The translations under genes were made by a program, and so were the position numbers. Of a stretch of 64,000 nt of DNA, positions 1-64,000 are shown piece by piece. Source of the DNA: Monocercomonoides exilis PA203 (taxonomy: Eukaryota; Protista; Preaxostyla). Position 1 is the stretch's first letter; every line of letters starts with the position of its first letter. The stretch covers positions 1,736,001 to 1,800,000 of the forward strand of contig LSRY02000009.1 in NCBI GenBank assembly GCA_001643675.2. Direction: 5' to 3'. The notes below the pieces were generated by a model that had not been told where the DNA came from, made no database searches, and saw nothing but the letters and a program-made list of their open reading frames with translations.

Positions 1-249
1 ACGTCGAACGCTAAACACGAAGGGAGTCTCATCGAGACTGAAAACGATGCCACAACCAGGCGAAGGAGATGAAAAGATGAAGTGTCATGTTTCATATGTC
101 CATGCAAACAAAATACGTTAAAAAAGAAGAAAAAGAAGACAGTTCTGCAACCATTACGAACTTTCCTCCCTTATCAGAAATCAGAATAACTTAAAAGTTT
201 AATAATATTTCTCAGGAGAACCCTCATCCAACAAACCAAAAGAAAACAT

Positions 250-2250
250 CCGCACTCCAGATGCAAATCAAGTGTCATTTTATCATCTCCTTATTTGCAA
301 GATTTTCATCCACAGACTTCAATCAGTCAAGTGGATCAGATGGACGAAACAGATAAAGAGGAAATCCCTTCTCAGACCTCCTGCTTCCTGCCGAACAAAG
401 CTTTCCAAACATCATCATTTCTCGGCTGATCTTTCTCCCATTTCACCGTCACCGCAAAGCCTTGCAATTCGTTCATTGTCAAACCATTCCCCACCATTCA
501 ACAAATTTCCATATGTTTCCCCATCCCAATCTCACTTTTCATTGAAGTTGTCCTCAAACATGCATCAACCCCTTCTTCTGTTGTTTCTGTTGCTCCATCT
601 TATCTTTTTCCGTATTCCATAAAGACAATACAGGTGACCAGAGTGAGGGAAGAATCCAGATGCTTTATTTAAAAACTCTTCGAGTGAATTGCAGCCTCTG
701 GCTTCGCCTCCACAGGCACCAGACTCTCCTACCCAATCCCCTTCTCAATCATCTGCTCTATCACTTCTTTCCGCTCCCAAGAAACTCTTTCGTTCTTTCT
801 GCAAACTCTCCTCTCATTCTTGGATAACAAAATTTCCTGTTGCTTTTTCCTCTCCTTTCTCCTTTTCATTTCTTTTGTTCAGTTTGACAAACTCCAAAGC
901 TGCTGATGAGAATCTTCATTAACCGGTTTTGCTCCCTTACGCCATCGAACACCTTCACATCAGTCTCTAACATCTTCAACAAAGCCAGCCTTTCCCAAGC
1001 CCCCTTATCTTCCAACATCACTCCCACGATCATCAAGATCAGTGATAGTTGAACCACTTGCGCATCCGATGTCAGCATTGATGGGTCAAGTCAATTTTTG
1101 TTCAGTCGAAGCCCATTCTCATTCAAATATTAAAGCAAATGTTCGCTGGCTTCTGACTTTGAATCTTTTCGCAACGGGAATTCCAATACTCGTGAAGAAA
1201 GTTTTGTGAATGAACGCATTGCAAGAAGCCCACTTTCCTTTTGCGGTAATGCGCTTTTGTCATGCACATACAATCAAATCACAATTTATCAACAATAAGT
1301 TTGATAAACAAATGGAAACAGAAAAGGTTTGAAGTGACAAAGGCAGCTTCAAGGTCAGTGACACAATAATCCATAGGCAGCTCTCGAAATTGGCTTTGTC
1401 CACTTTGGACGCATCTAAAGGAAGAAATGCAAAGACCAATTATAATAATTATTGCAACAACGATGACTGTTCATCCCATTAACTTCTCCACAGCCGAAAC
1501 ACCTGAGAAGAGCAAAGTGCAAAGATAACACAATTGGACTTCTTCAGCAAAAAGTCACTTTTTGAAAATAACCTTCAATCTTGTGGTGACTTTGTCTGAA
1601 GCAAAAAAACAAACATCCGTATTAACAACAGAAAGGTTGTCTATATGAAAAAGTTTAAAGCATTCGAGCTACAGGATAGGAAGGTTATTGATTTTCTTCA
1701 TAAGATGAGTGACAATAAGTGAAAGAACAAGAAGATTGAGATTCTGAAGATGATAAAAGAATTTTCTTTCTGATCCAACAAAAAATGAAGGGAAAGAAAG
1801 GTAATAAAAAATGATCTATTTGGAATCAGTGAATGCTGCAATTGTTGTTATCTGCTCATTCCATTGGAAAAATGACAAATACACAGCTTCCTTCAGTCAC
1901 TTTGCTGAGCTTCAAAGAAAATATTTAGGATTGCCATATTAACCTCGGAATCTGAGGTGCTTCAAGGTTCATTTCCATCCAAAAGAGTTCGTCGCTTGTT
2001 TTTGCAGAATGTTGTTTCCTGCCTTTGTTTTAAAATTGACAACAATACATGTTTCAATTTCTGTATAATGCATCAGCAAGAATATCCATCTCTCATTTCT
2101 TTTTCATTTCGTTCATTTTCTCTGATGGCTACGCAAAACATGTTGAAATTCAAACAGACGAAGCGAATTGAAACGATGATGAAGGAGTTTCACGAAATTA
2201 CAAGGTGTTACTGAAGAAAAAAAAGCCGATGATTTGAAGAAATTGATTTT
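250..2250 (-). pseudogene. Heavily decayed coding remnant(s) of unknown multigene families
   Basis: Only short broken ORFs (e.g. 866-1078). The stretch 1822-1915 is similar to 35198-35290 (ctgca.ttg..gt.atctgctcatt...aaatgacaaatacacagc), which points to a dispersed paralogous relic. Confidence 0.3.
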
Positions 2251-2959
2251 GACAACTGATGGTTTGAAATGGATGATATGGATAGTCACATGTCAAGAAA
2301 TGAAAGGAAAAAAATGAACAAAATAACCTGTTAATAAATATTAGCATTTGATTTTAATTTTGCTTGAATTGAATTATCTGCATGTGAAAAGAATGAATAA
2401 AATGCACACATTATCTCAAGAACTGCCTTCAGTGATTGATGTGAAAAATAAAAAGAGCTTCATCATGCTCAATATTATTAAGATAAAATATTAATGAATT
2501 TCAACTCGATTTTGAAAGATGAGATTTCACTCAGATTCAAAAAGGGTCATTCAACAGAAATCAAATTGTTCACAAAGATTATTGTGGCATTTTTATTTTT
2601 TGTTCAACAAATAAAGAAAAGAAATCCGACGAAAAAAGAAGCATCAATAAAGTGAACATTTTTGTATAAAAAACAATTAATTCAAAATTTTGAGGTAAAA
2701 AGAGCGCTTTTGAAAAAAACAAAAGAAACATTAATATATGGGATAAAATATTTTGCTTTATGAATTTGTATAAAAACAATGAAGTTCAATTATACTCACC
2801 TCAGTCACCATCAAGAATGCGAACAATCACATTTTTTTGAAAATATAATGTATATTTATCAGTCTGTTTTGATATTTTTTTCCAAATGAAAGTTGATATT
2901 TCATGCTTCAATGTGAGCAATGAAGGGCATAAGTGTTCAAATTGATCATGTGAGATTTT

Positions 2960-5317
2960 TTATTTTTTAATTAAAATGCAGAACATTTTAATATTCGAGA
3001 AAATCTTCAATTCAATTTCTTCTCTTCTTGTTGAGAGAAAAACTTGGTTGGAAGCTGTTGCTTTGTAGTCTGGCCTTCGACCGAAGGAGCGGAAATCATA
3101 TGTCTTGGACTCTCTTTTGGCTTGTGCCCTTGTGCGTATAATGAAAATGACCTTTTCTTCTTCTGGTCTGTGCTGTTCACTGTTCAATGTATCTTGGGTT
3201 TCATCGTCCTCTCTTTGAATTTGCAACTTCTTTCCTCTTTTCCTTGTCATCCTGACAGTCTTCGTTTTCACCTCTTCCACCAACTCCTCCACAGAAGCCT
3301 CAACTTCTTCATACTTGGATTCCTCTTCTGAAAGGGTTCCATCAGTGGCTTGTTCTCTTTTTGCTTCCTCTTCATCACTAACTATCGGACTTTCTTCCTT
3401 CCCACAGCCACCAATCTTCTGTTCCTTCATTGTTCCAGCAATTACTCGTGCCATTAACGATGCCAAATTGGTTTTGAAATAGTGCTTAACCAGAGTATTT
3501 GTCTTCGGGGAAAGCCTTGCAAACTTAGCAATCTGTGAAGGCGGGATTCCTGCCATTGTTAACGCCGACAGAGTTACCGATTTGAGAGAATAATGAGTGA
3601 ATTTGCTTGGAATTCCTGCTTCCACCATTGCATCCTTCTCCAACCATCTGATTCCAGAAACAGCGAGAGGCTCAAAGGTATCTGTGTCAAGCAGCAAATA
3701 AGAAGTTCTGCTATTCTTTGTTTGAATAATTTCCCATAACGTCCTGATTGCTGAAGCTGGACAAATAAGTGGGAGATCGGGAAGAAACGGAGCTGCAATC
3801 TCTGACCGTGTGTGTGATGTTTTCAACACTGCGTCCAAATATACACCTTCCTCTTCAAACCGAGAGTTCTCCATGTCCACCCTTTCCAATTCAGTGAACC
3901 TGCAGTTCGAAAAAAGCATTGTTAGAGTGATAACTTTCTTTGTAAGTGCTTTGAAAGTTAGATTGATATTTGGTCTCAGTTCATCATCGTATTCAAGCAG
4001 TGTTTTTGGATTCCATATCTCAGGCGCTGTCTTTTTCCTTGCAGTGTCAGTCTTTCTGAACGACCGGAAAAAAGTTCTTATAATTGGGATCTCTCGCAAT
4101 ACTGTGTTGAATGCGAGCGATAAGAAAAAGGAAACCGCTGCTCTGATCATCTGGAGCACAGACACTTTCACCACTTTATTCTTTAGTGATAAAAACACAT
4201 CTGCACATTTTGCAGTCCAGTCCGGCAAGTTGTCTGGAATTTCTATGTGTCCGCATAATTTCCATTGTTCGGCAAAACGTGCAAATCCGAAAAGGAATCC
4301 ATCCCATGTGGATTGTGCAACTCCTTATCTGCATTGCTCACCAAGCTCCTCTGAAATCTTTCGTTCCTGCAAGGCTTGTTTCCAAAACTGTTGACCTTTT
4401 CTTTTGAGGGATTCAGAAGAATTAGCCTGAGCTTCCCAGGAGGAAGACATGCTCATGTATTCTTCATTGATGGACCTTCCATCAGTTCCTGGAAATTGTA
4501 ATTTGGATCCCAACTGAAGAAGTTGCTGTTGCGCAAAAGAACTTCCCAGTTCTGGCCTCTCCAGTTCGGCAGGAGAAGAACAACTTGTGCTCTCTCCTGC
4601 TGCGATTTCCGAATAACCATCGGAATTAGCGGAATTGGAGGATGAGCAAGAACACATTCCTGACTCCAAGGAACTGCCAGCCCGTCTTCGGCTATGGGGC
4701 TTCCCACACCGCACCATCGTTCCACTTTGTGATTGTGTTCCGATGAAAAGGCATCGAGAGTCGGTCTCACTTTCAACTGTGCAAGTAACTCTTCGAGTGC
4801 TTCGTCCTTTATTTCGTTGTCGCCTGCCCTTTCCAATCGAGACAGCGCATCCGCTCTGTGGTTCTTTCTTCCTGGAAGATTTTGTGCTCTTATAATCAGA
4901 TTCCTCGACTCCGTCCATTTCCATATCTTGCGTTGCACTGGACGAAGATTTTTCCCTGCGCTCCAACGATTTATGTTGAAAACCACTGAGCTGTTGTCCG
5001 ATCGAAGCAACTGATGGGATATTTTGTTTTCTTGAATTGTCTGAAAAAAATGGAGAAGCGCTTTCAAAACAGCTGGTTGTTCTCTGAAGTTGGACGATCG
5101 GCAGCGAGCATAGTTGGGGAACTTGGCGTGCCAATCCATAATGTTGTTGTTCACTCTGAATGTTGCACCCCATGCTGTTTCCGCAGCATCTGTCGTTTTC
5201 ACAGCCTGGGGAATAAACACTGGTTGTGATGGTCTCTGTCGATTCCGGCTCAATATCCATTGCCACTCCTGCATTTCCCTCAACATTGAAGCATTCATCC
5301 TCATTGTCCTGTTCCAT
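2960..5317 (-). pseudogene. Tyrosine recombinase (YR) ORF of the DIRS-like element, split by one TAA at 4325-4327
   Basis: ORFs 4325-5317 and 2960-4228 share a frame. Motifs: LFSNCRFTEL (catalytic R), LKT (K), ICPASAI, HYSLKS (box II), KHY (Tyr). The N-terminal part overlaps the RNaseH/MT frame, as in DIRS1. Confidence 0.85.
2969..3038. repeat. Left inverted terminal repeat of the DIRS-like element
   Basis: Reverse complement tctctcaacaagaagagaagaaattgaattgaagattttctcgaatattaaaatgttctgcattttaatt matches 7230-7298. Confidence 0.9.
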
Positions 5318-6385
5318 GCGTGTGTCTTCACGTTCCTCTGCAGTAGACGATGAAGGGCTGTGAGGTGAAGTGACACATCCTGGTACACGAATCTGACTGC
5401 GCTGAGCTTTCCAATTACTGAGGCAAAATCCTTTATTCGAACTGTTTTGGCTCTAATTGCCTTCACTATCCATTGACTCAACATCTCTTTGAGAGAACCC
5501 AACCTCTCCTCGCTCAATTGAACCTTGAATGTTTCTGAATCCCATGTGAAACCCAAATAAATGAACCTTTTCTTCGGATATATCACACATTTGTCCATGT
5601 TGATTATCAAGCCCAAATTTTCCAAAAAACGAATCACCTTGCTTGTGATTTCTTTCAACACATGGAAATCATGATTCAAGAGAATTAGATCGTCCAAGTT
5701 CGATATCACTCTCACTTTCCATCTTCTTTTGACTTCTGTTGTGACTTTCCTCATCACTTTTGTGAAAGAACCTTGGTGCATCTGTGAAGCCGAATGGCAT
5801 GCCTTTGAAAGCATAATCGCTGCCTTCGAACCTGAACGTTAGATAAGGTCTGATTTCGTTTGAAACAGGAATTAGATAATAAACTTGAGACAAATCCATT
5901 GTCACCGCGAAATCGTTCCTGCTTATCAATTTTTCGACTGTTCTTTCGTTCTCGCATTTGAAATGAGATTTCGTCATTGCTGCGTATAGTATTCTGCAAT
6001 CCAAAATCTGCCTCCAGGCTCTGGACTTCTTCCGAATGAGGAAAATATTGTTCCTGAATTTCACCTCTTTGGGAGGAATTCTGCTCACAATCCCTGTTTC
6101 CAGCTGCTCCTTCAATTCCTTTTGAAAAGCCATCCTTTGTTTCATGCTCATTTGCATTGCTCCGTCCCTGATTTTCATCTTTTCCAAACCTTCTTTTGCA
6201 TTTCGATTGCACCAATGAGTCTGGACCCCATTTTTGATTAATTTTCCTCCATCAATTTTTCTCCATTCCTGAATATAGTCCACTGTCCGACCTCCTATCT
6301 TTCCTGCCTCAAAGGTCTTTCTCATCTGAGCTTGTTCTAATTCTTCTGCCGTCAAGCGGTTCGTCCTGTTGTGTTTTTCTTCCAA
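4453..6385 (-). pseudogene. Reverse transcriptase - RNase H - DNA adenine methylase-like polyprotein, frameshifted near 5770
   Basis: RT: WRQILDCR, MDLSQVYY, GMPFGFTDAPR, SNLDDLIL (YLDD decayed), YLGFTWDS. RNase H: TTDAAETAWG, SNFRE, RSDNSSVV, PGRKNHRADALSR. MT: LDAFSS, DGLAVPW, AHPPIP, LLLPNW. Confidence 0.9.
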
Positions 6386-7191
6386 TAATCTCTCCTTGCT
6401 CCAGTGCTTCGAAACATGGACGGCCGGTGTCTTCCCTGAAAAAACTGTTTTCCTCTGGTAGTTGGTGGCCTCGTGTATATTTTTGAAAGGTACTGCTTTT
6501 TGAAGAAGAATATATATATGCAGGTCCCTGTTGCCTTTTCTGCTCCTTTGAAAGCTCTTCCAAAATCTGTTCCTGACGCTTTGTTAGCAGGCCTCCTGAC
6601 GGTTCGGAGTCCATCTTTTCCGCAGAGCGAAAACCGAATCTTCCTTCGATTCTGCACTTCCTTGCTTCATGAAGCGCTTGGCAAACCATCAGAATTGCGT
6701 CCTTTTATCATCCGTTCGTGGCTCTCTTCCTCGTCACTCTTGATTTGAATAGACATCAGTAACACCTTAAATGAAGGATATTAGAATTTTTCAACTCGTT
6801 CTCCTACTTTATCCAAAGCATCCCTATTCCAAAAAGATGTTCTGCTTGCTGCTGGGGGTGATGTTTGTAACACCGGGCTGAAATCCTGTTCGTTGAAGCA
6901 AGTTGCAATATCTTCCACCATTGCCTTTGGAATTCTGACATCAAACAGAGAGGTTATCGGCTCTTCGCCAAATATTGATTTGAACAAATCATCAACTGTT
7001 CGAGAATCTGCAACTTCGGATGAGATGGGAGAAGGCTGAAGCTCTAATTCGGAACGTGAAAAGATATTTGAAGAAGCTGTTGGGATCTGGGAGCCACTGC
7101 ATTGGGAACTCGTTGGCCAACTGATCTTCATAGCAGAACCAGACGAAAGCGCTAGTCCAGCTTGCAATGGAGTTTGCGGGGTGCTAAACAT
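6309..7191 (-). pseudogene. ORF1 (gag-like) of the DIRS-like element, fragmented
   Basis: Starts 40 bp inside the 5' ITR and precedes and overlaps the RT. Broken into 6781-7191 and 6309-6689. Assignment is by position only. Confidence 0.55.
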
Positions 7192-7229
7192 TTTTGATCA
7201 CGAAAAGTGACATGACCCATAAAGTGGTG

Positions 7230-7298
7230 TCTCTCAACAAGAAGAGAAGAAATTGAATGGAAGTTTTCTTGACAATAAAAATGTTATGCATTTTAATT
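7230..7298. repeat. Right inverted terminal repeat of the DIRS-like element
   Basis: tctctcaacaagaagagaagaaattgaatggaagttttcttgacaataaaaatgttatgcattttaatt; the inner ~29 nt are an exact inverted match to the left end. Confidence 0.9.
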
Positions 7299-7831
7299 CA
7301 TTAAAAATTGCTTCTTTAACAAATGATGAAGATAAATAAGATCGAACTTTTAATTGGAAGATGATAAATATTTTTCATTTCTGAAAAAGATGTCAAATAA
7401 GATGGATGAAAACCTTTCCTTTGAAGAAAATTATCAGAATCAAATTTTCTTTTATCATTTGTGGAAATTTTCAATTGCGTTAATGAAAATAGAAATTAAA
7501 AATGGCCAAAAAAAAGAAAACAACAACAATGATATTAAACAAACCATTTACCGGTTATATTTCGATCCCAATTTAAAATCAAGCAGAAGGACTGTTTGAT
7601 TTTTCTTATTGTCTTCTTTTTTCTTATCTGCCAGTATCTTATTTTATGTATTATGAAAAACAAATGTTTAAATAAGGAGTGAAAATATCAAACTATCTTA
7701 TCGTTTTTCAAGAAAAGTACAATTCATATTACAAAGGGTTCATATTTCCTTTTTTGATCAACTCACGGAGACTCTGACTTGACCTGAAGGTCTTGACCTT
7801 CATTGACGATCTGAAGATCCTTTTTTGCGCA

Positions 7832-10800
7832 CGGTCTGTCCTAAAAAAATGTTGATCTGTCCTATTTTAATGTCGATCATTCCATCAACAATATGTGGCA
7901 AATATTTTTTTTATATATGAAAAAAACAACGTTTTGTTCCTTTCTTTTTCTCTAACCTAATCATTATTATTCTTTCATTTCAATATCAAAAAAATACAGT
8001 GAATTTCTTAAATTGAGAGAAATATTTGTTAGAGAAGAATGGAACAAAATTCAGGAAACCAATAATTTCGTCTCATATTTGAAAAGCCACCCAATATTGA
8101 TTAGTGTTCGGTTTTTTATGTGAGTATTTTTGTGATGAATTTATCATCTGAAGAGTTGTTCATGTCTATAACTTGCACAGAAATTAATTTGAAGCAATGT
8201 TCTACCTGATATGGTTAGTTTTCGTCAACTTTGACAAAAAATTTATTTAGCAATTAGTTTTTTCTATTTTAATCGAATAGCGCATTATGAGACAAATTAA
8301 AGGAAAAATTCCAATAAGAAGTTGATGTGGATGATATTTATATGAAATGAAGATATCAGTTTTGCAAAAAAAAATGAAAATATGAAACTGACCTTTCGCG
8401 CAACTCTACAAAAGAAATGTTCATTAATTATTAATTATTTTTTTTGTTTTCTTTTAATATTTGACGATTAATTTGCAATTTCACATTTTTTATGTGAATA
8501 TCCGTATGCAATATTGTTATAACTGCATTTTTGAAAGAACTTTATTTTGTCGGATCAATGAGTTTATTGTTTTTGTAGACCGTTGATATGTTGAAATTCG
8601 GTAAATGCAGAATATACGCGTTCCTAAAGAAAACACTTCATAATCGATACGAAGAAAGGTGTTGTTATTCTTGATCATTCTATCGTATTTTTTATCTTGC
8701 ACAAATAGCTTGTAGTGTTTTTGTGAATAATTTTTTTTCTAATTTTGAATAAAAAAATGGGTGAAAATATTTTTTTTTTATTTTTTATTTTCTGAAAAGT
8801 GTATGAAATTGTTAAAAAGAATTAATCATCAGACCATTCTGATGCTTCTTCTCCATCATCTGCACCAAAATCATTATCATCATCAGGAGGATCATCCATA
8901 TCAGGGATTTCTTCCTCTTCGTTAGCCTTTTCTGGATCATTTTCGTCTTCCTCAGCAACCATTTCTTCGTTTTCGATGTTCAAATGAACTGCAGATTCAA
9001 CGAGTTGATTAAAAGTCAGTAACCCCATCGAACGAACAATGAAAGATGCTGTATATTGTTGAAGAAATCTTGTTCGGATTCCAAATCTGGTAAGATATTT
9101 CCGAAAATGCGCCCAAAAACCTTCCACTGTGTTAGTGTAAACTGATTTATTTTCCGGATTGACAAAATGTCTCTTATGGCAAACGGTTTTGTGAATAAAA
9201 CCTTCCACATCAAGACAATTATAAGCCTTCCATTCATCGCTGTATATAGTTGTGTGAGGTTAAATGTGCTTTTTGATAGCTGCAAGAAGAGTTTCCTTGT
9301 TCCTGTTTGGAACAACCACCAAAAAAGATCTTTTGAACGTTCTTCAGATCTTTCAACACCACCAAAAATTCAAACTTGCTTTTTCCTTTTTCCTATATTA
9401 TATTTCCTTCTTCTCCGCAACATTTCGTCAATTTCCACCTCCTTCCCCACTCCTCCTATTTTGATTGGATTCTTGAATAGCACATGGGCGATTATTTTCG
9501 AAAACAAATTTTTTCTGCCGAAATTTTTCTGTTTGAATATTTGAAAAGAATATTCATTAATGGACACTGAAAAGTGATAGATTTTTCAATGATTCAGCTT
9601 CTATTTTTTCAAATCAGTCTTTGGCTTTTGAAATGAATGATAAACGTTAAATGTTAAATTGACAACTATTCAGCAAATGATAATGAATTTTCAAAATAAT
9701 AATAACACCGAAAAAAGTTTTGATTTCGAAAATAATCACCCACATCCACACAAACTTCACTGCAAATATTATAATGGAATGAAACGGTGTTTCTATTCAG
9801 ATATAACAAAAAACAAGTTTGCTTAATGCTTAATTCAAGCCAAAACAGTGAAAACACATGCATAATCTTATTTACTGTAGTTTTTGCCTTTGGTAATGTT
9901 GTTCCTTTTAATATGGATGTAGTTTTCAAGCACTTTTTGCACTTTAGAAAATATGAGTTGTCTCTTTCGCGCAAAAATTTTTTCATCTTGCAATCTTTTC
10001 ATTCCCCAGTATCAGGAAGAAGTCTATGCTCGAAAACCAACTTCCAAGTGCGTTCCAAATTTGCAAACAAGTAATTCATGTTAAGATCACATCTTTTGTT
10101 TCTGGTATCTTTGACATTTTCTTTAATAAATTTTTTGATCTCACACATTTTTTGTGAAAAAATTGCCAAAATTAAAAATTCATAATTTATCAACAACTCG
10201 TTTCCGCAAGGTCATGTTTGCACACATGTCATTAACAATTAATAACCAATCATTCATATAAATTTCAAGCGAATTTGAGAGAAACGCGTTTATTTTGCTC
10301 ATGCCTGAAATTCTTTCTATCAACATATATTAATGTTATTTTTAGGATTTTTTCTTCGCTATAAAGTTTTTTGTTTTATGTGTTTGTTTTCATGCGATAA
10401 ACAACTTTTTTATAAAGAATAAAACTTATGAATTGTGTTTATTTATATAAAAAAAGAATTAATCCATAAAACAATGTTCAAACAAATATGCGATCGTCCT
10501 TTTATCAAGAATTTATTTATCGTTTCGTTTTTCTCAATAAAAGCATTTGATAAAAAAAAAAATCACAAGAAATCAATTGTATTAATAAAATCTGATGCGA
10601 AAATAATTGATTTGTTCGAATAAAAGGATGCCGATATGAATCAAAAATATAAACAACAATATTTTCTCAGTTCATTTCAATAAACTTTCTTTAAGTCAAA
10701 CAAAAACAAAAACTGCTTCAGAAACAAAATTTTCGATCCGACAAAGTATGAATTTTTCAAAGGCATTCTCTTGTAAGGAATCAATCGAGTGAAATTAATA

Positions 10801-11042
10801 ATGCTGAAAATGAAAGTTGAAAAACAATATATGAAGCGGAAAAATTGGTGATATACAAACTATCAACGATGTGGACTATGTCTATACCAAAAAAACACCA
10901 AAAAATCAATGTCACAACTAAAAGAAGGAATTTCAATTAACAGTTGAGCTTGAAAATGAAAACTAAAGCACTATTTGTTCTAAATTAGCATGGTTTGATC
11001 GACATTAAAAAAGGACAGATCAACATTTTTTGGGACAGACTG
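7832..11042. mobile_element. DNA transposon bounded by ~50 bp TIRs with Tc1/mariner-like C(A/G)GTCTGTCC ends
   Basis: 7832 cggtctgtcctaaaaaaatgttgatctgtcctattttaatgtcgatca versus the reverse complement of 10996-11042, cagtctgtcccaaaaaatgttgatctgtccttttttaatgtcgatca. Flanks are CA and TA. Confidence 0.85.
8822..10148 (-). pseudogene. Merlin / IS1595 (ISXO2-like) DDE transposase pseudogene
   Basis: N-terminal Zn ribbon (CKDC...CKKC, SILKGT), then KIGGVGKEVEIDE, RRKYNIG, IFGGVER, VPNRNKETL, TIYSDEWKAY, HKTVCHKRHFV, TNTVEGFW, and an acidic tail. Contains stops and frameshifts; probable intron around 9500-9740. Confidence 0.9.
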
Positions 11043-11258
11043 TATTTGTCATTAACCCATTGAAATTAAAAAATTTTTAATATTTCCAAAGAATAATAAA
11101 ACAATATTCGTTTGAAATTCTTTTAATGCAAAAAATAATATCAATTGAAATAGAAAATGCTAATTATCCTTTCAAAATAAAAATCAATTTCAGAAAATAA
11201 TAAAAATATTTATCGAGAAGTTCAAATTTTTGTTGAGTCAATCAGAATTGATAATTTC

Positions 11259-11520
11259 CATGTGGGACAAAATATTCGACTTTTAGCATTTTCATTGAAA
11301 AATTATTCACTTTTTATTGACTTTTTTTGATCAAAAAACATGAAAAAATAGTTTTATTTTTTGACATTTACAAAATGTTGGAATTCCTTGAGTTTTAATT
11401 TCAAAGGTGCCTATTTACGGATATGAAAATGAAATCTATTTCCAAATAGATGAAATGTGAAATATATGAAAAATTTTGAAATAATAAAGTTATTTCGAAA
11501 TAACCCACTAATTTCGAGTT
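11259..11520 (+). repeat. Transposon-end-like dispersed repeat (diverged)
   Basis: catgtgggacaaaatattcgactt...tagatgaaatgtgaaata...gttatttcgaaataacccactaatttc resembles the reverse complement of 14270-14449. Confidence 0.45.
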
Positions 11521-12357
11521 TTTCAATGGTTTTTTGAGTTTTTCTAATTCTTTTGAAAAAAAGTCAGTCTTATTGAGAATACACAAAAAAAGTTTTGTTA
11601 TTTTTTCTGTCTTGTTGCAATTTATTGATATTCTCTTTCTTGTTTGTTTTATTTCATCGTTATTTGGACTGTGATACAAAAACTTAACAATTGATCTTCT
11701 ATTTCACCATAACAAATTATTTTTTGATTAACTTGTCATTTCTATCGTTAAGCTGTGTATCAAAAGAAATACACATGATATACATGTTTCATTTTTTCGA
11801 AATTTCATTCGAGACCATGAAATTAAAAACTGTTAACCCGTTTATTGGAGAGAATTTGCCTTCTTTTTAATATTCTTTATTTCAACATCAGTCCTTTGAA
11901 TAACTACATAAATTTAAATATGTGATCAATATAAAAACATCGTTATGCTTTATTAATAAACTTTTCATTTCATGATTGCATATTTTCTGAGAGTATTTTT
12001 GACATTTATTCTTTCAAATATTTTACTTATATACACCGTGTTAATAAAATTTAAAGTAATATTGATTTCATTATGATTTGTTATTCTATATAAAAAAGAA
12101 TTGTTGAAGATCATTAATAAATTTCACAATAAAGTCATATTTTTTATTATTGATGTTGTACCATCAGATATCTTTTTTCTGTTAAATTTTATAAAAAAAA
12201 TTAAACAAAATTTATCTGCTCCATGCTAAAACAAAAAATTTTCGAGTTTATCAGTTGAGACTTTTACAGTTTAAAGTTGATTAATTGAGTTTCTTCAAAA
12301 CAGAAAAAAAAGTTTTTTTTTGTGGTCTATTTATTTCTCCATTCAAATCAAATAACA

Positions 12358-13720
12358 TCAAAAATTAATAAGACAAAAATTTATAGCAGAATTGCCGCTT
12401 TCCGATGCACATAAATTCTGCTCCTCCTTTGTTCTTGTGCTCCGCATGTCAAATATCTCTCCTGCTTCCACTGCCATTGTTGCAACCACCCCATCTCCAC
12501 TCGTCACCTTCACATTCGCCAGCACGCTATCTCCAGATGCTGTGGCTTTCAGATACAGTGCAGATGACGACGATGACAACGATGACGACAATGAAGAAGA
12601 AGAAGGAGAAGATATATTCGGCTCAGAGAACAATGATTTTGAAACACTCATATTTATGATCTCCACACCAACCATTGACAGCTGTGACAGCACCACCACA
12701 AACACTGACGAAGACATCACATAGTTTCCAGTTTTACTCCTGGTGATCGCAACATCTTCCAATGAGAGTGACCCACTCCCATCAGACACCACAACCACAC
12801 TCGGTGAAGAAGGTTTTGCATTTGAGTTGCAGTCAACCTTCAAATGGCTCATTCCCAGATGACCTGTTGACACACTGAACAGCTATCTTGTTGATGAAAG
12901 TGCTCCTGTTCCAATTGAACATGTTTCCCTTCCCTTCCCAATGACTGAAATCTTCTTTGTCTCAATATTAATAGTTGTTGTCTCGCTCGTGTGATTCCCT
13001 TCCATCAGCGTGACTGACAGGCTCACCTGAATCACGCTCTTTTCAACTGCAACACCAATGGTTCTGCATGCACTTGACTCATCCAATCCACACAACTCTT
13101 CTTCACCGCCACCACTCACAGCCACAAATCGGTTGAGAATCCCTCTCTTCAGCCAATCCTTCTTTTCTGTGTGCTGATATGTCCATCCCTTAGATTCCGT
13201 ATATTCATATCCGTAGCATACTCTCTGATCATCTGTATTTGTTGTATAACATTCATAGAACGGATTATTTTGGGATAAATATACACTGTTGTAATCATAA
13301 TATACCATATCATGCCCATATGGAGTGGCTGCAGAGCATTTGCATTCATGAAAGAACAAATAATAACAATAAATTACATCATTTTGCGATGTCTGTCTAT
13401 ACGGATAAAGATACAATCCACCTCCATGTGCAGATGCTGAACATGAAATGAACTGAATGCCCCTCATTTTGAATTGTGTGATTGGAATATTTGCACAATA
13501 CATGCCTCCACCATTATAATTTGTAACCGAGCACGAAATGAAACTGCAGTCAAACACACGCGCACCCTCCCCTTCTCCACTTTCTTTTCCAAAACATCCT
13601 GGCTTCAGCATCAGCAAATAAAAAATGAAAATGAAAAATAGTTATAAAATACAAATGAAAAAAGCAAAAATGAAAACGTCTTTGGATCAACAAACAATAG
13701 CTTTCATATTTGCATTCATA
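12358..13720 (-). pseudogene. Internal fragment of the Cys-rich beta-helix surface/receptor protein family
   Basis: GGGMY and GGGLY motifs, YYLFFHEC, RFVAVSG..EELCGLDESSACRTI (same module as the 42 kb gene). One in-frame TAG at 12883-12885, a likely intron at ~13604-13677, truncated at both ends. Confidence 0.75.
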
Positions 13721-14269
13721 TCATCACGTTTAAGTCAAAATTTAAACAGAAATTGAGGATACGCATGAATCCATTCTTTCAATTATTTAAAAACCAATCA
13801 CATGAGACTTTATGTGAAAATAAATTTGTTATTCACTTCATTAACATCCGTTGCAATCAAAAATCTCTTTAAGCTTCATGAATTGACAAAAATTGAGCTG
13901 TTGATTTCATGTGATCATTTGGTTATTTTAATGGGTTATTAAAAATCAAAAAATTCGAATTTTCTCTTAAAAATTCAAAGTTTTGTTAATGATTCTGCTG
14001 TGAATCACAACCAACAATCATTATTTCATTGTTTCAATTTTTAAATATGCACAAATAAATGTATTTGAAAAGAAATTAATTTCAAAATTTTTCTTTCAAT
14101 TTCACAGATTAAAAGCATTGCTTTTGTTAATATGGTGTTTATTCGTTATTGAAATAATAAGATTTGGATGTTTAAAAATTTTCGTTCAATTAAAGAATTT
14201 CTTCGAAAAAAATAATTGTGGTTCTGAAAACTCAAAATAAGTCAGTCTTACTGAAAATAACTTGGTTAT

Positions 14270-14449
14270 TTTGAAATTAGTGGATTAATTCAAAATAACC
14301 CATATAAAACTTGAAATAAAATTTTATTTCAAAATATTTTTTTATTTCAAAATTCATCTAATCTGAATAAGTTAAATAATGTTATGAACGAAGCAATTTT
14401 TTTATGCTTAGTGCAAAAAAAAGCTTGAAAGTCCGTATTTTCCCCCATG
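14270..14449 (-). repeat. Transposon-end-like dispersed repeat
   Basis: Reverse complement gggggaaaatacggactttcaagc...agcataaaaaaattgcttcgttcataac...tcagat closely matches 49887-49980. Confidence 0.65.
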
Positions 14450-15224
14450 TCAAAAGTCAGTACATCACACAGGTTTGGTTCCATCCACAGTATCATTTGG
14501 AATGAAAAACAATAAAGCAAAACAGAATGGATATTTTCGAATTCAAAAATTTGTTCATCTCAATGTTTTCTTTAAATTTGCTCAATCTTCAATTTTTTCA
14601 AAATATATTTCAGTGAATGTCAGAATTATTGTTATATAAAAGCAGATAATATTCAAAACAAATAGTTGTTTTTATTTTTATTTTAATTTTAAAATAATTA
14701 ATTTTTAATTTTTTATTTTTTATTTTTTATATATTTTTGTTTTTATTTTTTCATAAATGAATATATTTTTCTCCTTATTGTTTTCGATTTTCACAAAAAA
14801 TAATTCTATTTCGAAAAATATGTGTCATTTTCTTTTTGAAAACATATATTTTTTCGGGGAATTGATTTTTTAAAGATTGTTTGTCAATGGGAAGTGTTTT
14901 TGTTTTCAGATGAAAAAATAATCACAACTGTTTCAAAAACAAATGCTATTTTCGAATCAAAGATTAAAATGTCTTTAATATCCCTTTTCACTTTTCAACG
15001 TTCATTGGTTAATATCAAAGAGAAATTTTTGAACCGAAATTATTGAATGAAAAAATATGCTTTCAAAAATAATCACCCATATTAATTCAAATTCGTAATT
15101 CATTAATTCGATTTCGAAACGACTTTTTTTTTAATTTGTGGAATTATAAACTTACGTTTTTCTTTCAAAATACTCTTGATTTTCATCTCGTGAGAACTCT
15201 TTGTTCTTAAATATTTAAAAAATA

Positions 15225-15602
15225 CAGATAATGCACAAAAAACCGGACAAGGTAGAAATCACAATAACCGCAAGAGGAATAATTCTGACAATTTTCCTCA
15301 ATATATGTCTCATCAATACAAACTCAATTGATAAACAAAAACTTTCAAAATAGCTTTGCTTGAGCTCAGAAAAAATAAATATCGAAGTCTCGGAGAAACT
15401 CAAAGTCCTATTTCTCCGAGAATCAAACAATAATTTTTCCTGAGAACAAACGAGGAAGTTTTGAAAGTTTTGCATATCAATTGAGTTTGTATTGATGAGA
15501 TATATTTTGAGGAAAATTGTCAGAATTATTCCTCTTGCGGTTATTGTGATTTCGACCTTGTCCGGTTTTTTGTGCGATGTCCGGTATTTTATGCGATATC
15601 TG
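15225..15602. mobile_element. Hairpin MITE (Tc1/mariner-pogo-like), copy 1
   Basis: TA|CAGATA...TATCTG|TA, with near-complete palindromic arms of about 170-190 bp. The left arm lacks one ~20 bp subterminal repeat. Confidence 0.9.
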
Positions 15603-16049
15603 TAATGCATTTCCTTAAATAAAATTTTCGTTCATTTTGATTGAAAATATAATAATTTGAAGTTAATTTGAAAAGAAAATGAATTCATTTTCATTTTTAT
15701 AAAAACGAAGTTTTTTCAAAAATTTCACATAAGAAACAAAAAAAAAAAAAAAAAAAAAAAAATCATTGGCAAAAAATACTTGCATTTTGAAATCCAATAA
15801 ATGTGATTGAAAAATCACTATTTCCTTCAGATTATAAAAAAATAATGAATTATTTGCAATTTTTTTATCATCAGAGTGATGATTTTTGAAAATAAATTTT
15901 TTTTCAATAAATTGATTTATTGATTGTTTCAATTAAAAAAAACAGTTATTTTCAAGTTTTAATATATAACTTGTTTAAAATTAACTTGACATTTCCCCAA
16001 ATCCATCCAAAAAAATTATGATTTTCAGTTTAAAATTGATTACGAAAAA

Positions 16050-16193
16050 GAATTATTAATTTTCGAAATTGAATTAATAAATTTCGATTTTGAATTATTA
16101 TTTCCGAATTTGAATTATTTTTTCCGAAATTGAAATATTAATTACGAAATCGAATTATTTTTTTTCGAATATGAATTTATTTTTTTCGATAAT
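16050..16193. repeat. Minisatellite, about 7 units of 20-21 bp (gaattatt(a/t)(a/t)ttt(t/c)cgaa(a/t)tt)
   Basis: Units start at 16050, 16071, 16092, 16112, 16132, 16152 and 16173. Confidence 0.8.
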
Positions 16194-17138
16194 AAATTTT
16201 TTTTGGTGTTTGATTTCAAATAATATTTTGATCGAAACAATGAGGGATATTTGAGATTTGAGTTCAATTGAAAAAGTACGGCTTTGAGAAAAAATGTGAC
16301 AAAGATAAATATAGAATGAACTTTGATTGATTTAATATCGTTTTTTTGTTTATTGAAGAATTTTCATAATTATTTCAATGTATTTAATTTTGTTTCATTT
16401 TTTATTTTTCACATTTATAATTGGCAGAATGTGATGGAATATATCTTGTTAAATGGACCGATGCTTGTTTCAGCTCGAAAAGATTGAAAAAGAGTTAAGT
16501 TTTCACTTTGTGTCTAAATTTTTTTTTTGAAAGAGGAAAGCGTAGTTCAGAAACGCAAACCAATAAAAATTAAAGGAGCTGAAAGAAAGGCTGCAGATGT
16601 GAAACTTGTATTTGTTTTGCGAATGTAATTCTTGCAAGAAGATGTTTGTTTTTCGTTGTATTCTGTTGAAAGCCTCAATAATTTTTGAAATATATTCATT
16701 TTTTCTAAATTTTATCGAATTGTTTCTGTTTAATATTTTATGCAAATGAATAAGAATGACAAACAGATGTTTTTTATCGGAATTCTTCAGTGAGAATGCG
16801 AATAATTTGCTTTGAAAGGAAATTTTTGACGTTCTTAAAGAGAAAAAATCATAACAATAAGGTTTGTTCTTGTTTTGTCAATTTATAAAAGATTAAGAAA
16901 AATAATGAAAATAAATAAGTGGATTTGAAAATGAGTAATGAATAAAGAAAGAAATGAGAGAGCACACCTCGTTGGAGCAGAAAATGAGTTTATTTCAAAT
17001 GAAATGAAAGTGTTTCTGCTCTTCCATTTTGTGTGCAATAAAGACGTGTCAGATTTACATCATTTGAGCAACATTCAAATGTTGCAGTGAATTTGTGGTG
17101 AATAAGGTGATACAATACAAAAATACTTTTCATTTTTC

Positions 17139-17214
17139 TTTTATTTTTATTTTTATTTTTATTTTTATTTTTATTTTTATTTTTATTTTTATTTTTATTT
17201 TTATTTTTATTTTT
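17139..17214. repeat. (TTTTTA)n microsatellite
   Basis: Directly visible hexamer run. Confidence 0.9.
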
Positions 17215-17465
17215 TGTTTTTTATATTATATATATTGCATGCTTATTAATTTATGTCATTATTTCTTCTCTTTTCTTTTCATTTTTCTTTTCTTTTCTTT
17301 CTTTTTTAATGTTAATCAAATTATTATAGGTGATTGATGGCTTCTACTTAATTGTAATGAAAACATGAAAATCGATACAGCCTCATTCATATTTTTGAGA
17401 ATCGTAAGAAATAAAAATAAAGAAAATTTCAAATGAAAAAAATAAAAGCAAAAAATGTTTTTTTC

Positions 17466-17505
<40 letters not shown>

Positions 17506-18300
17506 AAAAAAAATGCATTTTCGGTTGTGTTTATGCTTTCCTATGTGTAAATGCTTTATCAAATGCAAAGAGTTTTGTGACTCAACTCGGCCAGCTATTT
17601 CTTTTTAATGAATGAATAGCATAACATGGCATTTTGATGTCACTAGATACTTTTTTTTAAAACATGGATTAGAATTAGATTATTTTTTTTAACTTTTTGT
17701 TGTTTAAAATGATTTCTTTCATTCATTCTTTTCTTTTTTCTTTCTTTTCTTTTTGTTTTAAAGATAATTTTTTATTTTTTTGATGTGATGGATTTTTGTG
17801 GAATGAACAAATTTGCAAATATTTAATAATTATTATTGTCATCACAATTATGCAAATTAAGAAGCTTTCAACACGTTTTCACCCCTTGATGATAGGCTGA
17901 ATTTAAGTTTGTAATTTGCTTTAATTGATGAATCGATTGTAAACCCGAACATTTTGCGTAAATTGTTTGGATTTTTTGAATGAGCATTTGCATATAACAA
18001 AATCAATTTTTTCAGTCGAAATGAATAAATCACTTTTTGGTGAATAATTCATTTCATGAACAGAAATTTGATTTATGAACACATTTCCAACTAATTTTAA
18101 GGATATTTCTGATAGAAAAAAATTGAAATTTCTTCGACCATCTGTAGATTCTTTTCTTTCATTTTTTCGATCAACACTTTTCAGTTTAGAATGTAAGTTA
18201 TTGTCATTTGAATCGGATTTTGTAAAAGACCCAACATTATATTTTATTTTGGGATAAATTATATATTATTAATTTTCATTTTTTGCTAAAAAAAGCACGA

Positions 18301-19154
18301 ATGGAAGACTCAACCATCTCATCTCAAAAACCCCTTACAAGAGAAGAAGCATTAGAACAAATTGATGAAACAGGCGCAACCACTGTCATTAAAGTTGCTT
18401 CTTCTGTTGAACAATACGGAACACAGCTCTCAAAGACAATGTATGATGCGAGTGATAATTTCTCTGGTACATTGAGAAGGTTTGTAAGATTTATGTTTAT
18501 ATGATTGAATGATTTTATTTAACGTTTGCCAGGAAAGCACAAATGATCAGAAATGCTGATTCTTCTCCTCAACCTCAGCAAAGTCCCATTGATGTGGACA
18601 ATAAAATTGCAACTGGAGCAGTTGTTGCTTCGTTCAGCATCCAGGCTATTGCAACTGTTGTGCGATTTCTTGCTTTGATGTTCAATAAATGCTGCACCAC
18701 CTCTGCAAGTTATTTGTCAATTGTATTGTATAATTCTGCTGGCCAAGTTTGGAGAGCTCCAATGATGGTTGCAACAAAACGCATTATTTCTGCTGTTTTC
18801 CTCTTTTTGATATATTTGATTAATGCAATTTTCGATATTGTTGGAGATATTGTTTCTGCATTTTCCGAGATTATTGTTGCCAAATTTGAGGCTTCGATGG
18901 GGCTATTTGTTGGAAACGTTGTTCGGCATGGAATACGAATAGTCATTTTTCTTTTTCAGATTATCGTTGCAAGCCAACTCTTTGGCTTGAAGGGAGTTCT
19001 GCTTATTTATTTTCTATTGTTTTTGATGGGAGTGGTCGCATTGTTGGATGATCCTTCGTCTCCACGCCCACCAAATGAAATAAAATCTCCTCTATTTTCG
19101 TCTTCCTTGTTTGCTTTCTTTACTGCTGTGCCTATGCGAGATCTTGAGAAATAA
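18301..19154 (+). CDS. Hypothetical multi-pass membrane protein (~266 aa), 2 exons
   Basis: ATG at 18301. A GT-AG intron at 18480-18532 joins ...GTLRR to KAQMIRNAD in frame. Three to four hydrophobic segments; ends at TAA. Confidence 0.7.
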
Positions 19155-19852
19155 ATGCATTTTAATAAATAATTTTAATTTTTGTTTTGTGTATTTTTTG
19201 AATTGTTTAAATTGTAATCGAATTGTCATTTTTTTTTCCCTTGAATTCAATTCGGGTTATTTTCTTTTGGTTGTCGTTTGGCACGATTATTAATTCGTTA
19301 AATTTTGTGAATTCACAAAATTTTTGTTTGCTAATTGAAGGAATATATCATCCAAGTGAATTTTGCTGGAAATATATTCTGATTTTGTTGTTATGTTGGC
19401 AATCTACATAGACAATTCAAAATTACAAAAATATGCAAGTTTTTGAAAAAGATTAATATTTTTCTTTTTCTTTTTCTTTTTTATTTTTTTGATTTACTTG
19501 AAAATGAACAAATCAAACATTCAAACAGAAAAAAGAATCAACTGACGAAAGACAAAAAGAATGGAAGGGCAAAAAGAAATGCACATCATTTTAATCTTCA
19601 GTGTTCCAGCCATTCATTTGAAAAATATGCTCAATCTAAAAAATAAAGAAAATCTCAATGAAATTTCTTTGAGTCATTTTCTTTCGAAAGTGTGAATTAA
19701 AAAGGAGAATTGTTTCCAATATATATTCCGATGAGCATCTGCATTTATCGTCTTGAAAAATGTTATTCTTTTTTTTTTTGAAGAATTCATTTTTCAAACT
19801 ATCTTTCTGAACTCATTTTGATGAAGTGTGCTTTTAGTGTTGATTTTTATTC

Positions 19853-19883
<31 letters not shown>

Positions 19884-20118
19884 AAGAACGATAATTTTGG
19901 AGTTACACAAATAGAAAATTTGAAAAAAAGACAAAAAGACAAAAAATAAAAAATAAAAAATAAAAAAAAAAAAAAAAAAAAAATTAAAAAAAATTGAAAT
20001 TAAAATTAAAATTAAAATTTAAATAAAAAGACAAAAAGACAAAAACAAGCAAGTAGATGAATGGATAAATGGATGAATGGAAAGAATTGATTTTTGCAAC
20101 AAAACAAGTGACATTTTC

Positions 20119-21647
20119 TCAAACATTCATAATAAAATCTGAAATATTCTTGGTTTGTCCAAAATAATGGTTTCTGTAGTGATAATAAACCATTTTATAA
20201 AAGCTGATGATGGTATCTTCGTATCCTTCTTCCTCCAACTTTTCAAACACTTTCCGTTTCAGCTCCTTTCCTTTCTTTTTTTCATATGAATAAACCATTT
20301 TTGTCAATCGCTCAAAAACATGCGAAAAAAAATTCAAGCTGCTCCACATTAGCGTTTCATCCATTGTTGGCTGCTGAATCTCCTCCAAAACTGCACCAAC
20401 CACACACACCTTCGTAAAAGCATCAATTTCGAGTTCTTCATTTTCTGATGTATTTTCCAACAAACAAATATATTTTTTGCAAATGTCTTTGTGATTTTCT
20501 CTTGATGCTCGAATTATTTTTGAAATGCTGCCAAAAAGCCAAACACATTCTTTGCAGCTCGGTCGGCAATATAAAATATAAGTTTCAATTGACGTTGTCC
20601 ATCTCCAGATAATATTCACTTCTTTTCCTCTTTCTTCTTCTTTTTTCTTCTTCCAATCCACTTTTTTTGCCAGCTCTTCTAGTTCTCTTGCCGCCTCTCT
20701 CGCAAAATTCTGCTCATTCACAACTATATCATCTAAACTTTCTTCACTTTCATAACTCTCATAACTTTCATAACTTTCATAATCCATTTCATCCATAGCA
20801 TTATCTTTTGAGCATATTTCACAGAAATATCTATTTATTAAAAACCCCCAAGCATCTTGATACGCCAGGCGTGTTAGGTTGTGATGTTCCTGATGATATT
20901 TGACAATCTCTTTGATTTCATTAAAATACAGTTCTTTTTCAATATGCTAATCAAAATACATTAGAAAAAATTACAACAACATCAAAAAGGAAATAACAAT
21001 GCTCATACACGTTCTCCAATACTGTCCAAAGAAAGTAAAGCCATTTCCACTTCTTTCTGGGTTTCCTCGTTTTCCTCTTTGTTCAACGCAACTTTCAGAA
21101 GGCAAGGAACAATAATTGAAACCGATTCAGAAGAAAGTTCATTGTTGAGTAAAGCATTGCACTCGCATATATCAACAAAAAGTTTTTCATTCTTTTTTTC
21201 TTTTTTCTCATTTTCATCAATGATCATTTTTTCATATGTTTTGCTCAACGAAGAAAAATTATATTCCTCTGTCCATAAAAGATTCACCATTTTGAAATAT
21301 CCAATATTCTTCAGCAATAAGCATGCATTTTTCATCGTCAGTTTCTCTTCTTTAATCATTTTGAGTATTTTATCAAACAGTTCTTTTGTGAAAACTGATT
21401 CAAATTCTTTTCCATTCATTTCGTCATTTATTTCATTTATTTCACGAATTTTCTGTTTTTGTTCAATTTCAGTGCAATCTTCCAGTCCATTGAACAATTC
21501 TTTAAAATTGTAAAGAAAGAAAGAAAGAAATTACCAAAAATTTAAATACAACAATAAATTCAGACCTGTGAACTTTTTTGTGTTTTCTGTATCCTGCTTT
21601 TTTGTGATCACATTGCATTCAAAAAGCAATGGTATTTTAACATTCAT
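20119..21647 (-). CDS. 'KMEEEGYED' helical-repeat family protein, copy G1 (3 exons)
   Basis: Introns 21500-21565 and 20947-21008 give an open frame. Family motifs VPCLLKVA, EVEMALL, HQEHHNLTRLAYQ, EEEGYED; carries a (YES)3 insertion. Confidence 0.85.
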
Positions 21648-21799
21648 ATAAAATTTGCATTTGTTTGGACAGAAGTAATAGATGATATATAAAACACTCA
21701 AAATAGCAATCAAACTATGTGCGGCGGCACCACTCTTCTTCTTCTTCTCATTTGCATTTTTAGAAAGTTACAAAAGCAAGAGTGAGTTTGAAATATTAA

Positions 21800-22330
21800 C
21801 TTTTGTTATAATGGATTCAATGATCAAAATGGCTTCTTTGAACTGAAGAATAAATATGCAAAATAGGTGGTCGATGAGTGAACATTTGCTACAGATTTAA
21901 TAATGTTAATTTCGACGTCCACATGTATCGCTGGAAAACAATGCCACTGATGAAATTTTGATAAATAATCTATGAAATTGGATAGTCAAGGGGAATACAC
22001 CAATTTCATCAACAACACAAAAAGACATAATGTATGTAATTTTTACAGTTCTATATGTTGTAAAGATATTTCCATCTGTATCCTTTCCAAAGTGCAGGAA
22101 TGTGAGTTATTGTTGAAAAGGCCAATCTCCACTTTATGGAGCAATACGATGAGAATGGAGCTGATTATTATATAGCAATTAGGATGTAAATGAAGTTACG
22201 TAAAATACATGATATTTGGTGCAAGAGGTGAAGACAAATTCAACTGTAATTTTATTGAATGAAGATTTATAGATGGTATTCTGCGAAGGACAAAATCTGC
22301 ACAAAATTATATAGCATTTGGGAGCATAAG
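21800..22330. repeat. Conserved upstream cassette of G1 (decayed ORF or regulatory block)
   Basis: Long near-identical match to 25910-26440; related to ~36610-36760 and ~60150-60485 in opposite orientation, as expected from gene strand. Confidence 0.75.
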
Positions 22331-22546
22331 GCAGTGAGAGCAGTTTGGATATTTCTGGAAAGGAAAGTGAATTGCAAAATGGAAAGCAGGATAAAAACAA
22401 CGAAAAAGGAAAGAAAGCAATGCAAAGAAATAAAACAAGATAGAAGCGGAATTAACAGGAGCGAGACAACTATTTCTGCTTTTGGAATATAAGCCTGCCT
22501 TTTGGAAAATTTTTATAAACTGAGAATAGTTACTCCTTATCATTTC

Positions 22547-22790
22547 ATTGAAATAGATGAAATGAATGTCATCAGCTTCTGTTTCAGCCCATGCTTTTGA
22601 AAGGATAACAAAATTTGAGAGGATTGCTTTTATCAACTTGCATTTGATGCCTTTATTGGATTTGATAAACGAGCAGACAGAAGTTTTGGAACTTTGGCAT
22701 CACAGCCCAATTTTGATGATATGAAATGGCAATGCTCTTCTGTGCTTTCTACTTCATCATCATCTTATCATCATCATCTTTTTCTTCCTC
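22547..22790 (+). repeat. Paralogous segment, inverted copy at 63765-64000
   Basis: cattgaaatagatgaaat...catcagcttctgtttcagcccatgcttttgaaaggataacaaaatttgagagg...ggaactttggcatcacagcccaattttgatgatatg is shared; both copies adjoin TCT/GAA low-complexity tracts. Confidence 0.85.
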
Positions 22791-24266
22791 TTCTTCTCAA
22801 ACACGTAATCTTTTATCTCCAATATCTTCTTCTTCCTCTTCTTCCTCCTTATCGTCTTCTTCTTCTTCTTCTTCCTCCTCTTCTTCTTCTTCTTCTCTTT
22901 CGTCTTCTCTTCCCTCATCAACTTCTTCTTCTTCTTCTTTCACTTCTCGTTCAAATCGCCCCACCAATCATCCTCCTCCTTATTCTGCTTCTTCTTCACT
23001 ACAAACCCCCAAAACAACACGTGCTTCTTCTTCATTCTCTTCTTCCTCTTCTTCCTCTTCTTCTTTTTCCTCCTCCTCTTCTTTTTCCTTTTCCTCTTCT
23101 TTTTCCTTTTCCTCTTCTTTTTCCTCTTCCTCCTCTTCTTCATCAGCCTAATCCTTCTCTTTCATTCAACTCACCATTCATTCTCCATCTTTTCTCAACC
23201 AACAGATCTTCCCTTATTCCTTCTTCATTGGCTCTTCAATACTCTTCTCTTCCTCTTCCTCTTCCTCTTCTTTCCATTTCGTTTTCGCCACTCAACTCTT
23301 TTCGCCTTCTTCTGCCTCTATTCATCGTCTGTATCCAACAGACATTTACTCATTAAACACATCACATACATCTTCTTCTTCTTCTTCTTCTTCTTTACCT
23401 TCTCCTTCTCCTTCTTCTTTATTGTCCTTGAGAGAGGATGTCTCCTATCTTTCGCTTTTCTTCTGCAATAGCATCCAGCCCTTCCCAGTACAAACGCCAT
23501 CTCCCAATGAACATTCATTCATCTCTCACACAACTCAACAGCTCCAGAAACGCCCTCTGCTTCGATAGATACAAAATTCGAGCTGTGGCTGAGTCCAATG
23601 AATCTTTCTTTGCTGTGATAAGAAAAGAAAAATAGAAAAATTGGTCTAATAAAAAGAATCAAGTGGTAATGCTTCAAATTTTCCTCGAATTTTGTTGCTA
23701 TAGGAAAAGAGCATAAAATATTCGACTCCACTTGATTCACACTTTTGCCATTATTAACTTTTTGTTTTCCATTTTTTTTATGTTCAAATCGTTAATTGTA
23801 TTAATAACAATTTTTTTTTTATTAACAAAGAATATTCTCCATTTTGTCTGCAAAAATTCACATTTTGAGCAATTTGTGGTGTGTTTTTTGAAATGAAAAA
23901 AAGAAAAAATATTTCGTTTTAATAGTAACAATAGTAAAAGAGATGAATACAAAATATAACAAAAAGAGAATTGTTAATATTATTTTATTTTAATTTTTCC
24001 AAACAAATCCAATTTTTAATTTTTTCGACAATTCAAATGATTGAAAACAGTGTATTTTCATCAGTCAGCGTAGATTGATCATTTTTCAATCACACTTCAT
24101 TTGAACTTTCTTCTCCAATTCAAGACAAAAAAACATATTCGAGCTTTGGAAAAAGGATAGCCTTCGATTTCATAACGAAAAAAAAAAGAAAGAAAAGAAA
24201 AAAGAAAAAAAAGAAAAAAGAAAAAAGAAAAATTTAGAGAAACAAAATGAAAAGAGCACCATTTCC

Positions 24267-25756
24267 TCAAATATTCGCAAAATAATCAAAAGTGTTCAAT
24301 AATGGTTCATAATAATATCCTTCGTTTTGATTAACAAATATCCCATGAGAGCTAATGAAAAAGTCTTCCAGTCCTTCTTCTTCCATCTTTTCAAATATCT
24401 TCATTTTTGTTGATTTTCTTTTCTTTTCTTCCTTTTCATCTTTCTCCTCTTTTTTCAATTTACTTGAAATATCCATAAAAAACATCAAACATTTAATCGC
24501 AATTTTGTCAAAAAATGTGCGCCTCTGAAACTCTTCCAAAACAGCATCAACAGTTCCCCCTTTCAACAGGTCTTCAGTTTTCATGGCTTCATTCTCTGCT
24601 GCCACACTTAGTATATAAATGCAATCCAATCCCACATATTTGCGATTAGCTGTTGCGGCTCGAAAGATCTGAGTGATGCTGCTGATAAGTTTGATAGATT
24701 CTTCAGTCCTCAATTGGCAATTGCGAAAATAAAGACATATGCATCGACACCACTCTGCGAAAGTATATTCTTCTATCTTTTCTTTTCCTCGTCTTTCCTC
24801 TTCTTCTTTTCTCTCCCAATCCACACATTTTGACAGCTCTTCCAGTTCTCTTGTCGCTTCTCTTGCAAAATGCAGTTCATTAACAATTAAGCTTTCCAAG
24901 CTTTTGTCGTTTTCAAATCTGTTCAAAATGCAGCCCCAAACAGACTGATATGCAAGTTGAGTCAGATTGTGATGTCTCTGATGATATTTAACAATTGTTT
25001 TGATTTCACTCAAAAATTTTTTATGCTCCACTTCCTTATCAAAGATAATAAAATAATAAAAACATTACTAAATGAACCAAAATCTAATTAATAAATCAAT
25101 CACACATCCAATTGATAAATTAGGCTCAAAGACAGCAAGGCCATTTCCACTTCTTTTTGAATTTCTATGATTTTCTTCTTGTTCAACGCAACCTTCAAAA
25201 GGCAAGGCACACATATTGATACTTCTTCCGAGTCAAGATTGTAGGAAAGCAATAGATAGCATTCGCAAAGATCAACAAGAAGATTGATATCCTTTCCTTC
25301 TTTCTTCTTATTTCCATTTATGATCATCATGGAAATTCTGTAGTGTAAAGAGGATAAATAAAATTCTTCACCTCTAATTCCTTTAAGCGTTTTGTAATAT
25401 CCCAATTGTTTCAGCAAAACGGATGCGTTCCTTGTTGAAAGTTTCTCTTCTTCAATCATTTTGTCCATTTTGTCAAACAACTCAATCGTGAAAACGGATC
25501 TGAATTCATCTTTCTTCATCACATCGAGCAATTCATTCATTTCTTCGATTTTCTGTTTCTGCACAATCACATCGCTTCTTTCCAGTTCAGAAAACAATTC
25601 TTCAAAAAGTAATAAACAAAGAAAGATATCCACTCATCATGAGCTCAAACGCAACAACAATGCGAACAAACTTGCGAACTTTTCGGTGACAGCTATCCCA
25701 CATATTTCCATAGCCATGGTGCAATCAGCAAAAATTCTCATTTTGAACATTTGCAT
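24267..25756 (-). CDS. 'KMEEEGYED' family protein, copy G2 (3 exons)
   Basis: Introns 25600-25671 and 25035-25105 are at the same positions and phases as in G1; open frame to TGA. Alternative start at 25717. Confidence 0.85.
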
Positions 25757-25909
25757 GAAAAACAAAACACAACATTACAGAAAAAATTAAAATCCACAAT
25801 AAAATCTTATTGTCAATATAAAAATTGGATCTCATACTCCATCCTTTTTATGTTATTATTTTTAACTAACAATTATCAAGAAAATCAACACTTTATCTCT
25901 TGTCTTTAT

Positions 25910-26440
25910 TTATAATGGATTCATTGATCGAATTGTTTTCTTTGAAATTGAATATTCATGCACCGATTGAGAAATCCGTGAGTGAACATTACCTTTAGAA
26001 CTAGAAATATTATTTTTTGTGGAGATAACAGGCAATGGTGGAGATGCATCGATTATGAAATACATTCTGATAATTATTAGAGATTGGATGAACAAGGGGA
26101 AATGCAACAATTCCATCAATTACACAAAAAGACATAATGAATGTATTTTGTATCGTTCAATTGATTGTGAAGATATTTCCGTCTGTATCCTTTCCAAAGT
26201 GCAGGAATATGAGTTATTGTTGAAATGGCCAATCTCCGCTTTGGAGAGCAATACGATGTAAATGGAGCTGATTATTATATAGCAATTAGGATATAAATGA
26301 AGTTACGTAAAATACATGATATTTGGTGCAAGAGGTGAAGACAAATTCAACTGTAATTTTATTGAATGAAGATTTATAGATGGTATTCTGTGAAAAAGTG
26401 GACTAATAAAAATTATATAGAATTTAGGAATATAAGGCAA
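25910..26440. repeat. Conserved upstream cassette of G2
   Basis: Direct duplicate of 21800-22330 at an offset of ~4.1 kb, the same offset as G1 to G2. Confidence 0.8.
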
Positions 26441-27599
26441 AAGAAAAGCTTTTAGGGCAAGGAAAGTTGTTGGCAGCATGAAAAGGATATTTATCACAAA
26501 AAATAGCAACAATTCAATGTAAAAAAGGAGAACCCCAAAATATCAATTTTATTTTCAAGTTCTCATGTTTCTGTGAATGCGCCAGGCAGACATGGAAAGC
26601 GACGAATTTCTATTTCTGATTCCGCTTTTGCTTCAAAAGAGTGGAAAAGCCAACGGTGAGATGCCCAAGTGCCGAATTCTTTTTGCCAATCGAACAACAT
26701 TCAGGCCAATTGCATCTAATTTCATTCTTCGAAGGGACAGCCATTTTAAGCAAGCAAGGAGATTATCATTCGAGGTTTGTTTTCAACAACATCTTCTTCT
26801 TCCTCTTCCTCCTATTTGGCAACTCCTCTCCAAACAATTTCATCATCTTCTTCATAATCAACAAAATCATCAAATTTTATTTCTTCAAATTTTGCATTCA
26901 ATTTCGAGAATACGAGTGAAATGAAGAAGAAATGAAGAAGCGAGAAAGAACTAAAGAAAAAGAAGAAAGAAAAAGAGGAGAAAGAGAAAGAAGAAAGAAA
27001 GTTTTGAAGAGAATCAGAAGAAGAACAAAGAGGAAAGGTTAGGGAGTGTGGGGAAGAAATTAAGTTTGAGAAGAGATTGAAGGAAGCACCCAGCCAAATG
27101 ATAGAAATCCTTTGATATTTTTTAAGTTGTTGATTTTTATATCATTTCTACAAAACCATATCTTGTCAGTGCAGTTCCATTACGTTTAGATGAGAAAATT
27201 ATTGTTAATTTATTTATTTATTTATTTATTTATTTATTTTCAAATTCAATATTGTTCAAAATACAAGAATATATTTCCTTTAAAAAAGTTGCATGCGAAT
27301 ATCTCAAATGAAACATGATAAAAGTCATTGATGAAAAAAAAAAGAAAAAGAAAAAGAAAGTTATATTTAAAAGCTCAACTTCAACAATGGAAATTCTGTT
27401 TCAAAGGAAAATTATCAAAAATGAAAGCGATACACTTCAAAATTCATATGTTCATTCGATTTCACCAAATCCATTTTGATTTCTCCTCTGCATATGAAGA
27501 ATTCTCTTTGAAGAAAAGTAAAACTTCGCAATTGTTCATTCAGCTCTTCATTCTTTTGCTTTCATCACCAAAATGCTCAAGTCCATCATTTATTGAATG

Positions 27600-29089
27600 G
27601 AGATGTGTTTAATTCTTTCTCATAACAAATTTTCTTTCTTTTTCCCTTTCCTCCTCCACCCTCATTGAAATCATATTCATCTGAGTCAATCATTTCTTCA
27701 CAATAAATCCCTCACATTCTTCGTTCTTCTCCTTCAAACCTTATTGGTTAACATCCAATTTAACATACAGATCTTAACTTGTCAGCTCATCTTTTTCAGT
27801 CAAAACGAAGCAGTTTGTAAAGCGATCCAAAATGACTGACATCATCCAACAAACCCCACAACACCTGCAATGACATGCGCTTTTGCTATCATCTGAATTA
27901 AACAACTTTCTTTCCTTATTAAATATAATGTTAAGTTCCCACAATCAACATTGACAACTTCCTCTAAAACACACGCAATTGTTCTGGTTGATGGAACGGC
28001 TGCACTATCACAAATCTGCGCACTGCTGAAGTCCAATTCTCCTCTTCTCTTGAAATCTTCTGTTGGATGCCATCGGATGGAGAAGAACTGCACACTTCTG
28101 GTTCTACTGAATGCTGCTTGTCTGAATCCGCCTCAGCCTCTGCCTTCACAAACCTCAGCCGACCCAGCCCAAGTGCCTCCACAACCAGCGGCGCCATTGC
28201 TTCTTCCAGCTTCCCCTGGTTCTCTTTGATTCTCTCCACAAACTCTCTGTGCGCTGTCGGATACACGCCTTTCTCCTCGTTCCCATCACCTCCCTCTCTC
28301 CCTCCATCTTCTTCTCCCTTTTCTTCTCCCTCTTTGTCTCCCTCTTTGCATCCCTTTTCTCCTTCCTCCACCTCTTCCCGCTCCTCCAGCACCGCCAGCA
28401 CAATCTTCTCAGGCAACAAAATCACATCCCCCATCCTAATTCCGACAGCCTCCGGACCCTTTCCCACAATCTCCCCCACTTCACGCGCTGCAACCCCTCA
28501 CGCCATCATTTCGTCCTCCAGCTTCACCACAACACGCCTAGACTGCTTTGATCGCAACTCCAGCTGCGTCATTATTGATGGCAGCACAGACAAATCAAAC
28601 AGATCAATGAATGGTAAAAATGCATTTACATCAGTTGCTGTTAAATATTCGCTTGCTCCCCGTCTTCGTTCCCTTTAACGCTGTTTGTGAAGAAAGCAGC
28701 TGAAACAGCTGAACTGAAAGCATAGCCAAAAGTGCAACAATGCAAACTCACGCACAACATCCCCATACAACACAACCAGCTGTGTGACGCCATATCCCTC
28801 GAAGCATCTGCAGCGCCCGCGGAAACAGCAGCGGCAGCAGCAGCTACAATCTGCATGTGCTGCATATACACCCCACCTACCTCAGACACCACAATCAGCA
28901 GCCGCCTCTCGATGTCTTCTATTTCTACTGCAGATCTGCATGCTGCTCCAGTTGAAAAAAAAGAAGACGGCAAAAAAGAAGAAGTCTGTGATGTTGATAA
29001 AAATGGAAACGATTGTGGCTGTTCATCTCCAGCTGGTACTTATCTTCGCATCCTGACTGGAGAAGCAGACCAGTGGGCTGTTTCAGTTA

Positions 29090-29122
<33 letters not shown>

Positions 29123-29897
29123 ATGATGAGATGGAAGAAGGAGGAGGAGAAGGAGGAGAAGGAGGAGGAGAAGGAGGAGAAGGAGGAGGAGGAGGAGAAG
29201 GAGAAAGAATGGAAGATTATGACAGAACTGGTTGTGAAGAGGAAGAAAGTTATGTAACTGTTCTAACTGCTCCGTCGGCTTCAGCTTCTTCCTCAAATAA
29301 CATGAGTTTAAATACAAATCAGATGGAAGATTCTGCAGGTTCTGTATCATCCCTTTCTTTTCAGCCTTCTTCTTCTTCTTCACCTTCTTCTTCCTCCTCG
29401 ACAAATTCAACTTCATTTCTGCCTTTCTTCTTCCTCTTCCACTTCTTGTTTGCTTTTCAAAGATTCTCACTCCTGAAACAAACAAAAAAACACGCTACAA
29501 ACAGCGCTTGGCGTTCGATCTGAATTTAAAAGCGAAACTTCAGATGCACAGCTGATGGCTGAGCTGAAGGAGAAATTGATGTCTTTTGTGTATTCTGCAG
29601 ACATTCTCTTTGAAAGTGCTGAAGACAAGCTGTATGGAAATGTCCGCCTTGTGCCTAAGGTGACGACAACTTTCACAAATTCGATTATCTGTACATGAAG
29701 AAAGTGGATATGGAAGGAGAAAAAGATGATAATGAAGAAGGAGAAGGCGAAAAAGAAGAAGAAGAAGAAGTGGAAGGAGAAGGAGAAGGAGAAGGAGAAG
29801 GAGAAGGAGAAGGAGAAGGAGAAGGAGAAGGAGAAGGAGAAGGAGAAGGAGAAGGAGAAGGAGAAGGAGAAGGAGAAGGAGAAGAAAATAGAATGCA

Positions 29898-29929
<32 letters not shown>

Positions 29930-31400
29930 AATTTGAAAAAGGAAAAGAAATGCATTTTTCTGTGCATATAAATGTTGTTTGGTTGAGAGAAATTTGCATA
30001 TACATTTTGCTAATCTTTCTCTTTCTCTTTTCCATTTTCCCCTCTCTTTTTCACAACTTTCCTCATCTCCATTCATTTTTTTTCCCCTTCTTTCTTCACC
30101 TTTATCAGTTCAATCTTTTCTCTCCATCTCTCTTTTCTCTGTTTAATTCTGTTCCTCTTCGTTCTAATCGTCTGCTTGCAACATAACTTCTTTCTCTTTT
30201 TCCTTCATCTTTTATGTTTCTTCTTCTGACATCCTCAAAATCCTGCTCGTAAATATTCGAGAACCACATCCAGAGAAATATCTCTCTTCGCTTGATTTTC
30301 TCCGCTTTTGTTTAATCTTTCTGTTTCTTTTCCTTTTCATGATCATTTTCATTATTCCCCCTTTTAAATTCCCCAATTCCGTTTGTCTTTTAGGGCGTTT
30401 GCCGGAATAATTATTTCAAATTTTTTCTTCATCTTTTCTTAAATCCATCATCTGAAATTTCTTCTTCTTCTCTTTTGGCTTATTTTTCATCTTCGCTTCA
30501 TGAAAAGCGGAGCAATCTTCAAAAGAAACAGTTCTTTCTCTTCTTTCTCTCTTTCTCTCTTTCGCTTTCTCTCTCTTTCTCCAAAAAAATCTGGCAAAGT
30601 TTTTTCTCTTCACTTTCTTTCCTCAGAATGTCGAATATCTTATCTTCTTTCATGTCATTCATTTGAAAATATCCAATTCTTCTTTCAAAAATAGCTTATT
30701 TCCTCTTTCTCTCCTTTTCCTTCTCCTTTGCTTCTTTTGCTGAAATTCTCAAAACCCCACTTGTTTTTATTTTTGTACCACATCCAGAGAATTATAAATG
30801 CTGCAGAAATATTTCCCTTCGTTAAATTGTCCCCGATTTCATTTTATCTTTCTGCTTCTTTTTCTTCTCTTTCACTCAATTCATTTTTCTCTCTGGAGAT
30901 TCCCCTTTTCAGAACATCTTTTTGGTATTTTGAAGATAAAATTTATCCAAACGTTTTCTTCATCTTATCTCAAAGTGAATATTTTGGTGCAATACTTTTC
31001 TCTTCTTTCTCTGTATCTTTTCTTCTTTTCTTCTTTTCCTCTATGTCATTCCGTTTTCTTCTTTCCAACTTCTTCTTTCTTTCTCTTTCTCTATTTCTCT
31101 TTCTCTTTCTTTCTCCAGAATTGTTCGGTTCTCCCTCTTTCTTCTTTAATTGTTATTCTTTCCTCCATTACCACTCAAAGCAACTTTTCTTTTCCACAAT
31201 CACTGTTTTCCTTATTTTCCAGTCAATTGCTGCATCTTCTCTCCTTTTTCTCTTCTCCTTTTGGAAATCCTCCAATTTTTGATTCCAATTCAAAGTTTCT
31301 GGAATCCATTTCACATTTTATTCATCCGATTCTGCTAATTGCATCAAAATTGCGAGTCTTGTCATCAAATCTTCCAGTTGCATGTTTCCATCAAACAGTT
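27600..31400. pseudogene. Decayed coding-like region with GC-richer fragments and low-complexity tracts; product unknown
   Basis: Broken ORFs (27964-28479 minus, 28732-29523 plus) interleaved with GAA/GGA repeats; no recognisable domain. Confidence 0.3.
29773..29882. repeat. (GAAGGA)n microsatellite followed by a (GAT)n run
   Basis: Directly visible; it produces the spurious poly-EG/SP/L ORFs. Confidence 0.9.
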
Positions 31401-32800
31401 TTCTGAAATGACAAAGAGTTATGACAAATAACAAAAAAAAGTTGGATGCTTTTTGAATGTGAATGCCCAGCCAGCCCATCTGCTCCGACAAAAGAGTCGC
31501 TTCTTCCAAATACCCTCAACAAATGAGCCAAATAAATTGCTTTTTCTCTCTTTCAAGCTCATGTTAAGCATTGTCTTGTTGTGCGGCATGCAAAACAGAT
31601 GGCAAAAGAAACGAATATCATCATTGAATGCAATCCAAACAGGGATAATCCCAAAACTTATGGTTCTTTCGCGAAATGAAAAGAAGGCTTTTCTTTCTAT
31701 GGCATTCCTGTTCATGACCAATCTGTATTCATTCAAAGAACACCTTTAAAGAAAAATGAATGAAATAAAAAAATCAAACCATTTTTTTGGCCTCGAAATA
31801 TTTTCCCTTCTCCAATGGATTGGTAATTATCAACCCAGCCGTCTTTCTTGTTCTCCAAAAATGCCTCTCTCCTCCACAAAAAAATAGACAACTGGACAAT
31901 AAATGGCTGATACAGAACGTCTTTGAAAGCAGAGAGTTAATTGTGAAGTTGGTAATGATATCAGATGAAAACACATATTCTCCAAATTAACACCTTTACA
32001 AAGAACAATTCAACACCATGTCTTTAATGATAGATTTCCTGCAGGCTTCGTTCAAAAGGCAAACGCGATAGTTGTAAAGGCCTGCTGAGTGCTTCGTTCT
32101 GTTCGCTTCCTCCATTGTCCAACCCCTCAATTCCCTTTCCTTTTCCACAAAATCAACCTCCTAATAAAAAAATCACTGAAAACAAGTCCTGCGCAAAAGA
32201 TACGCCAAGGATACAACATTTCCCTCGAAATGAACAAGCGGTGCAATTCAATCTTTCTGAAATTCAACTCGCTTTTTCTGCATCTTGCTTAAGTTATTCC
32301 TCATCAAAATATTGCATCCTATATTGTACCATATGTTTTGCAATTTATTTATAAGTCTAAATATATGCAATTTCCCCCCGCAAATTTCTTTTTCGCAAGC
32401 AATCGATGCAAACAGCCACTCGCTCCTTCATCTGCAAGCAAAATCCATGCTCTTCTGCAATGCTATAACTCGCATGGATGCATTCGTGGACTTGTGCCCA
32501 ATCACTCAAACATGCTCTGGCTGTCGCAAATTCACTAATAAAAATTCTTCACTAATAAAATTATAGGTTCATCTCCCTTATTTATTTGCACAAAAGCAAG
32601 ATAATTTTGTTTCATTGATTTGCTTGCTTTGAGGCAAAATCAATGATGGCAAAAGATGTTTGGAATCCTTTTTTATTTGATATTTGATTTGGTGGTTTTT
32701 TAATTCTTTTGATTCTATTGCACCACAAATATTTCGAAAATGAATTTATTTACTGTTTTGAAATAATTTTTCGATTTCACAGTCACCTTCAAAAATACAA

Positions 32801-34203
32801 ATGTTTATAGGTTTGCAAAATGTTATAGGAAATCGTTGATTGAAAAAATAAATGCTTCTTTTTTCTCTTTTGATTTTTTCACTTTTTTTAGAGAAACTTT
32901 CACGGCTGGAACAATTCGCTGAAGCAGAACAGAAACAGAAAATTCTTGAAATGAATGAAATGGTTAATGAAATGGATAGAGAAGGATTTGAGTCAGTTTT
33001 CACAAAAGAACTGTTCAATGAAATAAACATAATGATTAAAAAAGAGAAAATTTCAATGGAAAATGTAATTCTGTTGTTGAAACACATTGGATATTTGCAA
33101 ACCTCGAGAAGAATGTTTATTTATGGCTTTGAAGAATCTTCGTTGAGGTATAGATTTGAAAAGATGATTATTGATGAAAAAGAGAAAAAAGAAGGAAAAA
33201 ATGAAAAGCTTCTTGTTGATCTTTGCGAATGCTTATTTTTGCTTGCAGGCATGTTTTCTTCGGAATTGTTTTCAATCTGTGTTCCCTGCCTGTTGAAATT
33301 TGCCTTGAAGAAAGATGAAGAGGAGGAAATTATAAAAGAAGTAGAAGTGGCTTTACTGGCTTTGAGCAACATTGTATTTGGCGTATGTTTATTTCTATTT
33401 CATTTTTGAAGTTATTGATTTTTTCCGATTTTTATTAGGAAGGGACAAAAGAACTGTATTTGAATGAAATCAAAGAGATTATTTTGCATCACCAGGAGCA
33501 TCAAAATCTGACACGACTTGCCTATCAGTCCGCTTGGGATTTTTTGATTTTCAGATTGGACAATGATGAAAGCTTGAATGAAGTGATTGCGAATGAACTG
33601 CATTTTGGAAGAGAGTCAACAAAAGAACTGGAAGTGCTAACAAGAAATGTGGATTGGAAGAAGAAAGAAGAAGAAATGAGCAAAGAAGAAGCGAATGAAG
33701 TGCTTTTAATCACGGGATGGATGAAAACAATAAAGTCCTATTTTGACTCATGCAAATTGTGGAATGAAGAATATGTTGAGCTGATAGGAAGCGTTGTTCA
33801 GATATATCGAACAGCGAAGGATAATTACGAAGAAATTAGATACTGGTGCGTTTTTTCCTTGAGAAATGCCGCAGGTAACGGATTTGTACCAGTTGATGAA
33901 TTGCTGAAAAGTGGAGCTGTCGATTGCGTTTTGGAGGATATTCGGAAGCCAAGATTGAATCACGAAATAACATACCATAGCTTGACATTTTTTGAGAATA
34001 TTTCAAGGCGGTTGAAGAGGGAAAAGTTAGAAAAAATGGAAGAAGCGAAAAGAAAAGAGTTGAAAAGGAAGGTGCTTGAAAAGATAGAAGAAGAAGGATA
34101 CGAGGATATCATCACAAGTTTTCATGGAACTTTTTGTTTGCTGAGCAGAAAACACTATCCTCTTTTGTCGTTGGATGTTTCAGTTTATTTTGTGAATGTT
34201 TAG
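32801..34203 (+). CDS. 'KMEEEGYED' family protein, copy G3 (3 exons)
   Basis: Introns 32811-32891 and 33383-33438; open frame ending YFVNV-TAG. Exon 1 is very short, so the start is uncertain. Confidence 0.82.
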
Positions 34204-34765
34204 CCAAATTCTTTTCATTTGGCTTTGTTTCTCTAATTTTCAATTTATCTTTTTTTTTTCATTATTTCACATATGCTAAAGATTATTCAAAATGAAAAGC
34301 TTTTATTCAAATAATAAATTTTGCCAACATAATTTTGTTATCAAACAAATAAATAAATGCAAAAATCAAATTCTCCTTTACGGATGGGTATTTATTCAGC
34401 ACTTAAATGTTCTTTGTGAATGAGCGAACGATTGAAAGAAATTTTATTTTTGTTGCAAAAATCACGATTATATTGAAATATTTTTATTTAGAAAGAAAAA
34501 AAAATAAATATGAATGCAAACGTTCTCATATTCAATTATTTTTGGTGTAATTGAAAAATAAATGTTATAAGAAGCCATCTTAAAAATCAGAATATGAGGA
34601 GGAGAAAGAAGAAGAGGAAGAAGAAGATGAAGAAGAAGAAAACAAAGAAATGAAAAAGAACTGAAGAGAAAGAGGAAAATGAAGAGCGAGAAGAAGGAAA
34701 TTTCGGAGAAATAGATGAAGATATCTGAGAAATAGAAGAAGAAGACGAAGAAGAAGACAAACAGG

Positions 34766-34817
34766 AAGAAGAAGAAGAAGAAGAAGAAGAAGAAGAAGAA
34801 GAAGAAGAAGAAGAAGA
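34766..34817. repeat. (GAA)n microsatellite inside a decayed acidic coding relic
   Basis: Directly visible. Confidence 0.85.
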
Positions 34818-36957
34818 TATTTGGTGTGTGAGTGATGTTCTGTTTGGATGAGAAGAGCTGTCTGGAAATGTCGAAGTTGAAGCAGACGAAGCTTATTCGA
34901 AATGAGTCATCGAACAAGGTGGAAGGTCCAAATTTTTGCAAAAATACAACGTCTCCATATAACAAGAGATAACAAGAGAGGTCATCTCGTTGAGAAAACT
35001 CATCTTTTTCAGAGCGGAGGGAAGAGGATAAAAAAGGGTTTCTTCATCTGAGTGGAAGAATTGGAAGAAGAGGAAGAGGAAGAAGAGGAAGATGATGACA
35101 ATGTTGAATGAATGAATGAATGAATGAATGAAGGTGTTAACTTTCATGTCTTTCATCAGATGAATTTGTTGAGAGACAAATGAGAAGATCAATTCAGAAT
35201 TGGTGAGCACTGCAGTTGCTGTCATCTGCTCATTCGGCTGGCCAAAATGACAAATACACAGCAACCTTCATTCTCTTTGCAGACGTTTCAATAAAGGCAC
35301 AAATGTTTGCCTATCCAATCTCAAAAGCTGAAAGTCTGTGAAACTCCAATTTCAGATGAAATACCGGTTCGAAAGTTTTTTTGTTGAGCTTTCTTGCCTC
35401 TCTTCATTTCCCTTTCGATAATTGAAAAATAAAATAAAAATAAAATAAAAAATAAAAAATAAAAAATAAAAAATAAAATAAAATAAAATAAAATGCATTT
35501 TCAACATTCACTAAAAGTGTCAATTCTCATACCAATTTCTTTGTTTCCATTTCATTTCTCCAGCAATCTCTGATTCAGATATCAAATGCAAAGATATTCT
35601 ATAAGACGATATGAATCATGATTATGTAGAAAAAGCTGCGTGAAATGTCAATGAATTTGAAGAAGAAGAAGAAGATGAATGAATAGAACGAGTTGATTAA
35701 TTGTTGAAAATTGAGAAGATGAGAGCCAATTAACATCAACGGAGAAACTAATTGAAATTCTTTTCTTCTGTTTCTTTTTCTTCTTCTGCCGAGGAGAAAC
35801 CTCTGAATCTTTTTAACTTTCAGCTCAATCTCTTTCTCTCTTTCCAACAATAAATACAAAGCACGCGTCAATCTCTTTTTCATTCCATTTCTTTCAATTT
35901 TTCGCTTCCCCTTCTTTCACAAGAAATCATCATTCTTCAAAAACTAATTCTTCGCAAAAGCCCGATTCCAGGCATCTTCGATTTATCTTTAATTTCATCA
36001 ATCTTCATTTCATTTTTCTTCCTTGCTTTCCTTATTCAAAGCGATCTAATCCCTCATTCTTTCAGCATTCTTAAAACAAAATAATAATCACTTCAAAAAA
36101 ATAACGACAGCAAACCTTCAGAACCTTGATTTAGTCATTTTCGTTGTTTTATTTCATGAACAAAGCTCGTTTAATCTATTCAATTTCATTATTCCTTTGG
36201 TTTTGAATTGTTCCATCATCTAATTCGCGTATTATCCTTTTCAGATATCATTTTCTCCTCAAAGGAGTCGACTTTTGACTTTTCGAGGAAAAGAAAGACC
36301 TTTATTATCTTTTCAATTCCATCCTGTATCATCGAAAAATAAAACAAAATCCAACGGTCGCCCAATATCTTCCTCTTGAACAGAAGATACTGCGCAAACT
36401 TTCCTCACTCGAAATTTTGTACTGAAAGGCGGATGCAGCCATTTATAACAAAATGTTATGTTTCTGGTTCCTGAAATGATGGCGAACGGAGTCATCTTTA
36501 AAATGAATAGGAGTCATATAGGGGCATACGCGATGTTGTGTCTATCAAAAATTTTATTACTGTATTTGTTTGGTCGCACATAAATGAAAAACAACGCATC
36601 AATTAACAAAAACGAATATATCATATCAATGAAACATAAAGTTACAGGAAATAATTGTTCTTATAATGACAATATATTTCATTCGTCAATTTTTCATTTA
36701 AACAGAGAATATTTTTGTTCGAAGAAAACGATACGATCAATGCATCCATTACAGCAAACAAAAGAAGAAAAAGATTTTTTTTTCTTCATAAAACATTGCC
36801 AAATCTACTTGAGCATAGAAATATGGTGTAAATTCATAGATTTTTATGATTATTTTGAGCTTTTATTTTTCATCTGCTTCTTCTATTCGATCATATGCGA
36901 ATTCAATGCAAATGATAAAAATGCCATTGCTAACTGATAAAAAATTTTTCTTATAAA

Positions 36958-38384
36958 ATGAAAATGATGCAGGATACAGACAACACAAAAATGTTCAATA
37001 GTTTGCGATTGTTATTGTTAGTGAATTTTTGCTTATTGCATTTTTTTCTTTGTTTTTTATTGAAGAATTGTTTGACGAGCTTGGAGGTTGCGATGAGGAA
37101 GATCAGAAGCAAAAAGTCATTGAAATGAACAAAGCTATTGATGGAATGAACAAAGAAGAATTCGAATCTGTTTTTTCAAAGGAAGTATTCAATAAAATGG
37201 ACGAGGTGATTGAAGAAAAGAAATTATCTTTGAAGAATATCATTCTGTTACTGAAGCATGTTGGATATTGTAAAGTGCTAAAATGCTTTGAAACTTTAGC
37301 ATTTTATAATTCCGGTTTACACCTAAGAATTGTTATGATGATTGATGACGAAAATAAAAAAAAAGAAGAAAAGAACGAAAAGCTTCTTGTTGATCTCTGT
37401 GAACTCTATATAATGGCATACGAGCTCGCAATTCCGGGCAGCATGCTTTTTATTTGTCTGCCTTGCCTTTTGGCAGCTGCTTTGAACGAAGAAGAAAGCG
37501 AGGAAGCTCAAAAAGATGTGGAAATGGCTTTATTTGCGTTGAGCAACATTGGGAAATATGATGTTTGGCGTTTCTATTTTATTATTGATGAAATTTATTT
37601 TTTCCTCCTTATTTTTGATTAGGAAGTGGAAAGAGAATCATATTTGATTGAGATTGCAGAGATTATCGAATATCACCAGGAGCATCACAACCTCACTCAA
37701 CTTGCTTATCAGTGTGCTTGGCAGTTTCTGGTAAACAGATTTTACAACGACAAAAGCTTGGAAGGTGTTATTGCGAATGAACTGCATTTTGCGAGGGAAG
37801 CAGCAAGAGAACTGGAAGAACTGTCGAAATGTGTGGATTGGAAGAGAAAAGAAGAAGGAGGAGGAGGAAAAGTTAGGAAAGAAGTGGATATAATAGAGAG
37901 ATGGCTTGAGGTGATTATGACTTATTTTTCCTCATGCATATTGCGAAATGAAGAGCATTTTGGACTTATTAGCTGTATTATGGGGGTACTTCGAGCATCA
38001 AAGGAGAATTATAAAAGCATTTACAGGAAATGCATTTGGTGTATTCATGCAGCAGCAGAAAATAGAGCCTTGAAAGTTTATGACTTTTGGGGCAGTGGGG
38101 CTGTTGATTTTGTTTTGGAGGTGGTTTCTCAATCATATGAGGACATTCAACAAACTACGGATTGTTTGTATTTTTTCAGAATCCTTTGCGAAAGATTGAG
38201 AAACGAAAGAGAAATAAAAAGTGATGAAGCGAAAAGAAAAGAGTTGAAAAGAAAAGTGCTTGAAAAGATGGAAGAAGAAGGATATGAAGATTTTATCATA
38301 GGATTCAGCTGTTGCAAGATAAAAATGGAATACTATTTCTATTTTTTGGTTCAAAACATTGATGATTTTTTTGTTTATTGCTGA
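36958..38384 (+). CDS. 'KMEEEGYED' family protein, copy G4 (3 exons)
   Basis: Introns 37001-37065 and 37563-37622; open frame to TGA. Confidence 0.87.
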
Positions 38385-39749
38385 ATCATTGACTTTTTGA
38401 TTCATCTTGTGTTTACGTCTTTCCACTTCATAAGATTTGAGCAAAACACTTATTCTTCTTTTTTCTGCGTTCAAAAAAAAAATAAAAAATAAAAAATAAA
38501 AAAAAAACAGGAATCCGACTGAATTGATAGATTTTCATATCACATCAAAGAGAAAGCATGAAAAATGAATGTTGTTTAAAATCAAATGATAATTGTTGTT
38601 TTTTTTCTTTAGCAAAGAAAAACAAAATAACAAAAATTTATCCACAATGAAAAAGAAGATGTTTTAATAATAATTGATGTTACACGTATAATTTATTTTG
38701 ATCACAAATTTGTTAGTAGACCTTATTCAGTATGTGTGAACCACATGGTATTTGCCTTAACAAAGCCAAAAAGAAAGACAAAAATTCGAAATGAATTGTA
38801 TTTATTTGAATTGATTGAGTCAATGCAGATTGATTCACTTCTGGGAAAATGATCAAGTTTTTTGATTGTTTTTCTGCTCGAAGTTATCAAAAGATTTCCA
38901 TAAAACTATGCACTCCAAATGTATTTGAATCAATATATTTGTGATTTCTTTTTGAAAAGCGAAGTTTCACCAATTCGATATTTTCAAAATTCGATATTCA
39001 ACATTTGCTGCTGTTCAAACAATAAAAACACAAAAATAAAAGGATATTCTTTTTTTATACTTTATTGATAATTAATTTTATATGTTAAAGGAAATTAATC
39101 GTAACAGATAAAACAAAATTTTAAATACTCCAGAAATCCAAAAAATAATCACTATTGAAATTTTAACAAACTTCACAATGCTATCAATAGCTTTTGTTAT
39201 AAGTAATATGTTAAATAGATAACGAAAATAGTTTTTAAAAATTTATTTGCAACGAAAATTTTGTTGAAACGCTTAAAAAATTTCTAAAACACAATTAAAG
39301 CGAAGGAGAAATATAAGATTAGGAGAATTTGAAAAAATATCGCTGATTATAAAAGTTTGAAGGAGCAAAAACATTCGCAATTTGTTACTTCGTCCGATAA
39401 ATCAATAAAAATAACATCAATATTTTCGGACTTTTTCACATTGAAGAGCTAAATGCATACCAGTTATATATAGCAAACTGCCATGCGAATAAATGATAAA
39501 AATGTTGATAAAAACAAACTGCTTAGCATCAATATACAAGTAAAATATTAAATAAATATGATCAAATTTGTTTTATAATTTTTTATTCATTTATCATAAA
39601 CAAGATTGAGACAAATCAGAATTGATTCTATCAATTCAAAAAAGTTGGATAAAATTCAAATTGATTTAATACTTGAAAATTTATTGAATAAAATTGTTAT
39701 AGTTCTAGTGGAAAAAATTTACGTTATAAATTTGAACCATTAAAAATGT

Positions 39750-40370
39750 TTTGATAACTGAAAAATCCAAATAAGACCTTATTGTAAATACAGCATCGGG
39801 AAAAAAAAAAAGACCAGAACTACTCTTCTCCTTTTTGTGATGGAGATGCAGAAACAAAAGAATTGAAAGTGAAGGTTGATTCAACTGAAGGAACACCATC
39901 AAATTCTCATTTTGCCAGTGCAGTTCAACAGCCAGATCAAACAAAAAAATTCATTAGAAAGGCAATGCATAAAGGTAGAGTCCGCCAGCATTCCCCTTTT
40001 GAACAGTAAGAGCAAAACTACTGTCAACAGCGAAGCAGATGTTGATTCCTTTGACAAAACACCACAAACACCGTTCGCAACAACAGAATGTGCATTTGAG
40101 TAATCCGTCATATTTTTGCCAACATTTTCTTCAATAGTCAATGTGTTGCATTTGCCTTTCCAAGTGAAGCCAAAAAGATTTCATTGATTTCGTCAATTTT
40201 CCAAATCCACATTCAATTTCATTCCGATTTGCATTCTTCTTTGGATATGTTTCCATTTTCATTGTAACTTTATCAGATTTGTCGAAAATGCATTGGTTGC
40301 TTTTTTTACATTGAAAAGAAACGTTTTAAGCATCACTTGTGCATCAGCCACGTGACATTCATTGTGAGGT
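39750..40370 (-). pseudogene. Short decayed fragment, possibly of the surface-protein family
   Basis: Coding-like composition with broken ORFs (39899-40141, 39705-39944). Confidence 0.25.
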
Positions 40371-40926
40371 TTAAATCGTTTATTTGTAAATTCTATTCAA
40401 TTAGCTTTCATATTTCTAGTCTCTTTTGAGGTATTTTTACACGAGACATTTTGAAGATGCACCATTTTTTTATTGAAATGCAAACAATTTTATCAGAAAA
40501 GCGCTGGCTTTGGCGAGAATTTGCATTGATGGGAATTGCTTGGGAAGAAAAGATAGCATAATTGGAGCACAAGGAAGAGAGAAAAGAAAAAGAAGAAAAT
40601 TGAAAAGAAAGTGAAAGGATGATGTTGATGAGAAGAAGAAAGAGATGGAAGCAGGGCCAATGCAGAACGGAAAGCGAAGAACAAGAGATTGGGAAGGAAG
40701 AAGAGGCGGATGGAGTTATTTACATTTTTCAATGAGAACACTTAGCTAGAAAAAAAGGGCAAATTGTGTTTGTTCTTGTTTGCAGATTAATATTGATTTT
40801 TTTGAATGATTAAAATTTGAAGAAATGTGAGAAATGAGAAACGATTGAAATTATTTTTATTTTTATTTTTATTTTGGAAAATGTATTTTAGAGTTTTAAT
40901 AACAACACATTAAATTCTTTTTATTT

Positions 40927-40958
<32 letters not shown>

Positions 40959-41816
40959 TAATCTTTTGGAATTTCTTTCTTTCTTTCTTTCTTTCTTTTT
41001 TGAGAATATGAGAAGAGAAGATTCACATTGCACGCCCTTTCAATTGGAACAAAGGATTTTTTTAAAAGGCATATTTTCTCTGAAAAAATCAGACGAATAT
41101 TTTTGTGTTACAAACATTGGTTGTTTGCATAAATTGGATAAATATGCAAAATTGAGAAGGTGCAAGAAAGCGGGTGACGAATAAAGCAGAAGAGGTTGTT
41201 TGGATGTTTGGAGCAAAGAAGCAGAAGAAGAGGATGTTAAAGAGAGGAAATGAAGAGAAGAAGAGGGAAGAGAAGAAGAGGAATTGATCAATGAAATGAT
41301 GTGAAAGTTGGAGGAAAGTTATGAAGGGAGAGCAATTGATCAGTAGACGAATGGAAGAAAGAGAAGGTGGATGAAGAAAGACTCATCATTTTAGAGCAAT
41401 TGGAAAGGATTCATTTTATAATTCGAAACAACACATTCAAATGGTGATTTTGGTATCATTTTTTTGGATATGGCATTTTTTATTTTTTTACGCATTTATT
41501 GGACAGCAACTTCATTTTGAAAAGGTTTTTTTTGTCTTTTTTTTTTTTAAGTTTCGTCTTAATTTATTTTTTTTTTCATTTTTTTGTGTGAAAAAATTTC
41601 TCTGCATCAGCAAATACCGATTCATGCCTGACAAAAATCAAAGAAGTCACGTGCTTTGGATGCGCCCCAGATGTATTTCAAAAGCCCACAAAATGATTTG
41701 CTGAAAGAAAGATTTTTTCAATTTTCAATTTGTGTTTGAAACAATCATTAAGGGTCATTTTGATCATCCGGAAAAAAAATATTTAATTTTCAACTCAAAA
41801 TTGACTTTCATTCCGC

Positions 41817-44800
41817 ATGAGAATGCTTTTGCTCCTTTTTGCATGCTTGATTGTTGTGAAAACATTTGAAGCACAATATGTCTCTGGAACAGTCACATTT
41901 GAAAACCAAGGTCTTTTTTCAAATTTAACTTTTTAATATAACAGTATTTATTTCTGTCAAGGAAACTCAAATGATGCACTGTTTTTCACAAATGGCAATA
42001 ATGATTATTTTTCCAAACAGAGAAATGCATCAGGAATGAAAGAATGGAAAGCAGGAACATGCACAGCGATTTATTCATTTTTTCGGTTTTCCAATGCTTC
42101 AGTTGGACTGAAAAATGTTGCAATTGAACATTCTTCTTCAACGTGTGTGCTAATAACAGACAAATCGACTGTAACAATGGATTCCTGCATTTCCCACCAA
42201 AAGTCGGAATCTTTTATCCATTTGAATATCGGGTCAATCTGCCTCACAAACATGACTTTGATCCCCCAAAAGAGTTTTAACCCTTCCAGTCTCATATTTT
42301 CATCTGATGATACAAATGTTGCAATTTTGAGAAATTCCATCATTTTAGACCTGGCTGTCTCAGCTTCAAACTATTTCCTGTTATCAGGAAAGAGCAAAAG
42401 CGAACAGATTTATGACTGTTCCTTCAGGAACATGTCTGTGAAACATGCCTCGAATAGCGATCATTTTGCGGAACATTCATGTTTTCGAAGTTCAATGGAA
42501 AACTGCCTCATTTATTCGTGTGTGAATGTCTTTGAAGGAGGGATTTCGAGTGGGTCATATTTTTCACAGGAATTTATCTGCAAAAACATGACAATAAACT
42601 TTGGGAAAAGAGAAATGAATGCTCTTGAGAAAAAAGAAAAACTGGACACAACTGAAAGTCAATCATTTTCATTATGCGAATGGGAAGATTGCACAGCACC
42701 GCAAGGAGGTGCTCTTTACGTACATGACAACGCAAATGCTATTCTAACTGTTGAAAATTCTTCATTCACAAGATGCAATGCTTCATCTACAAGAGGCGGA
42801 GGAATATATGCATTGAAAATAGCTGAATGCATTGTGCTTCATTCAACATTTGCTCAATGCACATCAGCAGGAACAACAAATTTCGGAGGAGGAGGAATTC
42901 AATTAGAATTTATTTATGCTCAATCAATGGTTGATGATTGCTTTTTTCAAAGCTGTTCTTCAGGAAACGATGCAGGTGCAATATACGTCATTGAGTCAAA
43001 AACTCAAAGGCAGAAAGAATGCATTATTAATTCATTTTTTTATAACTGTCAATGCTACGGAGCAATCGATGGGGCGGGGGGAGCAATTATTCATTGGTAT
43101 CCAACGGACAAAGTCATTGTTTCAAATTGTCTGTTTTGCAACAGCTATTCTATGTGTGGAGGTGGAGCTATTGTACTGTTTGTAAAATCAAATAACGATG
43201 GAATTTTATTATATTTCTGCTTTTTCCACAATAATTCCTGCGAAATAGGTGGCCATGATATTGTTCTTCAAAATTCTGCTGCAAATAACATCGATTCAAC
43301 CTGCTACTCCACAAGGAATACATCAAATAGAGTCAGTTTAGATTATTTGAGAGTTGTTGATAAAAGCGAATGGCTTCAAAACGATTTAGGAAGAATCAGA
43401 TTTGTTTCTTCGAACGAAACACAACCTAATGCCAAAGACACATATGTATGTGGACGGGATGAAAGCCATCCATGCTCTACCATCAGCCGTTGCCTGACAC
43501 AACTAATTCCTGAATATGTGACTGATATCGAGATTCTCACAGGAACGATAACAGAGACAAAAAATGTGAATTGTGGAGCCAAAGCTTTCACAATATACGG
43601 CCAAAGTGATTTGAGCACAGCAATTCAAACAGAATTTGAAGAATCAGATTTATCTCTTTTTTCTGTCTCAATAGGAAAATTAGCTGTCAAAAACCTTGCT
43701 GTTGTGCATGACTCTGCATATGATAATAATAGAGCTTCAAAGCTGTTTGAGATCACAGAAACAGGAGAGATACATGCAAGTGGGCTGAACATATCAACCG
43801 GAAGTGAGCAAACTTCAGAAACAGCTTTTTCATCAGAATTGATAAACATTCAGAGTGGTATGCTGCAGATGGAAAATGTGAAATGGGCAAAGACAATCTC
43901 CACTGTTTCGTTGTTTTCCCTTTCTTCAACAAATGAGATCTCATTGACACTATCAGAATGCACCTTTGATGAAATTGAGAGAACAACAAGCGGAACAGCT
44001 GTGATGTCGTTTTCCAATGACAAGATTAACATCAACCTGAATTCTTGCACTTTTGAAGGATGTGGAAGCACAGGTTCAGAAAATGGAGGGTCAACGATGC
44101 TTTGTGTTGGGAATGGAAATGAAGTGAAAGTGAAAGGCGGATCTTTTGATGATTGCTTTTGTTCTTCTTCCAATGGTCTTGGGGGAGGAATCTTTCTTCT
44201 ATTGTTGACTGAAAATCCAGATTTCTTGATTTCTTCCTCCTTTGGCACAAACACAGCCAAGCGGGGAAAAGACATCTTTGTCATTTCACCCAATCTGGAA
44301 GTGACTTCAAAGTCACAAAAAATCACATGCGTCACTGTCTCTTTGGATTCTTTTGACAAGGTTAGAGGATATGACAATGGAAACAACAGTGTGGCCATTC
44401 CTCTGTGTATCTATCTCCTTCCCACTCCAGAAGAAATACAAGTGAGTAGCAATGAGGCATCTGATCACTCACATTGTGGAATTGTCCAATTCCCTTGTTT
44501 GACCTTGAAACACTCACTCACAAGGCCAACAGGAGAAAAGAAAATTGTTGCGAGTGGAATGGTTGCGATGAGCGAAAAATTGGCCTTTGCGGGACAGAAA
44601 CATGAAATACGAGGAAACGATGATCAGAGTGGCTGGACAGTTTCCGATTCAAGTGAAACATCCAACTCAGCGATGATAACAGCAAGTGTTGAAACAATCT
44701 TGTCAAAACTTATCTTCTCTCTTCCTTCTTCTCTTTCATCACATTCCACTTTTATTTCATCTTCTTCACAACTAACTCTGTCTCATTGCGTTCTTTCTCT

Positions 44801-47800
44801 TCAGAATCATTCATCAGAATTATCTTTTCTATTCTTATCTATTGAGTCTGGGACATTGGATATTGATTCATTTTCTGCTTTATCAATCACTGTGAATGAA
44901 AATCCATTGATCTCATTGTATGGAAGCAGCACAGAGGCCGAGTTTATGAATACTCCCTGGCTAAACATGACGAACAGCAATTTCACAGAAATCAAAAGGG
45001 CAGCTGGAGATGGAAGCTGCGTGAGCATTGACAACAGCGATGATGAAAATACAAATGCAGAAATAAATATTAAAGAATGTGATTTTGATGAATGCTCCGT
45101 GCTGGCAGATGAGAGCAAAGGAGGGGCTCTCAATGTGCAGATGAAAGGGAATAGTCATATGAATATTGTTTCATGCACATTTACAGGATGCACAGCACTA
45201 GCTGGAGAAGAAGGGAAAACTGGATTTGGAGGAGGAATGGCACTGAAATTGATTGATGACTATTCTTCATTTGTGATCTCATCACCTATTTTCGATAAAG
45301 AAAAGCCAAATGTTGCAAAGTGTGGAAATGATTTGTTTGTGGAAGCATTGAACTTGACGAAGAGCATCACAAACACCTCTCTTCCATTTGTGCTTGGGCA
45401 TTTGGCAGACATTTCCTTGAATTCAATGAAAGGCTTTGATGGGAGTGACACAACGAATGCTGTTCCATTGATCTATTTTTGGCTTTCACTTGGAGCACAG
45501 ATATTTATTGGAGACAAAGGAAAAGATATGGGTGCATGTGGGTTTTCAGATTATCCTTGTCTTTCAATTGATTATTGTTTGGGTCGATTGCCTGAAGGAA
45601 ATGAAAAGAATATTAACATCATTGGAAAAGGAGTTTTAAAGAAATGTGTTGAACTCAGTGGAATTTCAATAAGCTCAATTAATACTGAAGAATGCTCTTT
45701 GGAGTGTCTCTCATCACTTGAAGGAGCAGGAGCAGCAATGAAGATTTCTGGAATATCCAATTTCGAACTGATTCACTTTGTGATTCCATCTTCATTCACA
45801 GGTAGAGTCAATTATTTGATGCATGTTGGCTCAAGCGAGGAATTGTTGACTGTGAAAGATTGTTCATTCAGCAAAAATGAGGAAAGCAGAGAAGAAGAAA
45901 TGATTAACTTTGGGCTGATCAAAGCAGATGGAGGCGCAGTTCAATTGGAATTTGTAACATTGCAATCGCTTAGCTTTTCAGAGGATGTTATTTCTGTGTT
46001 ATCTTCAACGATTTTGAACATTAAAAATTTGACAATGAAGAATGTTGTGCTGTATGAGGCAAGTGAATTGAGGATATCAAAGAGCATAGGGAGAGAAAAA
46101 AATGAAGTTGGACAGAATGTTGTTATTGAGTGGAGTATGTTTGAAGATATAACTCAGAACACAACAGAAAACATTCCTATCATTCAGAATATGAATGATG
46201 AACCATTGAAAATAGTTATAAGAAATACAACGACGAAGAAATGCGGAGGGTTGAAGTGTGGAAAGGGAGGAGGGATATTTTGTATGTTGAATGAGGGAGG
46301 AATATTTGATTGCTCATTTTGCACGATTTCTGAGTGCTTCTGCTCAACCATAGGAAGAGGTGGGTGGCTGTTTCTGGAATGCACATCAGTGTCTGAGCAG
46401 CCTCTGAATTTTGTTCTGTCAAATATCACATTCAAAGACAACTCAGCGTTTAGAGGAAGAGATGTGTATGTGAAATGTCACTCAATCGAAACACAGATTG
46501 TTGATGAGCTATTCTTGCTGGATTTCAGATTGCCATTTGTGAAGGATCTGGCAATGTGGGCATGCACAACAGACTCGTTTGTTGGGGAAGAAGATCTTCT
46601 GCTGAGAGTGGTGAAATATCTGAGCGAGACAATATTTGTATCTTCAGTTTCTGAAAATCACAAAGATAGCAAGCAATGTGGAGAGTTCAACATGCCTTGT
46701 GAGTCATTGAGTGAGGGAGTGCAACACATTATTCCTTCATCGTATTCTCAGCTGTTAGTCTCAGAGGAAACAATCATCAATGGGGAATGTGATGTGCATG
46801 ATTTGACCATTCGCTCATTGCAATCTCCCTCAGCTGCTTTGGTTCATTTGAACCCAACAATTGCTGGTAAAGAGGGAAGTCTTTTCACAACCACAGAGAA
46901 TATTCGAATTGAAAGATTGAAATTCAACTTTGCTCAATCATTTTCATATTCTGGAAGTTCAATCATTCACGAAACATGTGGGCAGCTTTCTCTTTCATCT
47001 ATTGACTTTTCTTCGATTTTGGAATCAGACATTGAATCTGTTGTTCTCAATTCAACATTGTTGAACATTGAAAATGGAATTCTTCATGTTGACAACTGCT
47101 CAATTTCAATGCTTTCATTCAAGAAGCCTTCATTTTTGCTGAATGGAGATGAGATTAATTTTACAAATGTTAAACTGAAACAAATCGAATCAACAACAGA
47201 TGTATTTGAGATTGACAATTGTGGAAGTGTTGCTTTCAATGGAGTGTATGCGGATGAAGTGAAGCTGTCTGATGGTTGTGTCATTGTGATAAACGATTCA
47301 ATTTCAGAAACCGTTTCCATTGGAATCTGCTCATTCAACAACTGTTCAAGGAACTCAGAAGGCGCTTCTGTTTTCTCGGCTTCATCAACCTCTGCTCATT
47401 TCGAGTTTTCAAACTGTTCTTGCACGAATTGCTATTCTCTGTCCGACAAAGGAAGTGTTGTTGAGGTGCATGATATGAAGGATGTTTCGATGCATATGTG
47501 TGAGATTGAGGGAGTGCTTATGAAAGAAAGGGAAAATGAAAGAATAAACTCTTTTGAAGATATCTGTCAATGGAATGGATCACTTGTTCATTCATCAAAT
47601 TCTTCGTTAGTGATGAAGGATGTGATTATTTCGAATTCTTCGTTAGGCGGATTATCCATTTTTTCTGGCAATGTGACGATTGAGAAAGGAGAGTTTATGA
47701 ACAACAATCCATTCATTGAAATATATCCCTCTCTTCGTCGAAACATCATTTGTTCAGATTCTGCTTCATTGACCATTTCGAGCTTGAAAGGTGGAGATGG

Positions 47801-49592
47801 GGTGAAAGACAATTCTTCTCTTTGGATTTTGAATGATGGATGCACACTTGATGGAATTGCTGGAGAAAGATTATCTCCTTTCTTCATTCCCAGACTGGAA
47901 GATGTTTCTGTGAATGAAAATGAAAGCAACATTTTTATCCAATTCAAGGGATATTTTTTCATGCCATGTGACTTGTCATTCAGACTTGTGTATAAAACAG
48001 GGGATGTGGAGTTGGTTGAGACTTATCACTTTGAGGAAGACAGTTTCATATCAGAAACTGAGGTGATTGGAATTATTCCATCAGAGAATATTTCAACAAC
48101 TGGAGACGAAACAGAGGTATCAGTGATGATTTTGTTTGGAAAGCAATTGGCTGCGACTTCTCCACAGATTCTGAAGAACAAAACAGAACCAAAGCCTGGA
48201 AATGATAAAGTGGTGGAAGGAGGAAAAGAAGAAAAATCTTATTGGTTACAAATTGTAATTATTATGGCATTTATTCTTCTTATCATTTTGATAATTGCAG
48301 TTATTTCAACAGTCAGATGGAGAAAGGCAAAGAATGAGGCAAAGGATTTGAGAGAGATTGTGAATGACAACATCAAAAAGGATCCGAAGGCATTCGAGAT
48401 GGTGACGATGGAGATGTCTCCCGAGGAGCAGTGGAGGAGGGCAGAGAGGGAGGCTGAGAAGAAGAATGAAGAAAGGATCAAGAAAATGGTGTATGCAAAA
48501 AGTTTGGGACATTCAGAATCATCGGAGCATCTTCTTTCTGAGAGTGGATCAACAGAATACATTTTGGGGAAAGACTCAGACAAAATCCCTCAATGGGCTC
48601 TGGAGAAAGTTGAAGAAGAGGAAATAAGAAAGCAGACTCCATCGCCATCAATTTCTTCGACATGTTCAACTGATTCAGATTCAACATTTGTTCGATCGGA
48701 GAGTCTGTGCCCCACAACCTCATCGATGTCGAATCTTGTCGATGCAATGGCCTGCTCATCGCCTCACGAGAAGCTGATTGTGGACTTGAGGGATTCGCTG
48801 TTCATGCTGCTGCATGGAAGGAATGAGAAGAAAGAGATGGCGATAGGCACTCTTCAGCAAAGAGAGCAAACAGCTTCCCAGATTCTGTTTTGGGTGGCTA
48901 ATCTCTCACTCCACTCGTTTGATGAAATGGAAAACCCTCTTTCTTCTCTTGCCAATCTGAGTCCTCACATTGTACTATTCTCCGAACACATGGTGATCTG
49001 CATTGTGATGCATTCAGACGTTTTGTTAGATGATGATTCAGACTCATCTTCCATCTCGTCATCAACTGTTGTGACTTCTGTCAGTGGCAATTATGATGAA
49101 GAAGACTCTCTTCCCTCATCAGCATTTGAGGATGAAGATAGTTTCAAAAAAGAGTGCCTGAGGTGGAAGGCACCCGAGCTGCAGGTGAACAAGAAGAGGG
49201 AAGCGACGAAGGAATCTGTTTCATTCTCGATCGGAATGATGCTGTGGGAGTGTCTGACTCTTCAGATTCCGTTTGGTGATTATGAGGCAGAAGTGGCAGG
49301 ACAGAAGATAGTGAATGGAGAAAGGCATGATTGTAAAGCCATCAAAGGCAGTTCACTCTGTGGATTGATAGAAAGGAGCGGAAAACAGTCAGCAGAGGAG
49401 AGACCCGGGCTGAACGAGCTGAAGCGGGAGTTTATCCAGCACTTTCCAGCTGGTTCATTGATGCTCACCGTTTCTGATGCAATTGGGGTTTATTCTATCC
49501 ATGATGGGGATCTCAGGATCAATGAAAGAGGAAGGTCAGGAAGCGAATCATATTCAACAACAAGCATCCATTTTATCACTGATTCTCGTTGA
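41817..49592 (+). CDS. Very large single-pass receptor-like protein: Cys-rich beta-helix (pectin-lyase/Pmp-like) ectodomain, TM helix, C-terminal kinase-like (pseudokinase) lobe
   Basis: 2518 aa ORF plus an in-frame signal peptide MRMLLLLFACLIVV at 41817. The TAA at 41934 could be removed by a 51 nt GT-AG intron (41911-41961). Repeated GGA(I/L)Y motifs and four D..CG....PC modules; TM YWLQIVIIMAFILLIILIIAVI; RWKAPEL, FSIGMMLWECLT..IPF, ERP. Confidence 0.85.
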
Positions 49593-49883
49593 TACTGTTG
49601 CTGAAAAATATTAACAAAAAAAAGGATCAAAAGGAAACAATGTTGGAGAGATTTGAAAAATGAGATTGAGTGAAAGTTTTATTTAGCCTTTGTTTTCTTT
49701 AGCCTTAATTGATTATTTGCAACCTCTGAAAAAAAGAAAAACACTCCTTTGCAAAGGAGGTACCATTATTTCAAGGAACAACGATTATTAGTCTTTTAAT
49801 GTTTTTGTTTATTAGAAAATTAAACAAAAGGAAGTTTTCAAAAAAAAAAAAATATCATATTTTTTTGTCAATGATTCTCATGA

Positions 49884-49982
49884 GAAACATCATTTGTGGG
49901 AAAATATGGACTTTCAAGCTTTTTATACACAAAGCATGAAAAAATAGTTTCGCTCATAACTTAATTTCACTTTCTCAGATTT
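49884..49982 (+). repeat. Transposon-end-like dispersed repeat (same family as 14270-14449)
   Basis: tgggaaaatatggactttcaagc...aagcatgaaaaaatagtttcgctcataac...tcagat; a weaker copy at ~52732-52800. Confidence 0.65.
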
Positions 49983-50213
49983 CAAAATAAATTTGATTTT
50001 CATATCTGCAAACAGGCATTGTTGAAATCAAAACATAAAGATTTTTAACATTTCACGAATGTCAAAAAATGGGCTCATTTATATTGTGTTTTCTGATATA
50101 AAATAGTCAATGAAAAGTGCATAATTTTTTTCTGAAAATGCATGAAGTTAAATAATTTGCCCCAAATAAGAATTTTCTTTCTTTTGAACAAAAGCACATA
50201 TTTTTGTTTCACT

Positions 50214-50265
<52 letters not shown>

Positions 50266-50893
50266 AAAAAAATAATATCGTTTTCGAAATAAATGACATT
50301 ATGAAATTTGATCCGATGTGTTAATGAAATTACAACGGTATATCAAAGAGGAATTTTCAGCATATGGACAATTATTTTTGTAGTCAAATGTTTTCATTAA
50401 AAAATAACGGTTCGAAATTTTGTGAAGAATATTTATGATATAACACTGAAAAGTGATGGATTTATAAAACGGCTCCTCTTCAATTTTTTCGTTTCTTTCT
50501 TTGGCTTTTGCAATAATAGACATACATTCAACATTCAGATGAAAATTGATAGGGAAACAACGAAAAACCTGTGAATATTCAACATTCAAAAAAAATGTTA
50601 TGATTTCAAAATTTTTCACCTATATCAAAAAATAAATCTGTTTTGGCAATTCATTTTTTGAAATGAAAAATTTTTTCTGCAGTTCAAAAATTATCAATCG
50701 AAACGGTTGAAGTGAAATTTTATTTTTGATTTCATATGTTAACTGATTGGGGGAAAAATATTTCTATGCAAACAGATTTTTCTTTAAAAGAATTAAAATA
50801 GTCAAAATGATGAAAATAATAAAAAAATAGAAAGATTAAATCACAATAATCAATGAATAAAACTGAAACGGTGAAGCTTATAAAAAAATGGAA

Positions 50894-51899
50894 GGGCTCT
50901 ATTTTTATCTTAACCTATTTTCTTAATCCAGACCTTTTTCTTTTTGGTCATGCCAACAGCTATACACAAGCCTGCGATAAATAAAAAATTACCAGATATG
51001 TTTGAAATGTTTTTATTTCCACATTCTGTATTTTTTTCAATATTTCATGTTTTTCAAAAAGATCGAGGATAATAATAATTTTATGTTTTGATCATTGACT
51101 TGCTGCTTTTCCAGCGAATATTTTTTATCAGAAGTTTTTAGCTATCATATCATAATACATCGTTTCTTTTTTATAAGTTGAACTTGTTCGATACTTTCTC
51201 AACTGGTTTTTTTTTCCTTTTTTCTCATTTCACACATATTTTCAAAAAACACGATTTTAAGGACACATATGAATTTGTTTTGAAATTTATTGAAATGATA
51301 AATAAACATTATAATAATAAAACGATTCTTGTGTGTTAAAACGATAATTTATTTGTGAATGCTTAGTAATTTGAATAACAAAAAAATCATATATGCATGC
51401 TTTTCAGTTAAAATTCTTGAAAAGTTCCTTTTCATTTCAATGCTTTATACAAATAAACTTTTAATAAGACTTTGTGTATTTTTTTCATTTTAATAAAATT
51501 TGACACTTACACTTGTTTATATCTAAAATCGTGTTTTATTCATAAACAGTGAAATGAGAAAAAAAGATTAAAAATTAATTTGAAAAAGGAAAAAACAAGT
51601 TGAAAAAATAATACAGGAATGCGGAATTGAGATGTTATGGCTAAAACGTTCAGTATGAAATATTCGCTTCACGGCCAGCAAGTCTTTTATCTGGGTCCAA
51701 AAATAATAAATTTTTTGAATATTTTTTTGAACATTAAAACTTTAAAACGTTTTTCGACAGAATTTTGAAAAACATAAATATCAAGAAGTCCATTTGTTTT
51801 GTTTTTGTTTTTAGCCTTTTCACAAATCAAAATAGCATAAATAAGTTTCAAAAAAATGGGTTGAGATAAAAATTTGAGTTCAAGATAAAATATGCACCC
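50894..51899. mobile_element. ~1 kb diverged foldback/MITE-like inverted repeat
   Basis: Symmetric blocks centred near 51390-51396: gggctctatttttatctt / aagataaaatatgcaccc; gacttgctg..agcgaatattt / aaatattcgct..cagcaagtc; ttctcatttcac / gtgaaatgagaa; aaaacacgattttaa / taaaatcgtgtttt. Confidence 0.7.
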
Positions 51900-52835
51900 T
51901 ATTCAGATAGAAATATATCAATTTGAAAATTTTTAGTTGCTAACTCCAAACAATCAAATTTATTTATGTTTGTTTAAACTTAACAAAAAAAGAAAACATC
52001 TTTGCTTTTTTGAAGAAATTGGTGATTAAATATGATACAGAATATTCAAAAAATCCAGATATGATCGGTTTTGCAGTATCAACAACAGAAGAAATTCATA
52101 TTATTTTTTGTGAAATATGTCAAAAATTTTTTAGAAAAGATCCTTATGTTTAATTTTCAAACAAAGAAAATATTACATATTCTGATTATATTTCTGTTGT
52201 CACTCACAAAACCACAAACAAATCAACATATAAACGTTGAAAAGAATTTATTTTCATGATATCGAAATTTGGTCAGTGCGAACAGATAATAAATAATAAT
52301 ATGAAAATTTTTCTTTATTAGTAAATAAATCAAATGGAACTTTTCAAAAAATATAGACAAATATATTTTAAAAAGTCTGAATAGCATAATAAAAAACAAA
52401 AATTTGTTGTTTCTATTGAAAATTGCGTTTTAATAAAGAATTTTCAAAATTAAAAATATGACACAAATTTTTTTTAAATTTATTTATTAATTTTTTTTCT
52501 ATGTTAAGTCACATCGAATACAATCATAATTGGATATAGTCACGAAAAGTTGTGCAAAACCCGATGTGATAATATCCGGTTTTGACTGTTATATTAAAAG
52601 TTGTAAATCTGTTTAAAACAAGTATGCATATCACATATACAAAAATAAAAATTGGTTCAATGTGCTCAATTCTGCAAATTGCATTTTCCTGCTTTTTTTA
52701 TTTTCAATAAAATACAACGCTCTGAATATTCGGTGCAAAACATGGACTTTCAGGTATTTTTTGAACTATTCTTAAAATCAAAATTTCTATCATAACTTCA
52801 TGAGACTCACTGCAAATATGTATTAATTGATTTTA

Positions 52836-53232
52836 CAGATATCGCATAAAATACAGGACATCGCACAATATACCGGACAAGATCCATTTCACAATAACTG
52901 TAAGAAGAAAAATTCTGACTATTTTCCTCAAAACACACCTTGTCAATACAAACTCATTTGATAAACGAGACTTTCAAAACGGCTTTATTTGCGCTCAGAA
53001 AAAAATTTTTATCAAAATCTCGGAGAAACTCAAAAACCTATTTCTCCGAAAATACAAAAATAATTTATTCTGAGAACAAAAGAGGCTATTAAAAAAGTTT
53101 TGAATATCAAATGAGTTTGTACTGATGAGATATATTTTGAGGAAAATTGTCAGAATAACTTCTCTTACAGTTATTGTGAAATCGTTCTTGTCCGGTATTT
53201 TGTGCGATGTCCGGTATTTAATGCGATATCTG
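52836..53232. mobile_element. Hairpin MITE (Tc1/mariner-pogo-like), copy 2
   Basis: TA|CAGATATCGCATAAAATAC...GTATTTAATGCGATATCTG|TA, 397 bp, collinear with 15225-15602. Confidence 0.92.
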
Positions 53233-53699
53233 TATACATTAGAAAACAGTCATCATTGAAATTATAACATTAAGTTATGTGAATTCACACTCGTTTCAAA
53301 AAATGATCATATTCAAATTGGTTTTTTTATTTTATTTTTTTTATTTTTTTTTTTATTTTTTATTTTTTATTTTTATTTTTAATTTTTTATTTTTTTTCAT
53401 TTCTTTCTTTTCTTTTTTAAACGAATGAACATAAAATGATTTGTCAGTTAGATGATCTCGATTAATATTTTCCTGAAATTCATGACAAATTGTTTTTGGC
53501 CTTCATGTTGAATAAACAGACACAGATCATACCCATTTACCAAATATTGTTCTAATTGATTCAATAAAAAAAATTAAAGTTGTATCTTTATTTCATAATT
53601 CTACAAACGCAATTAGCTGTAATTGATCATTCAGAAAGTGTTTTTTCGAATTTTCCTTTTAATCAATACAATTCTTTCAACTGTGGCAAGTGAGGAAAG

Positions 53700-55010
53700 C
53701 ATTTTAATGTTTTCGACATCTCTTGGAATGACGGATGAATATCCACAAGATGAAAATTAATGCTTTCAAGTAACATTCTTTTCTCCCACTTTCCCACATC
53801 AACGGTCAATTGAAATACAAAGTTTAACATGGGAAATTTCTATATCGGCGTTTTCATGCTTCAAATGTTTACACTTAGTTATTTTCGAGTTGACGTTTCC
53901 ATGTGAATAGTGAATTCAGTTTCTTTGGTTTGCAGTTCATATTTTATTTTTTCCTTTGTGATTTATTTATCATTTCGTAATCCTAACTTCGATCCTGATA
54001 TTTTTTGGTGCTAAATTTTTTTCATGCAACTGTTAGTGCGTTGGTTTTCCAGATGGAACGTCTCTTGGATATTTAGCAGGAAATTATGTTTCGTTTGCAA
54101 TAATAGGATGTGCAGTTTATTTGGCATTTCTCATTATATACATAGCGGTTACAGCGATTTTTCAAGGCGTTATTTCTGGCTCGCTGCCGTGGGTCATTTC
54201 ACTTTTGTGCGAGCTTGTGAACATCACATTCTCTATTTTATTTATCCCATTGACTTCGATATGCATAACTATATTTGATTGCTATAAATCCGAAGGACAA
54301 ATGGTTAATCGGGGATTTGAAGGCAGTTGCTCGGGTTCATTGTTATCGTTTTTGGGATTTATTGTGTCAATGCTGGTACTTATTGTTCTTCTTATATCTT
54401 CAATATTTATAAACAATATGATATACAATCACAATCCGAAGCATGGTGAGCTATGGTCATCGCCAAGTGGGCTGTGGCAAGCGGTGGACTCGTCACTTGT
54501 GTTTGGATGTGTGTTTGTAATGAGAACGCCGATTGAATGACCTTTCCTGCATGGAGAGGTGAGTATTGGATCTTCTCTGGTGATGATAGAAATGTACTAA
54601 TATTTTGAACATATTCAGCCAATATACAAACTGGATGGAAACCTGCTGATGGAAAGTGAAATGATGCTTATTTGGATGTTTGAGAGATTTTCTTTTCGAA
54701 ATTGGACGTGCAATTATAAGAGAGAAAAGTTATTGGAAAAAGACTATTTAAGATGAGAGAAGTATCCAATCATAACAACCTTTTGAAAATCAACTTTCAG
54801 ACATTTGGAATAAAAGACCTTTTTTTGCTATACCCGCGATGAAGAAGCCTGAAAGAGTTTAGCCGTCATTGCGATTTGTGCAAGAGGAGAGCTGTCAGTT
54901 GATGATTCATTTGAAAATTGCAGATTCCATTTATTTATTTATTTATATACGAAAGTAGAATCCGAACAACAGCATGTTTTGCTTCAAATACACTACGTTT
55001 CTATCATCCA
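53700..55010 (+). pseudogene. Decayed N-terminal part of a polytopic membrane protein (resembles protist TmcB-like / PAS-receptor families)
   Basis: Hydrophobic helices with ILFIPLTSICITIFDC and YNHNPKHGELWSSPSG in 54121-54540; stops and frameshifts on either side. Family assignment is from recall only. Confidence 0.5.
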
Positions 55011-55222
55011 ATAGCAAAAAACAAAACAAAAAAAAAAAAAAAATTAAACCCACAAATATTTTGAAATGAGAATGTTATATGAAAAACAACATTTTGCTAT
55101 TAATTAATTTTACTTTGTTTCAAGTGTTCAGTTAAAAATAATTTTCATCTTTTTAATCGTTTATAAACTTTTTAAGTAATATAAAAATTGATCAGAAAAT
55201 TGATTGAAGAGCTATTTGCAGA

Positions 55223-58200
55223 ATGTTTTGGAGGATAATTCTTTTCCAAATTTTGGTGTCGACTTACGTACAAGAAGAGTAATCTGAATCAATAACAACA
55301 GTTTATGTGAAGCAAAGTGGGAAAGATGAAAAAAGCGGCTTGGAGATCGAACAGGAAAAGCCGTCATTGAACGATGCTTATTTTCAGCTAACCAACGATA
55401 GAGCGTGCCACATGAAGATTGTTAATGACGATAACCCATTGACTGCAGAAGCGATTACTTTTATCAAAGAATTTGGAATTACAATTGAAGGATGGAATAG
55501 TGAGGAAAATGGAAACACTGAAGTGGCAATAGACTGTGACGTTAATCCTAGAAGTGATCTATTCAAGTGTGAATGCACAGTGGAATTCAAATACTTGGCA
55601 TTTCATTTTCCAACATCATTGGAAAAAGAGAATCAAGATTATTCAATTTACTCATTAATCAAAGGTGATAAGGCATCGTTGTCCATAAGCAACTGCAGAT
55701 TTGTTCGACCAGAAGCAGAGTATTTAAATGTTAATTATGGTCTTGTGAATACATTTGGGGGTTCTTTAACAATGGACTTGGTTGAATGCGCAAATAATAA
55801 TTATGCATTCAGATTTGAGAAAGAAATGCTTTGCGCATATGGACCTCAAACAGTAATATTATCTAATTCGACTTTTATGAAAATTGAGACAAGTAAAGTT
55901 CCCATTATCACTATTTCAAGTGAAGGGAAATGTGATACAGAATTGAACGGATGCATGTTTTTTAAATGCAAAGTAGATACTCGTGGAACATTATATTTAG
56001 ATTCTCTAAATGAGGAAAGCACATTCTCTATTGGGGATGAAGCTCTCACGACTTTTTCATCATGTTATTGCAGTGATTATCATGGTTCTGGAGGAATATA
56101 TCTGATTATCCGAAATATGGAATCAGCAAATCAGCTTAACTGGCCCGAAGACGGAAGGAATCTAAGGTTTGAAAATTGTACAGCAGGAGAAGGCGAGTTA
56201 AATAGGAACATTGGAATATATTTGGAGATGGAGAATGACTCATTTTTTGAAGAAATTGCATTTGCAATGAAAAACAGTTTTGCGATTAATTATACAATAG
56301 CAGAGCACATGTGGTATATTACTGGATATGACTCTTTAAATTCAGAAGAGATCGATTTTGTATCCAAATTTTTTGATCAATTACTGCCTCCACCACAAAA
56401 ATTTTCAAGGATTTATGCGAAGTCTGGAGGTACAGGGAATGGTGAAAGCTTGGAGAATCCAATCGGGGTTCTGAATGAGAGCAATATTAATTTAGAACAG
56501 AATACGGAGTGTTTCATTGAAATTATCGCTACAAACAGTTCTGTTTTGGGGGAAGAAGCAATGTTTAACTCTAGCTATGGCATAACGATTGAAGGAGTGA
56601 GCAGCGATGGAAGTAGCAATGCGGAAGCGATTATCAATTGTAATGCTGGTCCACCGTCTGCTCTGTTCACATGCGTTGGAGAGGTGGAATTCAAGTATTT
56701 GGTGTTCAACATTTCCTCAGAGTTTGAGCGGGATGCTTTGATTAAATCAATTGAAAGATCAACATTACTTACTGTGAGCAATTGCCGATTTGTTGGAGTT
56801 GGATCGCAGTCATCAAAAGGAAGTGACTTATGTCGTTATGGCGCTGAATATATTACAGGTAGACTTGTGAGAGTTTCTGATGGAAAAGCTTCAATGAACA
56901 ATGTTTCATTCACAATTCATGCAGATTGTGCTTCACTTTACCCATCACCATTTCATTTTGAAGGAGTCAGTGAAGTTTCATTGAATGGAGTAAATGTGAG
57001 CAACGTAAAGATTATGAATAATGCCACATTTTTGTTTGAAGATTCAGAAGACAAAGCAACGAAAATTATTGTTGAGGGAATGAATGCTCAAAATGTGATT
57101 ACAACGTTCGGAGAAGCTGCAAGGTTTGCGATGTATTTGCGCTCAGAAGAATCGACAGTGTCGATTGGAAGGCAGAGCAGGTGCACATTCAAATCTTGCC
57201 TATCGACGGGAAAAGCAGGGGCAATATACATTCGGATGGAAAAGATAAAGCCAAATCTTCAGCTTCCTTCAGCAGGCAATTTGGATATTGACAGCTCAAA
57301 CAAGGTTGGTACGATGCCAAAACCTGCTTCCTTATTCATCGAAAGCGAAGGCATCGATGAATTCTGCAAACAAGAAAATGTGTTTCAGTTTGCGGATGCT
57401 TTCGAAGGATCGACAGCTGGATGGATAATGGGAAGAAAAAATGATCAATCCAATTATGAGGATTTGTATGAGAAGTATTTGAAGTGGAAGGAAGAAGGGC
57501 CAAAGGGAGATGATCCGAAGGAAGATGATCCGAAGGAAGATGATCCGAAGGATAAAGAGGATAAAGGAGGAAATGGAGGAAATGAAGGAAATGGAGAAGA
57601 AGAGAAGCCATTTGCTTGGTGGATTATTGTGATTGTTGTTGGAGTTGTGGCAGTTGTGGCAGTTGCTTGCGTCATTTTGATTGTGATGAAGAAGAAGAGG
57701 AGCTCAAAGAACAGGATTAATGTTGAGGATGAGGAGAACGAATCAGAAGGAAAAGGAGGAAAAGGAGGAAGAAACAAGAAACGAACAAAGCGAGGCGGTG
57801 AATTGGAAGAAGGGAGGCCAGCGAAGAACTTTGTGGTTGATGCTGATTCAGATGGAAGCAGCAGGAAAACTGATGATAGCGACGATGGTGATAATACTAC
57901 TGGAACATTAGAGGCAGAGCATGAAACAGAAGAAGAAGACAGAACAAAAAAAAATGCTGAGAAAGAAGCGGATTCGAAGGGAAATGAAAATGCATCGGTC
58001 AGACAGCATTTGGACAATGTCAAACAAAACATCAATGAAACTTTTGAGCAATTTGAACAAAAAGAGCAAAAGGAAAAAAATGGCAGTGCACTTATTACAA
58101 AAGCAGTCAGTCATGTTTTGTCTTCAACTTCTTCTTCTTCCTCTTTTTCTTCAGTTTTGAATGAAGGATTGCAAACAAAGGAATTGGCTGCGAATATCAA

Positions 58201-58246
58201 AGGATTAATTGCAGAAACAAATGTTATGTCGCCTTTGTCTGAATAA
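55223..58246 (+). CDS. Single-pass surface protein with two related Cys-containing ectodomain modules, TM helix and charged cytoplasmic tail; in-frame TAA at codon 20
   Basis: MFWRIILFQILVSTYVQEE*SESITTVYVKQSG is in frame with the 979 aa ORF. Duplicated module (YVKQSG..SG / YAKSGG.G.G; GITIEG; VEFKYL; SNCRFV), DDPKE repeats, TM WWIIVIVVGVVAVVAVACVILIV. Confidence 0.75.
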
Positions 58247-59641
58247 CCAAAGGGGAATATATTAAAATGGCCGAGGAAGATGTCAAAGAGAATGCCTTCA
58301 AAGAAGAAGAAGAAAGAAAGAAAGAAAAAGAAGGAAAAAAGAAGTATTTGAAGAGTATAAATGAGTTTAAACTGAAATACATATGATTTTAATTATTATT
58401 ATCGTATCGCTTTTATTATTTGCTCATATTTTTCTTTTTTCCTTCTATTTTTAAATTTTTTATTTTTATTTTTATTCAAAACCTGAATTGCATTCTCTTT
58501 GATTATTTTCCAGCTTTCAAAAGAAATCTTTAACTTTTTAAATTTATTTAATTATAAATCTGAATTTATTTTTATTTTTTTCTTATCTTATCTTATTTAT
58601 TTTATGATTTTCTCATTGAAATATCAATTGATATTTTTTGAGAAGCTCTTCATTGCATTTGCGATGTAACAAGTTTTTTGCTAACATTTCTTTAACTTCT
58701 TATTTTTCTTTATCTTGTTCTTCTTCTCTTTCTTCATTAAATGACTGATTTGTTACAAAATGCTACAACTTTTTTGAAAGTTGTAAGTATTTTTTTCTTG
58801 TTTCTTTGGTTTGAAATTGCATTTTTCTTCTCTTTTTGAAATTAAAAAAACACTTTTTTATTTTCTCTCTCTTTTTTTTTATGAAATGGCTTTTGTAATT
58901 AAACTTCTGTGTCACTTATCTCATCTCATCTCAACTCATTCATTCGTCCATTCATTCGATTTGATGTTCATTTTTTAAAATGACTCTAACTTTACAAAAC
59001 AATTTTATTTATTACGATTGGAAATAACAAAAGATATTTTCCCACTTTTTTCGTTCAAATTCATTCAACAAAAAAAATACTTTTTTTGAATGATTTGTGA
59101 AGCAATTTTCAAAAAGAAATTTAGAAAATTGAGATGATAATTTTATTTTTCATTATTCTCGTCAAATAATAATAGACTTTGCTTTTATTTCATAGTTATT
59201 CTCTTTCTCTCTTTCTCTTTCTCTCTTTCTCTCTTTCTCTCTTTTAAGTTTCTTTGTTGATGTTCTTTGAATCACTTTTTAAAGAAAAACAATTCATATT
59301 TAAATTGATTTTTATTTTCATTTTTTAATTTTATTGTTTCCAATAGTGAAAAAAAATGTAAAAGAATTAAAACAAAAAGAGTAAGATTGTTTTCCCTAAT
59401 GAAAAACATTATTTTAATTATAAAAATTTCGAAATTAACAAACAATATTCCCTGCTTTCTCCTTATTCTCCCTTAAAAATTGATCATTTTTCTAATTCCA
59501 CTTTTCGTTTAATTGGCTCCTTTTGAATGAAGTCTGTTGCTTTCACCATAGAAATTGCATTTCTGCTCTTCCATTGAAAAGTATTTTTTATTGCTTCTTC
59601 CATCTTGTTTTTCATATTCATCCACACATTCCTCATCTCTT

Positions 59642-59672
<31 letters not shown>

Positions 59673-59699
59673 CGTTCTTCATGCATTCGTCGCACATCC

Positions 59700-59870
59700 A
59701 GCCACAACAACAACAACAACAACAAGACAAACAGGAAGAAGAGGAAGAAGAAGAAGAAGAAGAGGAAGAGGAAGAAGGTGAAGGTGAAGGTGAAGGTGAA
59801 GGAGAAGGAGAAGGAGGAAAGGAAGAGGAAGAAGATGATGATGATAAAAACGATAATGATAATGATCAAG
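59700..59870. repeat. Compound (CAA)/(GAA)/(GAAGGT)/(GAT) microsatellite in a decayed acidic coding relic
   Basis: Directly visible. Confidence 0.8.
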
Positions 59871-60693
59871 AATTAAAAAATACATATAATTTCATTTGTC
59901 GAGGAGGTGCATATGAAAACAATGATAGCTTATACGAAGGTGATGAAGAAGAAGATGAAGATCTTATCGAGATGTCACATGTTGGATATATTCTATCAGA
60001 AGATATTCTCAACATCATAACCTCATTCTCTGCTCCAGCAAGCCAAGCTTTGACGATATAGCCCAAAGACGAGGGTAAAGTGTCTTTTTATAAATTCTTT
60101 TCATCTCCAATCGCAGTGAAAATTTCGGGTCCGTTCTCATCGTCTTGCTCTCCAGAGAGGAGATTTGTCATTTCAACAATAATTCGGATTCCTGGGCTTT
60201 GGAAAGGATACAGATGGAAATATCTTCACATTATATAGATAAATACAAAATACACACATGCTGATATTTTCATTCAAAATTAAATTGTTGCATTTCGTTT
60301 GTCTTCCGATTTCCAAAAATAAACAGAATGAATTTCCTCGTTCGCAATGTTTTTCCAGTGATTGATGTTAGCATGTGAAATAATACAATTAATTCTGCAG
60401 GAATAATTCATTCGCTGATCTCTCATCTTTCCAATGGATAATCTCGTTCAAAGAAAACCAATTGATCATTGAATCCATAACAAATAAATAAAAATCGAAA
60501 AAGCGTTGCATTTCTTTAAAATCCTTGGCCGGAATGTCAACAAAAGAAAAAACAGTATGAGCACGCATATTTTATTTGATTGTTTTGTGTTTTTATTTTT
60601 CATCTGCTTATTCTATTCGATCATATTCGAATTCAATGTGAATGGCTGAAATATTACTGCTTTCTTGAACAAATTGTTTTTAAAAAGAAAAAA

Positions 60694-62107
60694 ATGCAGG
60701 AGACAGACAACACAAAAATGTTCAATAGTTTGCAATTGTTATTGCAAGTGAATTTTTGCTTATTGCATTTTTTCTTTGTTTTTTATTGAAGAATTGTTAG
60801 ACGAGCTTGGAGATTGCAATGAGGAAGATCAAAAACAGAAAATCTCTGAAATGACGGGGATAATTGATGGAATGAATGAGGAAGAAATTAAATCCATTTT
60901 AACAGAAGAACTGTTCGACAAAATTCTTAAAATGACAGATGAAAAGAAATTGAGTTTTGGAAATGCCATTATGTTGTTAAAACACATTGGATATTGCATC
61001 AAGATGAAAAGAATTTTCATTCGAAGCTTTGAGAAATCTTCATTGAACAAAAAAATTGAAGAGATAATTATTAATGAAAATGAGAAAAAGGAAGGAATGG
61101 ATGAAAAGCTTCTTGCTGATCTTTGCGAATGCTATCTTTTGCTAACCTGCTGGCATCCATATGGATTTATATCGACAATCTGCATTCTATGCCTTCTGAA
61201 AGTTGCATCGAACAAAGAGGAAAGCGATGAAGTTAAGCATGAAGTTGAAATGGCGTTGCTGGCTTTGAGCAATAGTGGGTATTACGTATGAACATTTCAA
61301 TATCATTTTTGTTTTTTTGTTTTGCTTTGCTTTTATTAGGAAGTGCCAAAAGAACTGCATTTGAATGAAATCAAAGAGATTATTTTGCATCACCAGGAGC
61401 ATCAAAATCTGACACGACTTGCCTATCAGCGTGCTTGGGAGTTTATGATAATAAGACTTTATTGGGACAATAGCCTGAAAGAAGTGATTGTGAATGAACT
61501 GCATTTTGGAAGAGAGTCAACAAAAGAACTGGAAGAGTTGATGAAATGTGTGGATTGGAATAAGAATTTTAAGGAAATGAGCAAAGAAGAAGCGAATGAA
61601 GTGCTTTTAATCACGGGATGGATGAAAACAATAAAGTTATATTTTGACTTATGCGGATTAAGGAATGAAGAATTTGTTGGACTTATTGGCAGCATTGTTC
61701 AGGTGTTACGAGCATCAAGGTGCAATAATGGAGAAATTTACGTTGAATGCATTCATTCCATAAGTAAAGCAGCAATAAATAGAGCTGTGAAAGTTGATGA
61801 CTTATTGAAAGGAGGAGCAATCAATGCTATTTTGGAGGAGATTCATCGATCAACACTGGATGACGAAATAGCAATTGAATGCTTGCGATTCTTTATAGAT
61901 ATATCAAGAAGACTAAAAGATAAGGAGAAAGATGAAAAAGAAGATGCGAAAAGAAAGAAAACCAAAAGGAAAGTGTTTGAGTGGATGGAAGAAGAAGGAT
62001 ACGAAGATTGCGTTGAGAGTTTTCAAAAAATTTTGCATATTTTGAAATACTCTTTATGGGGAGAAGATTTATCGTTGATTATTTCTGATTATTTTGTGAA
62101 TATTTGA
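60694..62107 (+). CDS. 'KMEEEGYED' family protein, copy G5 (3 exons, mosaic)
   Basis: Introns 60728-60791 and 61286-61339; open frame ending YFVNI-TGA. Confidence 0.87.
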
Positions 62108-63612
62108 TTAAATGAGATACAGTTCGCTTTGCAACTCTTGATTTCGTCAAAGTTTAATTTTGAATCATTTTTTACTATCTGTATTACAAAAGAGAATTTT
62201 TTTGAATTTTTTATTTTATTTTTCATCTCCCTTTTCGCATTGAAATAAAACAAAATAATGATTTTTGCAATCGAAATATAAATTTACTTGTTTTTATTGG
62301 AAATATTTTTCGAGAAAAAATATGAATGGAGCATAAATGAAAATTGAACAGAAATTTTCACTTTCTCACAAAGAATATGTCAATAACGAATAAATGAGAA
62401 CACATTTCGGAAGATTTGGTTTTTTTGATATTTTTTTAGATAATGAGCAAAATTATATTTGTTTTTAAAAGAAAATGAAAAAGAATACGTTTTTTCTCAT
62501 TTTGGTTACCGAATTATTTTTTGAAGTGCAACATTTCTCATTTTTTTTTTGTGCATTTTTTATTTTATAAACTCATCAAAGAACTGTTTATAATGATTGA
62601 ATTTCACTCAAATAGTTGACCGTATTCAAATAATTGTATTTATGTAGAAAAATGAAACATAACGTTTTATAAAGAAAGGAAAATCACATGACAACAAAAA
62701 TATTGAAAACAACTTGTTTATCCTTTGTTTATTCATTTATGAAACATATTTAAAATCACTTTTTTTTTATCTGTATTTTCATTTTTTCCGTTTCAAGTGA
62801 ATTTATCGAGTGAATGGGAAAAGTTCAATATTTTTTCAATGCTCTGAAACAATGAATTTTCTTCAAAAAATAAAACCATTTGTGATCCGGGTGTGGATAT
62901 TGTGTTTGTGCCTCCATTGTTGTCGCATATCAACGTTATAGTGACTCTTCAAAATTATCTTGTTGACAGAACAGCGAAGCACTTTCCTCTTCACAAGATG
63001 CCTTTATCATCAACGTCCGCTCAAGTAATCAAACCTTCGTCTTTCATAAGGGAATTACCTTATGAGTGGAGAGAGATAACTGCGGATAGTGCAGCTGGAA
63101 GTATCTGGGGCGAAAGAATGTCATGTACTGTTGTCGTTGCTACTTCTGTCTTCACAGAAATTGCAGATGAAGTGGGACTGCATTTTTAGCAGGGAGAATA
63201 GCTCTGAATGGATGTTTTGTCCGGATTTGCATACGACGTGGCACTTTCAGAGAAGCTTTCTGTTTCGCTGGTGGCACCGACAATTTCGCTTGCAGCTTCG
63301 ATGGGAACGTAATTTGAGACGAAGTATCTTTTTTGCAGTGGCTGGAAATGTGTTCTTGGAGGCAATCATCTGTTTGTCACTTTGCTGCTTCAGTCGGCGA
63401 TATTGTTGATGGAGTTTTTTTTCTTACAGCAGCTGAGGTGTTTTTTTTAATGAAGATGGATGACGAAGCGATGTGGTAAGGGATTACACAGTCTCATGCG
63501 AGGAAGCAGCGAGGAGAAGGCGATGGAGAACGTGGGGTTGAAAATGGAGGATGTGGCTCTGCCACCAGCAATGATTGCGCCGGCAGTACTTGAGGAGCAG
63601 GAAGAGGCAGGA

Positions 63613-63750
63613 GAAGAAGAAGAAGAAGAAGAAGAAGAAGAAGAAGAAGAAGAAGAAGAAGAAGAAGAAGAAGAAGAAGAAGAAGAAGAAGAAGAAGAAG
63701 AAGAAGAAGAGGAGGAGGAGGAGGAGGAGGAGGAGGAGGAGGAGGAGGAG
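63613..63750. repeat. (GAA)n(GAG)n microsatellite
   Basis: Directly visible pure triplet run. Confidence 0.95.
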
Positions 63751-63764
63751 GATAAACCGAAGAA

Positions 63765-64000
63765 GAAGAAGATGATGATAAGATAATGATGAAGAAGAAA
63801 GCATAGAAGAGCATTTCCATTCCATATCATCAAAATTGGGCTGTGATGCCAAAGTTCCAAGATTTCTGTCTGCTCGTTTATCAAATCCAATAAAGGCATC
63901 AAATGGAAAGTGATTGAAGTAATCCTCTCAAATTTTGTTATCCTTTCAAAAGCATGGGCTGAAACAGAAGCTGATGATATTTATTTCATCTATTTCAATG
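63765..64000 (-). repeat. Inverted paralogue of 22547-22790, running off the window edge
   Basis: The ORF track shows near-identical peptides MASQPNFDDM(K/E)W(Q/K)CSS in both places. Confidence 0.85.

Follow-up and report, generated by a model that had tools for sequence, protein, structure and literature searches.

Closest described systems

Armadillo (ARM) proteins, among them importin-alpha, beta-catenin/plakophilin, SPAG6/PF16, ARMC8, plant PUB-ARM proteins and the designed ArmRPs, are right-handed solenoids of three-helix repeats, and the same architecture is predicted over ~430 residues for the protein family described here. Unlike the known ARM families, this one carries strongly conserved polar motifs that lack a counterpart there, stays below threshold in the Pfam Arm/HEAT profiles and comprises ~900 copies. 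Large families of other metamonads offer a second comparison. Giardia 'protein 21.1' and the Trichomonas BspA-like LRR proteins are likewise very large, fast-diverging and mostly hypothetical families of gut species, whereas the present family has ARM-type repeats, appears cytosolic and is uniform in length at ~440 aa.

The F-box and MATH-BTB adaptors of plants and nematodes also number hundreds of paralogues, combine a conserved with a variable part and multiply by local duplication. In those families, the conserved part docks a common partner, and the substrate-binding domain is a well-documented target of positive selection. By analogy, the family described here may work like ubiquitin-ligase substrate adaptors; however, none of the ligase-docking domains (F-box, BTB, U-box or others) was identified in it, and positive selection is weak or equivocal. 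Solenoid immune repertoires, such as plant and animal LRR-NLRs, fungal ANK/TPR/WD NLRs and lamprey VLRs, share with it the many copies, the solenoid, the variable exposed residues and the exchange of segments. The family differs from these repertoires in that it lacks nucleotide-binding, TIR, death-fold and other signalling domains, as well as a secretion signal or membrane anchor; its internal repeat number does not vary, and its dN/dS is not clearly above 1.

Monocercomonoides exilis is a mitochondrion-less gut protist and a model eukaryote without mitochondria, and ~60% of its genes are 'hypothetical'. Five genes from one region of its genome, G1-G5, are intact members of an undescribed, ~900-locus ARM-like family. 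With a probability of roughly 0.7, they belong, as functional genes, to a lineage-restricted family encoding ~440-aa soluble ARM-type solenoids. No published description of this family was found in the literature searched.

Five intact genes in one window

The window, meaning the whole stretch analysed, comprises 64,000 nucleotides of M. exilis PA203 contig LSRY02000009.1 (positions 1,736,001 to 1,800,000). Its five intact paralogues lie where a preliminary description had placed them, each with three exons and 421-466 aa. G1 (exons 21647-21566, 21499-21009 and 20946-20119; 466 aa) and G2 (25717-25672, 25599-25106 and 25034-24267; 435 aa) are on the minus strand. The plus strand carries G3 (32801-32810, 32892-33382 and 33439-34203; 421 aa), G4 (36964-37000, 37066-37562 and 37623-38384; 431 aa) and G5 (60694-60727, 60792-61285 and 61340-62107; 431 aa). 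Both intron positions are homologous in all five genes, as had been claimed together with their phases: intron 1 is in phase 1, spans 64-81 nt and has a GT(T/C)TG donor, while intron 2 is in phase 0 and spans 54-71 nt. A per-exon check found no internal stop in any exon. The public model of G3 (MONOS_6165, P0002) has its N-terminus cut off, and that of G5 (MONOS_6160, P0001) is truncated and differs at the 3' end.

The motifs described as near-invariant are present, with exceptions: G1 reads NEQNF for NELHF, G2 has EEEGLED and G4 has LCEL. Downstream of its HQEH..LAYQ motif, G1, the most divergent of the five, also carries an inserted (YES)n stretch of 20 aa. The variable strings quoted for the positions after GY and after CE(C/L) match the sequence. 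The reported absence of signal peptides and membrane spans holds as well: G1-G5 have no hydrophobic N-terminus, and a search for membrane-span-like stretches of 19 residues found none apart from the buried LCEC..PCLL helices. The picture of a region in which most other sequence has decayed was overstated, as the window also includes two long open frames, a receptor-like kinase ORF of 2518 aa and another ORF of 979 aa. RNA-library contigs map exactly onto exon 3 of G3 and exon 2 of G4, although they are short and may represent DNA carry-over; no intron-spanning RNA contigs were found on either gene (Logan contigs, one metatranscriptome study).

Family size and distribution

The pattern EEEGYED has 745 matches in the M. 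exilis genome against 4 in the control, and NELHFxRE has 555 against 0; both counts extrapolate to 880-900 loci. A search with the C-terminal exon produced 1971 first-look candidates, and all 150 matches that were scored had E<1e-72. Among the matches listed, all 120 relatives were M. exilis entries named 'uncharacterized protein MONOS_...'. Clustering at 50% identity gave 334 clusters of relatives; the representative search was inspected down to 1e-30, with 51 weaker matches beyond that point. In addition, the median pairwise identity among paralogues is 50%, describing a large set of diverged copies. In JGI metagenomes, the family profile returned 599 pattern matches, of which none was confirmed. 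As far as the search tools reach, the family appears, provisionally, to be restricted to one species or lineage.

The largest M. exilis gene family had been given as the tyrosine-kinase-like genes, with 332 members (PMC6759080), and the ARM-like family, with ~900 loci, is larger. 'Unclassified repeat' makes up 35% of the genome, for which the assembly paper suspects expanded gene families (PMC8767320). Since it outnumbers the 'largest' kinase family, the ARM-like family, which amounts to ~1.3 Mb of genes, accounts for part of the hypothetical genes and of the unclassified repeat.

Predicted fold

Structure and domain queries used single exons of G1-G5, with the full-length paralogue P0005 (MONOS_9622) as a stand-in. 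The AlphaFold2 model of P0005 is all-helical, with 22 helices (pLDDT 83.6, pTM 0.83). It was matched by Foldseek to designed ARM proteins (prob 1.00, E about 1e-5) and by VIA to ARM/HEAT proteins (Z 13-18 over 300-370 residues), and in the ESM Atlas it lies next to ARM families (TM 0.5-0.58). The predicted model and its structural matches support an armadillo/HEAT-type alpha-solenoid, the fold that had been proposed from the sequence. The motifs KEVEMALLALSNI and LLKGGAxDAVLEE resemble, in our reading, the ARM H3 and H1-H2 consensus.

No Pfam domain scored above threshold in the ten large exons or in full-length paralogues. The top match, to Arm_2 (PF04826; E=0.0027, 17.7 bits, below the cutoff of 20.4), came from G2 exon 3 only, while the other nine exons and P0005 had no relevant match, so that the family falls outside Pfam Arm (PF00514) and Arm_2. 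A profile search of PDB sequences with the family gave no match, and the family members examined had no signalling or effector domain by Pfam, no secretion signal and no membrane anchor. The sole long 'fusion', P0200, carries a nucleotidase and is probably a merged gene model.

Other metamonads have large solenoid families linked to the cytoskeleton, for example the ankyrin-repeat 'protein 21.1' of Giardia. The family could likewise be structural rather than adaptor-like, its ARM proteins decorating the microtubular cytoskeleton (axostyle, preaxostyle and flagella). Axonemal ARM proteins are indeed among the top natural structural matches in VIA (the central-pair C1 and doublet-microtubule entries 7n6g, 9cpc, 9fqr, 9e5c and 8glv; Z 16-18), and SPAG6-type clusters occur among the Atlas neighbours. 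However, ARM solenoids score similarly whatever their function, with Z 13-17 for the importins, catenins and E3 scaffolds among these matches, and sequence-level kinship to axonemal proteins was not found by Pfam or PDB profile search. A cytoskeletal role is an unlikely explanation for the family.

Duplication and exchange among copies

G3 lies within a segmental duplication block (28511..34591, plus strand) that recurs at three further sites of the contig with 84-89% identity; in one of these, a 5.6-kb insertion splits the copy. The block containing G2 (23379..26394, minus strand) is 93% identical to an inverted duplicate just past the window end (C91:1800260-1803759), and the duplicate of G2 itself is 93-94% identical. 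Such blocks measure 3 to >5 kb and their ends differ from one block to another; new copies arise via segmental duplication of variable block size. A non-coding repeat (21955..22333, minus strand) located 300-700 bp upstream of G1 recurs upstream of G2 (26064-26439, 87%) and of G5 (60130-60336). Of the ~100 fetched copies, a non-random sample made up of the best 100 matches to G5, 17 carry this repeat at their 5' edge.

Copies also exchange segments by recombination or gene conversion. In close pairs, the divergence of flanks relative to coding sequence is mosaic, and 12 of 20 well-supported splits in the N-part are contradicted by well-supported splits in the C-part. G5 is itself a mosaic, because its nearest relatives differ between the two parts. 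Because recombination is real, the selection analyses used a tree-free pair design and null simulations, along with half-vs-half replication. The family provides a clean natural data set on how a huge set of paralogues is shaped by gene conversion and by selection that is relaxed or weakly diversifying.

A search for transposon ends and terminal inverted repeats (TIRs) around G1-G5 returned only A/T-rich low-complexity pairs. Pack-type hAT cargo, with a TIR and an 8-bp target-site duplication, was rejected for the window copies on the grounds of missing TIRs and unequal block ends.

Variable patches and helix stripes

The preliminary description held that one face of the solenoid was under diversifying selection and named three hypervariable patches. 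In 32 independent sister pairs, dN/dS in these patches is 0.72, 0.57 and 0.74 (pooled 0.67 [0.55-0.81]), values that do not bear out that claim for them. The patches are fast, near-neutral loops, since synonymous and non-synonymous rates are both high in site models; they reflect relaxed constraint and not positive selection. Site-wise analysis gave more support to the idea elsewhere in the protein, where ~20 other sites have omega of about 1.1-1.5, at or slightly over the neutral rate, although this effect is small and confounded by recombination.

Fast sites of this kind recur at i/i+3/i+4/i+7 intervals along four helices (212-228, 273-291, 318-333 and 362-380) and within the C-terminal tail, forming stripes whose variable residues cover diverse chemistries, with many Tyr, Phe, Trp and His. 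Judging from helix order and periodicity, the stripes probably lie in the H3 groove of the ARM repeats. By counting, the stripe sites give 0.8-1.2, with most intervals spanning 1, and their held-out likelihood beta/alpha is ~2. Parsimony counting (SLAC-like) found zero sites with a significant non-synonymous excess after correction, and likelihood grids were added because this approach was judged too conservative. Likelihood site models favour a class with omega>1, and some diversifying selection may therefore exist, but null simulations show that the recombination demonstrated in the family inflates such tests. The signal above neutral at ~20 C-terminal helix sites is suggestive, not decisive.

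If taken at face value, this signal would describe a diversified intracellular recognition repertoire, in which the C-terminal helix stripes form a groove under diversifying selection and conversion reshuffles variants for variable or foreign targets. In site mixtures, 15-23% of codons fall at omega>1, with 2dlnL of 294 and 790 under constant dS and of 69 and 220 under variable dS; these values exceed the null simulations, which yield <=7 without recombination and 10-90 with two conflicting trees. The signal persists in a tree-free analysis of 40 independent pairs (2dlnL 24-292), and sites with beta>alpha replicate across halves (beta 1.2-1.45 against alpha 0.55-0.7, 2dlnL 31/14). Helical periodicity and a diverse, Tyr/Trp/Phe/His-rich chemistry at the flagged sites point in the same direction, as does the real mosaicism among copies.

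However, the effect is small, the held-out dN/dS of flagged sites being 0.8-1.2 with most intervals spanning 1. At sites flagged under constant dS, the synonymous rate is raised to the same extent, making them neutral and fast, and about one third of the replicated sites are buried V/I/L/A, which a low synonymous rate explains more simply. The named patches lie below 1, an effector or signalling domain is absent, and true gene conversion was probably more intense than simulated. It is unlikely that the ~20 exposed aromatic-rich positions make up one groove of a cytosolic repertoire, shaped by weak diversifying selection and by conversion among ~900 copies. Were this so, a gut protist would possess a large intracellular recognition set, for example substrate adaptors against variable or foreign proteins. 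The reading as an 'immune-like recognition repertoire' is not supported: the proteins have neither a signalling or effector domain nor a secretion signal, their dN/dS is not clearly >1, and no link to immunity was found; on present evidence, a new kind of immune system is not revealed.

As functional ARM-type solenoids, the proteins would instead act as protein-protein interaction modules in the cytosol, as their predicted fold and conservation pattern suggest. The conserved polar surfaces would bind one partner common to all members, while the variable, aromatic-rich stripes on the long C-terminal helices would contact copy-specific partners. Such contacts would be those of adaptor or scaffold proteins rather than of an immune system. 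An ARM-type solenoid whose polar scaffold is conserved and whose helix faces vary offers a concrete starting point for pull-downs and localisation.

Constraint across the family

Selection on the family is purifying overall (omega about 0.45), and evolution is fast. Under M0, the two halves have an omega of 0.43 and 0.55. Significant constraint was found at 194 of 404 codons in 94 copies, with others near neutral, indicating rate heterogeneity along the protein. Sites with low omega in training, a third of the total, have a held-out dN/dS of 0.16. Reading frames are also preserved: 94 of the 103 fetched copies are without a stop in the aligned parts, and a search with the C-terminal exon gave 139 stop-free sequences among its 150 best matches.

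Selfish or passively amplified DNA of no service to the cell, whether transposon cargo (e.g. a transposase-less hAT) or plain repeats, would fit the 35% of the genome classed as 'unclassified repeat' (PMC8767320), the co-duplication of flanks with genes and the non-coding repeat ahead of about a sixth of copies, but is very unlikely given the absence of TIRs around all five window genes, the differing sizes and ends of the duplicated blocks, an omega of 0.4-0.5 with one third of sites at 0.16, and the ~90% of sampled frames that are open at a synonymous divergence of 0.3-0.5, at which we estimate that a neutral 1.3-kb frame would have gained several stops.

The conserved charged and polar scaffold comprises the motifs QKQKIEEMNE, HQEHxNLTxLAYQSAW, NELHFxREAxRELEEL and EEEGYED.

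Gene structure and family size

Six-frame ORFs, together with tblastn using a full-length relative, placed five loci of one protein family in the window and revealed no further family fragments there: G1 (minus strand, 20119-21647), G2 (minus strand, 24267-25717), G3 (plus strand, 32801-34203), G4 (plus strand, 36964-38384) and G5 (plus strand, 60694-62107). Reading the DNA at exon borders gave all five a common three-exon layout, with an exon 1 of 10-82 nt that ends one base into a codon, an exon 2 of 491-497 nt and an exon 3 of 762-828 nt. Intron 1 (64-81 nt; e.g. 60728-60791 in G5 and 37001-37065 in G4; acceptor ..(G/A)AAG or ..TTTAG) has the unusual donor GTTTG(C/T) in 4/5 genes, G1 having GTCTGA instead, and the donor consensus over 103 family copies is aGTTTG. 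Intron 2 is in phase 0 and measures 54-71 nt, with donors GTATG, GTTTGG or GTGTGA and acceptors (T/G)ATTAG or GATAAG. The exons contain no stop codons, and the predicted products are 421-466 aa long. The motifs and variable strings listed for the five paralogues in the preliminary description were correct, with small exceptions in G1 (NEQNF and a (YES)n insertion), G2 (EEEGLED) and G4 (LCEL). Public models of G5 (MONOS_6160) and G3 (MONOS_6165) are both truncated. The database paralogue P0005 (MONOS_9622, 441 aa) was used as a full-length stand-in for searches and fold prediction, with window exons used singly.

Relatives among the matches listed were all 'uncharacterized protein MONOS_...' of Monocercomonoides exilis, and 334 clusters at 50% identity were recovered when 1.84 billion representatives were searched with a profile. 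A scan of JGI metagenomes found no family relatives. The genome searched comprised 82.3 Mb in 101 contigs, in line with the 2021 Nanopore assembly (PMC8767320). The C-terminal exon gave 1971 first-look candidates, of which the best 150 all had E<1e-72 and 139 were stop-free. Back-translated patterns matched 745 times for EEEGYED (4 for the reversed control) and 555 times for NELHFxRE (0 for the control). As these motifs are present in 85/103 and 65/103 fetched copies, respectively, both counts extrapolate to 880-900 loci. The family thus outnumbers the 332 tyrosine-kinase-like genes reported as the largest M. exilis family (PMC6759080), and no description of it was found in the M. exilis genome papers.

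Predicted fold

Pfam yielded no above-threshold match, the best being Arm_2 (E=0.0027). An AlphaFold2 model of P0005, built on a 46-sequence family alignment, has 22 helices (pLDDT 83.6, pTM 0.83). Designed armadillo-repeat proteins ranked first in Foldseek against the PDB (E ~1e-5, TM 0.4-0.6), and an independent structure search with the same model retrieved ARM/HEAT solenoids at Z 13-18, including designed ArmRPs, axonemal ARM proteins, importins, catenins, ARMC8 and SmgGDS. ESM Atlas neighbours were ARM families as well. Given the confident model and these concordant matches, the ARM/HEAT-like solenoid proposed earlier stands as a prediction.

In the family alignment (P0005 residues 133-155 and 204-241), conserved CxC (LCEC) and CxxC (CVPC) pairs lie on adjacent helices, with the second of the previously named variable loops between them, and conserved HQEH and NELH lie on two other helices. 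The Cys pairs and HQEH/NELH could form metal-binding clusters. In one public gene model, P0200 (884 aa), a family member is joined to a calcineurin-like phosphoesterase / NadN-type nucleotidase, probably because annotation combined two adjacent genes.

Duplication and segment exchange

Nucleotide identity between fetched copies frequently stays at 77-90% over the entire 2.25 kb, including the flanks. The block that contains G3 exceeds 5 kb and is repeated at three further sites of the contig, and the 3 kb block of G2 has an inverted 93% twin just beyond the window. The ends of duplicated blocks vary from copy to copy. Close pairs show sharp jumps in divergence between adjacent segments; in one pair, the flanks differ by 1.4% versus 16% at synonymous sites. 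Trees of the N- and C-terminal halves conflict at 12/20 and 12/23 well-supported splits, and the two halves of G5 have different nearest relatives. Shared flanks, variable block ends, mosaic divergence and conflicting trees together show that the family has grown by segmental duplication, with segment exchange between copies.

G1, G2 and G5 each have a non-coding repeat 300-700 bp upstream, and this repeat is also present at the edge of 17 copies among the roughly 100 that were fetched. None of the five genes is bracketed by terminal inverted repeats. Carriage as transposon cargo is at odds with these five intact, constrained genes.

Selection on the scaffold and on variable sites

Selection was assessed on 94 stop-free copies, a sample weighted to good G5 matches rather than random, in a codon alignment of two parts (P0005 residues 25-180 and 192-441). 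Codon models used a purpose-built grid implementation with FastTree branch proportions fixed. The scaffold is clearly under purifying selection: M0 omega was 0.43 and 0.55 for the two parts, NG86 dN/dS of close pairs was 0.36-0.69, and parsimony counting showed significant constraint at 194/404 codons and, after correction, a significant excess of non-synonymous change at none. Two-fold cross-validated counts from 32 sister pairs gave dN/dS of 0.42 at all sites and 0.16 at slow sites; flagged sites reached 0.8-1.2, with intervals mostly spanning 1.

Diversifying selection had been proposed for three variable patches (after GY, after CE(C/L) and before the C-terminus). This was not borne out, as their dN/dS over the sister pairs was 0.72, 0.57 and 0.74 (pooled 0.67 [0.55-0.81]), indicating relaxed constraint. 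Under a two-rate model, the synonymous and non-synonymous rates of the previously named loops (residues 90-107 and 140-145) both reached the upper limit of the grid, meaning that these loops are fast but have omega ~1. The loop after GY has constant length in 103/103 copies.

Tree-based likelihood mixtures assigned 15% of codons in the N part and 23% in the C part to an omega>1 class, with 2dlnL of 294 and 790 under constant dS and 69 and 220 under a variable synonymous rate. Recombination inflates this test but, as simulated, falls short of the observed values: null simulations, in a design confined to the sampled copies, gave 2dlnL <=7 in the absence of recombination and 10-90 when two trees conflicted. 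The signal persisted in a likelihood analysis that used 40 independent pairs and no tree, where 2dlnL was 121 and 292, and 24 and 79 once dS was allowed to vary.

Sites flagged under constant dS had alpha and beta both ~1.5-1.8 in the other half of the pairs, and are thus neutral and fast. Sites flagged for beta>alpha replicated across pair halves (beta 1.2-1.45 versus alpha 0.55-0.7; 2dlnL 31 and 14). In the two-rate model on the trees, beta>alpha sites show helical spacing on helices 212-228, 273-291, 318-333 and 362-380, and also occur in the tail, a helix-face placement read from helix order and periodicity only. About one third of the replicated sites are buried V/I/L/A positions, most simply explained by a low synonymous rate; some 20 others vary widely in chemistry and are enriched in Tyr/Phe/Trp/His. 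A small group of helix-face sites thus ranges from neutral to weakly positive.

Interpretation and expression

The most economical account is that the family is a very large, apparently lineage-restricted set of cytosolic ARM-type interaction modules. As adaptors, such proteins might bind a common partner, as the conserved polar surfaces suggest, with variable helix faces possibly making copy-specific contacts. The immune-like repertoire proposed in the preliminary description is not supported, given the lack of a signalling or effector part, of clear positive selection and of a tie to non-self.

Transcription of G3 and G4 is plausible. A single study supplied the contigs, from four metatranscriptome runs; pieces that match exactly fall within exons of G3 (33586-34003) and G4 (37072-37527), no contigs span introns of these genes, and intergenic DNA is covered too. 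The deepest cover in the stretch examined falls at 35610-36313, an intergenic stretch between G3 and G4, upstream of G4, that has no long ORF and may be a non-coding transcript.

Other features of the window

An open ORF of 2518 aa (42036-49592, plus strand) combines a long repetitive part with GGxIY-type repeats, probably extracellular, one membrane span and a C-terminal Tyr/Ser-Thr kinase domain match covering the C-lobe only (PF07714, E=1e-6). The ORF is a member of the tyrosine-kinase-like family expanded in M. exilis, possibly a pseudokinase; related to it is a 979-aa ORF at 55307-58246, which also has a membrane span.

A DIRS-like retroelement remnant (~2960-6700, minus strand) contains a reverse transcriptase, an RNase H-like part, a Dam-like methyltransferase match and a tyrosine-recombinase (phage-integrase-like) ORF; the reverse transcriptase is split over two frames and hence frameshifted. 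Self-matches in both orientations mark a repeat of ~390 bp (15219-15611 and 52833-53240; 79-83% identical) as palindromic; it has no relation to the ARM genes. Finally, a 390-bp inverted repeat (22546-22938 and 63612-64000; 85.5%) overlaps Ser/Leu/Pro-rich low-complexity ORFs and adjoins long (GAA/TTC)n-type tracts.
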